Assembly: GCA_029953675.1 (NCBI GenBank) | Contig: JAMWBK010000004.1 | Coordinates: 496,001 to 560,000, forward strand | Direction of reading: 5' to 3' | Source: Rhodosorus marinus CCMP1338 | Lineage: Eukaryota > Plantae > Rhodophyta | DNA: 64,000 nucleotides | Shown here: one piece after another, positions 1 to 64,000 of the stretch | Numbering within the stretch: position 1 is the stretch's first letter | Layout: every line of letters starts with the position of its first letter | Notes under the pieces: generated by a model | What the model was told of the DNA's origin: nothing | The model's database searches: none | The model's input: the letters and a program-made list of their open reading frames with translations, nothing else | Made by a program: the position numbers and the translations under genes

Positions 1-1614
1 ACTGATTATGACTTAGTAAAGCTATAACTAGTATCAAGCAAAACCTGAAGTCCATCCAAAACTGTGACATAGTGCCTAACACTAGGGGACTGCAGAATCA
101 CCACAGCGAACTGTTCACTGAGAAATAGAAGCCGGGAGCTCGAATTGAGCTCTCGACCCTCAGTTTTCATGGGATATTGCCCAGCGCTGTCTTCAGATTC
201 GCGAGAGCGACATGAGCATTGATAACCAACAGTCCCGTAACCCGCGAGCTTATTCCCCTGAGTCCCTTACCAGCGCTGCTTGGATAGCCCCGCTACTAGC
301 GAGGTGATTCAGTTGGTGGTGAATGCGACGGGAAAAAAAACACGTGCGCTTCAGTAGCAACAAGTCTCTCACCACGTCAAGTTGTCTCCCTACCTTCTCG
401 AATAGGTTAAATTCCTTCCTAAAGCTACAATCGCTTGGTGGAAGTGCAAAAGGTTAAAGGTCGGGAGTGAATGAGCCCGGAGGAGGTAAAAGCTCTTTCT
501 TTGGCCTGAAACAAGAATTTGGCGGACGAAAAACGTATCATGCTGGGATTCTCTGATAATAATTCTATTCTTTCCAGTATAGCAGACCACGCGAAGTCGT
601 GCTGCCGATTCCAGGAACCGCGGATTTTTGGTGTAGCTGCATTCTTGCCGGTATTGGTCTCCAGAAAACCACAACCCCAACACGTAAGACGACAGAAGCA
701 TCCTCCCTTGAATCACTACGACTGTGGAACCAATAAATGCTGAAGGAGACGCGGAATTATTCCGATTGTTCTTGCCCATCGCGGCGGTTGAACCTCACTA
801 CCAGATTCTTTTTTTTCGTACTGATTTCGACGAATGTAGCCCTCTGGCAGCCCTGGGATGGCCCTTTCACTTTCTAAATATCCCCCACGGACTTCACACA
901 CTGCAGACGACCAGACGGCTCTCTGCGTCGGTAGGCGCAGGCGCGATGCACCCTAGTCTACCGCCCATCCGTGTGCGAGCCCGAAAATCGAACGCGAAAA
1001 TCGAACGCCACGGCATCATATTCTACGATCCCTATAAACGAAAAAACCAGATTGTTTATTTCCCAAAACAATATTCCACTCAACGCAGAGATTTAAAAGA
1101 ACAAATAAATTATATCAGAACGTTCTTCCAATCTCTAAAGTTTATTGGCTGCGGCAGACCTAACCCAATTACAAACCAGAAGTCATAAAATATATCTAAT
1201 TATTAGTGAAAGATCTATTAATAAGGGTAGAAAAATAGAAATATAATATCAGATATCAATTATTGTATTTACGAAGAAAATAAACCGAAGAGTATTTTGG
1301 CTGACACTATGTTTTTTAGAAATATTGGAATTTTGGATGAGATTTTTTTTTTGCTTAGGGTTTGCCCTGGAAGAGAGAGCACCATGATGAGGATGAGGAA
1401 GGATTGGACTGAGTTCCAGGGCATGAGACAGAAATCATATTATGGAGCAGAAGCATGTAATGAGATAGACAGTGAGTAATAGAGTTGATAAGGAGTGAAT
1501 GGTGACGTATATAGCCTATGCGTCGGATCGTGGTGTGGGGGTGGGAGATTTGGAAGGGAGTAGGTCTTTGTGGGGCCTGTAGAAAGGAAAAAGGATCCGC
1601 GCGGTGGGGGGGAT

Positions 1615-3207
1615 ATGGGGACGGTACTGATCTTGATAGCCGTACTGGCATTGTATGTGAATCGCTGCCATGGGAGTGCGGGCGTACGAGATCGTGATTT
1701 GCTGTGGCCTGAGCAAGTGTTCTTTGAGTTCGACGAGACCATTGACTTCGTCGTTGGGGTCGTGGTGCACAAGGCGATACGGAAGTTTGAGTCGGCGACT
1801 TGCAGGGAGTTCATCTACGACACGGAAAAACTGAATCGCATAAAATTTGTTCTGGACAAGGACAGGTGCTTCCAGACCAAGGTTGGTTACCGTAGTAGGG
1901 TTCACAAAGTCTATATTCATCCAGAGTGCACCGAAGAAGAAGACAGAATCGGAACCTTCACCCACCAAGTCATTCACGAGCTTGGACATGCTCTTGGACT
2001 CTACGATGAGACAAGTAGACCCGATCGAGGAGGGCACGTAAGGGTTAGGAGGTACTATGTTCGGAACCGGGCCCTCGACAGTGCGTACTTTAAGAAGCTC
2101 TCTTGGGATGAGGTCGACAACCAGGGCGTTAACTTCGATTTCAAATCCGCCATGCACTATGGAGGTAGATTTTTATCCAAGAGCAGTTCAAAGAATACTA
2201 CAGAGCCTAAACGAGCGACAGACGAGTTCCTCCTGAGCGACGAGCTTAGCAACGGCGACGTCAATACATTGCAGAGGATGTATCGGTGCAAAATGGCAAA
2301 CGAAGCAAACAATTCAATCATGCTCATTAAACTCAAGCAAGGTCACAACTTCCCCCTGATGGATAGCAGACTTAAAGGGCAACCTAAGGAGGTTAGGAAC
2401 CCCGACTCCGTTGTCGTATTAGTGGCGTTTACATGGGAGGGCGCCCCAGCCCTTCGGGAAAGTTTTGTCATCACTGACGTGAGGGATCCGGACTGGCACT
2501 CCCACAGTATCAACTTCGGAGAAGGTCGATGGGCTTACTTTACTATGGAGGTTTTAGATCAGGATCCAGGAGGTGAAAGAGAGACAATCATCTATAGACA
2601 GACCTTCGTTCCTAGCGTCCGGTCAGCTGGGCCGATGATTCTCTGCAAGACTCCGGATTCCTGCGATCAGAGCCTCGAATTTGAGCTATTTTATAAGCTG
2701 CAGACGGACTATTGTCGTACTCATACCTGTGAGCACGATGGCGTCTGTCAGAACTTCTTGAGTGGGCCTCTATGTTGGTGCGAGCGAGGGTACAGAGGGG
2801 ATCGCTGCGAGCAGAACTGGGGAAGACTGGTCGTCGAAGTTTTAGAGGCAGACAACCTCCCTGATAAAGACCCATGGCGCAACATGTCGGACCCTTACGT
2901 CGTAGTGGTGGCAGTAGATCACTTTGGAGTGCCGAAAGCAGACAAAACGAGTGTAAAGGGGGGAACTGGCCATCCTATCTGGCAGGACGAAGAGATGGAC
3001 TTTTGGTACGGCAGCTGGAAATCGATGAAGCTGACGGTGAAGGACTCGGATGGCGGCTCAGGCGATGAAACTCTCCTCGGAACGTTTGAACGCCGACTAC
3101 CAGATGCGTGGAGCACTGCGTCCGGTATGCAGGAGCTGGTTCTTGATGACTGCGCGAACGGCAACTGTGATCGGTATCTGAAGATCAAGTATGGATTTTA
3201 CTATTGA
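1615..3207 (+). CDS. Secreted astacin-like (M12A) metalloprotease with C2-like, EGF and C2 domains (530 aa)
   Basis: The in-frame ATG at 1615 gives a signal peptide (MGTVLILIAVLALYVNRCHG). Zn motif HELGHALGLYDETSRPDR, Met-turn SAMHY, EGF CRTHTCEHDGVCQNFLSGPLCWCERGYRGDRC, and C2 with NLPDKD...SDPYV...KDSD. No introns. Confidence 0.88.
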   Translation: MGTVLILIAVLALYVNRCHGSAGVRDRDLLWPEQVFFEFDETIDFVVGVVVHKAIRKFESATCREFIYDTEKLNRIKFVLDKDRCFQTKVGYRSRVHKVYIHPECTEEEDRIGTFTHQVIHELGHALGLYDETSRPDRGGHVRVRRYYVRNRALDSAYFKKLSWDEVDNQGVNFDFKSAMHYGGRFLSKSSSKNTTEPKRATDEFLLSDELSNGDVNTLQRMYRCKMANEANNSIMLIKLKQGHNFPLMDSRLKGQPKEVRNPDSVVVLVAFTWEGAPALRESFVITDVRDPDWHSHSINFGEGRWAYFTMEVLDQDPGGERETIIYRQTFVPSVRSAGPMILCKTPDSCDQSLEFELFYKLQTDYCRTHTCEHDGVCQNFLSGPLCWCERGYRGDRCEQNWGRLVVEVLEADNLPDKDPWRNMSDPYVVVVAVDHFGVPKADKTSVKGGTGHPIWQDEEMDFWYGSWKSMKLTVKDSDGGSGDETLLGTFERRLPDAWSTASGMQELVLDDCANGNCDRYLKIKYGFYY

Positions 3208-3484
3208 GAAACCCAGAGGAGCAGCCCGTTCACCCTCTCGAACCGGCCCGCAAGGGGAACCTAGTCTTTCTTATCCTCAAATTAACTCTCAAATGCAAGC
3301 GACGAGGGTTACTGAGAAATCGTGGAATCTCAAGACACTGGGGATTATTTCTCAGAAGCGTAAGCTTTCTTCTTTCTGGCTTTCTACATAAACCAAACGA
3401 TAGTTGAAGCCTAGACCGATCATCTCGAGTGCCCCTGTCGATCTCGGAGATCACTCCCACCGCATTTACGTTGGGACATCTTGT

Positions 3485-4071
3485 TCACTTGGCCGGGCAA
3501 GTGAGTCCCACTATGCACTTTGCGACGCCTGAGGTGCTATTTACTTTGCACCTGTCCGGTTGGTTTCCTTGTGGAGTGACGAGGATGTATTCCCCCTTCA
3601 CCTTCACCTGAGTCCTGGAGACAAGGCACATGTCCTTTCCACAGCAACTCTTCGGTGATTCGATTTCATCCGCGCAGATCACGTACTTCCTCTCTGCCAG
3701 CTTCTCCGTGCTCTTGATGGTGTACTTGGCGTTCCCTCGAGGAACTTTACTGCACTTCCTGAAGACGCCAAGCCTCACCTTGGACTTGATATCACCAGGG
3801 AGTTCCACCTTCACTCGAAGACAAAACCTTCCCCTTCCAGTCCTCGTCGTAGTCGTACACAGGGATCCATAACTGTTCCCCTTGGAGTCTCTCAGCTTCT
3901 GACAGAAGTGCTCAAACTCCGCCCGACTGCCCTCATCGATCCCATCTCCACAACTATGAATCTCCCCTTCATGCCTTACTGACAAATACACCCCGCTACT
4001 GAGCAACCCCTTAGCACCAAAACACTCGATCCCAAAATACAAAAAAGTATAAAATAAATCAAAGACTTCAT
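3485..4071 (-). pseudogene. Secreted Cys-rich domain protein with a 1-nt frameshift near the 5' end (pseudogene or homopolymer error)
   Basis: ATG at 4071 encodes a signal peptide MKSLIYFILFCILGSSVLVLRGCSVAG in a different frame from ORF 3485..4042. One extra base, e.g. in the G4 run near 3990, would join them. The Cys pattern matches 37452..38003 and the N-terminal domain of 53362..55077. Confidence 0.65.
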
Positions 4072-4761
4072 TGCAATTTACGTCTCTCCCCGCACCCTTT
4101 GATCATACTCAATAAAATACAATTGCATAAAATTATACCCCCCCTTGTGAAGCTGGCACAATTGCTCCAGGAGTTCCGCCTTCTGCTTGGAGACCGACCG
4201 GCTTTCTCGAGATTCGCCCAAGTCCCCTTTTTTATATCCCATCTCGACCCTTGAACAATTATTCGAAAAACTATTTGAGCATCCGGTTTTCTACTTAAGA
4301 ACTCCCAATGTTCTATAGATACGTATTTTAGGCATAAAATAGAACCTATGTTTTTTATATATTGTTTAGTGGTATAATTATTGAGCTCCCGGGGTTGACG
4401 TCAGCTTCCCTTTTCTGCCCAAATTAGAAACCCATGACGAAATAGGAAAGATTTTAGTATTTGGGAAAAATTATATTCTAATAATAGGATTTTTTTTGCA
4501 CAACCGTTGTGAATATATCGAATTAGAGTTTTTAAGGCAGTATCACCGTAGACGACGAAGCACTGGTTTGGGCATTCACCTGAAGGGGCTTGGAATTCAC
4601 CGTCCGAATAATGGTATGAAATTTTCACTTTACAGTCGAAGAAGCTAAAGGAGTAGTATACGGTATACAACTACTCCTGTTCTTGTCTATACTCTTCTAC
4701 AATCCACAGCTTACGAGCTTCTTGTGTTTGTACAGATCTACATAATCTTAGTTATAGTTGC

Positions 4762-6282
4762 TTAGGCGGCGACGTACACGGGAGCAGCCGTTGGCGCATA
4801 TGTAGGGGCCACTGTTTCGTACGCCGTCTCGTGCTCAGTAGGGTACTCGGTGGCGTCCTCAGTTGGGTACTCGGTAGGGTACTCGGTGGCGTCCTCAGTT
4901 GGGTACTCGGTGGCGTCCTCAGTTGGGTACTCGGTGGCGTCCTCAGTTGGGTACTCGGTGGAGTCCTCAGTTGGGTACTCGGTAGGGTACTCGGTGGGGT
5001 ACTCGGTGGGGTACTCGGTGGGGTACGCGGTGGGGTACGCGGTGGGGTACGCGGTGGGGTACGCGGTGGGGTACTCGGTGGGGTACGCGGTGGGGTACGC
5101 GGTGGGGTACGCGGTGGGGTACTCGGTGGGGTACTCGGTGGGGTACTCGGTGGGCTCCTGAGACGGGTACGGTGTCTCCTTGTGGTCGCACGGCTTCTCC
5201 GAGACAGTCTCATAAGGGGTAGCGGTCTCATAGGCAGTCTCGTACGGGGTCGGAGCCTCAGTCCCATACGGAGTCTCAAAGGGGGTCTCGTATGGAGTCG
5301 CTGTGTGGCTGCAAGGGGTCTCATAAGCGGTCTCGTACGGGGTGGCAGTCTCAGTCTCGTACGGAGTCTCATAGGGGGTCTCGTATGGAGTCGCTGTGTG
5401 GCTGCAAGGGGTCTCATAAGCGGTCTCGTACGGGGTGGCAGTCTCAGTCTCGTACGGAGTCTCATAGGGGGTCTCGTATGGAGTCGCTGTGTGGCTGCAA
5501 GGGGTCTCATAAGCGGTCTCGTACGGGGTGGCAGTCTCAGTCTCGTACGGAGTCTCATAGGGGGTCTCGTATGGAGTCGCTGTGTGGCTGCAAGGGGTCT
5601 CATAAGCGGTCTCGTATGGGGTCGGAGCCTCAGTCTCGTACGGGGTTCCAGTCTCATAAGCGGTCTCGTATGGGGTCGGAGCCTCAGTTTCGTACGGGGT
5701 TCCAGTTTCATAAGCGGTCTCATACGGGGTCGGAGCCTCAGTTTCGTACGGGGTTCCAGTCGCATATTCAGTCTCAGACGGTGTCGGAGCCTCAGTCTCG
5801 TACGGAGTTCCAGTCTCATAGGCCGTCTCGTAAGGTGTCGGAGCATCAGTCTCGTACGGAGTTCCAGTCTCATAGGCCGTCTCATACGGGGTCGGAGCCT
5901 CTGTATAATACGGAGTTTCAGTTTCGTACGGGGTCCAGGTCTCGTAATCGGTCTCATACGGCGTTTCCGTGGGGATTTCTGTGTGATTGCAGGGAGGCGT
6001 CAACGTTGGGTAAGCTGTAGGCGTCGGCTCCTTGTCACACGGAGTGGGAGCGACCGAGTGGCATGGACCATCGGACTTGCACGGACTATCTCCCTCAACT
6101 TCGAGGTTATTGATGATCAAGTTGTCAACGTTCTTGATGACCAGGCTGTCAACGTGAACGTTCTCAATATGCACATCCCGCTCACCATCGATCTCGACCG
6201 GTCCAGTGTATTCCGCCGGCACAGACAGGGCCGCGCCAACGAGCGCGAACAGAACCAAAACTCCAGCAGTAACCTTCATCAT
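4762..6282 (-). CDS. Secreted Pro/Thr/Tyr/Glu-rich repeat (mucin/extensin-like) protein
   Basis: Signal peptide MMKVTAGVLVLFALVGAALS, followed by tandem PYET, PTEY/PTAY and PTEDATEY repeats. This is the only frame with a signal peptide and non-repetitive ends. Confidence 0.82.
   Translation of the reverse strand: MMKVTAGVLVLFALVGAALSVPAEYTGPVEIDGERDVHIENVHVDSLVIKNVDNLIINNLEVEGDSPCKSDGPCHSVAPTPCDKEPTPTAYPTLTPPCNHTEIPTETPYETDYETWTPYETETPYYTEAPTPYETAYETGTPYETDAPTPYETAYETGTPYETEAPTPSETEYATGTPYETEAPTPYETAYETGTPYETEAPTPYETAYETGTPYETEAPTPYETAYETPCSHTATPYETPYETPYETETATPYETAYETPCSHTATPYETPYETPYETETATPYETAYETPCSHTATPYETPYETPYETETATPYETAYETPCSHTATPYETPFETPYGTEAPTPYETAYETATPYETVSEKPCDHKETPYPSQEPTEYPTEYPTEYPTAYPTAYPTAYPTEYPTAYPTAYPTAYPTAYPTEYPTEYPTEYPTEYPTEDSTEYPTEDATEYPTEDATEYPTEDATEYPTEYPTEDATEYPTEHETAYETVAPTYAPTAAPVYVAA
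4835..5960. repeat. Coding minisatellites: 12-bp, 24-bp, 54-bp and 93-bp units
   Basis: gctgcaagggg recurs at 5308, 5401, 5494 and 5587 (93-bp period). ggtggggtactc/ggtggggtacgc 12-mers run from about 4975 to 5150. Confidence 0.95.
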
Positions 6283-9200
6283 GTGCTGTCTTTCAAAACT
6301 CAATAAGTTCACTAGTACTCAATGTATTCTCTTCTCGGCTTCTCTTCTGATAATTTCTAATCCCGGTCTCCAATCCGCTCAGAGTGAAAACCTGATCCTA
6401 TTTATAACTTATTCATCAACCAAGGCGCTCGCTCTTTAGACGAACCTCGTATTCAAACAAAAAGTTGTGAAATTACACGAAATTTCCCTCCCTGACGTCC
6501 TAAACCTGCACTAGGACGATCACAACTCAACTGCTAAAATTGGCCAAGGTGCTGACAAGCCCATTGATCAGGCTATTCTCCCTCCCCAAAATTGCCCTAT
6601 GAAAAATACATTAAAAAACAATATCCCCATAAAAGTACCAAAATACAATAAAACAAATCAAGTGTTTCTAAACTTATTAACCATGCGTCTTTCTCCATTG
6701 GTCAATAGATTACTTTGCCGAATTCTATTTCGCCAGCTTACTGCTGACACCTTGAATTCAAAACATAATTGGTTATCACAATAATTGAATAATGATTTAA
6801 AATGATCTATGCCTTAATTATTGGGACTATTGGGAGATATGTATTGGTTGAGAGCAAGGTCGGCGGTTTTCCTTGAATGGCGGGCGTGGATAGTGTTGTG
6901 GCGGTGGGGCTCGCTTGGGGCCGTTTTTGTGTGATAGTCGTTCAGAAAGTGAAGGCCTTAGGTGGTAGATTTTCTTGATGAGAGAACAAGAATACTGAAT
7001 TTGAATGAGTCAATAGTGTGGCGACGGGGCTTTACTTCCTTACATGGATGACAGTGGGAGAGACTATAGATGGCAAAAAAAGCTGGGGAGGGGGGAATGG
7101 GGCGGGGATTGGGCTTTTTTTTTTCTACTATTGCAAGCGGTGCTGTCATTAGTTGAGGAACTGGGCATTCCGCTGGGGCCCCATGGATGAATTCTTGTAT
7201 TTGGAAGGAAGGGGCTGTTTGCCTCCGGCTAGAAGGCGAGTGGCAAGCATTTCGGACGTCTGCTTAGTTCTGGTCGTGATGTGAGAGGTGTTGCATGCAA
7301 TTCGTTAAGGGAATTATTGAATGAGCGCAGAGTTTTCTTATTCATCGGGATGGAAGAAAAGTGTCGTTTCCAGGGAGCTGTGAGCGTGCGTTTGAATGAT
7401 TGATTCCCTTGTGCGATGGCACTTGCGGACGTCGTCTGCCTCTGGATAAGTGGTTCCAGCAACTCCAGTCCTACTTCGGTTCTCCTTTGCGGATGGTAAG
7501 CAAAAAGTACATAAAAATAAATTCTATTTTATACAAGATGGAATCACATCCTTGATCGGGGAGCCACAAGTCCATCAGTGTATGCCGATCCCTATCCCGT
7601 TTGCTGACAAGAATCGCCCGAGACCAGGAAGTTATCAGTGGAATTTAGTGGGTAACTGCACACATGCTTAGAAAAATAATCGTAACCCAGCCTCTTCTGG
7701 CGTCTCCCTGAAACCATATTGCGCTAAGTACTCAATTTACCTCTTCTCCACCCAGTTTCAACTCGAGCCTAAGTACTCCCCCAAAACGGGGGCCAATTGC
7801 CCCACTCCAAGAACAATGTTCCCGAGCCAGACTTGAATTCATGAAGCAAACTTTCCCTACAGTCAAATTACTGTGATCAAAACGCGTCAATGCGCATCCT
7901 CTTCGCCAACCGCGAAGCTGCCACAACGTCGACGTTCCATTTTTGGGGAAACTGGCCCAGAAAATTCACGAAACCGGCACATTCATCGTACGATGCTTAC
8001 TATTTTACTGTATTAACAATATTAATATCATTTAAAAAAATTTATTAGTCAAATAAACTATACAGTGTCCATTATTACGATTGAACCTTAGAGGACAGTC
8101 TGTCCATTCTGTCTTCACGAACTGACTGGAGATGGTGAGGCTTGTTGTGAGGATAGATGTGGACTGGTGTACGATCATAGACGTAAAGGATACCTCAAAA
8201 TCTTCTCCATGAATTCTAAGGACCCCAGGATGCTTCTTTTCCCCCCTTGCCTTGAGTGTCGCTCACTGATTTGAAAAGTGTTTTGTGTGCGCACAGCCGC
8301 CGTGGGCCACTGGGTTCTGGGATGGGCGCGAGAGGTGGATTTGGCCTTCATTACCGCGAGAGATTTGACGTTTCTATGTGAAATCCTTGCGGTAGGGCTT
8401 TTTGTAACGGGCGAATCCTCGGAAGAGCCTACTTTCCGTCTTGCTCCTACAGGCGACCCCTGGAGGGGCAAGACTCCGTGGAAGGTTACGCATCTTGATT
8501 TCGTGGCCCTCGTCTAGGCCGGAGAGCTTGCGAAACGGCTCGAACCAGCACCAGAATCTGTGTGTTCCAGGATTATCTAAAGGCGTTCTAGTAACATCTA
8601 TTAGAAGATAGCGCAGGCATATTTCCTTGCTAATGGACGTCTACACCTTTGTGAGACAGTTGCGAGAGGGCAGCGAAGTCTGCTGAAGTCCATACTGAAG
8701 TTAGTTCATTATTACCCGGAGCTGATGTTTTCTCTGAAAATTTCGTGTGTGGAGCCACACTGCATACAAATACTTTTCCACTGCACTTGTGCCTTTGGGT
8801 GACTTTTGAATGCTCCGCATGTGCCAGTTGAATCCTGGGAATTGTCCTTTTTGCAGTTAACGTTTCTGTTGGAAACAGGAATCTCGACACCGACCGCCGC
8901 ACACCGCCCGCGTTGTTGATGGGAGAACAAGCCATATGCGTTTCAACTAGTTTTCAGAAGTTTCCTGGGACTGAAAACTGTTGTTAATCAATCGAAAGGC
9001 CCCGGGGAAGTAGGAACAGCGGTGGGAGAAAAGAGGAGAAGATGGGAGAATGAAAGAACTGCGTAAGTTGACAAAAGAACAAAATTCCAAGAGTTCGGTA
9101 GGAAAATTGGTGGGTTGATGACGTATTCTTATCGGAAGAGTGAACACCAGTGCGGGAGTATACCCGTGGGCTCGAATACGACAGCTACGGTATTTGCTCA

Positions 9201-10519
9201 GCGCTCGCCATGGGGATATAATCGGTTGATTCGCCATGTTCCGCTAGGAACCTGATCGTTGTACACTTTCTCACTGTACCATTGTCAACAGCACAGACTC
9301 TAGAGCCGGATAGTGGTCCCGAAAATCTTGCAGTTGGACTGCACTTTCCCTACCAATATAACCGTCTGCTCCAGAGTCATTTTGGGGATGTTGAAAGGAA
9401 AACCAATATCTCACAGCCGCCCCGCGATCACCAAAGACTCCATATTGGGTTGGAATACTCTCCTTCAATGCCTCCGATTAAACCGATCTGTAGCAGTTGT
9501 GTTCCAAACACGCTATCACCCTCCAGGATTCTGCTCTTCGAACATAGTCTTCCTGACACCCATCCATTCGAGCTCAAAGACCCATTTTCGGGGTTCGCGT
9601 GGAAACCTCCTTTTGCAATACATTTTTCAGGAAACCGAGCGTTGCAGGCCAAATCCTATTGCACAACTTGTTTTTTTATAAAGTTCCAGCTTATCGTTAG
9701 TCACGTTTCTCGACATGCCACTCTGATGGAAGACAAGGACAATAACCGGTTCATTATTAAGCATATTCAATTCTATGAGGGGTACTACTAGTTTTTAAGA
9801 ATATTCAATGAGGCATGACGTCTTCCATTTGTGGATGTTAAATTGTGAGATTTTATTAGTATCCTAACCCCTATGAAAAACATACAGTATATCCCCAAGA
9901 GTTGTTTTCAAAGTATAAAAAATTAGCTTTCGAGTTACTCCTACGAGGGGAGCGGGGGGCGGCATGGTGTCACGAGAGGGGCAAAAACTGTAAGCTCTAT
10001 TGCGCGAACTTGCACGTTCTGTTCAGCTCCAATCCAGCCTTTTCCTTAAGCAAATCTCACTATGTTTAGAAGAAATTCTATTGTCATTTTTTTGGCTTTT
10101 GCGGGAAGTTAAAAACGGGGAGGAGGGGAGGGGTTACGAATTGTCACTTCTTGGGATGCAGCACTTTGAGGAGTTCAGTGGCGGTAGAGTAGAATTCGGC
10201 CGTTTAGAGGACTGAGCGTGAGGGCGGAATGCGGAAGCGGGATCTACTCATCTAGTGCGATTGTTGTCCCTATTACGTTAATGAAGGGGGTTGATCGGCC
10301 AAAGGCTGCTAAGCGTCAACTCACCCTCTTAGGTTCGGCGTCGAACATACTTCAGAGGGCGGGATTTGTAGTAGATTCGTAAAAAGTACAGAGTGTGTAA
10401 ACCCGACCACCCCCCTGGATCGTCTGAAGAAAGGGGGAGCAAGTCATGGCTCTTCTTTCTCGGTGACCGCCTCGTATACTCCCCACTCCGGATGCCACGC
10501 CGCGTAAACTTTTTGGTAG

Positions 10520-11050
10520 CAACCTACCGCAGCGCACCACTAACTCTCTTAGTCCGCACTGCACATACCTAAACGGCTTTGTGGGGCGGTTGCCCACCGC
10601 AGCACACCACAAACCCTCCTAATCCGTTTGAACGGACCGAAACCCTGTTGACCAGGGATCTCATCTCCTGAAACAAAACTAGCGGAAACAGTGCGAGATC
10701 GGCCCGATCGCTCTCGATTGCATAAGTAGCAAGTTGAGGATTACGACTGCCCTAGGCAGTGCGCTTTCGTCTGATGCAAAGCAAATTATCAAGAACTGGA
10801 CGCAGGGCAAGGTTGGCCAAACCGAAGAAGAAAAAAGAAAATTTAGCAAGGGAGGCTGGTGGGGGGGGTAGGGGGGTAGGAAAGGGCAAGGAGGCCTTTT
10901 AGTTCCGTTCTCCAACCGATTATTTGGCATTGCCGATCTCTTCTTCGTCACCCGAAACCCTACACTACAACCGTTGCATCGATGGTTCCAAAAACAAAAT
11001 CTGCAAGGCATTCGCTATGGGATCACAACGTATTATCTGAACGGGCTGTT
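10520..11050. repeat. Diverged duplicate of 15230..15775 (upstream part of a tandem gene duplication)
   Basis: Shared collinear blocks: cgcagcgcaccactaac, gcagggcaaggtt, tcacccgaaa, atgg(t/c)tccaaaa, cattcgct. Confidence 0.75.
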
Positions 11051-11149
11051 TCACGTTGTGTGGTTTGCACCTGGGGCTTTCTCTCTTCTTCTTGGGGGTT
11101 CATTGTGCGGTCTTTGTCCTTTCGGGTTGGGCCGGGTTGGTTTTTGGCC

Positions 11150-11950
11150 GGAGTTCTGCGGTGGAAAGTTTCCTCATCATACTCTCTCGCGATGGTTGGG
11201 GTCTCTCCGAGCCCTGCTCCCTTGGGCGCGGAGCCTTACAGAAAGGAGGGCATTGACAGCAGGCGGGCCTCGAGTTTGCCTGAGCTCAGGCACTTTCTCG
11301 ACGGTGGTGGATCTGCAGGGTGTGTCTGGCACGCAAGTACGTGTCCAGTGACCAGCTTGGTCACCGCCACCGGGGATAAGGGCGCCCTACCGCAGCTCAC
11401 ATAGCGTCTCTGTGCGCTGGAATCGGGGCTGTTTGACGGCGGATGCAAATTTGATGGCGGACAACGTGGCCACGGTGGCCGCCAGACCTCACGGCAGTCA
11501 AAACCAGGGGATCAGTCAATATGCACCTGTCCCGGGACAGGCTAGAGGGCTTCTCTGAATCCCCTCGGGACAGTGCGGATTTTGTTTGTGGAAGGGGGGT
11601 TCCCAACAAGAACCCGTGCTCGGGGATTGGTGGTGACCGAGATGGTCAACCCGCGGGAGCCGGTTTGGGCGTGTGTGAAGATGTCTACCCTCGCTTGGCA
11701 GGACATTCAGCAGGTAGGTCCCATCCAACCCAGGTTAAGGGAAGTGGCCCGAGGGGGTCCTCCCTCGTACTGTTCGGTGGTGAGGCGCGGCACAACGGCA
11801 GCGCGAACAGCTGCAATGGTCCGGTTTTTCCCACCGCGGAGGAGAATGAGGGAAGCTTGGCAGCACTTTTGCAATTTCTTTGGGTGCGCAATGTGCGCCC
11901 GAAGCCCACACGATGGTAGGTCCCGTAAGTGCTGGATTTTAGGCATACCT
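11150..11950 (-). mobile_element. Possible highly degenerate CRE-like RT relic
   Basis: Minus-strand pieces PSCGLRAHI (cf. PSGLRAEHL), ASLILLRGGKNRTIA, EARLLSM (cf. AARLLGM) and SAPKGAG occur in the expected order but in broken frames. Confidence 0.3.
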
Positions 11951-11959
11951 TTGCGGAAT

Positions 11960-12409
11960 CATTGGGCTCCAAGCGCGGGGAGATTGAGGGGAACTCGGCA
12001 ACAGTAACCCCAGTCTGCATAGATGTGGTGGAATACAATGGTACTCTGTCTACTCGTTTCCAGTACTCTGTTCTTCCAGGATATTTGATCCAAACAGCCT
12101 ACTTTGGTGGACATAGGAACTGCTTACAGCAGCAAGTATTCCCGTACAAACGGGTCGAGAAGCTTCCGCAGCCTGCGGTAGCAGTGTGCCAATTCGTTGG
12201 CTTCGAGGAGTTTGATTACCGGCGGAATACGCAGAGGGTTGCTGAGGAGAAACTGCCTCAGCCCAAAGGTCAAAGTCATTAGCGAGCAATCTCCCGGATT
12301 GGGGGTTATAAATACGTTCCCACCAAAGGGTAAATATGGATGCGGTACGAAGAAGGGCCTGAGGCGCTGCCATACAGAACTCTCGTGCACGAATCCAGAG
12401 GAAAAATAA
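11960..12409 (+). pseudogene. 5'-truncated, frameshifted paralog of 16092..16709 and 26653..27264
   Basis: VCIDVVEYNGTLSTRFQYSVLPGY...HRNC...FPY in one frame, and RRNCLSPKVK...GKYGC...GLRRC in another. Small deletions at about 12218 and 12245. No signal peptide. Confidence 0.8.
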
Positions 12410-13079
12410 TTACGAGTATCCCAGCTTGCAAACTCTCTTGCTTTATTTGTCAAGGAAATACGTGTTCCCACCAATATTTTTGGAAGGGGGGTCCCACAGT
12501 CCAAGACATCGTGCGTTTGCTTTGTCACGGCGCTAGTCTTCGACACGCGGGGTTCCAGTAGTCCTTTTGGGGGGTTTACTCCTGAATCCTCAGCTCAGCT
12601 AGCTTGCTCATTCCCGCTTGTTTATGTTCTCTCATTTCTTCATCTTCTGGTCCTAGTGATCCATATTTTCCAACCTGTATTGGTTCTTATAGAACTTTGC
12701 TGCATCTATGGCAATGCGTGGTCCTCTGACAGGTCCCACCTAAAGAGAGAGTTCTCCTGAAATCGTATGGTGGTCCAGCACTGTGGACTCAGATCGTTTT
12801 GTAAACGCGTACTACGCCGGTTTTTCACCAGATCCAAACGAACCCGCCTCTCTGAAATTTCCTTCCTGGAATGGTTGAAAGAAATAATCTCACAGCCTCT
12901 GACGTCAAAGATTCGATCGGGTTAAGCCGACCCGCTGTTGACCATTAGCAGAGTTTGCTGTACTTTCACTGAAGCGTTGTAGTTATAGGAACTATATTAT
13001 ACAGTGGGGCATAAAAAGTGAGAGACGACAGCATAGCATGGGCATCCCGACGTTAGGTCTGAAGGTCCGACAACTCTAG

Positions 13080-13222
13080 CTTGACGGGGAGCTCGAAGAG
13101 GAGGTCTATATGGAGCAGCCAGAGGGATCAGCCGATCCTGGTTCATGATTTTATAAAATATTCAAGCTAATGAAAGGAACATAGACGTTCTGAAGCAGGC
13201 AGGGGACAACCTGGTACAAGCT
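13080..13222 (+). mobile_element. Ty1/copia reverse transcriptase relic
   Basis: 13080..13127 translates LDGELEEEVYMEQPEG, followed by frameshifted KL..., IDVLKQAG and TWYK, matching the copia LNG.LEEEVYM.QPEG...KL.K.LYGLKQA.R.WY signature. Confidence 0.75.
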
Positions 13223-15955
13223 CATGTTAACAACCCCCCTTTCCCATAAACAGGCATGCTGTTGAGCACAGATGGGAGGTCTCCTCACATTCTCTAGTTG
13301 TCTTAGCGTACTCAGCGCCACAGTATGTGGTAGCCACGATTCCTTCGCTTGTAAGAAGCCTAACTCCTCGTAGTCCTCTACTCCCCTACGTACGGACCGT
13401 CGGGTGCTTACCTCACTGTAAGCTCTCCCTCATAAAAAGGGCTTCTGCCGTATTTTCCTCAATGCCACACAACGTTCAGGGTATCTATTCCGACTCCCCA
13501 TAGTTGTCTTCCAAACAATCTAACTCTCCTTCCCAAGTCTCTCTCTGTTCTATATCTTCCTAATGAGTGCTCATCCAACGCTCATCCATTCGCCCTCTCA
13601 ACGCCTTTTACCCCTTTTTTTTTTGGTAAGTAAGAAAACCTCCTCTTGTAATACAATAAAAAATTCCATACTTGCAACACGTCCAAAAACCGTGTTTTGT
13701 TTATAAAACTTATAGTATGTGTATGCAAATGTTTTGTAGTGTCAAACATTTGTTGGAACCCCAAACTTGTGTTTCTTGTCTCACACTCCCACGGGTGACA
13801 ACAAATTAGTCAATTTTAAGCACATTCAATTCGATCGGGAGGAGGTTTTTAATTAAATATTCAATGAAGAGGCATAAAAGTGTTTCTATTTTTGGAGATT
13901 AAAAAAATCCAGTATCCCAACAACCCCTCCAAAATCTGGTACCTGAAATCCATCCGTCTGCCAACGGAACCTACTAGGAGCGTAGGAACTTTTGAGAGCG
14001 TTTGAAAGTAATCTAACCCCTTACAAACGACCCACAAGACGAGAATTTGTTCTAAAGTATTTACAAGATGAGCTTTGAGGAATTATTCATACTGTGGAGA
14101 GGGGTGAGTCTCTTGTTCGTAAACGGGCCGCGGACCGCATCTATTCAGAAAGCTACTGTTACATTACATAGATTTATATAGTTATATTCAACATTAATAA
14201 TTGAGAGAAAAATCGTCTATGGGTGTCACTCGTTGGTGTCTACCGTTTTTTTTTGGTGGCACATTGAAATCTCCTTTTGCAATACAATTTTTTATCGAAA
14301 AATGCGTTGCCCTAATTGTTTTTTTTTTCTAGGTTCACTTTTTCCGATGTTGTTTTAGCGAAAAACATTTACACGATGGTCGCACCTCCCAAAGCAGCGC
14401 GTTTCCTGTCAAGCCAGCTTGGATGGGAGATGTCCGTTCTTTTTTGTGTTTTTTTTTAAATATTGAGTGTTTTCGACAGATGACGTGCTTCCATTTTGGT
14501 GAAAAATCAAAACCTGATAAGTTTTCGGACCGTACGCACCCCAACAGAAAAATACCGAACATGTTAAAATATGTTTTAAATTCTACAGAATAATTTCTCG
14601 TACGTGTTCATAGGGGGGGTAAGTGGGGGATGATACACCAGTTTTGGGGCCATTGCCTGCTTCCCACTGGCAAACGTACGTTGACTGTCCGCACCGGGTC
14701 TTTTTCGGTTGAACAAATACTTCTATGTTTATTTTAAATTTTATTGCCTTTTTAACTTTTGTGAGAAAAGATTAGCTAAAACGATCAGAGAGGGCGGTGA
14801 GCGTGAAGTATGCACTACTACTCGCATCTAGTAGTTTAGCGGTTGGAATGCATCTTGAGTTCTCCAGACATTGGGCAGAGAACACGCGGCTCGGTTCGGC
14901 TATTGCCGTTGAGCCGAAGGAGCAGTCTAGGTCTGCTGCGTTCCTCTCTTCTGCTGTTTTCTTGTTGTTCTCCCGTTTCCACGCTCTTCATTGGGGCGCA
15001 ATCCCAATATCAATTTGATCAAAGGTGGAAGAATCTGGTGGTGATAAGCCGTGTCGCCGCTGGATTCTGGAGTGGCAACAGCTAACGGCTTTTCTGAAAT
15101 GTGTTTCCCTCGTTCCGTTTTTGGATAGATTTCAGCTACGTTACACTCTCCCTCCCCCCGAAAGTCTTGGGTTGGCGGGATGCGGGAATTGTAGACCGTA
15201 CCCCCGTAGCCTTATTCGGCAGAGATTTAGCGCAGCGCACCACTAACACACTATGTGCGCTCTAAACAGACCCAATCCCCCTGTCCATAGGTCAAGGGGA
15301 ACCCAACTTGGTTAAAATTCGTCTATGCACTGGAAACCCGCCTATACAGGCAAATGGCCGTTAGAGCTTTCGCTTTAAGCGAGGTGAAAACACGCGCGAG
15401 GTCACTAGATAAGGTGGAGAAAGTCATAGGTTTTTATGTTCGGTGACGACCAGGGGCTGTGGTGCTGCGCACTCCCGATGGGACTCACCCCTAAATCCCA
15501 ATAAGTCGTTCATCTTCTGAGAGTGAAAGATTAATATCAAAAGTGGATGCAGGGCAAGGTTCGTCCCAGAACCTGTAGGGCAAAAACAAAACGCGAAGTA
15601 TGGGCTCGAGACCCTGGTGGCCGTCCTCTAACCGATTTCGTAAACTGGGGACCTCCTTTTTCATCACCCGAAAACCTCTATCTCTTCAACAGCTGAGTCC
15701 ATGGCTCCAAAACAAACTTGGAAGACATTCGCTGAGCGGGTGGAACGTCTGAACAGAGCCTCCGGGCGAGAGTGTACTCTACGGTTTCCTGCTTTCTTAA
15801 GTATTTTTTTTGTCGGGAGGGTTAGTGGACGAGATAGTTAGTAGTGTATCTGCTTAGTGTTCAAATTTTTTTTACCAGAGTGGCATCCGTCTTGTAGCCT
15901 ACATCGCTTTGTGGTCGATTTGTCGACGACGGTTAAAGATTGGGGGGGGATGCGA

Positions 15956-15966
15956 GGGTATATAAA
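15956..15966 (+). promoter_or_regulatory. Candidate TATA box GGGTATATAAA
   Basis: 136 bp upstream of the ATG at 16092. The same motif sits at a similar spacing before other genes in the window. Confidence 0.5.
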
Positions 15967-16091
15967 CGAGACGAGAGGGCTGTGGGTTTTCGTGTGGCGG
16001 GGGGAGGGAGAAAAAGTTGTAACCACGGGGGAGACCTGAGAGGCACAAGAGAGCTTGGAGAGGACTTGTGTTGGTCGAGAAAGAAGCAAAA

Positions 16092-16709
16092 ATGAAGACG
16101 GTGAAGCTGATTACGCTGCTTGTCGCCGTCATAACGATGACCGCGTACGTGGAGGCGGAGAACTACCAGCCGGCCTCCTATTGGATGACCGGCTTCACCG
16201 TTGTTTCTTGGCGTATGTACTTATTTGATGAGCCCGTACCCAACAACTGCATGCCACTCATAGGGAAGGCGAACGCGTGGGGTGCTGAAAATCCATGGGT
16301 CAAAGTCGCCGACGTGTGCATATCTATCGTGACATACCAAGGCGAACTCTCGACTCTTTTCCATTACACGGCTCGGCCAGGATACACAATCGCAGCGGCT
16401 TACTCGGGCGTACATAGAAACTGCTTACAGAAGAAAAAATTCCCCTACCAAACGGTAGCAAAGTTTGGAGAGCTTGGGGAACAGGTTGTGACCCAGATTG
16501 TTCCCTTCAGCGAATATGATTGCCCGGCGGAATATGAAGAGGGTTGCTGCAACAGGAGGAACTGTCTCAGCCCCAAGGTCCGAGCCCACAAGGTTCTCGC
16601 TCCGGAATATACTTTTACTGGGTTCCCGCCAAACGGAAAGTATGGATGCCGAACCGTACGTGGCCTCAGGCGCTGCCTTGCAGACCTACAATGCTTTAAT
16701 CCAGAATAA
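16092..16709 (+). CDS. Secreted Cys-rich domain protein (205 aa)
   Basis: Signal peptide MKTVKLITLLVAVITMTAYVEA. Clear paralog of 26653..27264 (HRNC, FPY, EYDCPAEY..GCCNRRNC, GCRT.RGLRRCLA). Confidence 0.85.
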   Translation: MKTVKLITLLVAVITMTAYVEAENYQPASYWMTGFTVVSWRMYLFDEPVPNNCMPLIGKANAWGAENPWVKVADVCISIVTYQGELSTLFHYTARPGYTIAAAYSGVHRNCLQKKKFPYQTVAKFGELGEQVVTQIVPFSEYDCPAEYEEGCCNRRNCLSPKVRAHKVLAPEYTFTGFPPNGKYGCRTVRGLRRCLADLQCFNPE

Positions 16710-17536
16710 AAGCAATCCAATATTCAACATCGAGGCCGAAATACTCGTTGCTGTACTCGCCAACAATTTTGGAAAGGGAGTTCCACTGTCCAAGACATCG
16801 TGCGCTTAGAGTTCCCTTAATCGAGCCTTGCGAGCACCCCGTCCCCGTTGTTTACAAATGGATCTCATGGGCGCTCGGCTCGAAAGTCATATTGCCGAGG
16901 GTCAGGGAGAATTTCCCCGAGCTGGGCGACAAAATTTCTCACAGAATCCTTACAGAAAGCCAAGAGAACCTGACGCTTAGGGTATTTGCCATTTCATGAT
17001 GGTAAGACCTGCGAACCCTTTGTCGATCGGAATGCTTATGGTAGGGACTACCTCTTCATCAATATCGCATGTTCCCTCGCTGTAAGCGGTTCCTCTACAT
17101 CGCAAACAGGGTGCCTTGCTTTTTTAAAGTCTGTAATATTTTGAGCCTCTAGTTCGACTCTGAGAATTGTGTTCCAACAGACTAACACTCTCAGGGTTGT
17201 TCGCTCTTTGTCTTCCAAGACATACATAGTCTTCGGGATAACTGCTAACCACCACCACCGCTCAACACAACTCAAGTCATCCCGTTGAGCTCCGAAGCAA
17301 GTTTTACGCTCACCATGCGTCGTGTCCTACGCGCCGACACTTTCTACATGCAGGCTCGCTATTGTTCACCTGCAGCTGGAGTAAAACCTCCCTCTAGTCT
17401 GGCCGCTCTCACTGCCCTCCTCCTCATATATCTGAACTAGATACGCGGATTTAGGGAAACGTTCATTCAGATGCAAGCGTTTAAAAAACCCTAATCCTAC
17501 GCTGTTCGGAATAGAGGAGAGGATCTACATACACCT

Positions 17537-17743
17537 GGACTTCCGTTGGTTCTCGTTGGCTTCGGGAGTTGTTCCGCGACCGCCCTGACCGTCTCTCCTC
17601 GTTTTTTACTCGTTTAAGTTTCTTGCTGTGGCGTATGAACGCTGCTTCGATGTTGGAGGCGCGCGATCTTCGTCCCGCCATAGAACTTTTTTCCCCTCGG
17701 GATTTTTTTCTTTCAGTCTCCGATTACACAAATTCATTCATTT
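17537..17743 (+). mobile_element. 3' fragment of RLE non-LTR family C (copy 1)
   Basis: Homologous to the copies at 21.5, 23.5, 24.2, 41 and 51 kb. Encodes the RLE C-terminus (SRWLRELFR...LSFLLWRMNAA.MLEAR) and ends caaattcattcatt. Confidence 0.8.
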
Positions 17744-17994
17744 AATCCCACCCAGGCCTGATCCCAAATACTCTGGTAGCTGACAAACTACGAATCACCA
17801 CTGGCGACTACAATGGCTCCGTGTTAGTAACCCTGTCCGTAACCAAGTCCGACTCCCACAGAACCCACCGTCTTAGGTTCAGTCAATATAAGGACCTTGA
17901 TTGGTTACTGGCTTTTTTGATTGACCTGTATGTCCCAGACCTGGACTGTTACCAGACCCTTCTGAACACGGAAGGCATTCACTGTGTGGTGGTC

Positions 17995-18515
17995 TTACTA
18001 GCATAGCCTGAAGTGCTGGGCAGGATGTGAAAGGGAACTGGGAATTAGGGAGGAGAAAAGCCCTAGTTCCCAGTTCCCTTTCACATCCCGACCCAGGTGG
18101 CGATGGTGCGCCTCGGCCAGCAGGCGGCTAGAATATAGCCGCAGAGCGACACTTAAACGGCGTAGGAATCCCAGATACTCAACCGGATGGTTGGACCTTC
18201 GGGGGAGCCTGCGATAGGAGCAGATCAGTCATAATATGCTAAGATTTTCCCCGCAAGTATCGATTCGGTAGGTTTTTGTTAAGTAGTAAGATCCGCGTAT
18301 ATCGGCGGGTCCCGGCGCTTACACAGCCGGGCGGCTGGCGAGCAATTGGGCTCCAAAATACGCGGCGTCTTCCTATCTGAGAGCATGAAGGGCAGGGCGA
18401 GCCCAGCTCTGCAGGCCAGGGCGGCTGATACAATCCCAGGTACAAGCGCTGAGAATGCGCACTTCAAAATCCGTGAGCGTGAGGAGCGGAAAATTTGGAA
18501 CGGCGGTGAGCCATA
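17995..18515 (-). mobile_element. Degenerate CRE-like relic: family-A-type 3' end plus linker segment
   Basis: ttactagcatagcctgaagtgc and cccaggtggcgatggtgcgcctcgg match the A1 3' end. 18270..18515 encodes WLTAVPNFPLLTLTDFEVRI and is shared with 23990..24120. Confidence 0.75.
18023..18088. repeat. 28-bp inverted repeat (hairpin) with a 10-nt loop
   Basis: ggatgtgaaagggaactgggaattaggg (18023-18050) against ccctagttcccagttccctttcacatcc (18061-18088), with one G-U-compatible mismatch. Confidence 0.95.
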
Positions 18516-19050
18516 ACCTTCAGTAGTTCGGTTCTCAGTCTCCCCTCCAGTCTGGGGTTTCTCTGTTCAGCCTCACCTCCAAATATACATATTCACTCGC
18601 CTAAATTTTCCTTTTCAAATACTACTCACCACTATGACATGTCTTCGGGTCTCAGAGCCACTTATATGCCGCGCCATATTCTCAACCCCCAAAAGAAATA
18701 TACTGGAGAACCTAGAATATGTACTAAAAATAGATAAAAGGGTTTCCGTAATTCTCCATTGGGAGGATAGGGGGGGAAAGAGAGAAGAAATACATGTGAA
18801 TGCCTATTGGGCTGGTGTCCCATAGGCGGGTAATCGGAGATTCAGTAACCGGCATTACCGGTGAATACGAAAAGAACCCCAAAAATTTCGGGCTTTTTTT
18901 CTCCGGTAGTTACTGGTCAACCGTAATATCGGTAATTCGCGAGAGCAATGGTGTTTTTCAATATAGGCTCTCCCGAGAACCCCCCCGAAAACCACAAAAA
19001 AAGAGGCGGCATCGTCCGGAAATTTATATACTATAAACACTGGGAATTAA

Positions 19051-19378
19051 TATTGAATCTTTTCGTCTAAGTAACCCCCTCCCGAAGAGTTGCTTGATAA
19101 GTCTAAAGAATTTTCCCCCCCTGCCCTCCCTTTACTAAGCCCTATCATATTCTACTCCTTCATAGCCTATTTATACCCTCAGACTAGGCCTCTACATTTC
19201 TCTCATCTAGACACAGTGCTATTTTTGGTAGCCATATATTCTATTTTTGGTGTGGCAGTTGGCTACAGTTACCCCTTGCTCTCGCCTAGCCTGACCTCTC
19301 CCTGGCTTTCTCCGTTATCCCCGTTGTCAGCCAGGCCCTGATGGTGTCGTTCTGTCCCGCTACAACCGTGCGCCAACA
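19051..19378 (-). repeat. 3' LTR of the gypsy element
   Basis: Direct repeat of 20966..21279, tattgaatcttttcg...gccaaca, with a few substitutions and indels. Confidence 0.92.
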
Positions 19379-20132
19379 TACCCCCGCCAACTCTGACTCA
19401 CGGGTCCTCCCGAATCTGAGTTTTGTCTGGTGCTATTCGCCGCGCAGGTCGCCCAGCTCATCCTTTGCGGGATGGTACCAATAACTCCGCACTTTCTTGT
19501 CGACCTGCGCTGGTTTCATACGATCACGATGAACCAAGGTCTTGAGCGGCGTCCCATCCTGCTCAGTTAGCCGGTACGTGTCGAATAATCGGCCCTCCAA
19601 GACTCGGAAGGGTCCGATATGGCGGTACGTACCTTTCGTTTTCACCTCGTTCCTGAGCAAGACGAGCTCTCCCGGTTTCAGTGGGTCCGCCTTCACCTTC
19701 CAGTCATATTAACGTGCCATTTGTTATTTTGCGGTTTCTGTCCTCAGCGTGACAGCTTCGCGTTCTCGACCTAGTTGCTCTAGTTGTTTGACTCGCGTCT
19801 GAACAGAAACATCGACGAAGAGCTCATCGAACTCTCTCCGTAGCTCCTTCTCGGCTGCGCTCACTTCCTTCGTCGTTCGCGGAGTATCCATTGCGCGGAT
19901 TTGGAGAACACCGATGCTCTCGCCACCGCCGACTGCTACTTCCTTTCGTCCGACCAGGAGCACCTCCGTGATTTTACTCGGCGTAGGCTGAAGTTTGAGG
20001 CACCGTAGTGATTCGTCCTGCCCTAGATCGTTGACCGCCGTCAGCAACCCGTCACCTGGGTGGATTATTACGCGGTTGCGCTTTAACCAGGGTAATCCCA
20101 GGATGACTTCGGGCACTCCCCGTTCCGCGACT

Positions 20133-20479
20133 CGGAAAGTCTCCTGACTGCGCCACTTGGGTGTACACTCCACCGTAATCCTTCTGACTATACCTACGCG
20201 GAATGCCTGTCCGAACGCTGCGCCCAGCGATTCGGTCTCCTTAGGCACCGTAATTTACATCTTCGCGGCTGCCGCGGTCGTCATGAGGTTCACCTGCGCT
20301 CCGCAGTCCACGATCGCATTGAACTTGACGCCGCCTACTTCTGCCGCGAAGATGCAAATTACGGTGCCTAAGGAGACCGAATCGCTGGGTGCAGCGTTCT
20401 GACAGGCATTCCGCGTAGGTATAGTCATAAGGATTACGGTGGAGTGTACACCCAAGTGGCGCAGTCCGGAGACGTTCCG
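20133..20479. repeat. 139-bp inverted repeat with a 69-bp spacer inside the gypsy element
   Basis: 20133..20271 is the reverse complement of 20341..20479, with 7 mismatches counted by eye. Confidence 0.92.
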
Positions 20480-20914
20480 GCGGGGGGGATGTTGGCGTAT
20501 CCTTGTCAGTTTCACCGCCAGTTCTACATGCTGGTTGTGGCTCGCGAATCGCGTTCGCAGGGCAACTTGCAACGCTGCCCACGTTACCCGTTGTGTCACG
20601 GGAAGGGTGCGGTACCATTCGGTAACGGTTTTTGCAAGCCCTCGAACCGCGATGAAAAAAAAAAGCAAGTCACTGTCCTCCTCGAGGATATAAACGGCCT
20701 TCAGGTGCTCGAGCTCGCTTATGAATGTCTCGACGTCTGAAGTACCGTCGAAAGTCGGGGACTCAGATTTCTTTGGTAGTCGTCCCGATCGAGCTCCTTG
20801 CTGTTGTTGTAGCTGTTGCTGTTCCTGCACAAGCTGCTCCGTCATCCGCTGTTGTTGCTCTAGTAGTTGAGTAACCGCGGGCATCCACGCACCTGGAGGA
20901 GGATCGGGTTCCAT
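20480..20914 (-). pseudogene. Retrotransposon gag, truncated
   Basis: PTFDGTSDVETFISELE...AKTVTEWY...VTWAALQVALRTRF, typical of the retrotransposon gag domain. It is interrupted by the inverted duplication. Confidence 0.8.
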
Positions 20915-20965
20915 TTTTCTTCAATCACCAAGTTCCAGCGGCTTCAGCCCCGGAAATCCACCAAT

Positions 20966-21279
20966 TATTGAATCTTTTCGTCTAAGTAACCCCCTCACGA
21001 AGAGTTGCTTGATAAGTCTAAAGAATTTTTCCCCCTGCCCTCTCTTTGCTAAGCCCTATCATATTCTACTCCGTCCTAGCCTATTTATACCCTCAGACTA
21101 GGTCTCTACATTTCTCTCATCTAGACACAGTGCTATTTTTGGTAGCCGTCAATGTTCTATTTTTGGTATGGCAGTTGGCTACAGTTACCCCTTGCTCTCG
21201 CCTAGACGGAAGTCTCCCTGGTTTTCTCCGTTATCTGCCAGGCTCTGATGGTGTCGTTCTTTCCGTGCGCCAGCCAACA
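20966..21279 (-). repeat. 5' LTR of the gypsy element
   Basis: Direct repeat of 19051..19378, followed on the minus strand by the PBS-like sequence. Confidence 0.92.
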
Positions 21280-21444
21280 TTAATATCGCGAAATTACGGA
21301 AACCAAAAAAATCCAACTTTTTCCCATCAACCCCAAACGGTGTCGAAAGTTCACCTTCTGTCCCCTAAAATTTAGAAGTATTTTCGAGGGTCTGGCAGCC
21401 TATGTGCCCAGTTGGTTAGCGCCCTCGTCCGCCTTGGCAGCGAT

Positions 21445-21656
21445 CCACTCGCCTCATTGTGGTGGTTCTTGTTGGCTTCGGGAAGTGTTCTGCGAATGCG
21501 CTGACCTTCTATCTTCGTTGTTTGCCCGTTTAAGTTTCTTGCTGTGGCGTATGAACGCAGCTTTGATTTTGGAGGCGCGAGATGTTCGCCGCGCATAGGT
21601 TTTTAATTTTCCCCTGCGGTTTTTTTTTCAGTCTCCAAATAAACAAATTCATTCAT
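21445..21656 (+). mobile_element. 3' fragment of RLE family C (copy 2)
   Basis: gttggcttcggga...aagtttcttgctgtggcgtatgaacgc...cagtctcc...caaattcattcat. Confidence 0.8.
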
Positions 21657-21659
21657 AGA

Positions 21660-22110
21660 AGTGGATGATTGCGAACCCAATAGTTGAGCCGGGGACCCGC
21701 ACAAAATCGGGAAATCAAGCACGCCGATTGCAGCATACTGTCAGAAAGGCGCTCAATTGCATCTCTCAGCTTCCTGTGCCGCGCGAAACTCGCTCGCAGG
21801 TGCTTGTGCGAAGCTATCACGGCCCCAGTCCAATGCATTGTGCGCCAGCCCTCAGGTTGGCATAAGGGCCTGAGAGCAGCGGGCAGCCGGCTGGGGTCTC
21901 ACTCCGTGGGACAGAACAACACTTCTCTGGCTCTACGATCAACTCCACCCGGCGTGCAATGGCTTGGATCTTTGTCAGCCCGCGATCAAGTTTCACGGGT
22001 GTGACAATCACCGTGACCTCGTCGTGTTGGCACAGATACGGAGACCCGCCATCTAAGCCGCGAGTCTCAACAGAACGAGCTTCAAGGCACAGGCGTGAAG
22101 CACAGGGCAT
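21660..22110 (-). mobile_element. Internal RT fragment of family A (degenerate)
   Basis: QHDEVTVIVTP...IARRVELIVEPEKC and DSMLQSACLISRFCAGPRLNYWVR match the A1 RT (YHDDVTLLGTP..., DSMLQSACLLSRFCAGPRLNYWLR). Confidence 0.88.
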
Positions 22111-22220
22111 GGAGGAATCGTCCTAGGTCATCTGGGCTCGTCTTATTCTATTTCTTGTCTAGAATAGTCTTCCCTTTCCTCCTCCCCAACTGCTTATCGG
22201 TCGAAAACCCCGTTGATAAA

Positions 22221-22400
22221 AGATTCTCTTATTCATAATCACCATCATATTGGTTTACAGACAAGACGACTTTTGTCTAACCCCTTGTCGCAGCTGGAGT
22301 TCGTGTTGACAACGACTTAAACTCGCCTGAAAACGGCACAGGTTCCCACGTTGGAGACATGTATTCTTACGTTCCAATCTTGAACATACTGATGGAACTG
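22221..22400. repeat. Diverged direct duplicate of 25412..25595
   Basis: Shared aagattctcttattcat, tacagacaag, gtcgcag(c/t)tggagt and cccacgtt. Both begin with a KILLFII signal-peptide-like reading but have no intact ORF. Confidence 0.7.
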
Positions 22401-23229
22401 GAAGTTCTTACAGAGATGTGGAGATCCGTAGAGGCGTATGAGCCGTTGTCCTAGGTAATCGAATCTTCAGTTCTCCCAGCAGATGTTGTATTCATCTCAA
22501 GGACTTGACTCCATTCGAATAGCTTACAAAATCCGCGTCTGAAGAAGATGTGGCCATCGATCGCTGTTTTCTACTGAAATAAACCACCAGAGCTCCAAAA
22601 AAGTAATATCGCGACCCCGGCTACCGTTGTTCTCCCAACGGACACGCCCCACGAAGAATCTGTGAAGAGCTCAAGTCTTTTTTTGGGAGTCCACCCCGCC
22701 ATCCATGTGGAGTCTGAACTGGGTTGTACCTCGTAAGTATCGCCAATGCCCCTCTTGGCCTTCTGCCAATCTTCCGATCCGTAATCGTTATTTGCTTTCG
22801 AGCCCAAAAAAGGGACGTTGGGAGCTCGGGCGGATGACTTGAGTTTTGTTGAGTAGGGGTGTGTGGTGGTGGTGGGTGGAGCAGCAGTCATCCGAAAGAC
22901 CATATTTTGCAAGATAAAGACGAAGTCTGAGGGCTCTTAGGATATTGGAAGGACTAATCTTGTGAAGTTCGGACATCGTGGACGTTTTAGATGGCGTTGA
23001 AGGTACGGATTTCTTAGTTGTTTTGAGGAGGGGAATTTTGGGAGGTAGCCTGCTGGAGACGGGAATGGGATAGTCCTAGGTGTATTCCAGGATTGCTAAG
23101 GAGTGAGCGCTTTTGGGAGGCGAAGGAGGACTGTCGATGCTCAGGTGCTGTGGTGGGGGGGGTGGGTTTTTTTTAAGGGTGAAGAAGTTATTCCCAGTCT
23201 ATGTACCCTGAGAGAGAGCGTAAAATCTC

Positions 23230-23410
23230 TCGCCAACGACGCGTCCAACAAAAAGGGTAGCATCCAAACGCGCCAGAGGGTCAGAGACAAGCTCCGTGAG
23301 CTGCCTGCCAAGACGGCGTGGCGGACATTGGGAAAAATAGCAACACGACCAGCAGGCGAGAACCAACACTGTCTAAAAACAACAAAAATCGAGGATCAGT
23401 GGTAGTCCCA
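23230..23410 (-). mobile_element. 3' fragment of RLE family D
   Basis: The reverse complement matches 51490..51650 (taccactgatc, gctcacg.agc.tgtctctgac.ctctgg, ttgttggac). Confidence 0.7.
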
Positions 23411-23493
23411 TAGTAGAACGTGGTCAAACCACCCACTAGGAGTTCACCAGCAACGCATTGATAGTCTTCTTCTTCAATCTTTAGAGGCTATAT

Positions 23494-24120
23494 TGAATGA
23501 ATTTGTTCAATCGGAGACTGAAAGAAAATACCCGGGAGCGGAGAAAAGGCTATGCGCGCCGAAGATGTCGCGCCTCCCACGTCAAAACAGCGTTCATACG
23601 CGAAGGCAAGAAACTTACCGGGTAAACAACGAGGAGAGACGGCAGGGCGTTCGCGGAACAACTCCCGAAGCCAACGGGAACCGTCAGAATCCATACGCCC
23701 AAAGCACTCAATGACCAGAGGTACCGGGCGATGAGATGGAGCCGAAGCACGAATACCTCGGGAAGACAAGGCCCATGCATATTTTCAACTCTTCGCGACG
23801 TGACGGCTCATGTTGGCAGCGGCAATTCTACGGCGCTCTCTATCGTCACAGATGACCAGAAGGTTAGCCGCTCTGCGTGCTTCATTTTTTTTTTTTCGTA
23901 GTCCGCGACGGACGGGGGCGTCTCACATCCAATTAATAGACTGAAATGCCGTACTATAGGCAGAAGTTTGAAGTACAAATGGTTGAAGATCCGCTTATAT
24001 CGGCGGGTTCGGGCGCGTCTTTCCAGCCGGGCAGCTGGCGAGCAAAATCCGCGTAGAGCGCACTACAAATTCCGCGAGCGTGAGGAGCGGAAAATTTGGA
24101 ACTGTGGTGAGAGCCATTGA
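23494..24120 (-). mobile_element. Internally deleted RLE family C element (copy 3)
   Basis: In 5'-to-3' order: TTVPNFPLLTLAEF, PP.YADL-like segment, ANLLV, and PLVIECFGRMDSDGSRWLRELFRERP, then the ATTC tail. Confidence 0.8.
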
Positions 24121-24167
24121 GAGCTAAGGCTGCCGCCCAGACTTAGTCCCCGCATGCAGTATGAGAC

Positions 24168-24430
24168 TAACGAACTTGTCAATGGGAAGAATGCAAAGAA
24201 AAACAAAAAAGCTCGAGGGGAAAACAAAAACCCTACCGCGCTGCAAAAGACAGCGCGCCGCCTCCACCATCAAGGCAGAAGTCCATATCGCCACAGCAAG
24301 AAACTTATTGGCGGATAAAAACAACGAGGAGAGACAGTCGGTCAGGGCGTTCCGCAGAGAACAGACTCCCGAAAAGCCAAACCTGAACCAAGCGGCGTCC
24401 CATAAACCCAAACTTCTTCAATGACCAGAC
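24168..24430 (-). mobile_element. 3' fragment of RLE family C (copy 4, more diverged)
   Basis: cgcgccgcctcc...cgccacagcaagaaactta...aacaacgaggagagac...gtcagggcgttc...tcaatgaccaga. Confidence 0.72.
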
Positions 24431-26652
24431 CATATGCCAAACGATGACATACATAAGCGGCGTGCTCCACAATATGCCATTTGCCCTCCCAACCCTCAAC
24501 GGCTTTTTTTTTCTTTGCATTGTGTTTGTATTTGTTTTTTTTTTACACTGTTTTCGGATGGAAAATTATCTCCTTTTTTGTTGATATATATATATATATG
24601 TGTATACATATATATATGTTTTTATAAAATAAAATCGAGCCATGAGTACAATTTTTTTAATTAAGTTTTAATATAAAAAACTTAAGATATCCCGTCTTGG
24701 AATACAATTTTTCGTGAAACTGGCCAATCAGTGTGATAGGACATCTTACACCATTTGCGAGTCCAGTCAATCCAGTCTGACGCGAGACTTTCTTTTTTTT
24801 TTGGGGGGGGGGATGGTGGGAGGTCCTTTCCGGTCAAAATATTAAATAAAGGAAAATAGTTTCTTTCATTTTTTGAGTTTAATCACTTTTTTTGTGTGGT
24901 GTATATATAACCCCTATTGGAATGTATAGAGCATCTTGGATTCTCCTTACAAATACTAACAGAACACAGGAATTTAGTAGTTGTCGATAAAGAAGAAGGG
25001 AGGGGTTAACTTTTGGTTCTACCACCTGTGCCCATATGCCAAAAAACAATTTCACTGTCAGTACAAATGCATACCTTACATCATTTTACCTTCGGTACTG
25101 AGCAACCCTAGTCTGTTTGGCGTTGACCGAATTTATCTGTGTTTTGATTTATTTTTGAAGGATTTGTGAGAAAGAAGAAAAGATAAGAGGGGGGGAGAGA
25201 ACCGGAGGGCAAAGAAGAAGACCGGCTTCTGTCTATTTCTGGATAGTCCACAGAAGCTCTCCATAATTAGGATGCCAACGCGGACTGTTGGAAAAGAGGG
25301 ATTTCCATCGTTTGTTTGTTCAGGTTTTGCTTCCCATGCCCTCTTCCGAGAAAAAAAAATAACAAAACAAAACGAAACAAACAAACAACAAAACGGTTGT
25401 CCGATTTGTGAAGATTCTCTTATTCATCATCATCTTGTTTGGTGTACAGACAAGGCGACGACCTTGGGTCTATCTTATGCCGCGTCGCAGTTGGAGTGTG
25501 TGTTGAGAACCGCCAACGGCTTTTTCTAAAAGGGGAAGAGGTTTCCCACGTTAGCGAGCGAGGAGATTTGTTAGGGTCCAGTGTTGAACTGATTTTCACC
25601 TAACACGGTCCAGATGAGGTCACCTGACCCACACCCCCCCCCCTTCCACCCATTGCCCCGACGTTGAGTGTGGGAGTTGGCGAATTTCGTGGTACATGAT
25701 TCGTCATTGGGATTGTGTTATCGAACTTTGTCCTTTGGTCGACAATAAAAATTGCCGTTAAAGAGACATGTCCTCTTTTAGCTCCAATGTTGAAAAAGAC
25801 GTCATCTGACACGGTCAAAGCGTAGGGTTGGCGGACTCCGTGTAACATGATTCGCACTTCTTCCCGTTGGGATGATGCTATGAGACTTCACCCTTGGTAA
25901 GGAGCAAATTGCCGTTAGAGACTTGCATGCTCTCCTCCCCCCCCCCCAGCCCAACTGCATGGCAAACTCCCAATAAGCAATGCATCTTCGTTGGACAAAA
26001 CAGGAAATCCCTTTAGGATTGTGTCTTCTCTACGGGGGTTGGCAAGGCTCTGCACTGCCAACCCCTTAGACGAGACACACCGGAGAGAGGGGGAGGCGGG
26101 GAGAGGACAGGAGTGGGGATGTTTAGAAGCCCTGTCCTACTGCGCTAATAACCGACTTTTCCGTTCGAGGGCATCTTCTGCTTTTCCTGAAAACCCTCGA
26201 GACTGAATCCAAGGCTTACGAAATTCTATAGGGATCTTTGGCTAGGGGGTTGGAACCTCCTGCCTGAAAAGCTCTTCTGTGAGAGAGTCCATCCAGTGGG
26301 TTGCAGATTTCCAAGCTAGTTTTGTGGGAGTACGTAGTGAGCGCCCGGAAGAAAGGGGAGAGGAGAGAGGGGAGCGAGGGGTGAGGAAGAGGGGCAGGTA
26401 CCGGGCCCCTTACTTGGCAGTTGGTATTGTATCTGTCTGTTGATATTCAAGGATACAGAGAATAGTACACAATTTGTAGTCTATTTTTCGATTATGGTTA
26501 ACGGCGGGGGCGGCGTGAGGTTATATTAAGGAAATGGCTATGGATGCTTGGTGACCATGGGCATGGGGTTGGGAGAGTCGGTAGCGAAGGAGGGTTGAAA
26601 GGTACTGGAGAGAGACTGGAGAGGATTTGCAATTGTAGAGAAAGAATCAAAT

Positions 26653-27264
26653 ATGAAGAGCTTGAAGCTGATTACGTTGCTTGTTGCGGTCTTGGCGATG
26701 GCTGCGTACGTGGAGGCGGAGAACTACGAGAACGCCCTCTACTTTATGACCGGTATGCAAGTGAGTTGGATTTTTCTTGTGCACGGCGGACAAGACTGCA
26801 TTCCACTCATAGCCAATATTGGAGCATGGAATTCAAGCAACGGTTTTGAAAAAATCGGCGAGGTTTGTGTAGATGTGGTAGAAGACCACGGTACTCTCTC
26901 GACTCGTTTCCAGTACTCAGTTGACCCAGGATTCTCGATCACACGAGCCTACTCTGGGGTACACAGAAACTGCCAGGTGAAGAGAGTATTCCCGTACCAA
27001 CGGTCTGAGAGGCATCCGGGGGGCACGACGAATGTAACCCAATTTGTTGGCTTCGACGAGTATGACTGCCCGGCGGAGTACCCCCAGGGTTGCTGCAACA
27101 GGAGAAACTGTTTCAGCCCAAAACTGAAGATCGTTCAAGACTCTAGGCCTGAACTTGGCGTGGTAAATGCGTTCCCAGCAGATGACCCTTCGGGTCCGTG
27201 GGGATGTCGTACCATAAGGGGCCTAAGGCGCTGCCTTGCAACTATCTCGTGCCTTGCGGAGTAA
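26653..27264 (+). CDS. Secreted Cys-rich domain protein (203 aa)
   Basis: Signal peptide MKSLKLITLLVAVLAMAAYVEA. Paralog of 16092..16709. Confidence 0.87.
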   Translation: MKSLKLITLLVAVLAMAAYVEAENYENALYFMTGMQVSWIFLVHGGQDCIPLIANIGAWNSSNGFEKIGEVCVDVVEDHGTLSTRFQYSVDPGFSITRAYSGVHRNCQVKRVFPYQRSERHPGGTTNVTQFVGFDEYDCPAEYPQGCCNRRNCFSPKLKIVQDSRPELGVVNAFPADDPSGPWGCRTIRGLRRCLATISCLAE

Positions 27265-27403
27265 AAAGAACCATCAGAGTGCAGATTCAACATGAAAGCT
27301 GCGAACGGGCTTGCTTTGTTTTGGGATAGGAATGAATGAATGTGCGAAGACGTCAACCATAAAAATACGCTCCTCTGCTAAGAATTTTGGAATTTTTGTA
27401 TCA

Positions 27404-27443
27404 TAGTCGAAGACATAAGGGTTTAGTCGAAGACATAAGGGTT
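27404..27443. repeat. Perfect 20-bp tandem duplication
   Basis: tagtcgaagacataagggtt occurs twice. Confidence 0.95.
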
Positions 27444-27639
27444 TTCGTTCGTCGCCCCATAGCTATACTCTATACTCACCATTGGATTCTTTTAAAATCC
27501 TCTCGGTAGTCTCTTCCGCACACCGGGTTCCGGGAACCCTTGTGGCAGTTTCATTCCTGCACAACTTGTAGCAAGCTTCCTATGTGCTTCCCCCTCTGGT
27601 CGTAGAGGACCCATGACCATGGTGGCTACCACAGACAGT

Positions 27640-27910
27640 GGTGCAAGGGAACGATACGACTTGTCGTTGCACTGACCTGTATTTTCTACGTACTTACTTC
27701 CCATTGTAATTTGATGAATCTCGCAACTGCATGATCTCATGACTGTCCCACCTGATATGAGACCTCTCCCGCCATCATGCGCTTATCCTACGCTCTCAAG
27801 CGTCCACAGGGTTTCAACCGGGTTTCCACCGGTGCAACGAATATGCCTCTCTGAAATTTCCTTCCTGGATATTTAAAAACAGCCATCTAACAACCTCTTG
27901 TGTCAAAGAC
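27640..27910. repeat. Diverged duplicate of about 12670..12915 (3' flank shared between the paralog loci)
   Basis: gcctctctgaaatttccttcctgga at about 12846 and 27846, plus gtcccacct and gtcaaaga blocks. Confidence 0.7.
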
Positions 27911-28067
27911 TGCATGTTCAGTCGGAACTCCGCCTTCTATCCCTTGCAGGGTTTCCACCCTCGTGTTCAAAGCTATAAAGAGTAACCGTAAGCTTTACTG
28001 GGCAGCTGCCTACTGCAGCGCAACACTACGTCTAATCCTATCTAGGGAGAAACTTACTGGAACCCCG

Positions 28068-31000
28068 CTACCGGGGTCTCATGCTACGTTCAAAAGAAAA
28101 AACAGGCACCAGCGGATTCTCCAGCTGGTCCACGCGCAAAGCGCCTAATGCTATCTCTGCGTTACCTCGCCATAGTTGCCGGTTTATCTGGGATCTCACG
28201 TCTCTCAGCTCGTCACTCCTGTGCAGTAGGTGTTTGCAGCTGTCGCGGAGGAACTCTTGTGCCATTTGCCCCGTACGCCCAAACGTCTCTATCGCTATCG
28301 GGATGAACTTATCATCCGGTTTCTCGATCACCATCGATTCTTTGTAGTGAGCGATTTTCCACTTCTCCGCAGCTCTCGCCGCGTATCTGCTATCATCTTG
28401 GCTCCGCCGCAAATATTTTCCCTGTAATGGTGACACCACCGTTACATCCAGCGCATACCTTTGTTTGGTCCTCGGATGCCTAGCAACGATATCAGGTCGC
28501 GGTCCGTAGTTCTCGAAGTACCCCTCAGGTTCTTGCTCTACGTCCATGAAGTTCCATCGCCTTAGCCACCGTGCCAGCTCTCTGCAGATTTCGTCATGCC
28601 TACGTTGCCACAGTCCAGTTGATGTTGGGCAGTGATGAAACCGTTGTACCCCAGTCCTTCCGTGTTTACTCCGGCAACTAGTGCACTTCTCGGTGGTCCG
28701 CAATCCCGGAATTGGCAGACCCAGCAGTTGTCGAACGTTTACCTGCATCTCAACCGCACTCAATTTTTTCGGTGTCGGCGTTGGTATTTCACGTAGCCAG
28801 ACTCCCGACCCGGATCCCGCGGCAGACCGTATTCGAGCTCGGTTTTCAGGGGAGATTCGTGGGTTGGTGACCAGCTTTTGGAATGCACAATGGTGTGCCT
28901 CTCGAGAGAGGGTTTGTTGTATTGAACCATTATTCCAAGCTGCAGTCTCGCCCGGGGCGCTTCGAAGAGATGTTTCTCGCGGTTGTTGCAGGGTAGTCAG
29001 TGCCAAGATCCGCGGCGGGGTTTCTGGTCCGAGCCTCCGTTGTATTGCTCGCGACGATGCACAGATCTGGTCCGCCAGCTGTGCAGTCGACCATCGTTGA
29101 TCCATCGGCTCGTATGTGTCTGGTGAGCGTTCTGCCGTAACCTCCCGCTCTAGTTCAGTCAGGTACGGCCATTCATCTTCATTGTTCCGGAAGGTGTTTC
29201 TCCATGACGAGTAAAACGCGATGGGTTGGACGCGCTTTCGAGTAGCGAAACCCAAACCTCCCCAGCGGCAGGGCAGAGCGATTTGGTCCGAGATCAGCTC
29301 TGCGTACTCATCGTCCTCTACAGCTGTCGTAGCGAGCTCTCCGAATAGAATTTCCAGGTGATATCTGGTCATTGCGTCGGCCTCGCGTGCCAGATTTCTT
29401 CCAAACTCGTATGCGAGGCATCGTAGCACATAGTCTAGTCGCGTTTCTGCACAGAACCTGAAGAGGGCAATTTGCGTCATAAGCTCCGGTTGTGGGAGCT
29501 TGGCAATTTCCTCAAAGAGTTTCTCATGCTTATTTTGCAACCCCCGGCACTCCTGTTCGATATATTCTCGGCTGCCTATCGGTATCGAGTGGATGGTGAC
29601 TCCGTCTCTGGTCACTTGCACTCCAGGAATCTCATGGTTGACCACTCGCGTGGTAGTCAGTGTTCGCGCGTACACAGTGCACTTGCCGAGTTGCAGGCGT
29701 GCTCCAAGAGAGGGGAGCACAGTTTTTGCCCATGCCAGGGACGCCTTCACGGCTTGTAGCGACCCGACAATCGTGATATCGTCGTGGATAGCAACAATCG
29801 TTTCGTTGGGGAACTTGGCTCGCAACGCTCTTAGAAAGGGCGCCAGGGATAGTGCATGTAGCACCGGCCCCAGTGGATCTCCCTGTTGGACTCCTGTAGT
29901 TGCTTGGAGAGTCAGGCGAGCGGTGTCGGTTTCGTTCTGTCCCGGGGAAGATCGCCAGCCACAGAGCGTCGGTGAGTCCGCGTTGTCGCTTCCATAGCCA
30001 AGTCTATACACTGGTGCAAGCTCCGGCAAGTGTTCGTCCACCAGTTGCTTGGCAAGGCGTCGGTCGATGCGATTAAAGGCATTCTCTAGGTCTAGCCGAA
30101 GGACCACCGAATCGGGTGCGCATGACAAATGGGCCTGGATCGCGTGAAGTGAGCGTTCGCACCCGCCACTTACTCCAATACCCAGTTGCAAGGGCACCAG
30201 GAGCTCACGCACCCTGTCCATAACCGCGTGAAGAGTCCATTGCGTTGCTACCTTGCGCAAAACTTCTGGTACTCCGATAGGGCGAACTCCGGGATGTTCC
30301 TGCGGCTCTGAACCCTTGTTAGGCTTCGCGAACGGCAGGAGTCGACTTCTGCGAAGGGCGCGGGTCAAAGCCGGGGAAAATTTCTCAGGAGCGGTCGCCA
30401 GTTGTCGCAATACACGAATCAAAGCCACTTGCGTCTGTTGAGTTGCACCTTGGAGGTGTTCCGCTCGGAGACCGCTAGGACCTGGGCTCTTGCCCTGAGG
30501 AAGACGTGCCACGATCGACATGAGGCCCTCGTCGGCAGCTTTTCTTGAATCCCACCGCCGCTTTAGTGTTTCGGTATTCAGAGCGAGCAAAGATTGCAGG
30601 GCGTGTGCAATCTCGTCTGGTAAGTCACCTTCCGCCGGGTTGGGAAAGAGCGCTTGTAGTTGTCTCCACATAGCCGCGGTAAAAGGTGCCATTTCGCTGG
30701 CCTGTAGGCTCCGAGCTGCATCTGAAAGGCGGCCAAGGTGTGCTAGTTTCAGCGCTCGCTTGTGGCGCCCGAGATGTTTGCGTCGAACCGCTTCAGCTCC
30801 TTGCGGTGCGGTAGTATGCGACAGCATAGACGCCTTGTCCTCTAGAGCGCTCCAGACCGTAGAGAATTCTCCTTCAAGCACATGCGATACCTGAATGCCA
30901 ACATCAAGTGCAGAGTGTCCAAGGACCAGGCCTGGAAGTCCGACAAGAAGCAGGCTGGCGGTTGTTGGTGCGGTGCTGTCCGTAGAGAGCTCTAATGCAG

Positions 31001-31208
31001 CACGGAAAAGGCAGCTCCATGTTTGAACCTGGGCGCGTGGCACAAATCGCCGTGTGGGAACAGGGCAGTGTGTAAGGCGCGTCCACTGCCTGCCTCCTTC
31101 CGTGATGTCGTCGACGAAGACGAAACACCGCCTGATCCAGTCTTGACGATCCGAGAAGAACAGAGGCTCGTCGCGGCGTCGTTTGATTCCCCTACGTCTG
31201 CTCGGCAT
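28068..31208 (-). CDS. ORF2: reverse transcriptase, zinc knuckle and restriction-like endonuclease (1046 aa, intact)
   Basis: SPGPSGLR, RPIGVPEVLRK, DLENAFN, GVQQGDPLGP and IHDD; CTSC...HHC and RRHD; RPDIV...LDVTVVSP...K. The GVQQGDPLGP and PIGVPE signatures indicate the CRE clade. Confidence 0.93.
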   Translation of the reverse strand: MPSRRRGIKRRRDEPLFFSDRQDWIRRCFVFVDDITEGGRQWTRLTHCPVPTRRFVPRAQVQTWSCLFRAALELSTDSTAPTTASLLLVGLPGLVLGHSALDVGIQVSHVLEGEFSTVWSALEDKASMLSHTTAPQGAEAVRRKHLGRHKRALKLAHLGRLSDAARSLQASEMAPFTAAMWRQLQALFPNPAEGDLPDEIAHALQSLLALNTETLKRRWDSRKAADEGLMSIVARLPQGKSPGPSGLRAEHLQGATQQTQVALIRVLRQLATAPEKFSPALTRALRRSRLLPFAKPNKGSEPQEHPGVRPIGVPEVLRKVATQWTLHAVMDRVRELLVPLQLGIGVSGGCERSLHAIQAHLSCAPDSVVLRLDLENAFNRIDRRLAKQLVDEHLPELAPVYRLGYGSDNADSPTLCGWRSSPGQNETDTARLTLQATTGVQQGDPLGPVLHALSLAPFLRALRAKFPNETIVAIHDDITIVGSLQAVKASLAWAKTVLPSLGARLQLGKCTVYARTLTTTRVVNHEIPGVQVTRDGVTIHSIPIGSREYIEQECRGLQNKHEKLFEEIAKLPQPELMTQIALFRFCAETRLDYVLRCLAYEFGRNLAREADAMTRYHLEILFGELATTAVEDDEYAELISDQIALPCRWGGLGFATRKRVQPIAFYSSWRNTFRNNEDEWPYLTELEREVTAERSPDTYEPMDQRWSTAQLADQICASSRAIQRRLGPETPPRILALTTLQQPRETSLRSAPGETAAWNNGSIQQTLSREAHHCAFQKLVTNPRISPENRARIRSAAGSGSGVWLREIPTPTPKKLSAVEMQVNVRQLLGLPIPGLRTTEKCTSCRSKHGRTGVQRFHHCPTSTGLWQRRHDEICRELARWLRRWNFMDVEQEPEGYFENYGPRPDIVARHPRTKQRYALDVTVVSPLQGKYLRRSQDDSRYAARAAEKWKIAHYKESMVIEKPDDKFIPIAIETFGRTGQMAQEFLRDSCKHLLHRSDELRDVRSQINRQLWRGNAEIALGALRVDQLENPLVPVFSFERSMRPR

Positions 31209-32848
31209 TATTGCGCTGGGTTTTCCTGGTTCTCCTGCGTGTCCATCGCGTGATGGTTGCCGTCAAGGGCAACCTGTGTCACAGTGGTATCCGGTGGAGT
31301 CTCCACGGCTGCCGGAGTCATCTCAGTATCCGGTCCGGTTCCATCGGCGGATACTCGCGAGCGCTTCTGTTGAGGTGGCTCCGGAAGGTTGCAGAGGAGC
31401 TCCGCATGGGGATTGTCCTCGTGTGCTGCGTTCTCAGGTACTTGGGAAGTCGCGCTAGTCTCAACCTGGGCGTTAACTGTCCCACGGTCTGCCTGTACAT
31501 CCCCTGGAAGGGACGAGGCTTCAGGGTCTGCGTTCGAAGCGGCTGCAGGCCCAGGGGGTTCCGCGCACTCCCCGGGTAACTCAGGCGGATGTTGTCTGCC
31601 TTTTAGGAGCTCTAGTCGTGCCTCCAGATACTCGTAGAGGGCTGCGAGAGTGTGGAAGGAGAGTTATCGCCTGCGGATCCTCGAACGAATGCGGACAAGC
31701 TGCTCGATGGCCCGCTTCAGCGTGTGGGCAGCGATATCCCCGGGAGCGATGGTCTGACGTTCGAGGTAACCCAGAAGGTTGTCTGGGTCCAGCGCCTGGC
31801 CAGTGTAAAGGCTTACTTGTCTATCGGCGTGTCGTTGTGTGAAGGATCCGAATATCCCAGTCCGGAAAACTCCTCGGGAGATGGCACTTTGGAGAATCGG
31901 AATTGCGTCTGGATGGCACAGCAGGCAGGCATGGGAGGCAATAAAGTCCACATGCACCACATAAGAGCTGGGCATACCCAGTGCTCTGCAAAGAACCGTT
32001 GCAAATTCCGCAGGGGCCACCTCATCCAGCCTTGGGGGTCGGACATTCCGTAGCGTCGCGAGGACTGGAGCAACATCGGGTCCCCAGCAAGACCCCCCGA
32101 CCGTAGCGTGCAGTTGCCGTAGGGCAGCCTGTTGGGTCTGGGGTCCAGGGCGTCCACAAGTTCTGGAACGAGCATCTCCTCCTCTCGCTGGTTCTTTTTG
32201 TGCTGCGAAATCGGCGAAGGTTGGCCTTGTAGGGCCCTCCCCGATGGCTGGGAATGTCTCCGCATAGTGTCCTAGATCCCGGACACCTGTCCCTGCCTGG
32301 GGCGCAGGGAGCCGGGTTCCTAAATCATGGACGGCATAACTTCCTGGCAGACGACCGTTACGGTAACGGGTTTCGGGGCCGAGGTGGTTGCCTACGGCCT
32401 GTCGCGGGAGATCTCGCGGGAGATCATGCGGAGATGGTGCAGAATTCGTAGTAGCGGCTCCACCTTCCCACATACCCGGTTTCCGGGACAACTCCGTAAG
32501 GCGTCCGGTGACACCTTGCAGCTCTTGCGAGCTGTTGACCCTCGAGTACAGTTGAAAAACGGCTTTGTAGAAGTCTGTAATTTCGGAAGCAGCGATGCCC
32601 AGGTCCTGGTAGCATCTGTCGAAGCTACGCAGTTGATGCAAGAATGTGGCTGCCGGGTCGGTTGCGGCTGCAGACTCGGTCCGCGTTCTTGCTTGAACAT
32701 TGCCTGCTTGTGGTTCCGTCGGTGTCTCCTGCACGTCGCCATCAGACTGGTGCTGGTGCCTTTGCAAAACTTCCCGGGTGCCCGAGGGGTCCGGGCCCTG
32801 AATGACAAGAGGTTCGGGGTACGGCCCGCGTACCTCCCTCACGATCAT
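31208..32848 (-). pseudogene. ORF1 of family B (545 codons with one in-frame TAA at 31666-31664)
   Basis: ORF 31664..32848 (394 aa) continues in frame and stop-free for 151 more codons to a TAA at 31210-31208, which overlaps the ORF2 ATG. Confidence 0.78.
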
Positions 32849-32989
32849 CTTCGAACTTTCTTACGAACTTTTGTTGTTGTCTTCCGTACGAACTTTACCT
32901 TTTTACCGTGTACACTTTACCCAGACTCGTCAACCCAGAGTAACGCAACCTCATTCGGGGACCAAATAATGACGCCGGGGTAATGCTGC

Positions 32990-33244
32990 CTAGGTACTGC
33001 GAATAAAAGTGTACAAGCCAAGGCGAGGGGTAGCGAGCCTCGGCTAGCATGCTGCTAGAATATCGCTGGACCGGAATAGGAGTACAAGACACTGGGCAGG
33101 ATGGTCAGTAAAACACTTTGCGAAGCCTGTCCCAGCTTGGCTTTTCAAGACGACCAAAACTTTCGACGATGAAATGCTGAACCTTTCCACCCAGCCCTCA
33201 GCGCCCGGGAGGCTGACAATGCTCTCGGAGTACGGTCTTCCTTT
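32990..33244 (-). mobile_element. Degenerate 5'-truncated family-A-like copy (A3)
   Basis: RYSSSMLAEAR and gcctcggctagcatgctgctagaatatcgc match the A1/A2 3' ends, with internal deletions. Confidence 0.78.
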
Positions 33245-33245
33245 C

Positions 33246-33839
33246 TATGGCTTTACTGGCTTTATTAGCATAGCCTACAGCGCTACGCAAACCGTGAAAA
33301 GGAACTAAGAACTAGGTAGGGAAGCGTGCAAACCCAGGCGCCGATGGCGCGCCTCGGCAAGCATGCTGCTCGAATATCGCCACAGAGAGACACTTAAGCG
33401 CCGCAAAAGTTCCAAGTATTCAACAGGATGCTCAGTGAAACATTTCCGCAACCACTCCAAACCCGACTTCTCCACGTGACCAAAGCTTTCCACAATGAAA
33501 GGCTGGAACCGGTGGGAGCGACCCTCAGCGCGAGGCAGGCTGGCCATACTCTCAGCATACCGTCGTTCCTTCACGCGGCGAAGGGGCGAAGGGCCGAAGC
33601 AGCTGCTTCCCGGCGGCGGGCGGCAGCCGTGAGATGGGCGCTTGCCACAGGATATGTAATCGCGAGGTAAACATATGCTGAGCGTCTGGCGGCAGCATCG
33701 GAGACGAGGAGATCTCCGATACAGCGGGGCGGTGCCCTATCCGAGACCGATCTGGGTAGTTCCGATTCCACCTCAACCGTATGCCCTCCCCGAGTCAGAC
33801 ATTCGCTGAGAATGTACTTGAAGCGAGTGTGACGCCTCG
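33246..33839 (-). mobile_element. 5'-truncated family A copy (A2, about 600 bp, frameshifted)
   Basis: Collinear with 33845..34440. Encodes ESELPRSVSDRAPPRCIGDLLV and KERRYAESM...HRFQPFIVESFGH. Confidence 0.92.
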
Positions 33840-33840
33840 C

Positions 33841-36800
33841 GTATGGCTTTACTGGACTTTACTGGACTTTACTAGCATAGCCTGAAGCGCTACGCAAGGC
33901 GTGAAGATGAACTAATAACTAGGGAGGGAAGTATGCAACCCCAGGCGCCGATGGCGCGCCTCGGAAAGCATGTGGCTGGAATATCGCCAAAGGGAGACAC
34001 TTAAACGCCTCAAGAGCGCCAAATATTCAGTAGGATGCTCAGCAAAACATTTCCGCAACCACACTAAACCCGACTTATCCACGTGACCAAAGCTTTCCAC
34101 AATGAATGGCTGGAACCGGTGAGAGCGACCCTCAGCGCAAGGCAGACTGGCCATGCTCTCAGCATACCGTCGTTCCTTAACTCTTCGAAGGGCTGAAGCC
34201 GCGGCCCCCCGGCGGCGGGCGGCTGCGGTGAGGTGGGCGCTAGCCACGGAGCAGGTAATCGCAAGGTCCACATATGTTGAGCGTCTGGCAGCAGCGTCGG
34301 AGACGAGGAGATCGGCTATACAACGGGGCGGTGCAGAGTCCGAGATTGATCTGGGCAGTTCCGACTCAACCTCAACCGTATGCCCTATCCGAGTCAAAAA
34401 TTCGCTGAGGATGTACTTGAGGCGAGTGTGACGCCTCGTACGGAGACCTCTCAACAGTCCGCAGGAACCCAGGAAGTGGTAGCCACAAGCGTCAATCCGA
34501 CTCTCACATCCCTGACAGAAAGACGGCCGATTAGAGTGCCACGGAGCCTGTGGCAAACCGAGATATATCCGTGCGGCAGAACGGAACTGGAAAGCATCGA
34601 GCCGATGACTCAATGACGACGGTAGAGTGGTTAACCACAAGTGCGAGAGACGGCCTCCCATGCCGAGGAGACGAGCGGCAGTGGTAGGCGGCGTGAGAGG
34701 AGAATTGAGCATGACTGTGTGAGCGGCACTGTGTTGGCCCCAGGTGAGGCTATGTTGAATCACATCAGTGCGGGAGCTCCACAATCGGCTCAAACCCGGG
34801 TAGTCTGCAACAGGTGACCCGGGGCTAGCCTCTCCGTCATCCGCAAGAACTCGGTCGAGGGGACAATCCTCAATCGCTTCAGCTCGTCCCCATAACAGCT
34901 CCTTCCAGGAACGAAAGCGGGACCGATTTGCGTCCGGCACGGCGTTGCACCTCCTGAACGCGTGTTGTTGAAGACCATCATAAATTGTCAAAAGCGGGGG
35001 CGGCAGGGTCACTGGATCCTCGTTGGTCAAAGCTCGAACCAAGAGGCAGGCACTTCGCATCTGGAAGGTCACCAACGTTCGCAGCGCGGTAGCCCAGGAG
35101 GCAACCGCCGCTGGCGAGCATATCAGCCCACGGTCTGCGACGCCGAATCCCCCGAATCGCAACGGTAGAGCGATCTGTTCACGAATCAAGTCCCTATCGG
35201 GAGCAGCTTTAAGATCGAGGGGCTCATCCAAGAGCGTTCCCCAGTGTTGCAGGGTCATCTCGTCGGTTTTAGCCGCGATCCACGAGCCCCAAGCTGGAGG
35301 CAGGCTGCGCAACCAGTAGTTGAGTCTGGGACCGGCACAAAAGCGGGAAAGCAAGCAGGCCGATTGCAGCATGCTGTCGGGTAGGTGCTCAATGGCGTCG
35401 GTGAGTTGCTTGTGCCGTGCCAAAACTCGCTCGCAGGATGCTTGGACAAAGTTGTCAGTCCCCAATCCGACGCCGTGGTGTTCGAACCCTTCACGTTCGC
35501 TGATTAGTCGCAGAGTGGGAGGCAGAGAGGCCAGCGACACGTCCCTCGGGGGGAGAAAGCGACATTTTTCTGTTTCCGAAGTCAAACCGACGCGACGTGC
35601 AATCGCTTCGATCTCGGTCAGCCCCCTAGCCAGGGTGTCAGGGGTGCCCAGCAATGTTACGTCATCGTGGTACGCGCAGATTCGAAGATCCGAGACCTCA
35701 GTCGAGAGACGTAAAAGTACGAGCTGTAGGGCACAGGCATGAAGAAGAGGTCCGCAAGGGTCGCCTTGTTGGACGCCAGTATGTGCTTGAAAAACAGTGC
35801 CCTCCGTTGTCAAGTAGGGGAGGCTCTCCCCTCCGTAAATACCCGATAGAAACGGCCACGCCTCCGGAAACACCCGTCGGAGCACCTCTAGCGCATGTGT
35901 CCGCGACACGCTGTTGAATGCGTTCCGGAAATCAACCACCAAGACTCCCCACTCCGGCCTACTGGCCCGTTCTAGCTCGATCCCATGGGTGATCAGTTCG
36001 CAACCCCCAAAAAATCCCACCCCTACTTGCAAGGGCGGCATAAAAGCTGTGACTCGCTGGCGAAGGCGCTGGCATAGCCACCTCCCGGCTAACTTCCGTA
36101 GGCTCTCCACCATCCCGATCAGCCGGAGACGCGAGTGGGCCGGCTGGTGGTCAGGTTTCGTGAGCAAGCAAAGCTGTGCCTGCCGGAGATGTTCCCATGG
36201 CGCAGACGCACCCGATACGCCCTGGAACAACTTGTAAAGGATCCTCAGAAGCGCGCTCTGGCCAGGCTGGCTCAGGGCCTGCAATAGCTCTGTTCTTAGT
36301 CCGGAGGGTCCGGGACAGCGTCCCCGACGCGAGGTACGAAGCAAATCCTCCAGGTCAGACTCACTGAGCGTCAGATCGATGCGAAACCTGGCCAACTCCG
36401 GACGGTCCAAGAATACCTCGAATTCAGGGGACAAGTCCACGTCGGACTCAGGGAACAAAGACGACACCGTCTGGGCGAGACTATCATCGTAGGGGAGGAC
36501 AGGCGCCTGGCCCTCCAAAACCCGCGCCGCTCGACTTAAATCGCCCACTGCTACCAATTTCTGTACTCGAGCCGGCACGGGCGACACTGTGCCATGCCGA
36601 GTCCGACGGGCGGATGGTGCTGGCGATGCCAAATAGCTGCGCTGTAGTACTTCGAAGTCTCCCTTCAAGAACAGGGCCAGTCGGTCTCGTACTCGCCATC
36701 TGCGCTCCGATGTGTGAATGGGGGCCAGAATCAGGCGCGGCATGACCCCCAGAAAAACCCAAATGACTGTGTCCCGAATGTTACGAGCCCGAATGTTACG

Positions 36801-37085
36801 AGCCAGGCTCGTGAAGATGAAATCGAGAATGGTTCCAGCTACTAGAAGGTCTCGACAAGGGAGGACGACTGGGGGAATGCCTCCACGGAGGGGAAGCGAG
36901 CCTCCTTCCAAAGAAATCCACCGCCGGAGCCAACTCCGAAAACGCGTACGCCAAATGCCCCAGTCTCCGCCCTCCTTCAGGACATAAGACTGTAGATCCA
37001 TAGGCTGCGACCTCGCAGCCGTGCCTGGAGCGCTAATCGTGCTTCTCCCCCTTAGACCCGGGGGAGTCGGTCCTCGCTCTCTTAC
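33841..37085 (-). mobile_element. Full-length single-ORF CRE-like non-LTR retrotransposon (family A, A1)
   Basis: Intact 1029-aa ORF, a short structured leader, and a 3' tail with 10-bp repeats (ctttactgga x2.7 on the plus strand). The 5' boundary is approximate. Confidence 0.9.
33912..37001 (-). CDS. RT, CCHC and restriction-like endonuclease protein (1029 aa, intact)
   Basis: CPGPSGLR, DFRNAFN, GVQQGDPCGP and YHDD; CQGC...H...C and RRH; IADLLV...YVDLAIT...KERRY. Confidence 0.93.
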   Translation of the reverse strand: MDLQSYVLKEGGDWGIWRTRFRSWLRRWISLEGGSLPLRGGIPPVVLPCRDLLVAGTILDFIFTSLARNIRARNIRDTVIWVFLGVMPRLILAPIHTSERRWRVRDRLALFLKGDFEVLQRSYLASPAPSARRTRHGTVSPVPARVQKLVAVGDLSRAARVLEGQAPVLPYDDSLAQTVSSLFPESDVDLSPEFEVFLDRPELARFRIDLTLSESDLEDLLRTSRRGRCPGPSGLRTELLQALSQPGQSALLRILYKLFQGVSGASAPWEHLRQAQLCLLTKPDHQPAHSRLRLIGMVESLRKLAGRWLCQRLRQRVTAFMPPLQVGVGFFGGCELITHGIELERASRPEWGVLVVDFRNAFNSVSRTHALEVLRRVFPEAWPFLSGIYGGESLPYLTTEGTVFQAHTGVQQGDPCGPLLHACALQLVLLRLSTEVSDLRICAYHDDVTLLGTPDTLARGLTEIEAIARRVGLTSETEKCRFLPPRDVSLASLPPTLRLISEREGFEHHGVGLGTDNFVQASCERVLARHKQLTDAIEHLPDSMLQSACLLSRFCAGPRLNYWLRSLPPAWGSWIAAKTDEMTLQHWGTLLDEPLDLKAAPDRDLIREQIALPLRFGGFGVADRGLICSPAAVASWATALRTLVTFQMRSACLLVRALTNEDPVTLPPPLLTIYDGLQQHAFRRCNAVPDANRSRFRSWKELLWGRAEAIEDCPLDRVLADDGEASPGSPVADYPGLSRLWSSRTDVIQHSLTWGQHSAAHTVMLNSPLTPPTTAARLLGMGGRLSHLWLTTLPSSLSHRLDAFQFRSAARIYLGLPQAPWHSNRPSFCQGCESRIDACGYHFLGSCGLLRGLRTRRHTRLKYILSEFLTRIGHTVEVESELPRSISDSAPPRCIADLLVSDAAARRSTYVDLAITCSVASAHLTAAARRRGAAASALRRVKERRYAESMASLPCAEGRSHRFQPFIVESFGHVDKSGLVWLRKCFAEHPTEYLALLRRLSVSLWRYSSHMLSEARHRRLGLHTSLPSY

Positions 37086-37451
37086 CTCCCGCTGATCTTA
37101 ACTTGTCGAATACTCTGTGAGAAATCACGCAGGGTAACCATGAGAGGTATCAAACCTGTAGTCACCAAATCCGTGAGCCCAATAGCACTAGCGGACTTAC
37201 TAAACGTTCTCTGCACTGTTTTTCTAAGAGTACCCACTCGATCTGCAAGAAATGGTCTCACAGATAAGCAAAGATTTTCCATGTGGCAGTGTTGTTAGTA
37301 ATGGATGGATCAAAAAGGCCTTTTTTACAATCTTTTCACACTGTTTCCGAGAAAGAACCATCACGGTCCCCGTGGCTCTAGGTGGTTTTTGAGCAACAGT
37401 TAATTCCCTAGTAAAATTACACCAACGCTACCCTGCACATAATCTATATAT

Positions 37452-38003
37452 CTAGTTATCGGTCGAACATGTTAGCTTTGTGGAGCATCCTACTGCATTG
37501 TCGGTTATCAAGGCACACCTATCAGCTTCGGGTTTCAGGGTAGCACGGAAGTTTCCCCAACCCACGTGAATCTCAGCGGCCACGCATACGGTTGAGTCGC
37601 ACGAAAACGAGTCTGCATTCGAGATTTCTTCGAAGCAGAAGTCAACGGTCTTGGTGCTTATGGGGTGTTTAGCCACCCGTCTGAACTGGAACGCTTTATT
37701 GGAACTTCCAGTATGTCTTCTGCAGTCTTCCTTAACCCCCAACCGAAGCTTGCGGATACCTCCGTAGGTACTATGGACCTTGACACGGAGGCAATGCTTT
37801 CCGTTCACCATCACCGATTTCGTGCACATGTTGCCCATCCTCTCCCTGAAATAGTCCACAAGCGTCACACAATACCCGTCTACATGTACATACGGTCTAG
37901 TCTCATCGCTTTTACTATTCCGAATTGCTGCCTTGGTTGGAAGTCCAGCAACCAATCCCAGACCAACCGCGAAAACACAAATGGCTAGGAAACCGAACTT
38001 CAT
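37452..38003 (-). CDS. Secreted Cys-rich domain protein (183 aa)
   Basis: Signal peptide MKFGFLAICVFAVGLGLVAG. The Cys pattern C..G.MC..CLRV..GV..DC..C.EEI..C...C..C..C..C is shared with the genes at 3.5 kb and 55 kb. Confidence 0.83.
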   Translation of the reverse strand: MKFGFLAICVFAVGLGLVAGLPTKAAIRNSKSDETRPYVHVDGYCVTLVDYFRERMGNMCTKSVMVNGKHCLRVKVHSTYGGIRKLRLGVKEDCRRHTGSSNKAFQFRRVAKHPISTKTVDFCFEEISNADSFSCDSTVCVAAEIHVGWGNFRATLKPEADRCALITDNAVGCSTKLTCSTDN

Positions 38004-38125
38004 CGCATCCAAAACGTTCCTCAAGCAGAATCGGACTCTTCAAACTCTTCAAAGGCGCACTTATGATCCATAACATACCCTCTGAGGTCCGTCAACCAAA
38101 CATACTACTCGCGGATCCCATTCGA

Positions 38126-38134
38126 TATATACCC
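38126..38134 (-). promoter_or_regulatory. Candidate TATA box GGGTATATA
   Basis: 131 bp upstream of the ATG at 38003. Confidence 0.45.
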
Positions 38135-40717
38135 GTTCGAGGTCGACTCCTCCTTCGAGCAATGCCAATCAGTAGATTCAGCACGACAAGTCGAAACCCC
38201 CCTTATCAACTCTCTATTGAAACTAAAATAGTTCAATAAGTAAATCCAAAACCAATTTTAGCAACGCAAACGCGAACCTCACCCAACCCCTCAACCATTT
38301 CCGGCGAGCTCCCCATTTTGATTGAGGTCAGTCAAATAAAAAAATCAGAACAGAAAGCAAAAGGGGGGGTAGATTCCGCTGTAGTGAATTGAAAACAATT
38401 ATTTTATTTTCATATTACAATTTATGCGAAATCCAGAGGGGGATATCTGCCTCATGACAATTTGCTGATATGATTGAAGGTGAGCATTAGGGGTACCTCA
38501 ACTAGGATTGAACTTCGCTATTTATTCGTTTGAGTCAAATATTTGATCACAATATCATATTTTTGAGCTTTCGACAAAGGGGTCGGGGACGGGGGAATTT
38601 CGTTCATGGCCTGAACGTCCTGTGTTGCAACGGACGATGTTTCGAATAATGTGTCAGCTTCAATGGTTGTATGGGTTGCGCTTGCTTGACTATCTTTGGC
38701 TGAAGTGAAGACTTCGACCACCGGGTGTAGCGTCAGGCATACGCAAGAAAAGTTAATAGAGGAGACCCCATATCGGGGTGAGACGCTAAGTTGTATGGGA
38801 AACAGTGTCTGGACATTGTCATCTTTTCTGCGCTTGATCTACGGAAAGCTGGAAGAGGATAGCCTTACTACCGTGGATGGCGGAGCGGGTATCAAAACCC
38901 ATGCCCTGCGCGGATGAGCTTCCGAGTTTTCTAAAAAGGTGTTTATACTAAAATTCGCTTGAGACCAGCATATCGCGGTGCAGTTTGAATCTACTCATGA
39001 ATCCAACCTCATCTTGTGAGTAGATACTTGATAAGGTGACCAGTTGTGTCCCGAGGAATCTCACTAATCAGCGTGGGCTTGTTTCCGAAGTATGTCCTGA
39101 TAGACTGTTTTGTCTAGTATACTCTGTAGGACGACACATTAGACGCGCTGTTGGCCCCGATCGGTAGCGAAGCAGTACCGATTCTTCCTCTTTCGCCTTG
39201 TCCCGTCTCTGACTTGACAACTATTTTTCATTGTTGTTCCAGTGTTCATCTTGGTTACTCAGGAGCAGACATTGATCGTTCTGCTTCGAATTTCGTGCCA
39301 GTGCACCTCAGCGAAAATGTGGTTAGACTCCTCTCACGCAAACTCTACCCTGGATATATCGTCCGGAGTCCGACGAAATGCTCCAGAGAGATCGAGAGAC
39401 CTGGAGAGAACCCTTTCGTCGCAGAGCTAACCCACACCCAATTCATTCCAGTGGCGTAGCCTCAAGTGGGCATAGTGTAATCAATAGGTACGAGGAACTC
39501 GTGCTTGCTAGCCGTCTGAGGCGATGGCTTTAGCCACCGTGAGCGAGTTATAGTCAGAACTAACAACACCTACCAAAACAAACCCCCCCTTGTCCCGATC
39601 CCCTACTATCCAACATTGATCAATTTTGTTTAATTAATCAAGAGTTTGTTCCACTATTGTGATCCGGATTAGAGTGGTAATGACTCACTCGTTTTTATCC
39701 AATCTCGAATTCAAAAAAACTTTACCCCCCCCCGCAAAAGTCTACCCCTAGTAAACTACTAACCTGCGAGGCCTCTCATTTCGTCCTTTTAATTGCAAAT
39801 ATTAATCTTTCTTACACGCCAATGGTGCAGCCCGGAGGGAAGGTTGGTGCGCGATTAGCGCACGACTTAAGTATTTACTCGTCAAGATACGTCGTGGTAA
39901 AGGGGTAAATTTCATTTACTCTTATAATGTTTATCTTTTATTCTATTTTGGAGAAGATCTATAATCCGGTAAGGGGGGGTAAGCGAAGCATTATATTTGG
40001 TGATGTTGGCGTAGGGTTGATAAGCATTTCACGCATGGGGATGTCCCCCCCCCAAAGGGCTTTGACAGACGGCTTCGGCTGTGGTGCGGAAGTTCGGATA
40101 GGTACGAATCCTCGTATGTCAGTATGGACTGGGCTTGTACAGGGGTAAGGAGCGGGAATGCCCAGCCAGCTGTTAACGCGATGGCACGCGCTTCGTCTCC
40201 AAACAGTAGCATTCTGTTAGAATCTAGTTTGCTACCCGTTCAATCCTACAAGCCTTCAAAGCTCGGTCAGTCAAAACCGTAAATAATTGACTATCTTGTT
40301 CCAACCGCGAGACCCGCGCGAACGACGCCCGGATTCCAATACCCCTAGCAAAACGCAAATGTACCCTTTACGAGAATTATTTCGCGTGTTCTTACTGCGC
40401 CCATTGATTTTCATCCCACCCACTGCAACTCGAATGAATCAAGTCAATTCATATTTAAAATGTTTTTGGCAATCAGGATACTTTACACCCCTTCTCTCCC
40501 CCTCATATTTGAGTAACAAAATACATTGGAAAGGATTATATTTCGGTTTTTGATTTTATGTTGACTATAGCGAAATAATTATCCCCCCCTCTGGGGATAA
40601 CGTACCCTACGTGAGCGACCCATTTCGCTGTTCAACTTTATTCGAAAAGAAAGAATTACTTCGCCACCTAGAGAATCAGAATACATTGTCGGAAGGCTGT
40701 CAAAGGAGTATGGGCGT

Positions 40718-40782
<65 letters not shown>
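40718..40782. repeat. (GA)n microsatellite, about 32 units with one interruption
   Basis: Read directly from the sequence. Confidence 0.98.
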
Positions 40783-40785
<3 letters not shown>

Positions 40786-40959
40786 CATTGAGGGGTACAG
40801 ACTTAGAGCTAATACTTGTTTCTTCTTAGCCACGGCGAGAGTCCACCCCACGCACAAACAGCCGTGTTTCATTCGTGGGAATTCACGTTTGTGTGTTTCT
40901 TCGGTTTGTTTTGTTTTGTCTCCCCGGTTTCGAGTCGCCGTTGTCGGTGAAACACATTC

Positions 40960-41200
40960 AATGAACGAATTTATTTAATCGGAGGCTGGAAGAAAAAAAA
41001 AAGAACGAGGGGAAAGAAAACACTAAGCGCGGGGAAGACCACGCGCCTCCAACATCAAAGCGGCCGCGTTCATCCGCCACAGTAAGAAACTTAAAAAACG
41101 CGTAAACAATGAGGACAGACGGTCAGGGCGTTCGCGGAACAATTCCCGAGGCCAACGAGAACCAACGGAATCCATAAACCCAAAACACTCCGCATTCAAT
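40960..41200 (-). mobile_element. 3' fragment of RLE family C (copy 5)
   Basis: ECFGFMDSVGSRWPRELFRERPDRLSSLFTRFLSFLLWRMNAAALMLEAR. Confidence 0.82.
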
Positions 41201-42015
41201 AGCGCCGTCAACCCTCTTCCTCCTGCACTGTCATTCCCACACACACACACAGTACGGTTTGCAGCAGTTTATTTGCAGAAATGGTGAAGAATCATAGCTG
41301 ACAGTCAGATGTCATCCCTCGGGCTTTTCGGTAAAGCGTTCAACCACTTATCTACCTAAAAATCTCAAGGATACCCCCCTTATCCAATTTACATTTAGTG
41401 AATATTATTGTATTTAGTTAATGTTTATCTCGTTCATGAAAATACGTTGGGCTTTGGTTGCCCCTAATATCGAACGTACTTACGATGGGCTATCCACCGC
41501 CATCTTGAAGCCGAACGGGGGGGGTGATTTACGTTATATGCGAATATATATCTAAAATAAATATAAACTTCTTCTCAATGGACTGCAAAGTTGTATTTTG
41601 GGGGGTCCGCTCCAGATTGTAGATTGCTTCAGGTTCGAGCATTCATATACCAACGTTTACGCCCGGTAGTCACTGAGCTCAAGGCGGTTTATTTGGTCCC
41701 CTTTTTTTCAAATATTTTTTTTTCGAGTATTGCAATCTTGGCTTAGGGGGGGGGGCGGAGGGATAAATATCTCAATCAAAACGTGGTTGGCACGATAGGG
41801 GTAGTTCTTGTTGTTCAACGTTTGAATTTATTTTTTTATTCCAGGTTTTTGATGGAATACATATTTCCGCGAGGGGGGGGGTATTTTTTGAAAAGTATCT
41901 GGTGGCGTTGAAGTCATGTGGCGAGTGGATGTGTTTCACGTTGAGGTGGTGTTCCACGTCAAGGCGATGTTTGCCATCATAGGTCTTGGATACATGACTT
42001 CTGGGAGTGTTGGAT

Positions 42016-42026
42016 GGGTATATAAA
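42016..42026 (+). promoter_or_regulatory. Candidate TATA box GGGTATATAAA
   Basis: 134 bp upstream of the ATG at 42150. Confidence 0.5.
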
Positions 42027-42149
42027 CCCTCCGGTGGTAGTCTAGACTTGACTTGTGAAGGCGTAAGGAGCAGGGACGTCGCGAGAAAAAAGCGTTGAAG
42101 ATCAGTTTGTAAGGGAAAAGGGTGTGTTCCAACCCTATTGAAAGAAACC

Positions 42150-42710
42150 ATGAAGCTTCTCGTTGTAGCTGCTTACCTGGTTGCACTGGGCGCGATGCGC
42201 ACGTCCAGTGTGAATGTTTCTGTTGAGTCTGCGTATGATCCAGGTGCTCTGTCGGAGTCAAAAGTGTTTGAAGCGTACAATATGCCCTATGATGTAGAGC
42301 AAAAGCCATCGCAAATCGAAGAATATGACGACGATGACGAGGAAAGGCCACGGGACCCGTTGGTACCTGAAGAAACTTTTGATGATGGACTGAGCGGCGG
42401 GGAAATAGCTGGTATTTTCATAGGCGTCATCGGAGGTGTAGCATTGATTGCCGTGGGCTCTTGGTTCTTGTTCGTGCGGAGGAAGAAGAAGAGGAGGAGG
42501 AGGACGAGGAAGACCAACGCCGATGGCGTGTCCGAGTCCGGGTCTGAGTATGAATATCCCTCGGATAGCGAAGATGCTGAGGACCCGTTGGAAAGGGCGA
42601 TGGCTCAAGATGAGAAAGCTGATTTCTCCACTTTCGATGAGCCAGAGAATCTAGTGAAGTGTGGCCTGCCGTGTGTCAGACCACAAGAGGTAGCTGAAGA
42701 TGAGATCTGA
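42150..42710 (+). CDS. Type I single-pass membrane protein with acidic ectodomain and tail (186 aa)
   Basis: Signal peptide MKLLVVAAYLVALGA, TM segment GLSGGEIAGIFIGVIGGVALIAVGSWFLFV, stop-transfer RRKKKRRRR and an acidic tail. Confidence 0.8.
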   Translation: MKLLVVAAYLVALGAMRTSSVNVSVESAYDPGALSESKVFEAYNMPYDVEQKPSQIEEYDDDDEERPRDPLVPEETFDDGLSGGEIAGIFIGVIGGVALIAVGSWFLFVRRKKKRRRRTRKTNADGVSESGSEYEYPSDSEDAEDPLERAMAQDEKADFSTFDEPENLVKCGLPCVRPQEVAEDEI

Positions 42711-44271
42711 TGAAATTCAGAGCCTCTCATCGCGCATGCGATTTTTGTATTAGAACATTACTAACTTGATCTCCTCAGAGCATGAGCGGGGTCGTATCTA
42801 ACTGTGTCTCGTGAAACTGCACTGCGCCCGCAGTGCTTCAAAGTTGCTTCGGCGAGGGTTGCTTGTTTCCTACCTTTTCTATTGACGCTCTCTTAGTTTG
42901 GGACATTGAAGACGAAGATTGGTACTATTTTTGCTACGCACGAAGAAGGCTTTCGCCTTGAATCATGAAGTTGTGCCCGCTGTGGAATATTATAAATCGA
43001 AACTCATTTGGCGAGCAGAACCAAGACTATTTTCTTAATATCGCGACAATTTAGTTCGCACCCCTTCCTACACATAGCCTAACTATCGAGGAAGTTGTTG
43101 AACGGTTTCCAATCACCTCATCGTTCAGCTCAATTGCTGTGCTCACCATCATCGTCTCTACTTTCCGAATGGCACGCGCTTGGGAGAGATCGCATGATTG
43201 CTCATCTTGAACGTAGACACATACGGACCACCCTACCGTGCAGCATAAGAGCTGACACAAAATAGATCCTTCTACCGTGACCCTTTCCCTCGTACAGCTG
43301 CGCTTTCTCGGGCCATCCTCGCGACACAACTCGGCTGACATCCGACAGGATGCCACTGCACTCGACAATCTCCTCATAAGCAACTCACGCGGCCTCTAAA
43401 TTTAAGATTACTCTCGCATAAAAATATTCACATTTTCAAAGTAAAACACCCTTTTTTAAACCTTGTCCCCAAATAGAGCATTATTAGGGAGAATACACCT
43501 AGATTAAGAAGTTGAAGTGCTTATACCTCAATTTCCAAGATTGTCATCAACCAATGGCAGATAACCACTACCCTCCCGGACTAATCAGAGCACTTGAATC
43601 CTCAACAAACTTCGTAGGTTGGTAAAATATTAATACGAAACGATCCTGCACCAGCTGTAAACATTAATGAAATACAAATATGAAATTGTCATCTATTGGA
43701 CCACGACAAACTTGATATAGATAAAAATAGAAAAACTTCAGTACGATGCAATGGGCGGCAGGTTGGGGTTAAGCTGGGTTGGTTACGGAGAGCCCTAGCC
43801 AGATGGGGCGGGTGCTCGCCAATTCGGCAGTGTGGAACAGAACATCACCAGGTAAGAATCGTTATCGAGTAGGGCGGATGAGCTACTCAGGTATTTTTTT
43901 GCCCTTTCATCGGTGGTGGTATTTAGTATTCCGGTTTTCGCCTGGAGAGGAGCGAGCCCCTTTTGACGGGAAGGGAGTGTTTATTTTCATTTTAGGTAGG
44001 CGAACCTGAATGATTACACAACATGCTAACAGCTAAAACTTTTTTGGGGCCGGGGGAAGGTGGCACCGCCCTGACATCGGAGTAGCCAATGTATCTCTTC
44101 GAGTTCACCAGTGCCCCAGAGAGCCAATCGGTGACGATGTTTTTCGCCAACGCGTCGGCGTTCTGAAGTCTGAAAGAGACTGCATTTAGGCACGCTTCTG
44201 TGAGGAGGTGAGTGGTTGGGTAAGCTCGGAGAAAGGTATGCGAATGATTCAGCAACGAGTAGGCAAAGTTC

Positions 44272-46293
44272 ATGATGAAGGTGATTTTGTTGTACCCTTT
44301 GGTGTGTTTGGTTGTGCTGAGGATCTGTAGTGCTGCTGGTGTGAGGGGGTCACACAAAAAGTGGGATGCAGACAAACCGATTCGATACAGTTTTGACAAG
44401 GACGTGATTCCGTCGGCGAAGGATAGTATTGTTGCCGCGTTGGAGCGGTTCGAGAGAGATACTTGCCTGGAGTTTAAGGAGGGCAAGTCGAGCGGGAACC
44501 ACATCTTTTTCACGTCGAAGAAATCTGAATGCTACTCCGCGAGGGTTGGATTCCGAGGTGGACGGCACATTGTTTCCGTCCACCCATACTGTTACGGAGG
44601 GTATCCCCTTCTGTCACAGGCGCTATATCAACTTGGCAAGGTACTTGGTATGGTCGAGACGCACAGCCGGCCCGACAGGGACGATCATATTAGCGTGAAC
44701 AAATCCAACGTCCTCGTGAGGTTTCGCTCACTGTTCTCCAAGGTGCGGTGGTCGGACTATGCGGATGAGGGTGTAGGCTTTGACCGCAACTCAATCATGA
44801 TCTTCGAACAGCGCTTTCTCTCCAGAAACGGTAAGAAGACCTTCGCGATGAAAAACAGCGCTGTCTCACGTCCAGCCGCCAGCAAATGGCTCAGCAAATC
44901 CGATGTCAAGCTTCTCAACCGAATGTACGATTGCCCAGCAAAGGCAGAGAAGGGCAGGTTCATCTTCCGCTTGAAGCGAGCCAGGAACTGGCCCGCCAGG
45001 GCTCGGGTGAAGGTGACGGCGGTTGACTCCAAGGGCAAGAGGCACGTCAAGCAGATGACCGTAAAGAGGGATCCCAACACGCCTCGCTTCTTCGGCTACA
45101 AATTTGACTTTGGGAAAGGGAGATTTCAGTATTTCCGAGTCGCCGTTCTCAACAACGACATTGCCAACCCGCAGCAGATCTTCCTGGAGCAGCTCTATAC
45201 TATCTCAGAGGGTGATACGTACTTCCTCCTGTGTCAAGCTCCTGGAAGCTGCAACACGAACCTCAGGTTCAAGACGGAATTCAAGCCGCTGCCCGGCGGC
45301 GGTAGCCGTTGTGATCCCAATCCGTGCAAAAACGGTGGCGAGTGTAAAGTAGCAGGTGGCTCATCATACACCTGCAAGTGTCTCGCAGGTTTCTACCGGC
45401 AAAACTGTGAGCTGATGTGGGGGGAGCTCATTGTCACTGCAGTTCGCGGTCAGAACCTAGACCATGACGATTCGGATGATGTACTTGACCGACGGGTGAA
45501 CATACCGGATCCCTACGTGCAGGTCACCGCAACAAACTTCAACAACACCGAAGTCGTTCGGAAGAGCCGAGTTGAGAGGAACAACGCCAATCCGGACTGG
45601 AAGGGCGAGAGACTCTACCTCGGTATGAGCTCCTGGCAAGAGATAGAGGTGAAGGTGCTTGACTTTGAATCAGACCCAGGCAACGTCCATGAGCACCTCG
45701 TGCCAAGAAGAAGGTTTCATCGTACTCCCAGCTACGGCGAGTCCACGATCCTCCTGTGCGGTTCTAACCCGGGCTGCACGCGATTCGTAGAGATCAAACT
45801 CTCTTTCAAGCCAGTTGCACCTCCGCCTATCTGCCCAGTTGGTTTCACCGGCTTCAACTGCGACATACCGTTCGGAGTCCTGGACGTGAAAATCTTCAAA
45901 GGCGTCGGTCTACCTAATGATAGTGGGAACCCCCTTAATCCCTTCGTTGTGATCACCGCGAAGAACGAGCGGTGCCTTCAGTTCTCAAAGGAAACGTCGA
46001 CAAAGTTCGGAACCACAAATCCCGTCTGGGATGAATCGTTCCAGTTCGGGAAGGAAACATGGACAAGTGTCGCGATCAATGTCATGGCTGAGGATGTGCT
46101 TGGAGACGGTGACATACAAGTCCTTCCCACCCAGGAGTTCTTCATCAAACCCGTTCCCGAATTCAAAATCGTCTTCAGGAGGAGGGTCTGCATATCACCT
46201 CGGAACTGTACACAGTATGTGGAGATTGAGATATCCTACAAAGAGAGACTTCAGCCCGACGTAGTCTCCGACCAGCTATATGCTTGTGCTTGA
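44272..46293 (+). CDS. Secreted astacin-like pseudo-protease with C2-EGF-C2-(short Cys link)-C2 (673 aa)
   Basis: Signal peptide and astacin fold with the zinc motif replaced by YQLGKVLGMVE while RPDRD is kept. EGF CDPNPCKNGGEC...CLAGFYRQNC. Three C2-like domains. Confidence 0.88.
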   Translation: MMKVILLYPLVCLVVLRICSAAGVRGSHKKWDADKPIRYSFDKDVIPSAKDSIVAALERFERDTCLEFKEGKSSGNHIFFTSKKSECYSARVGFRGGRHIVSVHPYCYGGYPLLSQALYQLGKVLGMVETHSRPDRDDHISVNKSNVLVRFRSLFSKVRWSDYADEGVGFDRNSIMIFEQRFLSRNGKKTFAMKNSAVSRPAASKWLSKSDVKLLNRMYDCPAKAEKGRFIFRLKRARNWPARARVKVTAVDSKGKRHVKQMTVKRDPNTPRFFGYKFDFGKGRFQYFRVAVLNNDIANPQQIFLEQLYTISEGDTYFLLCQAPGSCNTNLRFKTEFKPLPGGGSRCDPNPCKNGGECKVAGGSSYTCKCLAGFYRQNCELMWGELIVTAVRGQNLDHDDSDDVLDRRVNIPDPYVQVTATNFNNTEVVRKSRVERNNANPDWKGERLYLGMSSWQEIEVKVLDFESDPGNVHEHLVPRRRFHRTPSYGESTILLCGSNPGCTRFVEIKLSFKPVAPPPICPVGFTGFNCDIPFGVLDVKIFKGVGLPNDSGNPLNPFVVITAKNERCLQFSKETSTKFGTTNPVWDESFQFGKETWTSVAINVMAEDVLGDGDIQVLPTQEFFIKPVPEFKIVFRRRVCISPRNCTQYVEIEISYKERLQPDVVSDQLYACA

Positions 46294-46349
46294 TAGGGCT
46301 AGCTGCTTTCCCATTCTACTAAGATTGATTTATTATTGGCAAGACTAAA

Positions 46350-46730
46350 GATACCTTTCTCCCGGAGACACTATGCTGAGGTGTTGGCGGCTGATTCCCG
46401 ATATGTGATCTTGGTGCCTTTCGTGCTGGAGACGTACGGAAGGCTGGGTAAGGTAGGGGTGGAATTCCAGGCAGCGTCTGCGCATCTAAATGATCGAGAA
46501 GAACATCAATACAGCGTAAGAGGGCAGTTGAACCGCATCCTGTGGCAACGGAATGCCCAACTAGTCCTGCATGCGATAGAGAAAGATCGCAATGATCTCC
46601 CCACATTTCCTTTAGATGCGCTTTAGATTTTAGACGAGATCCCTGGACAGCGGGTTTGGGTATGTTTAGAGCGCCTTGAGTGAGGTTAGTTGCGTTGCGG
46701 TAGGTAGCTGCCGAACAAAGGCTACGGGGT
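46350..46730 (+). mobile_element. 5'-truncated family-B-related copy
   Basis: LVPFVLETYGRLG...VRGQLNRILWQRNA matches the family B C-terminus. 3' UTR gttgcgttgcggtaggtagctgccgaacaaaggctacgg. Confidence 0.85.
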
Positions 46731-48123
46731 TGACAACTACGCTATAAAGGGACAGATGTCCATTGCATAAGGAACTCTGCCTCGCATTGACGCTACTGCT
46801 AGGCCCAAAAAGGTATCAGTCGAAACTGGTCTCGGTGGAGAGAGTGGCCTGCCTCGGAAGTATTTCACTGATCACCCCTTGGCCGTACCTCGCGCGTTTG
46901 CAACTATTCAACTCTAGTTTTGTGTTGCTTCTCCGGTGAGATTCTTGTATGTGATATCTGTCATCGTGTTGGCTCACGTTCCCTAGACGGCTGTAGGTTT
47001 CCAAGCCTGGCCCCTGTTGGTTGAGGATTTGATGACGAGAATCAACCATGGCCGTTGAGGTGCGTAATGGCCGTAATTATGAGAGGATAAACCGTTTCAA
47101 ATACATGCTTAACGAAACTTTGAAGTCATCTCATGACCCAGTGCCTTCTCAAGCGATACCTACCCGGCTACGATGTCAACCCTGCCATGGAAACACGTCG
47201 GGCAACGGTATTATCGAATAAACATCCAAAAACAATATCAAACATTCAAACCATTGGATAGTAAATTAGATAAATGCATATTTTAGAAATATGTTCTCTA
47301 TTAATTGGATAAACTCATTGCATTGAGCCAATAATACTTCTCAGTGAATGGGTAGTGATTAAAAATGATTATAGGTGGAATACTCTTCATAAAACAAATA
47401 AAATTAAACCTATTTCAAAGATCTCCAATAGAAAATTGCGTTGACTAATATATTCCGGAGAACACATTTTACGATTAATTGGATTGGTTGTAAGTGATAT
47501 TTATTGGATATGATTTATTGAGGTTTTGGAGAAGCCCTAAAGGGCTCCTCGGTGAGTGAAGCGGGTTTGGTTTAGAGCGGCGTGGCTGTGGTCGGTCCAA
47601 GGTGTTTGTAGGGAAGATAGATATCTCACATGTCTTAACATTGGCATTGTATTGTTTTAGATGGCTTTTGAATGTTCCTGTTAGCCAATCTGGGCTTTTT
47701 GTGGTGTTTGCCCTGCCATGGCAGCCCGGGCGCCGGCGTACCCGGGTCAATGAAAAAACCGCACAGACTTCCGCAGCTGAGCGTTTTACAGATGATGCAC
47801 ACTTCAATTTTCAGTTCGGTGAGCATGGATGTATTTCTACGCTGGTCAGTTTGAAGAAAGGGCTGCTAGCTGCTGTCAGCTAATCCCCCCGGGCTCTTGG
47901 AAAACACTCAGCCGGACATAGTGGATTGCCACGGGACTACTTGTCTCGATATGGGAAGGACGGTCATCGGATTCTAACTAAACTAATGTATCGCGCCAGC
48001 TGTTTAACTAACTGCGTTCAGACAGTATATAGCCAGACAGTGGCCGACGGGCATACCGGCCTCAACCCGGAGTCCCCTCTGGTTATATCAACAGACAACG
48101 CTTGTCTTCTGATTAAAACAAAG

Positions 48124-50181
48124 ATGAAGTCAAGAAGCTCTTTGGTGATAATTGCCTCCGTCGCGGTTGTTTTTTGCGCTGGTGTGTGCTCAGGAGCAGT
48201 GGTACGAAGCGAATCGAAGAAATGGGACGTGTCCAAACCAATTCCATACCGGTTTTCGAACTCTGTGGACGCCGTGACCAAGTTCTATGTAAGGGAAATA
48301 TTGACGCAGTTCAACTACACCTGTCTAAAGTTTGAAGAGGACCATGAGGGAGTCAAGAAGGACCATGTGTACTTTATCCAGGATAGAAAGCAGTGTTTCC
48401 AAGCGAAAGTGGGTTTCCGCGGGGGTCGTCACATCGTTTCAGCGAGCGCGGTATGTCCGGGTGGGTACTCAACTACCACTCACGCGCTTCATGAGCTGGG
48501 ACACGTTCTGGGAATGTACAACTCAGTCAATCGTCCTGATCGGGACGACTTTGTTGATGTGAAGAGCAAGAACGTCATCAAGGCGTTTCGTAGCCATTTT
48601 TACAAAGAGTCGTGGGAAGACGTCGCAAACGAAGGCCTCAACTTCCCCTTCCGTTCCATCATGACGATGGATGAATACTGGCTCTCAAAAAATGGTAAGA
48701 CAACGGTGTTTCCTAAGAAATCTGAGGACACGCTCGAGTCGAGGTCGAACTTAAGCGCGTCCGATGCGCGTCTGCTGAACCTTGCATACAACTGTCCGAG
48801 TCCAGCTGCTTCTGGAAAGTTCATCTTGAAGCTTAAGCGAGGTAGAGGCCTCCCGAAGAAGGCCTATGTCGTAGTAACGGTTTATCAACAGGACGGAGTG
48901 ATCCGCAGCAAGGTCTTGAAAGTGAAGTCGTCAGAGCCCTCACAGAGGTACTTTGGCTACAAGCTGAGCTTTGGAGTTCAGACGTTCAAGTACTGCCGGG
49001 TGAAGGTCGTGAAAGGGACTGGTCGCAACGCCAAGGCTATCTTTCACGAGCAAGTGTTCCATTTTCCGCAAAATGCAGACAGTTACCACAAACTATGTGA
49101 GGCTCCGGGCGACTGCGACAAGCACCTTCGATTCAAGATCGAGTTCCACGAAGAGGACGATGGCCTCCCTCCCGGCGATCAAGATGGCAGATGTGCTAGG
49201 AGCCCGTGTCAGAACGGCGGCGTATGCGAGAACACACCCCTTGGCGTTCATTCTTACCACTGCCATTGCCCACCGGGATTCTTCCGGGACGTCTGTGAGC
49301 TTCCTTTTGGCGAGCTGCTGGTGGAGGTAGTCAAGGGCCACAACCTCCCCAATCTGGATGAGTCGCAGCCTGGTGAGGGACCGGCGTCGGATCCGTTCGT
49401 GTCCGTCTTCGCCCAGAACGTGAACGGAACTGTCGTCAAGAGAGTCAGCAAAATTGTGAGAGATAGCAACAACCCGAACTGGGGCCGTCAGCTACTAAAG
49501 TTTGACTACAGCTCCTGGCTTGCCTTTACGCTCGATGTCTATGACTATGATGAGGAGGGCCCGCCCAGACTCCTCCTTCCGAGACGCTCGTTCGAGATCA
49601 CTCCGACGGCGAGGAACGGAGGGAAGAAAATCTACAAGGCCTGTGGAAAGGATCCAGAGTGCTCGAGTTACGTTGAATTCAGAGTCTCCTACGAGGAGAT
49701 TCCGTTCGAACCCCCTCTCTGTCCTGTCGGGTACATGGGTTACAACTGCACCGTGCCCTATGGACAGCTTGATATCAGAGTAAAGGGGGGACGTAACCTC
49801 ACCAACCTGGATGCTTCGAATGATGCACTATCAGACCCCTTTGTGCAGATCACCGCCGACGGTTCCTGTTTGACTGCGTCTGTAAAAGAGAAGACTACGC
49901 ACAAACCCGACACAGCGAATCCAGTATGGGACGAGACGCTCAGATTCGGAACCGACAATTTCGATAAGATCAAGGTGAAGGTTTTGGATGCCAACAAGGG
50001 GGGTAAGACTGATGTAATCATACCGAAAAAGACGTTCAAAATCTTTCCTCAATCTCCAGACGCACGGACGAGGCTCCTCAGAGTGTGCAAATATGACAAC
50101 TGTGCTGAGTATGTAGACCTCGAGGTCACGTACATGGGGCTCCAACAGCCCGATATCTTCCCTTTACGGGCATGCCAGTAG
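48124..50181 (+). CDS. Secreted astacin-like protein with C2-EGF-C2-(short Cys link)-C2 (685 aa)
   Basis: The in-frame ATG at 48124 gives a signal peptide (MKSRSSLVIIASVAVVFCAGVCSG). Motif HELGHVLGMYNSVNRPDRD, EGF CARSPCQNGGVC...CPPGFFRDVC, and C2 domains with SDPFV. Confidence 0.88.
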   Translation: MKSRSSLVIIASVAVVFCAGVCSGAVVRSESKKWDVSKPIPYRFSNSVDAVTKFYVREILTQFNYTCLKFEEDHEGVKKDHVYFIQDRKQCFQAKVGFRGGRHIVSASAVCPGGYSTTTHALHELGHVLGMYNSVNRPDRDDFVDVKSKNVIKAFRSHFYKESWEDVANEGLNFPFRSIMTMDEYWLSKNGKTTVFPKKSEDTLESRSNLSASDARLLNLAYNCPSPAASGKFILKLKRGRGLPKKAYVVVTVYQQDGVIRSKVLKVKSSEPSQRYFGYKLSFGVQTFKYCRVKVVKGTGRNAKAIFHEQVFHFPQNADSYHKLCEAPGDCDKHLRFKIEFHEEDDGLPPGDQDGRCARSPCQNGGVCENTPLGVHSYHCHCPPGFFRDVCELPFGELLVEVVKGHNLPNLDESQPGEGPASDPFVSVFAQNVNGTVVKRVSKIVRDSNNPNWGRQLLKFDYSSWLAFTLDVYDYDEEGPPRLLLPRRSFEITPTARNGGKKIYKACGKDPECSSYVEFRVSYEEIPFEPPLCPVGYMGYNCTVPYGQLDIRVKGGRNLTNLDASNDALSDPFVQITADGSCLTASVKEKTTHKPDTANPVWDETLRFGTDNFDKIKVKVLDANKGGKTDVIIPKKTFKIFPQSPDARTRLLRVCKYDNCAEYVDLEVTYMGLQQPDIFPLRACQ

Positions 50182-50918
50182 CGTGGTTAGAGTGGTTGAC
50201 GATTGATGTAAAACAGCAGTCCTATATTCATGTATTCCTTCAAAATCCGTCAATCCTACTTCATTTTTCAAAGTCGGATCCGCAAAACCACAACGCCAAT
50301 CGATGCGTATTTGTAGTCCTCGCGCAAACGTTCAGGCACTAACCACCCCGCGTTAAAAACCACAATCCTACCCACGCTTGGTCCTTACGACCCTAGTGAT
50401 CCGAAAAAACTGCGAAACGCTCCTAACGCCGACGGACACCTCTGCGTTATTAGCCCAAGTTCGACCCACTAAATCTGGCCACGTAAGGAACTCTTTTCTA
50501 AGTTCAATCAATATTTGACCTTGATTGGCCAACAACTTTTCCAATCAACCTATAGATGTCCTTACGTCCAGACTGAAGTCCAATCAAGTGTACCCACGAT
50601 CCTTCCTCTAGTAGGTCCCTATGGGGAACGGACGAATCAACCGACCCGACCCCTGTTGCAAGTACTGACGAATACCGCAGTCGGTGTATTCGAGCCCACG
50701 AGCAACCGTTGCGCACTGATGTCCACCCCTCCGGGATAAACTCTTAGTCAACCCACCAACTATCCTTTCGAAACTCTTGGATTTATTTTGTCGAAATCTG
50801 ATATTTTCATTTTGTATCCCTTTTTCTGCTTCTTCCTTCGTCTACCATACTACTACTTCTTCCGCTTCAGGCTATGCTAAAAACACTACCACTACTTCCC
50901 CAACGGACTTGTCTTTTA

Positions 50919-51200
50919 TTGAATGGATTTGTTTAATGGAGACTGAAAAAACAAAAGGCGAGTGGACAAAAAGACTACGCTCGGCGAAGATCGCGCTCCT
51001 CCAACATAAAAACAGCGTTCATACGGCAGGAAACTTGGACGGGTAAACACGACGAGAGATGGCCAGGGCGTGCGCGGACAACTCCCGGAGCCAGCGAGAA
51101 CCAACACACTCAATGAGCAGAGGTACCAGGCGATGAGTTAAAGCCGAAGCGCGAATATCTGGGGAAGACAAAGCCCCTGCATTTTACTTCTTTGCGACGT
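50919..51200 (-). mobile_element. 3' fragment of RLE family C (copy 6)
   Basis: Collinear with 23494..23800. Confidence 0.82.
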
Positions 51201-51319
51201 CTCATACCGGAGTTGTGATTTATTTGCCCTTCGTCGAGATCCCCGATCGAGTTCGTCGACAACTGTCCATCTTAAGAAACTGCTAAAGTTCACATACTAA
51301 GACTACTGAAATATTCTAA

Positions 51320-51690
51320 TCGTTGTTCTACACAACAGACGTTCCTTGTCCTCAGGCTGCTTGATGTCTTCCCACGTCTGCACAACGTCGTGATGGAGCC
51401 GCTGGTTCAATGCGACAACTGATGGAGTCTCAGTACGCTGAGGCGATGACTCCTCCAACCCTTTGATAGCCGGCGCTGTCTCATGAGCTTGTACCACTGA
51501 TCATCGAGTGCTTTGGTCTTTTTTAAGGTGTTGCTTTTCGCTGGCTTCGTCGTATGGTTTTTGCAAACCGGGCCGTCCTGACAGCCTGCTCACGCAGCTG
51601 TCTCTGACTCTCTGGTGTTCTAACGTTGCTTTGTTGTTGGACACGCGCCACCAGCCTCTCCCTCTCCGATCCGCAAGGTAGTTAGGCTCC
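51320..51690 (+). mobile_element. 3' fragment of RLE family D
   Basis: AQRRDGAAGSMRQLMESQYAEAM...SHELVPLIIECFG...LLTQLSLTLW, similar to the family A C-terminus. Confidence 0.75.
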
Positions 51691-53361
51691 TGAACAAATT
51701 TTGTTCTCCTCGTCGTACCGCAGAACCATTCTGGATGCTGAAGCCGTTGACGCGGACTCTCGGGGGGGGAAATTGGACCGGGCCACCCAATCAATCATTC
51801 ATTTGCCATTTTGACTGACATAGATTTTCATACGATTTGGGACCTTTTCAATGTGTTCAGCTCTTCAAGGTATGCTAGCAAACCCACCCATTCCTCCTAC
51901 TCCGGATGCCCTGAGCCTGAGCATCTTTCATGGAGAACTTCGTACATGTTGGAGGGCACGAATCAGTCGCCCATAACGGCTCAAAATAACAGCGATCACT
52001 CCGGTTGGGGAGCATGAGTGCGGCCGTACTCCAGGGCGGGCCCTCAAAACCTCCAGAACCTCCTTTCATGGAGCTAAGCTTGTGGGGTCTAGATCCGTTT
52101 GGACCCTTGTGGAGCCGCGAAAACTACCATAGGCCTCGGAGCAGGGCGCAGATACGGCCGGTAAAGCAAGGTTCCTGCCCACAGCCCCGAGGCTCTTCAG
52201 CCATGAATAACAATGGAACTTCGGGTCGATTCTCTCTATTGATAAATAAATCCGATATTGATAAATCAATTTTTCTGTCGGGTTCACGTAATCTAGATTT
52301 ATTATCCTTAATAAAGAAATTTTTAGAAGCGACAGCTCTTAATACCCTGAATTATTTTTGTTAATGATATTACTAGAACAATCTGTGTCGTAATTAGAAT
52401 ACTTTCGTTGTCTAGGTATAAACCAGGTGTACGTTTAGGAACGATTCATTAGCTGGGACACTTTCACGGCACATTGTGAAAGATGGGACGCAGTGAGTGG
52501 TGTTTGGGGCTCAACGGCGAACCCAATGCGTACGTACGTCGGTAGCTGGGTATCTAAAGAAATTAGTATGCTGCGGTATAGAATTCGTCAGCGGGCGAGC
52601 ATGATGTAACCTCTTTCCGTTTTCTGTTTGCAAGGTCGGCGATATGCACACTTTTTGGAAGTATAACCGATTCCGCACATTGGCTTGCCAATCATACGCG
52701 TTAATCCTGTGGCCGATGAGGACCCCGGAACAAAATTCAGATCAGAGCACCTTGGTAAGATTTGGGAGGTGTAGCTGGCTTGCGGTGAATGAAGCGACGC
52801 TGCAGACTTTGCTGATATCTCACTACTTTGGACCCATCGTCATCGCTCTTGGGGCCTTAACATGGGAGGGAGATTCTCGATTATCACTCCGTTCTTTTCC
52901 CCCTTTAGTTTTTACAATGAGAAATCAAAGCAAAAGACAAAAACTTCGAAGTGGGCCAGAGGCAGTGTAGTAAGTGGAACGTCATCGTTTCCTTCATCCG
53001 ACCACCGAGACTATTCTCGAGCGGGAAGGATCCAAACGTTTGAACAAAAAAACAATTCAGATTATGCAGGGAACTAGAATACAGTCCGTCCACCCTTCCT
53101 GTACACGACGAGCAGCACGAGTTAATGCTCTCTGGGAGAGCCCGGACCCGCCGTGGCCGGAGTGCAGTGACAGAAGTAGGATCCTATAGCGGAATTCGCA
53201 AATCAAATCCATTAAATTACATCTCTTTTCAAGATACTCTTCTCATACCTGATCCATTTTTATACCAGATCAAGGTAGTCTTCACTTGTCAAAGGCGTCA
53301 GCTTAGGCAGTAAGGCCGGCCTGTCGAGGCCGGAAGCAGCGGGAGCTTCCTGTGTTTTCAC

Positions 53362-55077
53362 TTAAGGCTCAGGGACAAATTTTTCAATGTTCACGAAGGC
53401 ATCTTCGGTACGACCACCATAGGCAGAGTCGTATCCTTGGCCGCCGTTGACGGTATCGACGTCTGGGCCTCCGCCTATGTAGTCGTCGTAAGCACCGCCA
53501 TATAAACTATCCTCTCCTTCGCCACCGAAGAGGCGGTCGTCACCGGCTTCACCGCGGATTACATCGTTCCCTCCTCCTCCGGCGACGATGTCATTTCCTC
53601 CTCCGGCATACACGAGGTCGCGCCCGTCGCCGAGTGACACGTCGTCATCGCCGGAGCCAAGGACGACGTTGTTGCTTCCTGAGAGATCTACCACCGTATT
53701 ATTCCCATCGTAGTCAACTATATCATCGTTTCCTCCTTCTCCGTTGAGCAAATCACTTCCTTTGCCGCCGTCTAGATTATCGAAGCCGGCTCCTCCGAAG
53801 ACCGAGTCCTTGCCCTCGCCTCCGTTGAGGTTGTCCGATCCGTTTCCGCCGGAGACGATATCGTTGCCGTATCCGCCATCTACAAAATCCGCACCATTCT
53901 CTCCGTTCAAGATGTCGTTTCCTGACTCCCCGTGGACGAAATCGGCGCCGGTGCCAGCGTTGACTAGGTCATCACCTGAACCTGCGTAGACTGTGTCGAC
54001 CCCGGATCCGAGGGTGACAGTATCGTCCCCAGAACCGAGCACAATATTGTTGTCTCCATACATATCGGTGACGGTGTTATGCCCAAGACGGTCCACAATA
54101 TCGTCATCGCCTTCTTCGCCGTTAAGCTGATCTTGTCCCTGTCTGCCGTCCAGCAGGTCAGCTCCTGCACCACCTTTCAGTCGATCATAGCCAGCTCCCC
54201 CAATCAATCGGTCAGAGTGATCCCCTCCATCCAGACTGTCATCTCCTACACCGCCGTCCAGTTCGTCCAGTCCCTTATCACCGCTAAGGATATCTGCACC
54301 ATAACCACCGAAGACGGTATCGTGTCCGTGGCCAGCGTACACGACGTCAGAGCCTCCGCGCGCGTTGATCGTATCGGCGCCGCCGTAAGCATAGATTAGG
54401 TCGGCGCCGTTGGTTCCTATTATAGTATCGGAACCGTTGGTTCCTCGGATGAGGTTGAGACATCTCAACTTCAGCGGACATATCCTCTCATCTCCCTTTG
54501 ATGAGCATCGGAAGTCATTGAGCTCAGCGACAACCAGGTTACCAGCGCTATTTCTGTACTGAATCTCGGAGACGAGACATAGCGTTTCTTCGCAGCAGTC
54601 GGTCTCGGACTTGATTTCAGTGGGACAGATGTCAATCTTTACCGGGTGCTTGTAGTCGCCTGTGCTCCGCCTTTTAGAGAAGCGACTAGCATCTGTTGGG
54701 AGGTTGTCGCACTTGTGAAGTCCGGTACGAAGCCTCAAGTCTTTGATCGTCGTGTCGGTGAGGTAGAACGTCAACCGAAGGCACCTCTGGGAGCTGAATC
54801 GACGTTTGTTAGATGTACATACCAGTCCCACAGGTCTACCCGTGCTTCGCGTCACCATAGTTCGACAATAGCGGGTGAAATCCGCTCGAATCTGTCTCCC
54901 AGCCTCTGACTGAAACAAAATGAACGCTCCACATGTCGATGGTGCTTCCTGCTCCTGTCTTACCGCTGTACCAACCTTACCCGCCTTACCACCCCGCACC
55001 TCTCCCGACAGAACAAACAGGAGCCAGATAGCTCCCCACATCCATCTCTTCACAAACGCAAATCCTCCTTTCCCCAT
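53362..55077 (-). CDS. Secreted Cys-rich domain plus RTX (hemolysin-type) Ca2+-binding repeat protein (571 aa)
   Basis: Hydrophobic N-terminus MWGAIWLLFVLSGEVRG, a ~140-aa Cys-rich domain, then many GGxGxDxLx nonapeptides. No introns. Confidence 0.9.
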   Translation of the reverse strand: MGKGGFAFVKRWMWGAIWLLFVLSGEVRGGKAGKVGTAVRQEQEAPSTCGAFILFQSEAGRQIRADFTRYCRTMVTRSTGRPVGLVCTSNKRRFSSQRCLRLTFYLTDTTIKDLRLRTGLHKCDNLPTDASRFSKRRSTGDYKHPVKIDICPTEIKSETDCCEETLCLVSEIQYRNSAGNLVVAELNDFRCSSKGDERICPLKLRCLNLIRGTNGSDTIIGTNGADLIYAYGGADTINARGGSDVVYAGHGHDTVFGGYGADILSGDKGLDELDGGVGDDSLDGGDHSDRLIGGAGYDRLKGGAGADLLDGRQGQDQLNGEEGDDDIVDRLGHNTVTDMYGDNNIVLGSGDDTVTLGSGVDTVYAGSGDDLVNAGTGADFVHGESGNDILNGENGADFVDGGYGNDIVSGGNGSDNLNGGEGKDSVFGGAGFDNLDGGKGSDLLNGEGGNDDIVDYDGNNTVVDLSGSNNVVLGSGDDDVSLGDGRDLVYAGGGNDIVAGGGGNDVIRGEAGDDRLFGGEGEDSLYGGAYDDYIGGGPDVDTVNGGQGYDSAYGGRTEDAFVNIEKFVPEP

Positions 55078-57976
55078 ATTGTGATGAGCCGCGTAAGTAT
55101 CTCCTCTCTTTCAACCTCCCTCAAACCGCCTCCCCGCCTCGGTCCGTCTCTACTTCTTTCTAGAAAACTTCATCACTACCCTCAATCCCAATAAAAACTC
55201 ACCAAATCCCCGCGCAAAAAAAGAAGCTGAATGGCAGCTCGTCCTTTCCAACTTGCGCTAGTGCCCTAGTTCTCAGTTCTCCAAGGACAGCTTCCGCATT
55301 GCTACTCAGGGTTCCCACTCCTCAGCTACACTCCCATCCGCTTCCCTTCCTCCTACTTGCGCTTTGATTGTAAAAACACCAGCTTCCGCTAGGAAGATTG
55401 CAAAATATGGAAGCTACGCAAAACGTTCAGCAAAAATTCGATCGCGAACAAAAGATAGAGAGCTGGACGTCGATAATATTAGCCGTCGCGACTTGAAATG
55501 TGGGGAGCACGCGAGAGGCTAAAACTCCCTCCGCCAACCCACTAACTCCAAGCAGAGGGGGGTGACCTTACCTCATCGGGAAATGCCTTGGTGAGCACCC
55601 ACCAAAAACAACGGAGAACAGCTGGATTGGAATACACCCGGACATAAAACCCAATACCCAACCCACCCCCCAAAACCCAATGCACAAGCCAACTTTTTTG
55701 TTTTTGGAGCGTTTCGTGTACGAACTTCTGCTTAGGACCACATCAAAGCCAAAAAAAAGTCTTCTGGGGTGTATGCCGCGTTCAACCTACCGGTTACTAA
55801 AGCAAACAAGAACATCCACCCCCCCCTTTCTTCTCTGCACTTTTTCTATTCAATTCTGCTTAAACGGAGTCTTTCTTGTGATTTCCCCGAAATACACGGG
55901 ACCAACACTTCCCCTACTCTATCCCCTGTCCCCCTTCTCCAATCTCGAAGCGCTCTGAGAATCGAAAACGAAGTTGCCCTTAGAGCTGCTTTGACAACCC
56001 CAATGTTGCTTAACCACTACAGACGGCGCTACCATTTTCATAAAAAAAATTTGTGGATCATTTCTACCACCGTCTTTAGTTGGAAAAGTTTCGATGCTTG
56101 AGGAAAAATTAGATAATAGAAGAAAAAATGATAGTACGTTGCAAAACACATTTGATCATTTGTTATACCCCTAGGGATCAAACTATAGATATACCACGAA
56201 TAGAATAGTCAATACAAATTATCAATATCAAGACCTCTTTCGTTTTCCCTTTCGTAGGGGTAAAACCAATTTATGAATGGTTGGGCACGTGAGCCTACAT
56301 CAACACCTTCCCCCCCTGTAATAAACTAGTTAATATCATATATGGTGAATAAATTTATATTTAAATAAACTCTTATTGTTGTGGATGTACTCTACCCCTC
56401 TTTCAATATTGATGACATATGACATTTTCGGGTAGAGCATATAACGGCAGTTTTTTTTTCCCTCCTATTATTTTTTTTCTCCAATCTTAGTGGTTCCGCT
56501 CAAGTGTTTTTAGTGCTAACAAAAAAGCTAAAGCGGAATTATAGCATTCATTTCATCTTGTTTTTTCCTGCTTTTGATGGTGACGCGGAACTGTGTCGCC
56601 ATAACGTCCCAGTAAAGGGGAGCGAAACATAAAATAACACTACGTTCATCGTAATTTACTGTATTTCGGACGGCTGGTTTTCTTGAGATATATTTTCAAT
56701 TAATAATGTGCCCGGGAGGGATGATATGGAAATTTTAGAAAATTGGAGATATACGATATTGCCCTACGAATAGATTCCCAAAAAAAATTCATCACCGTTA
56801 CGTAGCGTACTTACAGTTAGTTTTCCACAGGTCTCCAAAAACCAAAATTTGACGTGAAGAATAAGAGGGGGGCGAGGTTGTTGAGGGGTCAAAGTATTGA
56901 CCCTTATATATAAACAATAAGAAAAACAAATGAATATTATAAATCGTGATGTTTTTGGTGGAGGGGTAAATATATATCTTAGTACTTATAGTACATTTAC
57001 TTTGTCCGATTTGTGGTTATCTATGATGAAGGAAGACAGGGGGGTAGTTATATATCGAAAAGTAAAAGAATGGTAAATATTAAGCTCGAATATATCTTAT
57101 CCTATGTTTTCGATTTTATCCTAGGGTGGTAAGTAGACAAGGAAACGAAACGGCTCTGTGGGCGTTTTTTTATTTTTCTGTGCTTAAAACATTCAACGGT
57201 CGGAGAATAAATTTAGTGGCCTCAACGTACTGCTAAAATAACGCTCCGATGTCTATATGTAGATATTCTTATGTTTTCCTGTATTGTTTAATTACTTGTA
57301 TTGTTTGAATTATGCAAAGAACATTCGAGTATATAACTGTATAATTTCGTAATATACTGTATAGGAATGGGACTAGTTTTAAGACGGAGGGAACAAAAAA
57401 ATAACTTTGAGTATTTTTGGGACGGGTTGATCGGAGCGCGGAAAAAAAGTAACGGATGTTTGTCAGAAAGATTAGTGTTGCTGTATTGTGTATTGAGTTA
57501 AGAAAGGCTATGGAGGGATGCTCTCTGGATATTGAAACAGCTTCAACAGGCTCATTTTCCATTTTGGAAGCTCCAGGGGTGTGTATCTGTGCATAACCTC
57601 TTTTTTTCACTGTTCGGTTTTCATTGGATGATTTCGGAACGCATGGGGGGATGGGGATGGATTGGGTGCGCCTCCAAATGTTTGCTATATGGAAGCAGAA
57701 CGTACTTGTGAAAAGAAGATTATCGCCTGGTTACCAAAAACCATCGCAGGGTTCTGCACGTTGGTCGAGAATGGGCGCATCTGAGTTTGAATGCAGAAGA
57801 AATGCTTCAAGCTTTGCAGCGGATTTTGGACTTTTTAGCTCTGGGCAAGGAGAAACAACGAACTATCACTGTTCAACGCCAACCGCATCGGGATACTCCA
57901 AAAATATCCTCAAAAAATGTCCGCATGCGCCTGATGTTGGTCGACATTGTCTCTCCATTCCATATGCGCAGTCTTT

Positions 57977-58012
57977 TTTTTTAACTGCTCCTTGTACAGA
58001 GCAGTTAAAAAA
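57977..58012. repeat. Perfect 14-bp hairpin with an 8-nt loop
   Basis: ttttttaactgctc-cttgtaca-gagcagttaaaaaa. Confidence 0.9.
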
Positions 58013-59597
58013 GTAGCAACGTTGAGCTGCCGGGTTTTGGAAACCTACTCCATGCGCCGCCACGTAGATGCTGTGGTGAACGAAGGGTGTGAAACACTCG
58101 CATCTCCTTCAAGGTCTTGAGATACTCCTCGCGTTGACTTCCAAGCCCAATTTCGTATGCAGCTGAACGGTTCTTGACTCTCATTGGCGGTTTCTACCAT
58201 TTGGATTGCATTTGGGACGCGCATGAGCGGAGGGATCACGTAAAAATGCTTTTCAACCTTTCCGCTTTTCAGAGAGATCTCGATCCAAACGGCTGTCCCC
58301 ACCTCGGGGGAGATATATATCTACTCACCCCTTTAGCAAACACAAAAAAATCTGGAACTCGGCTCCAAGGAAACCTAGCCGATCAATTTTCCTCTCCTTC
58401 GCTGTCCGACATATCTACCGTCCACGTTCGCTCATAGTCTTCTACTACAACTCTAGTGTCATGCTCGCACGTCAAAAGAAAAAGCAAACGCTGGGAATAT
58501 ACAGGGTGTGAGCAGGACAGGCCAGGTTGTTTTGGTACTGTCTGCCACAAACAGGTCCTACGGTCAAGCTTGGAATTGCCAACCGCCAGCCAGAATCCCG
58601 ATAGGGCGTATTCGAAGTCTTATGTCTCACCGAAAGGTCAACCTCTCAAGTGGTAATTGCAAATAGAGGCTATGAAGATAGGAACGGGTCTCCTGCTGGA
58701 GTGTAATCTTCAGGGGCCCACACCAAGTCGTTGCGGAGATACATGCGGTACGATCGTGATTTTGTTTTCCATTCCTTAGACATGCTCTAGTCCACCTTCA
58801 CGCTAGAAATACCAGTCCTCTAGTAGCTTAAATTCTACCTCAATCCCACAAATGAACCTCAAGACCTCACACCTCATCTACACACAAACACGCACAGAAA
58901 CCCCAAAATGGCCAAGTCGCTCCCCGCACCCCCAGAGCAACTCGACCGCGGCGCCCTTGAAGCCTTTTCTACGGTATCCTACACCGGAATTATTATCCAA
59001 ACTTCAATATCTAGTACATGTACATCCCAACAGAAACAGGTGATTACCACTAAGCACAATCCAAAACAGGCATTAATGACTGAAAACATTACTACATTGG
59101 TGGATTTATTCCGTCGTTGCGCATATTGATTGTTGACCTAGTCAATATCATCGAAACCATTCAATCATTGGCTTAAGTAAGCTTTTTCTTCCCCGGCACT
59201 TACCCGTTTCCTCCCAGATGCAAATGCTGGCTTCTCATTTTTATCCTAAGAAATAGGGGGTGCATAATCAAAATCAATTGAATATATAAAATAGTAATAA
59301 AATAGACGAATTCGAATTTAGAAACGGAAAGTTGTAGGGGTACTATTTGTAAGAGAGGTAGGGTTTGGCGGAGAGTGAGCGGGTGAATCAAAGGGCTTGT
59401 GGGTGGATTGGTTGTGGTTCATTGCCGTCCGGAGTCATCAGTGGGTGAGGGTATTTAGTAAGCGTGGTGGATGGGATTGGATCGGGGTTTGGGGGAGGGA
59501 TGGGAGAGAGCTGTGGATCAAGGAGGGGAAGGATCGGTTACAGGTGTTTTTGACTTGATCGATTTTTTCGCTAATTTGGTGTTTGGAAAAGGACGTC

Positions 59598-60251
59598 ATG
59601 GGTAACGAAAAGATTCATATGAAGTACTTGCAGCTGGGTGGCATTGGGGGTCGAGGGGGAGTTGTGAGGTTCTTTATGCTGGCGAATGGGTTGGAGTACG
59701 AGGAGGAGCTGTACGGAATGGAAGATGGGAGTTGGACGGAGAGGAAGGATTCAATGATTGAAACCGGTGAGAATCCAGCTGGTACGGTACCGCTTCTTGA
59801 GGTCGATGGTAAACAAGTGACCCAGCACGTTGCAGCGATGCGCTACATCGCTCGTGTGAGGGATCTTACGACCGGTGATGCGTACGGTGAGTTTGTACAG
59901 GATGCGTTCGCTGATCAGTACCAACTTGTGAGGGATGATTGGGTTCGTCACACCTTTGGGTCCGATGAGGATAAGAAAAAGTTGAAGGAGGAAGTGGCTA
60001 AGGGTCATTTCAAAGTTCTGGATGGTCTGATCACCAAATGGCAGACGGAGAAGATCTATTTGAGCCTCGGAAAGAACGGCATGCCACTATGGGGCGACGC
60101 GGCTGCGTTTGGCATCGTATACGACCACATCAAGACTGGCTCAATTACCAAAGAGGAAGTCGATGCCAACTATCCAAAGCTCGCCGCGATTTACGAAAAC
60201 TTCGGCGAAATTCCCGCTGTGTCCCAGTGGATTGCAGACAAAAGCGGGTAG
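59598..60251 (+). CDS. Glutathione S-transferase (sigma-like, 217 aa)
   Basis: N-terminal Y...GRG..VRF.M, GTVPLLEVDGKQVTQHVAAMRYIAR, and C-terminal WGDAAAF...YPKL...VSQW. Confidence 0.88.
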   Translation: MGNEKIHMKYLQLGGIGGRGGVVRFFMLANGLEYEEELYGMEDGSWTERKDSMIETGENPAGTVPLLEVDGKQVTQHVAAMRYIARVRDLTTGDAYGEFVQDAFADQYQLVRDDWVRHTFGSDEDKKKLKEEVAKGHFKVLDGLITKWQTEKIYLSLGKNGMPLWGDAAAFGIVYDHIKTGSITKEEVDANYPKLAAIYENFGEIPAVSQWIADKSG

Positions 60252-60702
60252 AAAACTCGTCAGAAAACGATTAAAACCAATAGCTGAGCGCCTCGCCCCA
60301 ACCACTATTTTAAGGTACTCTTTGTAGACTGTTCATAAGACTTGATAAAATATACCTATCCAGAAGACTGCTTCTAGAACACCCTTCCAGACCCGTGAAA
60401 GTGCCGGAGTTATCCATCCTTCGTTAGACGGGATTCACCCACGGCAATGGGATGCGTACTTCATTCGGAACTTGACAGTTGGCCCAAAATCTTTCATTGA
60501 GGCTTTGAAGCTTGCATGCTTCTCTCTTGTTGAGATGAAATTTGTTGTTTTAGTGTTTATGTACTCTAATGCTGGTGCTCTACTTTTCCCTTCGGAATCT
60601 CCTCTTCCGACTACTGGCTGTCCGCTTTGCTACTGCCGTGAAGGCACAAAGACTAGACCAAGTTAGGCTAAGCTTTCATGTCGCTCTCGTTTCTTCTTCG
60701 GC

Positions 60703-61134
60703 TTATACGGAGTATTTGACTCTCCGTCCGTTGAGTGGCTGCGTATCTCTGGTATTTCCTGGGTATCCACCGATTTGTCCCCAGTACTTGTCGTAGGATC
60801 GCTTGTCGATTGAGACGCTGTACTTGCCGACGAACCATTTCACGCCTTCCGTGCACGGAGGGGTGGTGAGACTGCCGCGGTAGTAGTAGAAGTGTTTCTG
60901 ACCCTTGATGAGGGAGCGAACCCTGATCTTAATCGACTCATCTCCGTTCTCGGAAGCAAGGGATTTCTTGGCAAAGATCGCCTTGATGTCTGGGTTGACT
61001 AGCTTCGCGCGGTCCTCCTTGAAGAGAACTCCGATCACGGCAAGGCCTCCATCGCTGCTGACATGAACGAAGTGAATTTCAACTGGGTATGCCAGGCCGT
61101 CAATTCTGTGCTCAGAGAGGGCGTGCATATGATA
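60703..61134 (-). CDS. Secreted alpha-carbonic anhydrase, exon 2 (spliced product 255 aa)
   Basis: YHMH and EIHFVH zinc ligands, YRGSLTTPPCTEGVKW, and RDTQPLNGR. Confidence 0.92.
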   Translation of the reverse strand, partial: YHMHALSEHRIDGLAYPVEIHFVHVSSDGGLAVIGVLFKEDRAKLVNPDIKAIFAKKSLASENGDESIKIRVRSLIKGQKHFYYYRGSLTTPPCTEGVKWFVGKYSVSIDKRSYDKYWGQIGGYPGNTRDTQPLNGRRVKYSV

Positions 61135-61215
61135 CTATCCAAGCAGAGGAAGAAGGCAGGTTCGTTAGAAATTGGTTCTGCTGGTACACTAATCTCATGG
61201 GTCAGTAGCACTCAC
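61135..61215 (-). other. 81-nt GT-AG spliceosomal intron, phase 0
   Basis: GTGAGT donor, CTAAC branch point, pyrimidine tract and TAG acceptor. Splicing yields QYHMH. Confidence 0.88.
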
Positions 61216-61551
61216 CTGCGCAAGCCTGTACTTGACTCCGTTCCAGACCAGAGATCCACACCCGTCTGCCGAGCAGCAGTTGTATGTTGGTGCACCCTTG
61301 TTCTGCACGATGCAGAACTTGCTCTCTTTGGGGTATTTCGTGAAGTCCGCGAATCTCAGCTTTTTGCCAGCCTTCACCGAAGGATCATTCTTCACAATAT
61401 CAATCGGGGATTGGGTAAGCCCACCACAGTCCTTGTAACCAATTTTCGCCCACTCATTTGGACCAGTCGGGGAGGTGAAACTCCAATCGGGCTGCCCCGA
61501 CGTAACCGCCACGAGCGCCGCCAGAAAGATAATCACAGATCCAGTCTTCAT
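61216..61551 (-). CDS. Secreted alpha-carbonic anhydrase, exon 1
   Basis: Signal peptide MKTGSVIIFLAALVAVTSG, WSFTSPTGPNEW and QSPIDI. Ends at a CAG|GTGAGT donor. Confidence 0.88.
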
Positions 61552-64000
61552 CGTGTATGTTTTCGTTTCTCTACTTTTCCGACTCTTCGCTTTCTCCTCT
61601 GACTTTCTGACTACTGCCTGCTCCTTGTTTGATACTTCAAAAAAGATCTGCCTCTCCAGCACCGCTCCCCGACGACCTTCTTATACTCGTCGGAGACCCA
61701 TCTAGCTCACTATCCAAGTCGCACCGTCGCAAACGTAGTCAGGAAAAACCCTAATCCGCTCTAAACGAAGAAAAAAGGGAATCCATTCCTCTGGAATGGG
61801 AAACCAACGCGAATGCCGTACACCTAACCAAAAATTTGATTTTCAAAAGTTTGTACAAGTGTTTTAGAGATAGAGTGGGTAGGCGTCAGAGTTTGGGATT
61901 GTACAGAGTGCGCCAAACGGCCCTGCAGGGAGGTCTTCACTTGCCGGGGCTCATCAGATTCGACGTAGTTTCGTACATCTACAGAGCCGAATGTGTAGGA
62001 ATAGTACCCAGGGGAAGAGGGCTGATCTTCTGCTCCAGAACCTCTCTCATCGGCAAGCCTGAGCGATTTTGCCGTTTTCCTGGCTTCTTGTCTAGGGGGG
62101 GGTGCGTGAATGGTGGGGAGAGGGAGGTTGGGTGGGGTGAATCGGCTGGAAGAATGGGTTGAGAGGGAGTGCGACGGTGAGCGATATTAGGTTTAACTCC
62201 AATGCACTCTTGGTGTGGTTGAGGAGAGCCGGCAGACATTTTGCGTTACGCTTCCAGATTGTACTTCACAACTGCGACACAATACCAACCACATTTCCCA
62301 ACTTTTTCTCACTGACAGATAGATGATCCGATCTCCTCCTATCCGAAAACAAGGCAGGCCCCTCTACTATCCCAGCAGGGCGCTGGTTTCTCTTCTTTTT
62401 TTTTGTTGGTTCTTTACACGGACAACTCCTAACAAAAAGAAGAAAAATAACCTTCGAGAAACACAGAACAAACAAACAACGTCTCCCGGGAGAGAGAATG
62501 AAGCCCCTCACCCTAAACACTCCGTCGCGCAGAACTCCCCCACCTACTTCCATGTGAGTTGCAACCATCAAAAATTACTGGTGAAGTGAGGAGATTGTCC
62601 ACTTCATCCTTCATCCTCTTCCCCTCCCCCCCCCCCTTCCCCTTTACTGAAAACTGTAGACAGAGTTGGTAAAATCCAGAACAGCACACAAAGCCACTTT
62701 CATCCGGTTGTCACGTTGCACGCCCTTACTCCCTCCTTGGTAAAACTACCGGAACAAACCAAAGCGTTGGGACCTTAGGCTGACATTCGGGAATTTAATC
62801 CTAAATTCACCCCTTTCATTTTAATGTACATCCATTTACGTCCTTTCTATACCCCCCGTTTACTTCATTTCCAAAAACCCCACCCTCGCCCTCCCATACA
62901 AAATCTGTGCCTACTACACCCCCTGAATCCCACCCTTGTTCACAAGCCAACAGGGGCATAAAAACTTGCCCAGGGGGTTAACGTGGTTTTCCTCCCTCTC
63001 AAGCTAGGCTTTTTTTTTTTTTTGTTCTCACTCAAGATAATTGAAATTTCTTCATTTTTCAGGTGGTGTGAGGTGGTGGAGGACATCGATAGATTGTATT
63101 CTGAAAACATTTAATTAACCCACAGGCGAATATTGAAGCCCCTCCCACACATCGATTTTGAAAGGTTTCAAGATAGAGAACATTGGCCAAACAGGTTTTT
63201 TTGGGCCAATGAAAAATTCAAACAACAGTACAGCCCTTTTTTTTATGACCGGATGATTCTTTTGAATGCTATTTTAGATATTATTTCTACAATCCCCCCC
63301 CCCCCTCCCCTCTCTGCATCTTCTCCCTCTCCACGTTGTTTTTCCTAGCTGCTCGTTCTAGAGCATCTAGATTCCTTGATTCAGAGTGCGAAAGGCCGGA
63401 TAAATTATTTTTTTTCCTCACTTCTTGTTTTATTTGGTTTTGATGATTTTCGAGGAGTCGAGAGGTGGATGAGTTTCGTTAAAATTTTGTACACAGAGTA
63501 TTTTATTTCTGTTAAAGATATAAATCGTGAAGCGCACATTTCGTTGGCTTATGAAATATCTTTTTTATTCATTAAAGGATCGATTCATTTTTGGTTTTAG
63601 ACTATTATTTAAGGTATCGGGGAAATATTCTTTCTTAACCCTCGGGACGAGTGGGCGTAGGCCATCTAGAATATATGTTTTGTGTGAATTTGTTTCAGCG
63701 CTCCGGATTTTTAATGTGTAGGAGCTACCCCCCTCCAACCATCCCCCCCATTTTTTTCCTTTCTTTCGTGCGAGGGTATGTGAAAGCGCTTGCTGGCTAT
63801 GGCCAAGTCGCGTCATCTGTTCAGATCGTGCGGCTCCTAGTGGCCTTCTTGATGGGGTGGATGGTATGGAGAGGTACAGCGTCTGATGTTAAACGCTATT
63901 CTTTCCTTTTTTTTGCCTTTTCTTTGAAAAAGAGCAGCACTTCCTTGCGTCGCTCGGGATGAACGGCCCCCACGTTCACTGCTTCACTCCATTTGGCGCT

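What the first reader, a model, noticed from the sequence alone, without database searches (positions are those of the whole stretch)
1615..50181. Secreted astacin-C2-EGF-C2 family: a protease fold joined to a perforin-like EGF-C2 membrane-binding module
Seen: three intronless paralogs (1615..3207, 44272..46293, 48124..50181) share signal peptide, astacin, C2-like, EGF and C2 domains. The two longer ones add a short CPxGxxGxNC link and a third C2. The second C2 of paralog 1 keeps a full-looking set of Ca2+ aspartates (LPD.D, SDPY, DSD, GD). Known: C2 domains are mostly cytosolic, and perforin-1 (MACPF-EGF-C2) is the classic extracellular case. Astacins occur in animals and bacteria but not in land plants or fungi. 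Inferred: a Ca2+-dependent, membrane-docking secreted protease family, possibly for defence or against epiphytes and possibly horizontally acquired if the host is an alga.
Basis: partly seen in the sequence, partly recalled or inferred. Interest (0 to 1): 0.82.

Follow-up and report, generated by a model that had tools for sequence, protein, structure and literature searches.

The report
Secreted astacin–C2–EGF family in red alga
Three genes in this stretch of the red alga Rhodosorus marinus encode secreted proteins that join an animal-type astacin protease fold to calcium/lipid-binding C2 domains and EGF modules. Two of the three have lost the catalytic zinc site, none has the usual inhibitory propeptide, and the same uncharacterised architecture also occurs in a sponge.

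Summary
Three single-exon ORFs (1615-3207, 44272-46293, 48124-50181, + strand) encode signal peptide–astacin–C2–EGF–C2, and two of them add a half-EGF link and a third C2. The window is nuclear DNA of the red alga Rhodosorus marinus CCMP1338.

- **Zinc site:** it is non-canonical in all three copies. par1 has the third His replaced by Asp. par3 has His replaced by Asn and has lost the Met-turn Tyr. par2 has lost every ligand and the catalytic Glu.
- **Propeptide:** there is none. The signal peptide abuts the mature astacin N-terminus.
- **Distribution:** the architecture is not unique. R. marinus has at least 8 paralogs, Purpureofilum (same red-algal class) has one, and a larger clade with canonical sites and FEGD propeptides includes a Halichondria sponge protein.

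No prokaryotic, viral or sampled metagenomic astacin locus carried C2 or EGF. The C2 domains are generic synaptotagmin/ferlin-type, not specifically perforin-like. The terminal C2s keep their Ca2+ ligands, while the first C2 of par2 and par3 is degenerate.

Best reading: a red-algal expansion of a secreted, Ca2+/membrane-docking astacin family that is drifting into pseudoproteases. Acquisition from animals is plausible but unresolved. This is a new variant of a known kind and is uncharacterised.

The parts
1615..3207 (+). par1: 530-aa secreted astacin-C2-EGF-C2 protein (gene model identical to the public R. marinus protein P0005)
   Evidence: ORF; Pfam Astacin E = 5e-32, C2 E = 2e-11, EGF; identical protein on the 3.19 Mb contig
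1615..1680 (+). par1 signal peptide (aa 1-22, ...NRCHG/SAGVRD). The astacin domain follows directly, with no propeptide.
   Evidence: Hydrophobicity maximum 3.26; astacin HMM begins at aa 23; no FxGD motif
1681..2295 (+). par1 astacin catalytic domain. The zinc motif HELGHALGLYDETSRPDRG (nt 1975-2031) has Asp in place of the third His. The Met-turn SAMHY (nt 2146-2160) is intact. Four conserved Cys align with the two astacin disulfide positions.
2299..2700 (+). par1 first C2 (C2a). Acidic ligands are retained (FPLMD...NPDS; LDQDPGGERE), and a CxxxxxC loop precedes the last strand.
   Evidence: Ligand table; beta-sandwich at pLDDT about 60-67; tandem-C2 Foldseek hits
2701..2814 (+). par1 EGF domain (six Cys)
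   Evidence: Pfam EGF, 17.6 bits, below the 21.5-bit cut-off; six Cys aligned with EGFs of the paralogs
2815..3204 (+). par1 second C2 (C2b). All five canonical acidic Ca2+ ligands are present (LPDKDPW..SDPYV nt 2857-2901; KDSDGGSGDE nt 3040-3069), with Trp at the loop-1 tip.
   Evidence: Pfam C2; alignment to Syt1 loop 1; ligand table; pLDDT 80-90
44272..46293 (+). par2: 673-aa secreted pseudo-astacin-C2-EGF-C2-halfEGF-C2
   Evidence: ORF; Pfam; domain map
44338..44940 (+). par2 astacin-fold domain, catalytically dead. The motif reads YQLGKVLGMVETHSRPDRD (nt 44626-44682): all three His and the catalytic Glu are lost. The Met-turn reads SIMIF (Tyr lost).
   Evidence: It is still 43% identical to the par3 domain.
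44941..45288 (+). par2 degenerate first C2 (loop 1 deleted, Asp ligands lost)
   Evidence: No Pfam hit; hhalign 99.1% to C2; ligand table
45289..45414 (+). par2 EGF domain
   Evidence: Pfam EGF E = 7e-7
45415..45813 (+). par2 second C2 (ligands partly kept: D, D, D, E)
45814..45867 (+). par2 half-EGF link (ICPVGFTGFNC, nt 45829-45861)
   Evidence: Aligns to the C5-C6 part of an EGF; relatives have a full EGF at this position
45868..46245 (+). par2 third C2 (ligands largely degenerate)
   Evidence: Pfam C2, second stretch
48124..50181 (+). par3: 685-aa secreted pseudo-astacin-C2-EGF-C2-halfEGF-C2 (the ORF listing ORF starts at a TTG at 47926; the ATG at 48124 matches the public gene model)
48199..48801 (+). 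par3 astacin-fold domain. The motif reads HELGHVLGMYNSVNRPDRD (nt 48490-48546): the third His is Asn and the family Glu is Ser. The Met-turn reads SIMTM (Tyr lost). Probably inactive.
48802..49152 (+). par3 degenerate first C2 (loop 1 deleted, no acidic ligands)
   Evidence: beta-sandwich at pLDDT 60-80
49153..49302 (+). par3 EGF domain
   Evidence: Pfam EGF E = 4e-6
49303..49698 (+). par3 second C2 (LPNLD..SDPFV; YDYDEEG: four canonical Asp plus Glu)
49699..49755 (+). par3 half-EGF link (LCPVGYMGYNC, nt 49717-49749)
49756..50139 (+). par3 third C2 (D, D, D, N, D at the ligand positions)
   Evidence: pLDDT about 80-88; multi-C2 ferlin hits over about 520 columns

Best explanation
The three genes belong to a lineage-specific expansion of a secreted multidomain family in stylonematophycean red algae, with at least 8 paralogs in Rhodosorus marinus. 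The family layout is signal peptide, astacin (M12A) fold, then (C2-EGF)n-C2.

Proposed mechanism:
1. Signal-peptide cleavage directly creates the mature astacin N-terminus, so there is no propeptide latency step.
2. Outside the cell, in seawater with about 10 mM Ca2+, the canonical C-terminal C2 domain(s) load Ca2+ and dock the protein onto anionic lipid surfaces. These could be the alga's own plasma membrane or foreign cells and vesicles. The EGF modules act as rigid spacers.
3. The founding type (P0002, canonical HExxHxxGxxHE + SIMHY) is a true membrane-docked endopeptidase.
4. The six genome-encoded copies descend from an ancestor that had already lost the third zinc His. par1 (His to Asp, Tyr kept) may retain weak or altered activity. 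par2 and par3 are pseudoproteases that keep the fold as a binding module.

Shown: the domain content, the motif states, the absence of a propeptide, the distribution, and the clade structure.
Inferred: secretion, Ca2+/lipid docking, activity or inactivity, and the biological role (surface or extracellular-matrix processing, or interaction with other organisms).
For: - Source organism: R. marinus CCMP1338, GCA_029953675.1 (PMC10250338).
- Domains.
- Signal peptides, and no TM segment.
- No propeptide: P0002 residue 19 aligns to residues 2-3 of mature BMP-1 and astacin. 0 of 10 red-algal members have the FxGD motif, against 25 of 29 non-red-algal members with an N-terminal extension.
- Zinc-motif states.
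- The six copies lacking the third His form a clade with 99% bootstrap support.
- The dead astacin domain is still 43% identical between par2 and par3, at least as conserved as their C2s. ORFs of 1.6-2.1 kb remain intact at 27-39% identity.
- Ca2+ ligands are conserved in the terminal C2s, with an aromatic residue at the loop-1 tip in par1 and many relatives.
- The C2 fold is confirmed.
- Other paralogs and relatives: KAJ8904749, KAJ8903135, KAJ8905601, KAJ8903131, A0A7S3A5U5, and a Purpureofilum sequence from EukProt.
- GC3 is the same as in neighbouring genes, so contamination is unlikely.
Against: - No experimental or expression data exist for the window copies. Only P0002 and the Purpureofilum sequence are transcript-derived.
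- Signal peptides were judged by hydrophobicity only.
- The AlphaFold models of the astacin domain are unreliable (pLDDT below 50, MSA of 4), so the geometry of the altered zinc site is unknown.
- C2 domains can bind proteins or carbohydrates instead of lipids. par2 and par3 C2 loops are polar and partly degenerate.
- The Asp-for-His substitution could either preserve or abolish activity.
- P0002 was not found as a gene model in this genome's protein set, so it may come from a divergent strain.
Confidence: 0.6

Rival explanations
1. All three are active, Ca2+-dependent, membrane-docking secreted proteases that use a perforin-like EGF-C2 targeting module for defence or against epiphytes.
For: - Astacin Pfam E of about 1e-31 for each copy.
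- par1 keeps HExxH, the Met-turn Tyr and the RPDR motif.
- Perforin C2 (4y1t) is the best single-domain Foldseek hit for the par1 model (TMt 0.75, 23% identity).
- Ca2+ ligands are intact in par1 C2b.
Against: - par2 lacks all three His and the catalytic Glu. par3 lacks the third His, the family Glu and the Tyr.
- The C2 profile ranks synaptotagmins, ferlins, copine and PKC first, and perforin is not in the best 60.
- Perforin is absent from the par3 Foldseek top 50.
- There is no MACPF domain or any other pore-forming element.
Confidence: 0.12
2. The family works mainly as non-catalytic adhesion or matrix proteins. The astacin fold, the C2s and the EGFs all serve as Ca2+-dependent binding modules for the alga's own sulfated mucilage or cell-surface glycoproteins, not for lipid membranes. 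Even par1 is not an enzyme.
For: - The third zinc His is lost in all six genome copies.
- The first C2 is degenerate in par2 and par3.
- The window is a cluster of secreted, Cys-rich and repeat proteins, including an RTX Ca2+-binding-repeat protein and an acidic PT/EY-repeat protein.
- The extracellular C2s of Delta ligands work without Ca2+ (PMC5538765).
Against: - The terminal C2s keep the full acidic ligand set plus an aromatic loop tip, which is typical of lipid-inserting C2s.
- par1 keeps the catalytic Glu, two His, the Tyr and an Asp that could ligate zinc.
- P0002 and the Purpureofilum protein have canonical sites.
Confidence: 0.2
3. This is an artefact. The genes are animal (sponge) or bacterial contamination, or a mis-assembly, and not red-algal genes.
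For: - The nearest named non-algal relative is a sponge protein.
- One related cluster carries a 'Pseudomonadota MAG' label.
- Astacins are Holozoa-centred (PMC9848320).
Against: - The genes lie inside a 3.19 Mb long-read contig, among genes of the same GC3.
- Paralogs sit on three different large contigs.
- Independent transcriptome-derived homologs exist for R. marinus and Purpureofilum.
- They share only 25-30% identity with the sponge-type clade.
- None of the 80 prokaryotic astacin loci has C2 or EGF.
Confidence: 0.02

Closest known systems
Astacin family metallopeptidases (MEROPS M12A; astacin, BMP-1/tolloid, meprins, hatching enzymes)
   Same: - Pfam Astacin over the full 189-position model.
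- Best PDB sequence hits are tolloid-like 1 and BMP-1, E about 1e-24 for paralog P0002.
- RPDR(D) motif, Met-turn Met, four conserved Cys at the two astacin disulfide positions, and a mature N-terminus of the A-A/G-V-R type.
- Extracellular, with EGF as an accessory domain.
   Different: - No propeptide or aspartate switch.
- The third zinc His is replaced in every window copy, and par2 is fully dead.
- The accessory domains are C2, which is not in the accessory-domain list of the 2023 review (PMC9848320).
- The host is a red alga, a group the review does not name as an astacin carrier.
Uncharacterised astacin-C2-EGF-C2 proteins of the sponge type (e.g. Halichondria panicea XP_064387793 and many unnamed assembly-derived sequences)
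   Same: - Same domain order (AST-C2-EGF-C2, with variants carrying extra C2 or EGF).
- Same CxxxxC loop before the last C2 strand.
- Same AAVRD-type mature N-terminus.
   Different: - Canonical HEIGHAIGFWHEQSRPDR/SIMHY site.
- FEGD[IL] propeptide followed by a dibasic cleavage site.
- Only 25-30% identity to the window copies.
- A separate clade in the tree.
Perforin-1 (MACPF-EGF-C2)
   Same: - Secreted protein in which an EGF is followed by a Ca2+-binding C2 that docks onto target membranes only at extracellular Ca2+ levels.
- Perforin C2 is a good structural match to par1 C2b (TMt 0.75).
   Different: - No MACPF or pore-forming domain here.
- The C2 is not specifically related to perforin by sequence.
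- The effector domain here is an astacin fold.
Notch ligands Jagged/Delta (extracellular C2-DSL-EGFn)
   Same: - Extracellular C2 combined with EGF modules.
- Some members (Jagged) bind Ca2+ and lipid, while others (Delta) have lost the aspartates. This parallels the intact and degenerate C2s here (PMC5538765).
- The EGF of P0002 hits Notch and Delta EGFs.
   Different: - No DSL domain and no transmembrane segment.
- The C2 is C-terminal to an enzyme fold.
- No specific sequence relationship was shown.
Tandem-C2 membrane-trafficking proteins (synaptotagmins, E-Syts, ferlins, copines)
   Same: - Closest C2 relatives by profile (E = 7e-23 to synaptotagmin-7) and by Foldseek.
- Same five-Asp Ca2+ site and hydrophobic loop tips.
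   Different: - Those proteins are cytosolic, with no signal peptide, EGF or disulfides.
- The C2s here carry an extra Cys pair and sit in a secreted protein.

Membership tests
Astacin family (M12A) | Astacin catalytic-domain fold / Pfam PF01400 above the gathering score | tested here: met
   111.6, 108.7 and 111.4 bits against a 22.5-bit cut-off, covering model positions 2-189.
Astacin family (M12A) | Zinc motif HExxHxxGxxH followed by the family Glu (ExxRxDRD) | tested here: not met
   par1 has HELGHALGLYDE (third His is Asp). par3 has HELGHVLGMYNS. par2 has YQLGKVLGMVET. RPDR is kept in all three. Paralog P0002, outside the window, meets the feature.
Astacin family (M12A) | SxMHY Met-turn with the zinc-binding Tyr | tested here: inconclusive
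   par1 has SAMHY (met). par2 has SIMIF and par3 has SIMTM (Met kept, Tyr lost).
Astacin family (M12A) | Propeptide with a conserved Asp (FxGD) that confers latency | tested here: not met
   The astacin domain starts 1-3 residues after the predicted signal-peptide end. 0 of 10 red-algal members have the motif, against 25 of 29 other members.
Astacin family (M12A) | Two conserved disulfides (C42-C198 and C64-C84 in astacin numbering) | tested here: met
   Four Cys are invariant across the four paralogs (par1 C63, C85, C105, C225). Their assignment to the two astacin disulfide positions (as given in PMC9848320) is by position in the domain, not by a residue-level alignment to astacin. Disulfide formation itself was not tested.
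Astacin family (M12A) | Zinc-dependent endopeptidase activity | not testable with these tools
   Needs recombinant protein and peptide or protein substrates.
C2 domain (Ca2+/phospholipid-binding type) | C2 beta-sandwich / Pfam PF00168 | tested here: met
   - Pfam C2 for par1 C2b and for par2/par3 C2b and C2c.
- The middle domains reach it by hhalign at 99.1%.
- Foldseek hits C2 structures.
C2 domain (Ca2+/phospholipid-binding type) | Five acidic Ca2+ ligands in loops 1 and 3 | tested here: inconclusive
   - Met in par1 C2a and C2b.
- Essentially met in par3 C2b.
- Partly met in par3 C2c and par2 C2b.
- Not met in par2 C2a, par2 C2c and par3 C2a.
C2 domain (Ca2+/phospholipid-binding type) | Ca2+-dependent lipid binding | not testable with these tools
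   Needs a liposome co-sedimentation or flotation assay.
Perforin-like EGF-C2 module | C2 specifically related to perforin C2 (closer than to other C2 families) | tested here: not met
   Perforin is not in the best 60 of the profile search. It appears only at E = 5e-4, behind ferlins, for P0002 C2a. It is structurally marginal for par1 and absent from the par3 top 50.
Perforin-like EGF-C2 module | Association with a MACPF pore-forming domain | tested here: not met
   There is no MACPF hit in Pfam at E up to 1.
EGF-like domain | Six-Cys EGF pattern / Pfam PF00008 | tested here: met
   par2 scores 29.9 bits and par3 27.4 bits against a 21.5-bit cut-off. par1 scores 17.6 bits (below it) but has all six Cys aligned.

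The most novel reading that the evidence does not exclude
An entire animal-type extracellular gene (astacin-C2-EGF-C2) was transferred between an early animal lineage (sponge-like) and stylonematophycean red algae. In the alga it was rewired in two ways. First, the propeptide was deleted, so signal-peptide cleavage yields the mature N-terminus, and control of activity passed to Ca2+-dependent C2 docking. Second, the family then expanded into non-canonical forms (Asp-ligand) and dead pseudo-astacins that act as secreted Ca2+/membrane sensors or decoys. This would be the first propeptide-less astacin system and the first extracellular C2-targeted metalloprotease or pseudoprotease family in an alga.
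Probability: 0.25. Interest if true: 0.7.

Novelty: new variant of a known kind. Interest (0 to 1): 0.5.

Why it matters
- **Propeptide.** Astacins are described as always carrying a latency propeptide and as essentially holozoan (PMC9848320). Here a red-algal clade lacks the propeptide, has replaced the third zinc ligand, and carries an accessory domain (C2) that is not listed for the family.
- **Extracellular C2.** C2 domains are overwhelmingly cytosolic, and extracellular examples (perforin, Notch ligands) are few and biologically important. A whole family of secreted C2-bearing astacin folds, shared by a sponge and unicellular red algae, would give a new, tractable model for extracellular Ca2+-dependent membrane targeting. 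It is also a natural series running from active enzyme to pseudoenzyme.
- **Gene transfer.** It is a candidate case of animal-to-alga (or reverse) transfer of a multidomain gene.
- **Caveat.** The practical significance is modest until any function is shown.

Tried and rejected
1. Word-indexed homolog searches with single paralogs and with a 47-sequence alignment returned almost nothing beyond self and P0002. The exhaustive representative search was needed to find relatives.
2. Prokaryotic genome scans. The first found nothing. The second gave 80 astacin loci, none with C2 or EGF by my domain HMMs. A bacterial origin of the architecture is therefore unsupported, and the 'Pseudomonadota MAG' label on one cluster is probably mis-binned host DNA. 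That last point is an inference.
3. Viral contigs: no relatives, so there is no evidence for a giant-virus vector.
4. The JGI metagenome scan gave 80 astacin-only loci.
5. Full-length AlphaFold models were poor (pLDDT 54 and 57) because only four sequences were allowed in the MSA. The astacin part is unusable, and only the C2 domains were interpreted.
6. The NJ bootstrap tree of the catalytic domain does not resolve deep nodes, so the direction of any HGT cannot be called.
7. dN/dS between paralogs was not attempted. At 27-39% protein identity, synonymous sites are saturated.
8. Rfam and tRNA scans of the window were empty.
9. Literature searches for astacin with C2, red algae or sponges found no description of this architecture.
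10. Contig look-ups and MSAs using representative-search proteins were not attempted, because the tool descriptions restrict those inputs.

Full report
**Source and observation**

The window is positions 496001-560000 of contig JAMWBK010000004.1 (3.19 Mb) of assembly GCA_029953675.1. This is the long-read nuclear genome of the unicellular marine red alga Rhodosorus marinus CCMP1338, class Stylonematophyceae: 31 Mb, 8392 genes, 24,821 introns (PMC10250338).

They are identical to deposited gene models. tblastn finds no further copy or fragment in the window. par2 and par3 are 39% identical, and par1 is 27-28% identical to either. These are old paralogs, not recent tandem duplicates.

**Domains**

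- **Pfam calls.** Pfam gives Astacin at E of about 1e-31 for each protein, EGF, and C2 with one stretch in par1 and two each in par2 and par3.
- **The middle domain.** The domain between astacin and EGF is not recognised by Pfam in the window copies. It aligns to a genuine Pfam C2 in the paralog P0002. A profile of the degenerate copies matches the family's C2 profile at hhalign probability 99.1%, E = 6e-19, and the only large gap falls at Ca2+-binding loop 1.
- **Structure models.** They are confident for the C2 beta-sandwiches at about 80-90.
- **Fold search.** Foldseek returns tandem and multi-C2 proteins as top hits: E-Syt2, BON1/copine and ferlins, with about 520 aligned columns for par3, which spans all three C2s.
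- **The short link.** The 'CPxGxxGxNC' link is the C5-C6 half of an EGF. Relatives carry a full EGF at that position. The tail is therefore a (C2-EGF)n-C2 repeat.
- **Secretion signals.** Each protein has a strongly hydrophobic N-terminus followed by small residues (CHG/S, CSA/A, CSG/A) and no later TM segment. In par1 and par2 the count of mature Cys is even and partitions by domain. Each C2 carries a family-specific CxxxxC pair before its last strand. This fits an oxidising extracellular location, which is an inference.

The defining astacin motif is HExxHxxGxxH-E plus a SIMHY Met-turn (PMC9848320). The three copies read as follows.

| Copy | Zinc motif | Met-turn | State |
|---|---|---|---|
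| par1 | HELGHALGLYDE | SAMHY | third His replaced by Asp; otherwise intact |
| par3 | HELGHVLGMYNS | SIMTM | third His replaced by Asn; family Glu and Tyr lost |
| par2 | YQLGKVLGMVET | SIMIF | all ligands and the catalytic Glu lost |

So at most one of the three window genes can encode an enzyme, and that one would have a non-canonical metal site. From general knowledge, HExxHxxGxxD is used by snapalysin-type metzincins. I did not test this here.

P0002 residue 19 aligns to residues 2-3 of mature BMP-1 and astacin. In all ten red-algal members, the astacin HMM begins within a few residues of the end of the signal peptide.

By contrast, 25 of the 29 non-red-algal family members with at least 60 residues upstream carry the aspartate-switch motif FEGD[IL]. 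In these the motif is followed by a dibasic site and an AA[VI]RD mature N-terminus. The red-algal proteins start with the equivalent A[GA]VRD directly after the signal peptide.

The 2023 review states that astacins 'across all phyla' have a propeptide. These proteins are an exception.

**Distribution**

An exhaustive HMMER search of 1.84 billion representatives with a four-sequence profile returned 57 clusters that combine astacin with C2, with or without EGF.

Named members:
- Four further R. marinus proteins: KAJ8904749, KAJ8903135, KAJ8903131, and KAJ8905601, the last on the same contig as the window.
- The transcriptome-derived A0A7S3A5U5 (P0002).
- A Purpureofilum apyrenoidigerum sequence from EukProt (same red-algal class).
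- Halichondria panicea XP_064387793, from a sponge.

One cluster carries a 'Pseudomonadota MAG' label on a 2.4 kb contig. However, none of 80 prokaryotic astacin loci, no viral contig, and none of 80 sampled metagenome astacin loci has C2 or EGF next to the astacin domain.

The astacin review's list of accessory domains does not include C2, and it does not name Rhodophyta among the fewer than 400 non-holozoan astacins, which it attributes to HGT from holozoans. No paper in the held library describes the combination.

**Phylogeny**

In an NJ tree of the catalytic domain, the R. marinus copies group together. P0002 is the first branch, and the unnamed P0030 and the Purpureofilum P0120 sit beside them. 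The sponge-type C2-astacins form a separate large group, and the bacterial astacins lie elsewhere.

Bootstrap support:
- 99% for the six copies that lack the third His.
- 84% for par2 + par3.
- 56% for adding P0002.
- Deeper nodes are unresolved.

Loss of the canonical His therefore predates the expansion. All copies nevertheless retain long intact ORFs, and between par2 and par3 the dead astacin domain (43% identity) is at least as conserved as the C2 domains at 35-41%. This argues for retained, non-canonical function and against decay.

GC and GC3 match the neighbouring genes, so there is no compositional sign of a recent transfer. Contamination is excluded by the contig context, the multi-contig paralogy and the independent transcriptomes.

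**C2 details**

Alignment to synaptotagmin-1 places par1's LPDKD...SDPYV on the loop-1 ligands. The state of each C2, from the column-wise table, is below.

| C2 domain | Ca2+-ligand state |
|---|---|
| par1 C2a and C2b | all canonical acidic ligands present |
| par3 C2b | four Asp plus Glu |
| par3 C2c | D, D, D, N, D |
| par2 C2b | partial |
| par2 C2c | largely degenerate |
| par2 C2a, par3 C2a | loop 1 deleted, ligands lost |

par1 C2b and many relatives have Trp or Phe at the loop-1 tip, as in lipid-inserting C2s. That reading is an inference from general C2 knowledge.

The 'perforin-like' label does not hold as a relationship:
- The family's C2 profile hits synaptotagmin-7 (E = 7e-23), myoferlin, synaptotagmin-1 and -3, dysferlin, copine, Munc13, NEDD4 and PKC. 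Perforin is not among the best 60.
- Perforin C2 is only marginally the best single-domain structural match for par1 (TMt 0.75 against 0.70-0.74). It is absent from the par3 top 50.
- Perforin is not the only extracellular precedent. Notch ligands are C2-DSL-EGFn, with Jagged C2 binding Ca2+ and lipid and Delta C2 having lost its aspartates (PMC5538765). That mirrors the intact and degenerate C2s seen here.

**Mechanism proposed**

The steps below are inferred unless marked otherwise.

1. The proteins are secreted, and signal-peptidase cleavage creates the mature astacin N-terminus without a zymogen stage.
2. At seawater Ca2+ levels, the terminal C2 domain(s) dock the protein on anionic lipid surfaces, with the EGFs acting as spacers.
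3. The canonical member (P0002) would be a surface-docked endopeptidase. par1 may be a weak or altered enzyme. par2 and par3 would be pseudoproteases that use the fold as a binding module.

The biological role is unknown. Candidates are processing of the alga's own surface or mucilage, or interaction with bacteria, grazers or hosts.

The main rival is a purely adhesive or matrix role, in which the C2s bind polysaccharide or protein. It gains some support from the neighbourhood, which is a cluster of secreted, Cys-rich, repeat-containing and Ca2+-binding (RTX) proteins.

**Verdict**

This is a new variant of a known kind: the astacin family with C2 accessory domains, no propeptide, an altered or lost zinc site, and a red-algal host. 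It is present in databases only as 'hypothetical protein' or an automatic 'Metalloendopeptidase' name. It is shared with at least one sponge and is not described in any paper I could find. Interest is moderate (0.5). It is genuinely unusual for both the astacin and C2 fields, but it has no functional data, and HGT is unresolved.

Noticed in passing
window 53362-55077 (-): A 571-aa secreted protein with 13 RTX (HemolysinCabind) Ca2+-binding nonapeptide-repeat stretches (E = 1e-53), fused to an N-terminal Cys-rich domain. RTX repeats are typically bacterial, so finding them in a red-algal nuclear gene is unusual and may reflect another horizontal acquisition.
   Followed up: partly
window 3485-4042 (-), 37452-38003 (-), 54478-55077 (-): Three paralogous copies of a Cys-rich domain of about 180 aa with no Pfam match. 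It has conserved 'CLRVKV...RLGV..C' and 'CxxEI...CC...C' motifs and 9-10 invariant Cys. One copy forms the N-terminus of the RTX protein.
   Followed up: partly
window 16092-16709 (+) and 26653-27264 (+): Two 52%-identical paralogs of about 205 aa, with a signal peptide ('...YVEAENY'), 10 Cys and no Pfam match. This is another lineage-specific secreted family in the same region.
   Followed up: partly
window 4762-6282 (-): A 506-aa protein with a signal peptide and a long acidic tandem repeat rich in Glu, Thr, Pro and Tyr (ETPYETAYET..., PTEYPTAY...). It looks like a mucin- or extensin-type cell-surface or matrix protein. Overlapping ORFs on both strands are by-products of the repeat.
   Followed up: no
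window 28068-31208 (-), 33912-37001 (-), 31664-32848 (-), 20255-20914 (-): Two reverse-transcriptase ORFs of about 1030-1046 aa, only 28% identical to each other, lie in a GC-rich block (about 55-58% GC at 28-37 kb). There is an upstream 394-aa ORF with no Pfam match, and a separate gag/aspartic-protease fragment. This is a nest of retroelements between par1 and par2.
   Followed up: partly
window 60703-61551 (-): A secreted alpha-type carbonic anhydrase is split into at least two exons. 61195-61551 holds the signal peptide and Pfam positions 2-57, and 60703-61128 holds positions 96-253. About 40 profile positions are missing between them, so there may be a small extra exon. Unlike this gene, the astacin-C2 genes are single-exon.
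   Followed up: partly
window 42150-42710 (+) and 59598-60251 (+): A small type-I membrane protein (signal peptide, acidic ectodomain, one TM, KKKRRRR stop-transfer, acidic tail) with no Pfam match, and a glutathione S-transferase.
   Followed up: no
representative-search proteins P0035, P0115, P0118, P0135, P0140, P0043, P0053, P0060 (not in the window): Outside the red algae, a subset of C2/EGF-astacins has independently replaced the catalytic Glu (HTxxH, HIxxH, HLxxH or HMxxH). Most of these (6 of 8) also lose the Met-turn Tyr (SIMHL or SIMHQ). Five of them (P0035, P0115, P0118, P0135, P0140) group together in the NJ tree, and four of those have only a short pro-segment without FEGD. Pseudoprotease evolution therefore seems to recur in this architecture.
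   Followed up: partly
P0030 (Logan assembly, 533 aa; not in the window): The nearest unnamed relative of the red-algal clade has HDLGH, with the catalytic Glu replaced by Asp. It has no propeptide and a degenerate first C2. Its organism could not be identified.
   Followed up: no

Follow-up and report, generated by a model that had tools for sequence, protein, structure and literature searches.

The window analysed here, a 64,000-nucleotide stretch of nuclear contig 4 of Rhodosorus marinus CCMP1338, holds three astacin-like genes, p1, p2 and p3, all single-exon and all on the + strand. Their ORFs run intact from the first ATG over 530, 673 and 685 aa and equal the deposited gene models, in agreement with the earlier note, which had described them as long and intact. 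The products share a signal peptide, an astacin-like domain and C2, EGF and C2 modules, in that order, with an additional EGF-C2 pair in p2 and p3. The Pfam Astacin family (PF01400, cut-off 22.5 bits) matches all three over positions 2-189 of 189, with E = 4e-31 to 7e-32 and 109-112 bits; Pfam C2 (PF00168) is likewise found in all of them, and their PDB-sequence matches include BMP1, TLL1, meprins, astacin and LAST-MAM.

The first gene, p1 (P0005; 1615..3207), encodes 530 aa, in which Pfam detects Astacin (E = 5e-32), C2 and EGF. A predicted signal peptide (aa 1-21, MGTVLILIAVLALYVNRCHGS; 1615..1677), with its cleavage point placed by the -3/-1 rule, leads directly into the astacin-like catalytic domain (aa 22-226; 1678..2292), located by the Pfam match and Foldseek. 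The zinc-site motif HELGHALGLYDE (1975..2010), read from the translation and the alignments, presents H121, E122, H125, G128, D131 and E132; D131, encoded by GAT at 2005-2007, stands at the third-His position, and E132 is the family-specific Glu. The Met-turn SAMHY (2146..2160), with M180 and Y182, is canonical. Altogether p1 keeps HExxH, the Gly, Asp-Glu, RPDR (as RPDRG) and SAMHY; one of its six catalytic positions is replaced, and it was therefore not filed as a pseudopeptidase.

Downstream of the catalytic domain of p1 lies a first C2-like beta-sandwich (aa ~233-362; 2311..2700), recognized by its AF2 strands and by Pfam C2 hits at the same place in relatives, and matched by Foldseek to the tandem-C2 structures of E-Syt2, BON1 and synaptotagmin. 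It is followed by an EGF-like domain (aa ~367-398; 2713..2808), with a Pfam EGF match and six conserved Cys in invariant columns, and by a C-terminal C2 (aa 403-529; 2821..3201; Pfam C2 E = 2.5e-11), which aligns with both C2A and C2B of synaptotagmin-1. This last domain shows synaptotagmin-like Ca2+-ligand positions, LPDKD..SDPYV and VKDSDGGSGDE, of which the former, the acidic motif of the first loop, was aligned with synaptotagmin-1, and DSDGGSGDE was matched only visually with the third Ca2+ loop. The AF2 model of p1 has a pLDDT of 89.5, with values above 90 in the N-terminal segment and throughout the active site; its active site is metal-free, as AF2 does not model metals. Foldseek superposes it on mature BMP1 (3edg; TM 0.88, rmsd 2.5 A) and on crayfish astacin (1ast; TM 0.85), and such model support for the astacin fold exists for p1 only.

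The second gene, p2 (P0004; 44272..46293; 673 aa), has a signal peptide, an astacin-like domain and then C2, EGF, C2, EGF and C2. In its dead astacin-like domain (aa ~22-222; 44335-44937), placed by Pfam and PDB-sequence alignment, translation and alignment reveal a degenerate zinc-site motif, YQLGKVLGMVET (44626..44661), where Y119, Q120 and K123 occupy the places of H, E and H, E129 (GAG, 44656-44658) that of the third His and T130 that of the family Glu; the Met-turn SIMIF (44791..44805) retains Met and has Phe for Tyr. All five catalytic positions are gone, with the ORF intact and Cys, RPDRD and Met conserved. The third gene, p3 (P0001; 48124..50181; 685 aa from the annotated ATG), lies in tandem with p2, 1.8 kb downstream of it, and repeats its domain order. 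Its astacin-like domain (aa 25-225; 48196-48798), placed in the same way, keeps H123, E124 and H127 in the motif HELGHVLGMYNS (48490..48525), followed by N133 (AAC, 48520-48522) at the third His and S134 at the family Glu, and its Met-turn SIMTM (48655..48669) retains Met and has a second Met for Tyr; three of its six catalytic positions are replaced.

The earlier note had proposed that the third zinc His is Asp in the first paralog, lost in the second and Asn in the third. The motifs HELGHALGLYD (1975-2007), YQLGKVLGMVE (44626-44658) and HELGHVLGMYN (48490-48522) do lie where it had placed them, the three Met-turns are borne out by translation, and the Asp of p1 and the Asn of p3 stand; in p2, however, the position is not deleted but holds Glu, and what has actually been lost there are both His of HExxH, the catalytic and the family-specific Glu, and the Tyr. 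The intervals given at that time span only 11 residues of each zinc motif. Its verdict that p2 and p3 are weak or dead agrees with our predictions from the residues: with YQxxK...E-T and SIMIF, p2 is predicted to be a clearly dead protease that cannot act as a metalloprotease, i.e., a pseudoprotease, and p3, judged by its Asn, Ser and Met at the third His, family Glu and Tyr in spite of a kept HExxH, is probably either non-catalytic or very weak.

In HMMER alignments to the solved BMP1, TLL1 and LAST-MAM, the Asp of p1, the Glu of p2 and the Asn of p3 coincide exactly with the third zinc His, and SAMHY, SIMIF and SIMTM with SxMHY. The three-His motif HExxHxxGxxH is thus found in none of them: p1 reads HExxHxxGxxD, p2 YQxxKxxGxxE and p3 HExxHxxGxxN. 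The general-base Glu is present as E122 in p1 and E124 in p3, and is Gln in p2. RPDR occurs in all three (RPDRD in p2 and p3). Of the disulfide Cys (p1 numbering), C63, C85 and C105 show no variation in any alignment, whereas C225 is invariant within the Rhodosorus paralogs and reaches at least 90% conservation across a 49-sequence set; p1-p3 conserve the Cys positions of both astacin disulfides (C42-C198 and C64-C84, astacin numbering). The Ser and Met of the Met-turn and RPDR are kept in all paralogs, and the ORFs of 530-685 codons have stayed open at 27-39% identity. Intact ORFs, together with the kept Cys, RPDR and Met, therefore indicate constraint at the level of the fold rather than decay or assembly error.

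The three genes of the window most likely belong to a lineage-specific six-gene family in the annotation of Rhodosorus marinus CCMP1338. This annotation contains six astacin-like paralogs, p1, p2, p3, P0016, P0009 and P0010, so that the earlier description of three paralogs, all non-canonical at the third ligand, was correct in the latter respect and covered only half of a family in which all six lack the third His. The residues at the third-His and family-Glu positions are D-E in p1 and P0016, N-E in P0009, N-S in p3, D-L in P0010 and E-T in p2; P0010 also has HETGR where HExxH is expected. For the residue census we used the nearest relatives, with 185 near-complete astacin domains, six of them from CCMP1338: the full canonical residue set is present in 150 of the 185, and a non-His third ligand occurs in 6/6 CCMP1338 paralogs (D, D and N in the three outside the window) versus 6/179 of the remaining domains. 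There seems to be no canonical three-His astacin in the annotated CCMP1338 genome; such a relative was seen solely in transcriptomes from other R. marinus strains.

Could Nanopore assembly errors, or neutral drift of p2 and p3 as pseudogenes, have produced this pattern? The assembly is Nanopore-based, and p1-p3 occur in one data set only: their protein clusters have no members beyond the CCMP1338 assembly, and a JGI metagenome scan with p1 as a query returned no matches. However, the six loci lie on three contigs and each has a non-His codon, the codons differing, and the third-ligand changes are correlated with replacements of the Glu and the Tyr. Most Nanopore errors are indels, which would break ORFs, yet 530-685 codons are intact, and all Cys and RPDR are conserved at 27-43% identity. 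We regard artefact or decay as highly implausible, and neither of the two outcomes that the earlier note had named as refuting it, assembly error and neutral decay, finds support here.

The N-terminus of the Rhodosorus proteins departs from that of canonical astacins. In p1, A22, directly after the predicted signal peptide, is aligned to the first residue of mature BMP1, and W31 falls on mature W10; p1 therefore has no propeptide. In p1-p3 a hydrophobic N-terminal signal is followed immediately by the equivalent of mature residue 1, with no prosegment carrying an Asp or Cys switch, and the astacin domain begins at residues 18-31 in every Rhodosorus member, versus residues 77-242 in many canonical environmental relatives. 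The EGD prosegment motif was found in the consensus of nine canonical relatives only. As these alignments show, the propeptide is absent across the whole Rhodosorus family, and the signal peptide adjoins the position of the mature N-terminus.

The Rhodosorus astacin-like family does not represent a novel type of system. With the astacin family (M12A; BMP1/tolloid, meprins, crayfish astacin and Limulus LAST-MAM) it shares the full PF01400 match, the predicted fold of p1 (TM 0.85-0.88), both disulfides, the Gly turn, RPDR(D) and the Met of the Met-turn, in p1 also SxMHY and both the general-base and the family-specific Glu, and with BMP1 an EGF module downstream of the catalytic domain. It differs in having Asp, Glu or Asn rather than His as the third ligand, in the absence of a prosegment and Asp-switch before the mature N-terminus, and in its host, a red alga. 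Reviews place astacins in Holozoa and scattered other organisms, "not in plants", and do not mention Rhodophyta as hosts (PMC9848320, PMC9629494); C2 domains go unmentioned in the 2023 astacin review, as judged by a term search of its main text.

HExxHxxGxxD with a downstream Met, present among the six paralogs in p1 and P0016 only, is the ligand set of snapalysin (M7), as the earlier note had stated; the motif is a recognized zinc-binding one, and snapalysin is counted among the Met-zincins (PMC3890501). Unlike snapalysin, p1 has a domain of ~200 residues with the astacin C-terminal subdomain, family Glu and Tyr, and p1-p3 have no M7 homology, since nothing but Astacin, C2 and EGF-type families is hit in Pfam at E <= 0.01. 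A second likeness is to the M12 pseudopeptidases (ADAM2/7/11/18/22/23/29/32 and unc-71), in which, as in p2 and probably p3, zinc ligands and/or the general base are substituted, the Met-turn and fold are kept, and EGF-type modules lie downstream (PMC11266112). These are adamalysins (M12B), whereas the Rhodosorus set belongs to the M12A branch, is C2-linked and lacks a prodomain and a disintegrin domain.

With the chances at about even, we favour a joint explanation in which these proteins form a secreted, C2-targeted family with p1 as an Asp-ligated enzyme, p2 as a pseudoprotease and p3 as a probably non-catalytic member. Their predicted signal peptides suggest that p1-p3 are secreted; the signal peptidase cut would directly yield the N-terminus that canonical astacins gain by propeptide removal, and there would be no zymogen stage. 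The C2 domains, with Ca2+-ligand positions intact in p1, would probably tether these proteins to membranes or to anionic surfaces, seawater being rich in Ca2+. The metal site of p1 would be complete with Asp131 for the third His (H121, E122, H125, D131, E132, M180 and Y182), making p1 possibly an Asp-ligated protease, i.e., a metal-dependent endopeptidase with snapalysin-like His/His/Asp ligands on an astacin scaffold. Having lost all ligands and the general base, p2 would be retained as a folded binding module, and p3 would probably contribute little or no catalysis. A decoy or regulator role for p2 and p3 is speculation.

The case for a catalytic p1 has to be weighed against the reading that no member of the non-His family, not even p1, is catalytic. 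All would be secreted C2/EGF proteins for adhesion or binding, with the fossil astacin fold serving to bind a ligand, and HExxH persists in some members for structure or through incomplete decay. The third His is absent in every paralog, a constitutively active secreted protease lacking a propeptide would be unregulated, and Asp also occupies the third-ligand position in the evidently dead P0010, P0120 (HTLGH..D) and P0051 (YLIGQ..D), so it may simply be a one-step mutational neighbour of His. Among the M12 ADAMs, pseudopeptidases with a retained Met-turn are well known (PMC11266112), and in a second environmental clade with this architecture the catalytic Glu and the Tyr are gone (H[TIL]xGH ... 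SIMHL), which shows that pseudo-astacins recur in astacin-C2-EGF-C2 proteins. Retention of HExxH could also reflect a structural rather than a catalytic metal. On the other side, p1, P0016 and P0009 retain each of the five remaining residues of the catalytic or metal site at 36-39% identity of the catalytic domain, and to our knowledge the general-base Glu and the Met-turn Tyr have no purely structural role. Truly dead members show that the catalytic positions are free to vary: p2, P0010 and p3 have changed there, which argues that such positions decay when not needed, and the preservation of HExxH, Asp-Glu and the Met-turn Tyr in p1 and P0016 at 39% identity thus argues for a maintained metal site. 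We consider the wholly non-catalytic family unlikely.

Returning to an active p1, it is tempting to go further: p1 and P0016, and perhaps P0009, all of which keep H, E, H, the family Glu, Met and Tyr, might be the first natural Asp- (or Asn-)ligated astacin-fold endopeptidases, aimed at membranes by C2 and produced free of a zymogen because signal peptidase itself would make the buried mature N-terminus. We advance this only tentatively and rate it as doubtful. It is more improbable still that p3 (and P0009) is also active, in a graded enzyme series with the metal held by two His and an Asn oxygen or water. HExxH and the Met of the Met-turn are kept in p3, and HExxH, N-E and Tyr in P0009; in p3, nevertheless, Ser and Met have together replaced the family-specific Glu and the Tyr, the corresponding Tyr149 of astacin is important in transition-state binding (PMC3890501), and our literature search found no Asn-ligated metzincin.

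Recent reviews portray astacins as zymogen-regulated, essentially holozoan enzymes with an invariant three-His zinc site. The red-algal family departs from this picture in its third ligand, its missing latency peptide, its C2 fusion and its Archaeplastida host. It offers a graded natural series, from His (in other strains) via Asp-Glu-Tyr, Asn-Glu-Tyr and Asn-Ser-Met to wholly dead members, which could reveal how a metzincin site copes with the exchange of a ligand and how duplication gives rise to pseudoproteases.

The nearest counterparts are genes of uncultured eukaryotes in ENA/Logan data (e.g., L002, L003 and L006), with the astacin-C2-EGF-C2 architecture at 30-45% identity and often in tandem arrays, and the R. 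marinus MMETSP transcripts A0A7S3A5U5 and A0A7S2ZTJ2, with the same architecture and range of identity and with the propeptide also absent. Taken together, these counterparts differ from the CCMP1338 paralogs in being mostly canonical (HEIGHAIGFWHEQSRPDRD ... SIMHY), and many of them have 80-240 residues in front of the astacin domain. The canonical relative in the transcriptomes of other strains, like the absence of the propeptide and the C2 domains, had escaped the earlier note.

All three astacin-like genes of the window, p1 (1615–3207), p2 (44272–46293) and p3 (48124–50181), lie on the forward strand as long, intact open reading frames of 530, 673 and 685 aa counted from the first ATG, and these lengths are those of the deposited gene models. 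Translation gives the zinc-site motifs HELGHALGLYD at 1975–2007 (+) in p1, YQLGKVLGMVE at 44626–44658 (+) in p2 and HELGHVLGMYN at 48490–48522 (+) in p3, with Met-turn pentapeptides SAMHY, SIMIF and SIMTM, respectively, exactly as read in the earlier note: none carries the third zinc His. Each protein matches the full Pfam Astacin profile (E ≈ 1e-31), followed by EGF and C2 domains. HMMER alignments with the solved BMP1, TLL1 and Limulus LAST-MAM place D131 (p1), E129 (p2) and N133 (p3) at the position of the third His and the three pentapeptides on SxMHY. The ligand position of p2, described before as lost entirely, thus holds a Glu and no deletion; the actual losses in p2 are both HExxH histidines, the general-base Glu, the family-specific Glu that follows the third ligand, and the Tyr of the Met-turn. 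A nearby His acting as replacement ligand was considered and rejected: p3 has none, and p2 has one two residues past the third-ligand position but lacks HExxH. p2 and p3 are tandem neighbours and 39% identical, p1 shares about 28% identity with each of them, and tblastn with the three proteins found no additional copy in the 64-kb window. By homology, p1–p3 are members of the astacin domain family; judged from their sequences, they are outside the canonical astacin metallopeptidase definition, since they have neither the three-His motif nor a prosegment.

The non-His pattern is family-wide in CCMP1338. A profile of the three proteins, searched against 1.84 billion representative proteins, gave 183 matches below 1e-30, and cluster look-ups identified three further single-exon paralogs of this strain among the top ones: P0016 (KAJ8905601.1, same contig, ≈340 kb downstream), P0009 (KAJ8904749.1, contig 5) and P0010 (KAJ8903135.1, contig 7). 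Also among the top matches was P0007 (A0A7S3A5U5), a Rhodosorus marinus transcript protein, which has a 78% identical counterpart, P0169 (A0A7S2ZTJ2), from a second data set that is probably another strain; the P0169 cluster additionally contains a transcript-length Logan contig and a JGI contig. These two proteins from other strains have HEIGH, His-Glu at the third ligand and next residue, and SIMHY. In the same order, the CCMP1338 proteins read HELGH, Asp-Glu, SAMHY (p1); HEVGH, Asp-Glu, SIMQY (P0016); HEIGH, Asn-Glu, SVMQY (P0009); HELGH, Asn-Ser, SIMTM (p3); HETGR, Asp-Leu, SVMLY (P0010); and YQLGK, Glu-Thr, SIMIF (p2). The third His is therefore absent from all six paralogs found in the annotation, and of 185 near-complete astacin domains from the nearest relatives, 150 have a fully canonical site. 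All remaining non-His cases in that set belong to an environmental clade (P0019, P0063, P0120, P0051) from which the catalytic Glu and the Tyr have gone too (H[TIL]xGH … SIMHL). As a protein search with P0007 found no matching CCMP1338 protein, the strain may lack any three-His astacin. Word-indexed protein searches with p3 and with the family alignment returned essentially the query alone and thus yielded no ortholog of p1 or p3, and a scan of JGI metagenomes with p1 gave no match.

A broader set of proteins with an astacin domain (P0019, P0157, P0158, P0063, P0067, P0072, P0075, P0120, P0051, P0042, P0052 and P0081; e.g., locus L007, 5188–6822) combines H[T/I/L]xGH, without the catalytic Glu, with S[I/V/L/A]MH[L/Q], without the Tyr. 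Several members have C2 and/or EGF domains, several have Asn or Asp at the third ligand, and most have no long N-terminal extension; judged by these motifs, pseudo-astacins seem to have evolved here in parallel.

Assembly error and neutral decay, the two readings that the earlier note set against its own, are both rejected on codon, locus and conservation evidence. The third-ligand codons differ by copy (GAT, GAG, AAC), and non-His codons occur at six loci on three contigs, accompanied by changes at the family Glu and the Tyr; a base-calling error cannot explain such a pattern as read from the assembled sequence. Decay is countered by reading frames open over 530–685 codons and by what has been kept while catalytic-domain identity among the paralogs fell to 32–43%: the paralogs still share RPD-R, the Gly turn, and Ser and Met of the Met-turn. 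Of the cysteines at the astacin disulfide positions, C63, C85 and C105 show no variation in any alignment; C225 is the same in all Rhodosorus paralogs and reaches at least 90% conservation in the larger set. At such divergence, dS would be saturated for paralog pairs.

It had been proposed that p1 is an active, Asp-ligated enzyme and that p2 and p3 are weak or dead and could act as decoys or regulators, the latter roles being speculative. For p2, with all ligands and the general base lost, we consider a pseudoprotease nearly certain from its residues, and p3 is probably one as well. Pseudoproteases are common in M12. For p1 the proposal is plausible, at even odds or slightly better. A single catalytic position separates p1 from canonical astacins, and its His/His/Asp + Glu + Tyr set recurs in P0016, only 39% identical, and, with Asn in place of Asp, in P0009. 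Once released, the metal-site positions vary freely in p2, P0010 and p3; we infer from this and from the shared set that p1 and P0016 may be under selection for a working metal site. On the other hand, Asp at the third ligand occurs in plainly dead relatives too, which counts against p1 as an enzyme. p1 resembles snapalysin (M7) in HExxHxxGxxD, an accepted zinc-binding motif, and M7 is counted among the Met-zincins (PMC3890501). An AlphaFold2 model of p1 from a 49-sequence alignment, replacing one from nine sequences that was poor in the C-terminal subdomain, has a mean pLDDT of 89.5 and exceeds 90 in the active-site helix, Gly turn, Met-turn region and N-terminal segment, all modeled without metal. 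The predicted catalytic domain superposes on mature BMP1 with TM 0.88 (rmsd 2.5 Å) and on astacin with TM 0.85.

Reviews describe the core astacin architecture as signal peptide, prosegment and catalytic domain, and state that activation leaves a new N-terminus, buried within the enzyme and bound by the family-specific Glu (PMC9848320, PMC9629494). All Rhodosorus members, even canonical P0007, have no prosegment: a hydrophobic leader runs directly into [A/S]-x-[V/L]-R-x5-W. Since W31 of p1 aligns with BMP1 W10, A22 of p1 corresponds to the first residue of mature BMP1. Many canonical relatives from the environment have 80–240 residues ahead of their astacin domain, and the EGD switch motif is in the consensus of nine of them. 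With the leader abutting the mature N-terminus position, signal-peptidase cleavage, expected at G20/S21/A22 in p1, would itself yield the "activated" N-terminus in Rhodosorus. The Glu that receives it is present in p1, P0016 and P0009 and absent in p2 and p3. Propeptide loss makes the question of p1 activity directly testable.

For each of the two beta-sandwich domains of p1, Foldseek found matches among tandem C2 structures (E-Syt2, BON1, synaptotagmins). In the C-terminal C2, the first acidic loop (LPDKD..SDPYV) aligns with synaptotagmin-1 and, by eye, a DSDGGSGDE stretch occupies the expected position of the third Ca2+-binding loop; p2 and p3 have an extra EGF-C2 module. A secreted C2 domain in seawater would be Ca2+-loaded, probably persistently, and we propose that these domains could serve surface or membrane targeting. 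The main text of the 2023 astacin review mentions neither C2 fusions nor Rhodophyta.

The astacin-C2-EGF-C2 architecture, mostly canonical, recurs on long, gene-sparse ENA contigs, often in tandem arrays. Three environmental long-read contigs (L006, ERZ21788760 ctg99388l; L002; L003) carry astacin-C2 genes in tandem arrays of two to four among sparse gene calls and look eukaryotic; an Rfam scan of the loci of the environmental relatives gave no match. One cluster member, from a contig of 2.4 kb, bears the label "MAG: M12 family metallopeptidase [Proteobacteria bacterium]" (MCG8624890.1), and the same protein cluster also occurs on a 978-kb contig with sparse genes, a tandem astacin-C2 array and a eukaryotic look; the deposit is probably a mis-binned eukaryotic fragment. 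Across 185,579 bacterial and archaeal genomes, the catalytic domain alone matched, at 25–37% identity, and the C2/EGF part never did. A bacterial origin of the architecture is rejected on these grounds. The p3 gene maps to JAMWBK010000004.1 of GCA_029953675.1, the nuclear assembly of this unicellular red alga, built from Nanopore long reads, with Illumina short reads generated too (BioProject PRJNA778797, which also covers RNA-seq); BRAKER with RNA-seq predicted 8392 genes and 24,821 introns (PMC10250338). The genome mean is ≈3 introns per gene, yet all six CCMP1338 astacin-like genes, spread over contigs 4, 5 and 7, are single-exon, a dispersed pattern that is compatible with an origin by retrocopying or transfer, or with an old family poor in introns.

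Adjoining p1, a 516-aa ORF (4762–6312, −) has an internal signal-like leader (MMKVTAGVLVLFALVGAALS) and otherwise consists almost wholly of Thr/Pro/Tyr/Glu repeats (PYETAYET, EYPT); TRF reports tandem arrays of periods 12, 93 and 54 at 4841–5922, and the product is, from its composition, probably a secreted mucin-like or matrix protein. In a 571-aa ORF (53362–55077, −), a leader and a Cys-rich N-terminal domain accompany 13 RTX calcium-binding nonapeptide stretches (Pfam HemolysinCabind, E = 1e-53), unusual for a red alga. A 185-aa ORF at 3485–4042 (−) has the same Cys-rich domain (BLASTP E = 7e-12). Each of the two follows an astacin paralog, on the strand opposite to it: the 571-aa ORF lies 3.2 kb downstream of p3, the 185-aa one 0.3 kb downstream of p1. 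This arrangement may point to an old segmental duplication of a gene pair made up of an astacin and a Cys-rich gene. Retroelements separate p1 from the p2/p3 pair: a GC-rich block (0.55–0.58) between p1 and p2 houses two reverse-transcriptase ORFs of ≈1030 aa (28068–31208, −, and 33912–37001, −; Pfam RVT_1; 28% mutual identity), and a separate gag/aspartic-protease-like ORF lies at 20255–20914 (−). A 190-aa ORF 1.5 kb upstream of p2 (42138–42710, +) combines a signal peptide and an acidic ectodomain with a single transmembrane helix, a poly-basic stop-transfer stretch (RRKKKRRRR) and a tail that is again acidic, and a glutathione S-transferase-like ORF with weak Pfam matches (GST_N, GST_C_3) lies at 59583–60251 (+).

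Follow-up and report, generated by a model that had tools for sequence, protein, structure and literature searches.

Six copies of a cysteine-rich module in nuclear DNA of Rhodosorus marinus

The proteins that contribute to the cell coat of unicellular red algae are hardly known. Candidates for them are encoded in 64,000 nucleotides of nuclear DNA from Rhodosorus marinus CCMP1338 (the window), situated on a eukaryotic contig. A first-pass annotation, made from the sequence alone, had listed six copies of the domain here, and all six loci were indeed present: a six-frame scan with family HMMs detected these and none besides, the next best match having an E value of 0.06. A combined family HMM of about 165 positions matched all of them, five near-completely (94-137 bits) and a pseudogene in two fragments (42 and 22 bits). 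A locus was counted as a member if it matched most HMM positions and showed the framework of cysteines C1 to C12, which applies to all six. The copies fall into two types, A and B, with three copies each.

All A-type copies lie on the minus strand. The first (3485..4071) is a stand-alone gene with a mature domain at about 3488-3979, containing 12 cysteines and scoring 137 bits with the combined HMM. The locus is correct as listed, but it is not a single open frame, being broken between signal peptide and domain. The signal peptide starts with the ATG at 4071 (MKSLIYFILFCIL...), which lies in another frame than the domain ORF (3485..4042). When compared with the expressed orthologue of another strain, the window has one nucleotide missing between 4032 and 4031. 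The MMETSP transcript of this orthologue, P0009, reads contiguously. The second copy (37452..38003, 183 aa, signal peptide MKFGFLAICVFAVGLGLVAG) also stands alone and has 10 cysteines in its mature part, C1 and C7 both being replaced by serine. The third (54451..55077) forms the N-terminus of a 571-aa fusion protein and consists of a signal peptide (54991-55077) and a domain with 12 cysteines (54451-54990). With 24-31% identity the three copies are strongly diverged, but their alignment (28-31% identity) has 26 invariant columns including the cysteine framework, and they retrieve one another by tblastn within the window (E 7e-9 to 1e-3). The proposed motifs CLR(V/L), C-x2-EI, CC-x4-C and C-x(8-10)-C-x5-C were found as described, but two spacings had to be corrected, from C-x(13-15)-G-x2-C to C-x(11-12)-G-x2-C and from G-x3-C to G-x(3-4)-C.

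The B-type copies are located on the plus strand. Two are intact stand-alone genes, 16092..16709 (205 aa, signal peptide MKTVKLITLLVAVITMTAYVEA) and 26653..27264 (203 aa, signal peptide MKSLKLITLLVAVLAMAAYVEA), with 10 cysteines each and 52% mutual identity. P0007 was retrieved as a match to the former, and the nearest paralogue of the latter is found on another contig (contig 8, 71-78% identity). The third copy is a pseudogene (11929..12409) made up of two frame fragments (11929-12279 and 12182-12406) and shifts frame somewhere in the interval of about 12216-12245. It lacks a start codon, a signal peptide and the N-terminal ~44 HMM positions, and the conserved CC has become LL. Against a B-type HMM its positions 45-118 scored 94.8 bits and positions 129-182 scored 62.8 bits. 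All motifs listed earlier for this type (xxVC, SGVHRNC, FPY, GCCNRRNC, C-x8-C-x5-C) were present.

The RTX fusion

The RTX part of the fusion protein (53362..54450, minus strand, aa 210-571) contains 20 GxxGxDxUx nonapeptides (aa 212-526), has 25% glycine and 17% aspartate, no cysteine, and matches PF00353 (HemolysinCabind) in 15 stretches with an E value of 9.9e-54. The gene with this product had already been called in the GenBank assembly. It is the only one in the window with tandem Gly/Asp-rich nonapeptides; a PF00353 scan revealed none in the other five copies. Furthermore, a search for RTX remnants 3' of the stand-alone copies found none, indicating that these copies are not recently truncated fusions. 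The junction between domain and repeats, C-x-N-[LI]-I-x-G-T-x-G-D-D, is common to paralogues on other contigs, so that the fusion is old and did not arise locally.

The hallmarks of type I secretion (C-terminal signal, adjacent ABC, MFP and OMP genes, bacterial host) do not apply to this gene. It is nuclear and eukaryotic, no ABC, MFP or OMP transporter genes occur near it, and its product is predicted to be exported via the N-terminal signal peptide. The protein contains neither a hydrophobic pore-forming nor an acylation region and ends in a short tail after the RTX part.

One module in two divergent types

Taken alone, the window copies would wrongly suggest two families whose common cysteine spacing is a coincidence. 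The hhalign comparison of A and B gave non-significant E values of 0.067-0.078, with 5 of 200 column shuffles reaching the score, and tblastn E values were 1.1 or higher. The two types are bridged by some 20 additional clusters of paralogues, which were obtained in the exhaustive search described below and belong without exception to R. marinus. With an HMM built from 26 A-type domains, all six B proteins tested reached 28.9-41.3 bits in the region of HMM positions 35-165, compared to a maximum of 13.1 bits for 3000 shuffles and at most 7 bits for reversed sequences, and hhalign of the extended A profile against B yielded 96.7% probability (E 3.4e-10, 126 columns). By BLASTP the B proteins matched the bridging paralogues P0011, P0024 and P0026 with up to 57 bits, and these paralogues are themselves retrieved by the A profile among about 1.8 billion proteins (E 1e-15 to 5e-5). 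Extended HMM, hhalign and bridging BLASTP refute the assumption of two unrelated families, and a merely coincidental cysteine spacing is hardly conceivable. The homology of A and B, as judged from these profiles, can be regarded as solid, firm only through the paralogues elsewhere in the genome. The claim of one domain thus stands via the bridging paralogues, but could not have been made from the window copies. Failure of the 16- and 26-kb genes to align by profile had been named as grounds for abandoning it; with the extended A HMM they do align.

Distribution and architectures of the family

Word-indexed searches with single A or B proteins or a 3-sequence A profile returned, apart from the queries, no more than one orthologue and a handful of B paralogues, making an exhaustive HMMER search necessary. 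This gave 23 matches among 1.84 billion representative proteins, and the genuine ones all belong to R. marinus. One match, P0025 from Synstelium, was rejected as a spurious partial match to a repeat protein. By these sequence searches the family is specific to Rhodosorus marinus, in line with the lineage restriction assumed earlier, and has no fewer than 18 genes in this genome; counted over all strains, it amounts to some 30 sequence clusters.

The six copies, 31 members and 3 family consensus sequences gave no match in a Pfam scan except PF00353, which agrees with the earlier statement that no named family applies, given the Pfam copy used and with the caveat that UniRef labels two paralogues as pherophorins (see below). 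PDB sequences yielded nothing significant (best E 0.43). Foldseek comparison of the A and B models, which are of modest or low confidence, with the PDB gave a best E value of 0.07 and TM scores of at most 0.32. The HMM search and the Foldseek comparison, both recommended in the first-pass annotation, thereby returned a family found in R. marinus only and no significant structural match. SOD-like and Ig-like sandwiches appeared in the Foldseek list at noise level (TM ~0.3).

The module occurs in three formats: stand-alone, as a tandem joined by a Pro/Thr-rich linker, and fused to RTX repeats via the conserved junction. The stand-alone and RTX-fused formats, both announced for the window, were seen there and among the paralogues. 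PF00353 is carried by 10 of the 31 members, and in P0011, P0022 and P0028 a short Pro/Thr linker connects two domains. No catalytic domain was detected by Pfam beside the module in any of the 31 members. Literature searches for RTX or pherophorin proteins of Rhodosorus or red algae returned nothing relevant.

Secretion, disulfide bonds, fold and selection

The family proteins carry N-terminal signal peptides of the ordinary eukaryotic type, as expected for the secreted domain proposed from the window genes. The canonical module has a length of about 150-165 residues and 12 cysteines. In a cysteine table across the family, cysteines are lost strictly in pairs, namely C4-C6 (7 of 7 cases, in two lineages), C5-C9 (4 of 4), C1-C7 and C2-C3. 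From this pattern we infer that these four pairs form disulfides and that the 12 cysteines would make up six bonds. The AlphaFold model of an A module is all-beta with nine strands and of modest confidence (pLDDT 65, pTM 0.64); that of a B module is poor (pLDDT 53). Both "disulfide-bonded" and "beta-rich" were therefore apt descriptions.

Transcription is documented in MMETSP for stand-alone genes of both types, for paralogues whose RTX-like tails are degenerate and for an RTX-fused paralogue of 525/540 aa (P0021/P0034). Comparison of 3485..4071 with its orthologue P0009 gave a dN/dS of 0.27 at a dS of 0.36, which as a sequence estimate indicates purifying selection between strains. Signal peptides, paired cysteines, the all-beta model, transcripts and this ratio are evidence for a functional extracellular beta module.

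Local history and neighbouring genes

The module had been suggested to undergo duplication, loss and shuffling in this region. Loss is documented by one pseudogene and one frame break, but duplication and shuffling were not supported. The three A copies are not most closely related to one another, the B copies resemble each other at nucleotide level only in the coding sequence and about 45 bp upstream of it, and a search for recent segmental duplication in the window revealed nothing beyond the B coding regions. Judged by sequence, the copies are old divergent paralogues and not recent local duplicates. The setting is rich in transposons. Among the neighbours are three signal-peptide astacin-EGF-C2 genes, a gene for a mucin-like Thr/Pro/Tyr/Glu repeat protein with signal peptide, and genes for a reverse transcriptase, a GST and a carbonic anhydrase.

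Is the module a pherophorin domain?

The paralogues P0026 and P0031 are named "Pherophorin domain-containing protein" in UniRef, a label that we could not reproduce beyond a faint signal. At E values up to 10, PF12499.13 matched none of the 31 members and none of the 3 family consensus sequences, and the family thus stayed below the gathering score of PF12499/DUF3707 (24 bits), whereas the Volvox proteins phV2 and phI used as positive controls reached 1.1e-60 and 1.1e-42. We also built profiles from 9 and later 21 Volvox and Chlamydomonas domains (PMC9818292, Table S1) and used them in HMMER searches in either direction, with shuffled and reversed sequences as controls, as well as in hhalign with collinear, tandem and permuted set-ups; no significant relation emerged. 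PDB searches returned no solved pherophorin structure.

Conceivably, the module is related to this domain at a very large sequence distance, possibly with a circular permutation, and is thereby a known kind of matrix module. With the 21-domain HMM the two labelled paralogues rank first and second of 32, and many members match in the same two pieces, whose order is swapped (pherophorin positions 4-50 with the C-terminal half, 80-130 with the N-terminal half). HMM scores show a faint excess over those of shuffled and reversed sequences (forward against reversed, p ~0.01). Domain size (155-170 aa) is comparable, too, and a Pro-rich linker between two domains occurs in some paralogues. On the other hand, the two top scores are 9.7 and 5.5 bits and none attains 10 bits, a level exceeded by shuffles with up to 12.8; hhalign assigns no more than 1% probability in any arrangement, and the cysteine patterns are not collinear. 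Two pherophorin domains flanking a hydroxyproline-rich rod were not seen in the window, where the genes are single-domain and have no Pro-rich region. We regard a pherophorin relationship as rather unlikely. If it were true, the matrix function would be unchanged and only the novelty reduced. A real signal would mean that a matrix module thought to be volvocine-specific predates the split of red and green algae; otherwise the family would represent a convergent matrix design.

Proposed role in the cell coat

Since no relative of known function was found by sequence or structure, a role can be deduced only from architecture and neighbourhood, and gene neighbourhood is weak evidence in eukaryotes. 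Our best inference is an extracellular-matrix or cell-coat role: with a probability of roughly 55%, the R. marinus-specific secreted all-beta disulfide modules are building blocks or adhesive parts of an extracellular coat or mucilage. The module would enter the secretory pathway via its signal peptide and act as an N-terminal globular head, alone, in Pro/Thr-linked tandem or ahead of RTX nonapeptide repeats. The linkers are probably O-glycosylated, and the head may bind matrix polysaccharide or other matrix proteins. From established RTX biochemistry, the RTX part of the fusions would fold into a rigid beta-roll only after secretion, in calcium-rich seawater.

The best-known carriers of RTX repeats are exoproteins of bacteria, cytolysins among them, and fast-diverging secreted cysteine-rich families in transposon-rich regions are typical of defence and effector proteins as well. 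The family might thus be a secreted arsenal for defence, allelopathy or interaction with microbes, with RTX fusions acting on membranes or surfaces of other cells. The extreme divergence of paralogues, the expansion within one lineage and the pseudogene would suit such a function, but selection between strains is purifying and not diversifying, the RTX protein lacks the pore-forming and acylation regions, and both the Pro/Thr-linked tandems and the mucin-like and protease neighbours fit a matrix better; we consider an arsenal quite unlikely. Even less probable is a carbohydrate-binding (lectin- or CBM-like) domain serving calcium-dependent polysaccharide-modifying proteins. The predicted beta sandwich and its combination with RTX repeats recall the RTX "R-modules" accompanying bacterial mannuronan C5-epimerases, and Rhodosorus cells have mucilaginous walls (PMC10250338), yet the 31 members bring no catalytic domain along, and comparison with Pfam and PDB revealed no resemblance to a lectin or CBM family.

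A more far-reaching version of the coat role remains speculative: a fold without described relative, joined to RTX repeats of probably bacterial origin and routed through the ER, could form a coat that self-assembles upon contact with calcium. Rhodosorus would then provide the first described eukaryotic example of an extracellular matrix system built on RTX, evolved independently of the pherophorin system of green algae. Export of RTX repeats via a eukaryotic signal peptide is unusual and offers a natural test of calcium-gated folding in the eukaryotic secretory pathway. With a defined module, a putative disulfide map, three architectures and no fewer than 18 genes within a small genome, the family provides testable coat candidates and merits a Pfam entry. 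Two annotation problems came to light: the "Pherophorin" label cannot be traced, and one gene model skips the signal peptide.

Comparison with known systems

Like the pherophorins, matrix glycoproteins of Volvox and Chlamydomonas, the Rhodosorus proteins are secreted, contain cysteine-rich globular domains of ~150-170 residues, partly as two domains with a Pro-rich linker, and have undergone a large lineage-specific expansion. Their location near secreted metalloprotease genes is analogous to the expansions of pherophorins and matrix metalloproteases in volvocine algae. They differ in lacking a PF12499 match, significant profile-profile similarity and collinear cysteines, in the single-domain structure of the six window genes without a hydroxyproline-rich rod, in the RTX repeats of many members, which pherophorins do not have, and in their red instead of green algal host.

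Long GGxGxDxUx runs connect the 53362 protein, together with at least nine paralogues, to bacterial RTX proteins (PF00353 beta-roll; adhesins, S-layer and other exoproteins), and folding outside the cell in the presence of calcium would be expected here as well. Bacterial RTX proteins are type I secreted, whereas the Rhodosorus gene is nuclear, encodes an N-terminal signal peptide and has no ABC/MFP/OMP neighbours; moreover, its passenger is a cysteine-rich module absent from bacteria in the search of 1.84 billion proteins.

Lineage-specific secreted cysteine-rich families of other microbial eukaryotes likewise consist of small disulfide-stabilised domains with high paralogue divergence, clustered in transposon-rich regions and accompanied by pseudogenes. 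They have no relationship in sequence or structure to the module of Rhodosorus, a free-living alga, in which purifying selection between strains, RTX repeats and Pro/Thr linkers point to a structural role.

Identification of the module at six loci

The six-frame scan of the 64-kb window with family HMMs detected six loci of the Cys-rich module, the number proposed in the first-pass annotation; the next best match had an E-value of 0.06. The A-type trio, consisting of the genes at 3485-4042 and 37452-38003 and of residues 1-209 of the RTX fusion protein encoded at 53362-55077 (all on the minus strand), shares 26 invariant alignment columns including the cysteine framework. In this alignment their pairwise identity is 28-31%, and they recover one another by tblastn with E-values of 7e-9 to 1e-3. 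The two intact B-type genes on the plus strand, starting at 16092 and 26653, are about 49-52% identical, and the sequence near 12 kb resembles them in two frames.

Most of the motifs described in the first-pass annotation were found in the copies, but two spacings were off. The first, given as C-x(13-15)-G-x2-C, is C-x(11-12)-G-x2-C, and G-x3-C was found as G-x(3-4)-C. Its account of what the module is proved largely right, including the statement that no named family could be assigned: a Pfam scan of the six copies matched no family, with the sole exception of the RTX repeats in the 53362 protein.

A and B copies as one family

The 16- and 26-kb genes had been placed in the same frame as the A copies. 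From the window copies alone this unity is not demonstrable, as hhalign of A against B gave E-values of 0.067-0.078 at less than 1% probability, and the observed score was reached by 5 of 200 column shuffles. It was borne out only via paralogues. An exhaustive HMMER search of 1.84 billion representative proteins with a four-sequence A profile (cut-off E 1e-3) returned 23 proteins, of which all but one, a dictyostelid protein, come from the genome or the MMETSP transcriptomes of R. marinus. The exception, a partial alignment to a repeat protein, was discarded. The family is therefore found beyond the window, with all genuine matches in R. marinus.

An HMM built on 26 A-type domains gave 28.9-41.3 bits for each of the six B-type proteins over HMM positions 35-165, compared to a maximum of 13.1 bits over 3000 shuffled B sequences and at most 7 for reversed ones. 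The extended A profile aligned to the B profile with 96.7% probability (hhalign, E 3.4e-10, 126 columns). Furthermore, BLASTP of the B proteins against the bridging paralogues P0011, P0024 and P0026 gave direct matches of up to 57 bits. Together, these sequence comparisons argue that A and B are one superfamily, in which the B group is sister to the 'GEGCCN' subgroup. The family comprises about 30 sequence clusters, is confined to R. marinus and is not represented in Pfam.

Secretion, cysteines and predicted fold

All intact copies begin with a classical signal peptide. The canonical domain contains 12 cysteines, and across 30 non-redundant domains these are lost exclusively in pairs. C4 and C6 are missing together in 7 of 7 cases, which fall into two separate lineages, and C5 and C9 in 4 of 4; the 37452 copy lacks C1 and C7, and one paralogue lacks C2 and C3. 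Such pairwise loss is characteristic of cysteines that form disulfides with each other. In the B proteins C1 is absent and a new cysteine (YDC) sits eight residues upstream of the CC pair; we infer it to be a replacement partner.

For the 3485 domain, AlphaFold predicts nine beta strands and lacks any long helix in its model (pLDDT 65, pTM 0.64). The B-domain model is also mostly beta, at poor quality (pLDDT 53). The structural comparison suggested in the first-pass annotation was run with both models, of modest and poor confidence, respectively; Foldseek detected no significant relative in the PDB (best E 0.07, TM at most 0.32). Profile searches of PDB sequences with the family gave no match, either.

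Comparison with pherophorins

Two paralogues outside the window, P0026 (A0AAV8UNN6) and P0031 (A0AAV8UUH2), bear the UniRef label 'Pherophorin domain-containing protein'. By the defining profile, PF12499, the family does not belong to the pherophorins: at E-values up to 10, PF12499.13 had no match among the 31 members and the three consensus sequences of the family, and gave no match whatever to the two labelled paralogues. The same profile detected Volvox pherophorins, used as positive control, at 1e-60 and 1e-42.

That the module might nevertheless be a remote homologue of the pherophorin domain appears rather unlikely to us, although a faint signal exists. With an HMM of 21 pherophorin sequences (references from PMC9818292, Table S1) the top two of 32 scores belong to P0026 and P0031 (9.7 and 5.5 bits); many family members show a recurrent two-piece match to this HMM with the order swapped, and forward sequences score above reversed ones (p ~0.01). 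Against this stand not only the PF12499.13 results but also hhalign of the family profile with 9- or 21-domain pherophorin profiles, whose probability never exceeded 1% in collinear, tandem-duplicated or circularly permuted arrangement. We regard the module as a new and solidly supported domain family; its fusion with RTX repeats is unusual in a eukaryote.

Local history of the copies

The first-pass annotation had assumed that the module is being duplicated, lost and shuffled in this region. Ongoing local duplication and shuffling turned out to be wrong, since the copies are divergent, their nearest relatives lie elsewhere and the RTX fusion is old. The A copies share 24-31% identity with one another, and for each of them the nearest relative is a paralogue from a different contig, not a window neighbour. 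For the 26653 gene, identity reaches 78% with P0003, which is encoded on contig JAMWBK010000008.1, compared to about 49-52% with the 16092 gene, and nucleotide similarity of the B copies is restricted to the coding region and ~45 bp upstream. A search downstream of the stand-alone window genes found no RTX remnants. The junction C-x-N-[LI]-I-x-G-T-x-G-D-D is common to the 53362 protein and RTX-fused paralogues of other contigs, indicating that the fusion is old. Judged by their sequences, the copies in the window did not arise by recent duplication. The P0003 product (L003, 10001-10757) contains an internal duplication of ~20 residues (...SDSRPDLG... twice). Since the annotated gene range exceeds the length of the product, an intron or an error is probably part of the gene model.

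Loss, on the other hand, is visible at two window loci. The ~12-kb pseudogene lacks its 5' part, has a frameshift near 12216-12245 and shows LL instead of CC. In the 3485-4071 gene (minus strand), one base is missing between 4032 and 4031 (site 4025-4040) compared to the orthologous MMETSP transcript, so that signal peptide and domain are in different frames. The frameshift may be real, or it may be a homopolymer or assembly error of the Nanopore-based sequence, since the site is located in T and G runs. The GenBank model NDN08_002051 (P0008) skirts the frame break by an upstream exon, and its product therefore lacks the signal peptide.

Genomic neighbourhood

The window is part of the Nanopore-based nuclear assembly of R. 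marinus CCMP1338, a unicellular red alga (PMC10250338). It contains few genes and many transposons. Retroelements are interspersed among the family genes, namely two reverse-transcriptase ORFs on the minus strand (28068-31208, 1046 aa; 33912-37001, 1029 aa) and a gag/protease remnant (19051-21264) between 300-bp direct repeats (19051-19357 and 20966-21264, 90.6% identical). Six copies of a dispersed ~200-bp repeat, possibly a small non-autonomous element, are distributed over both strands with 76-85% identity (17536-17746, 21458-21663, 23491-23709, 24254-24395, 40953-41190 and 50913-51200).

Three paralogous plus-strand genes encode astacin (PF01400)-EGF-C2 proteins with signal peptide (1570-3207, 44272-46293 and 47926-50181). 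At least two are probably catalytically impaired, because the 44272 copy has YQLGK at the position of the zinc-binding HExxH and in the 47926 copy the third zinc-binding His is replaced by Asn. Directly adjoining the 3485 gene, the ORF at 4762-6312 (minus strand) starts with the signal peptide MMKVTAGVLVLFALVGAALSVPA, followed by ~400 residues of Thr/Pro/Tyr/Glu repeats (units TPYETAYET... and EYPT...; tandem repeats at 4841-5922 with periods of 12, 54 and 93 nt). Its product is predicted to be a mucin-like secreted repeat protein. A glutathione S-transferase gene (59583-60251, plus strand) and an alpha-type carbonic anhydrase gene (60703-61128, minus strand) at the far window end have no relation to the module.

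Expression, architectures and possible role

Family members are transcribed, as MMETSP transcripts include orthologues or paralogues of both A and B stand-alone genes, an RTX-fused paralogue of 525/540 aa (P0021/P0034) and paralogues whose RTX-like tails are degenerate. Comparison of the 3485 gene with the orthologue of another strain yielded a dN/dS of 0.27 at a dS of 0.36, indicating purifying selection. The module occurs alone, twice with Pro/Thr linkers (P0011, P0022, P0028), with a long Pro/Thr/Ser tail (P0026) and, in 10 of 31 members, with RTX repeats; P0010 combines two module-RTX units in one protein. Both forms stated in the first-pass annotation, stand-alone and RTX-fused, were thus seen. 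Transcription, selection, architectures and the astacin-like and Thr/Pro/Tyr/Glu-repeat neighbours together suggest an extracellular role of the family, probably in the cell coat or mucilage.

The 53362 protein contains 20 RTX nonapeptides (residues 212-526) and matches PF00353 with an E-value of 9.9e-54 in 15 stretches, which points to a genuine PF00353 region. RTX repeats fold only at high calcium, outside the cell. The RTX part of the fusions would be expected to fold after export, at high extracellular calcium. The 53362 protein does not belong to the bacterial type I secretion substrates.
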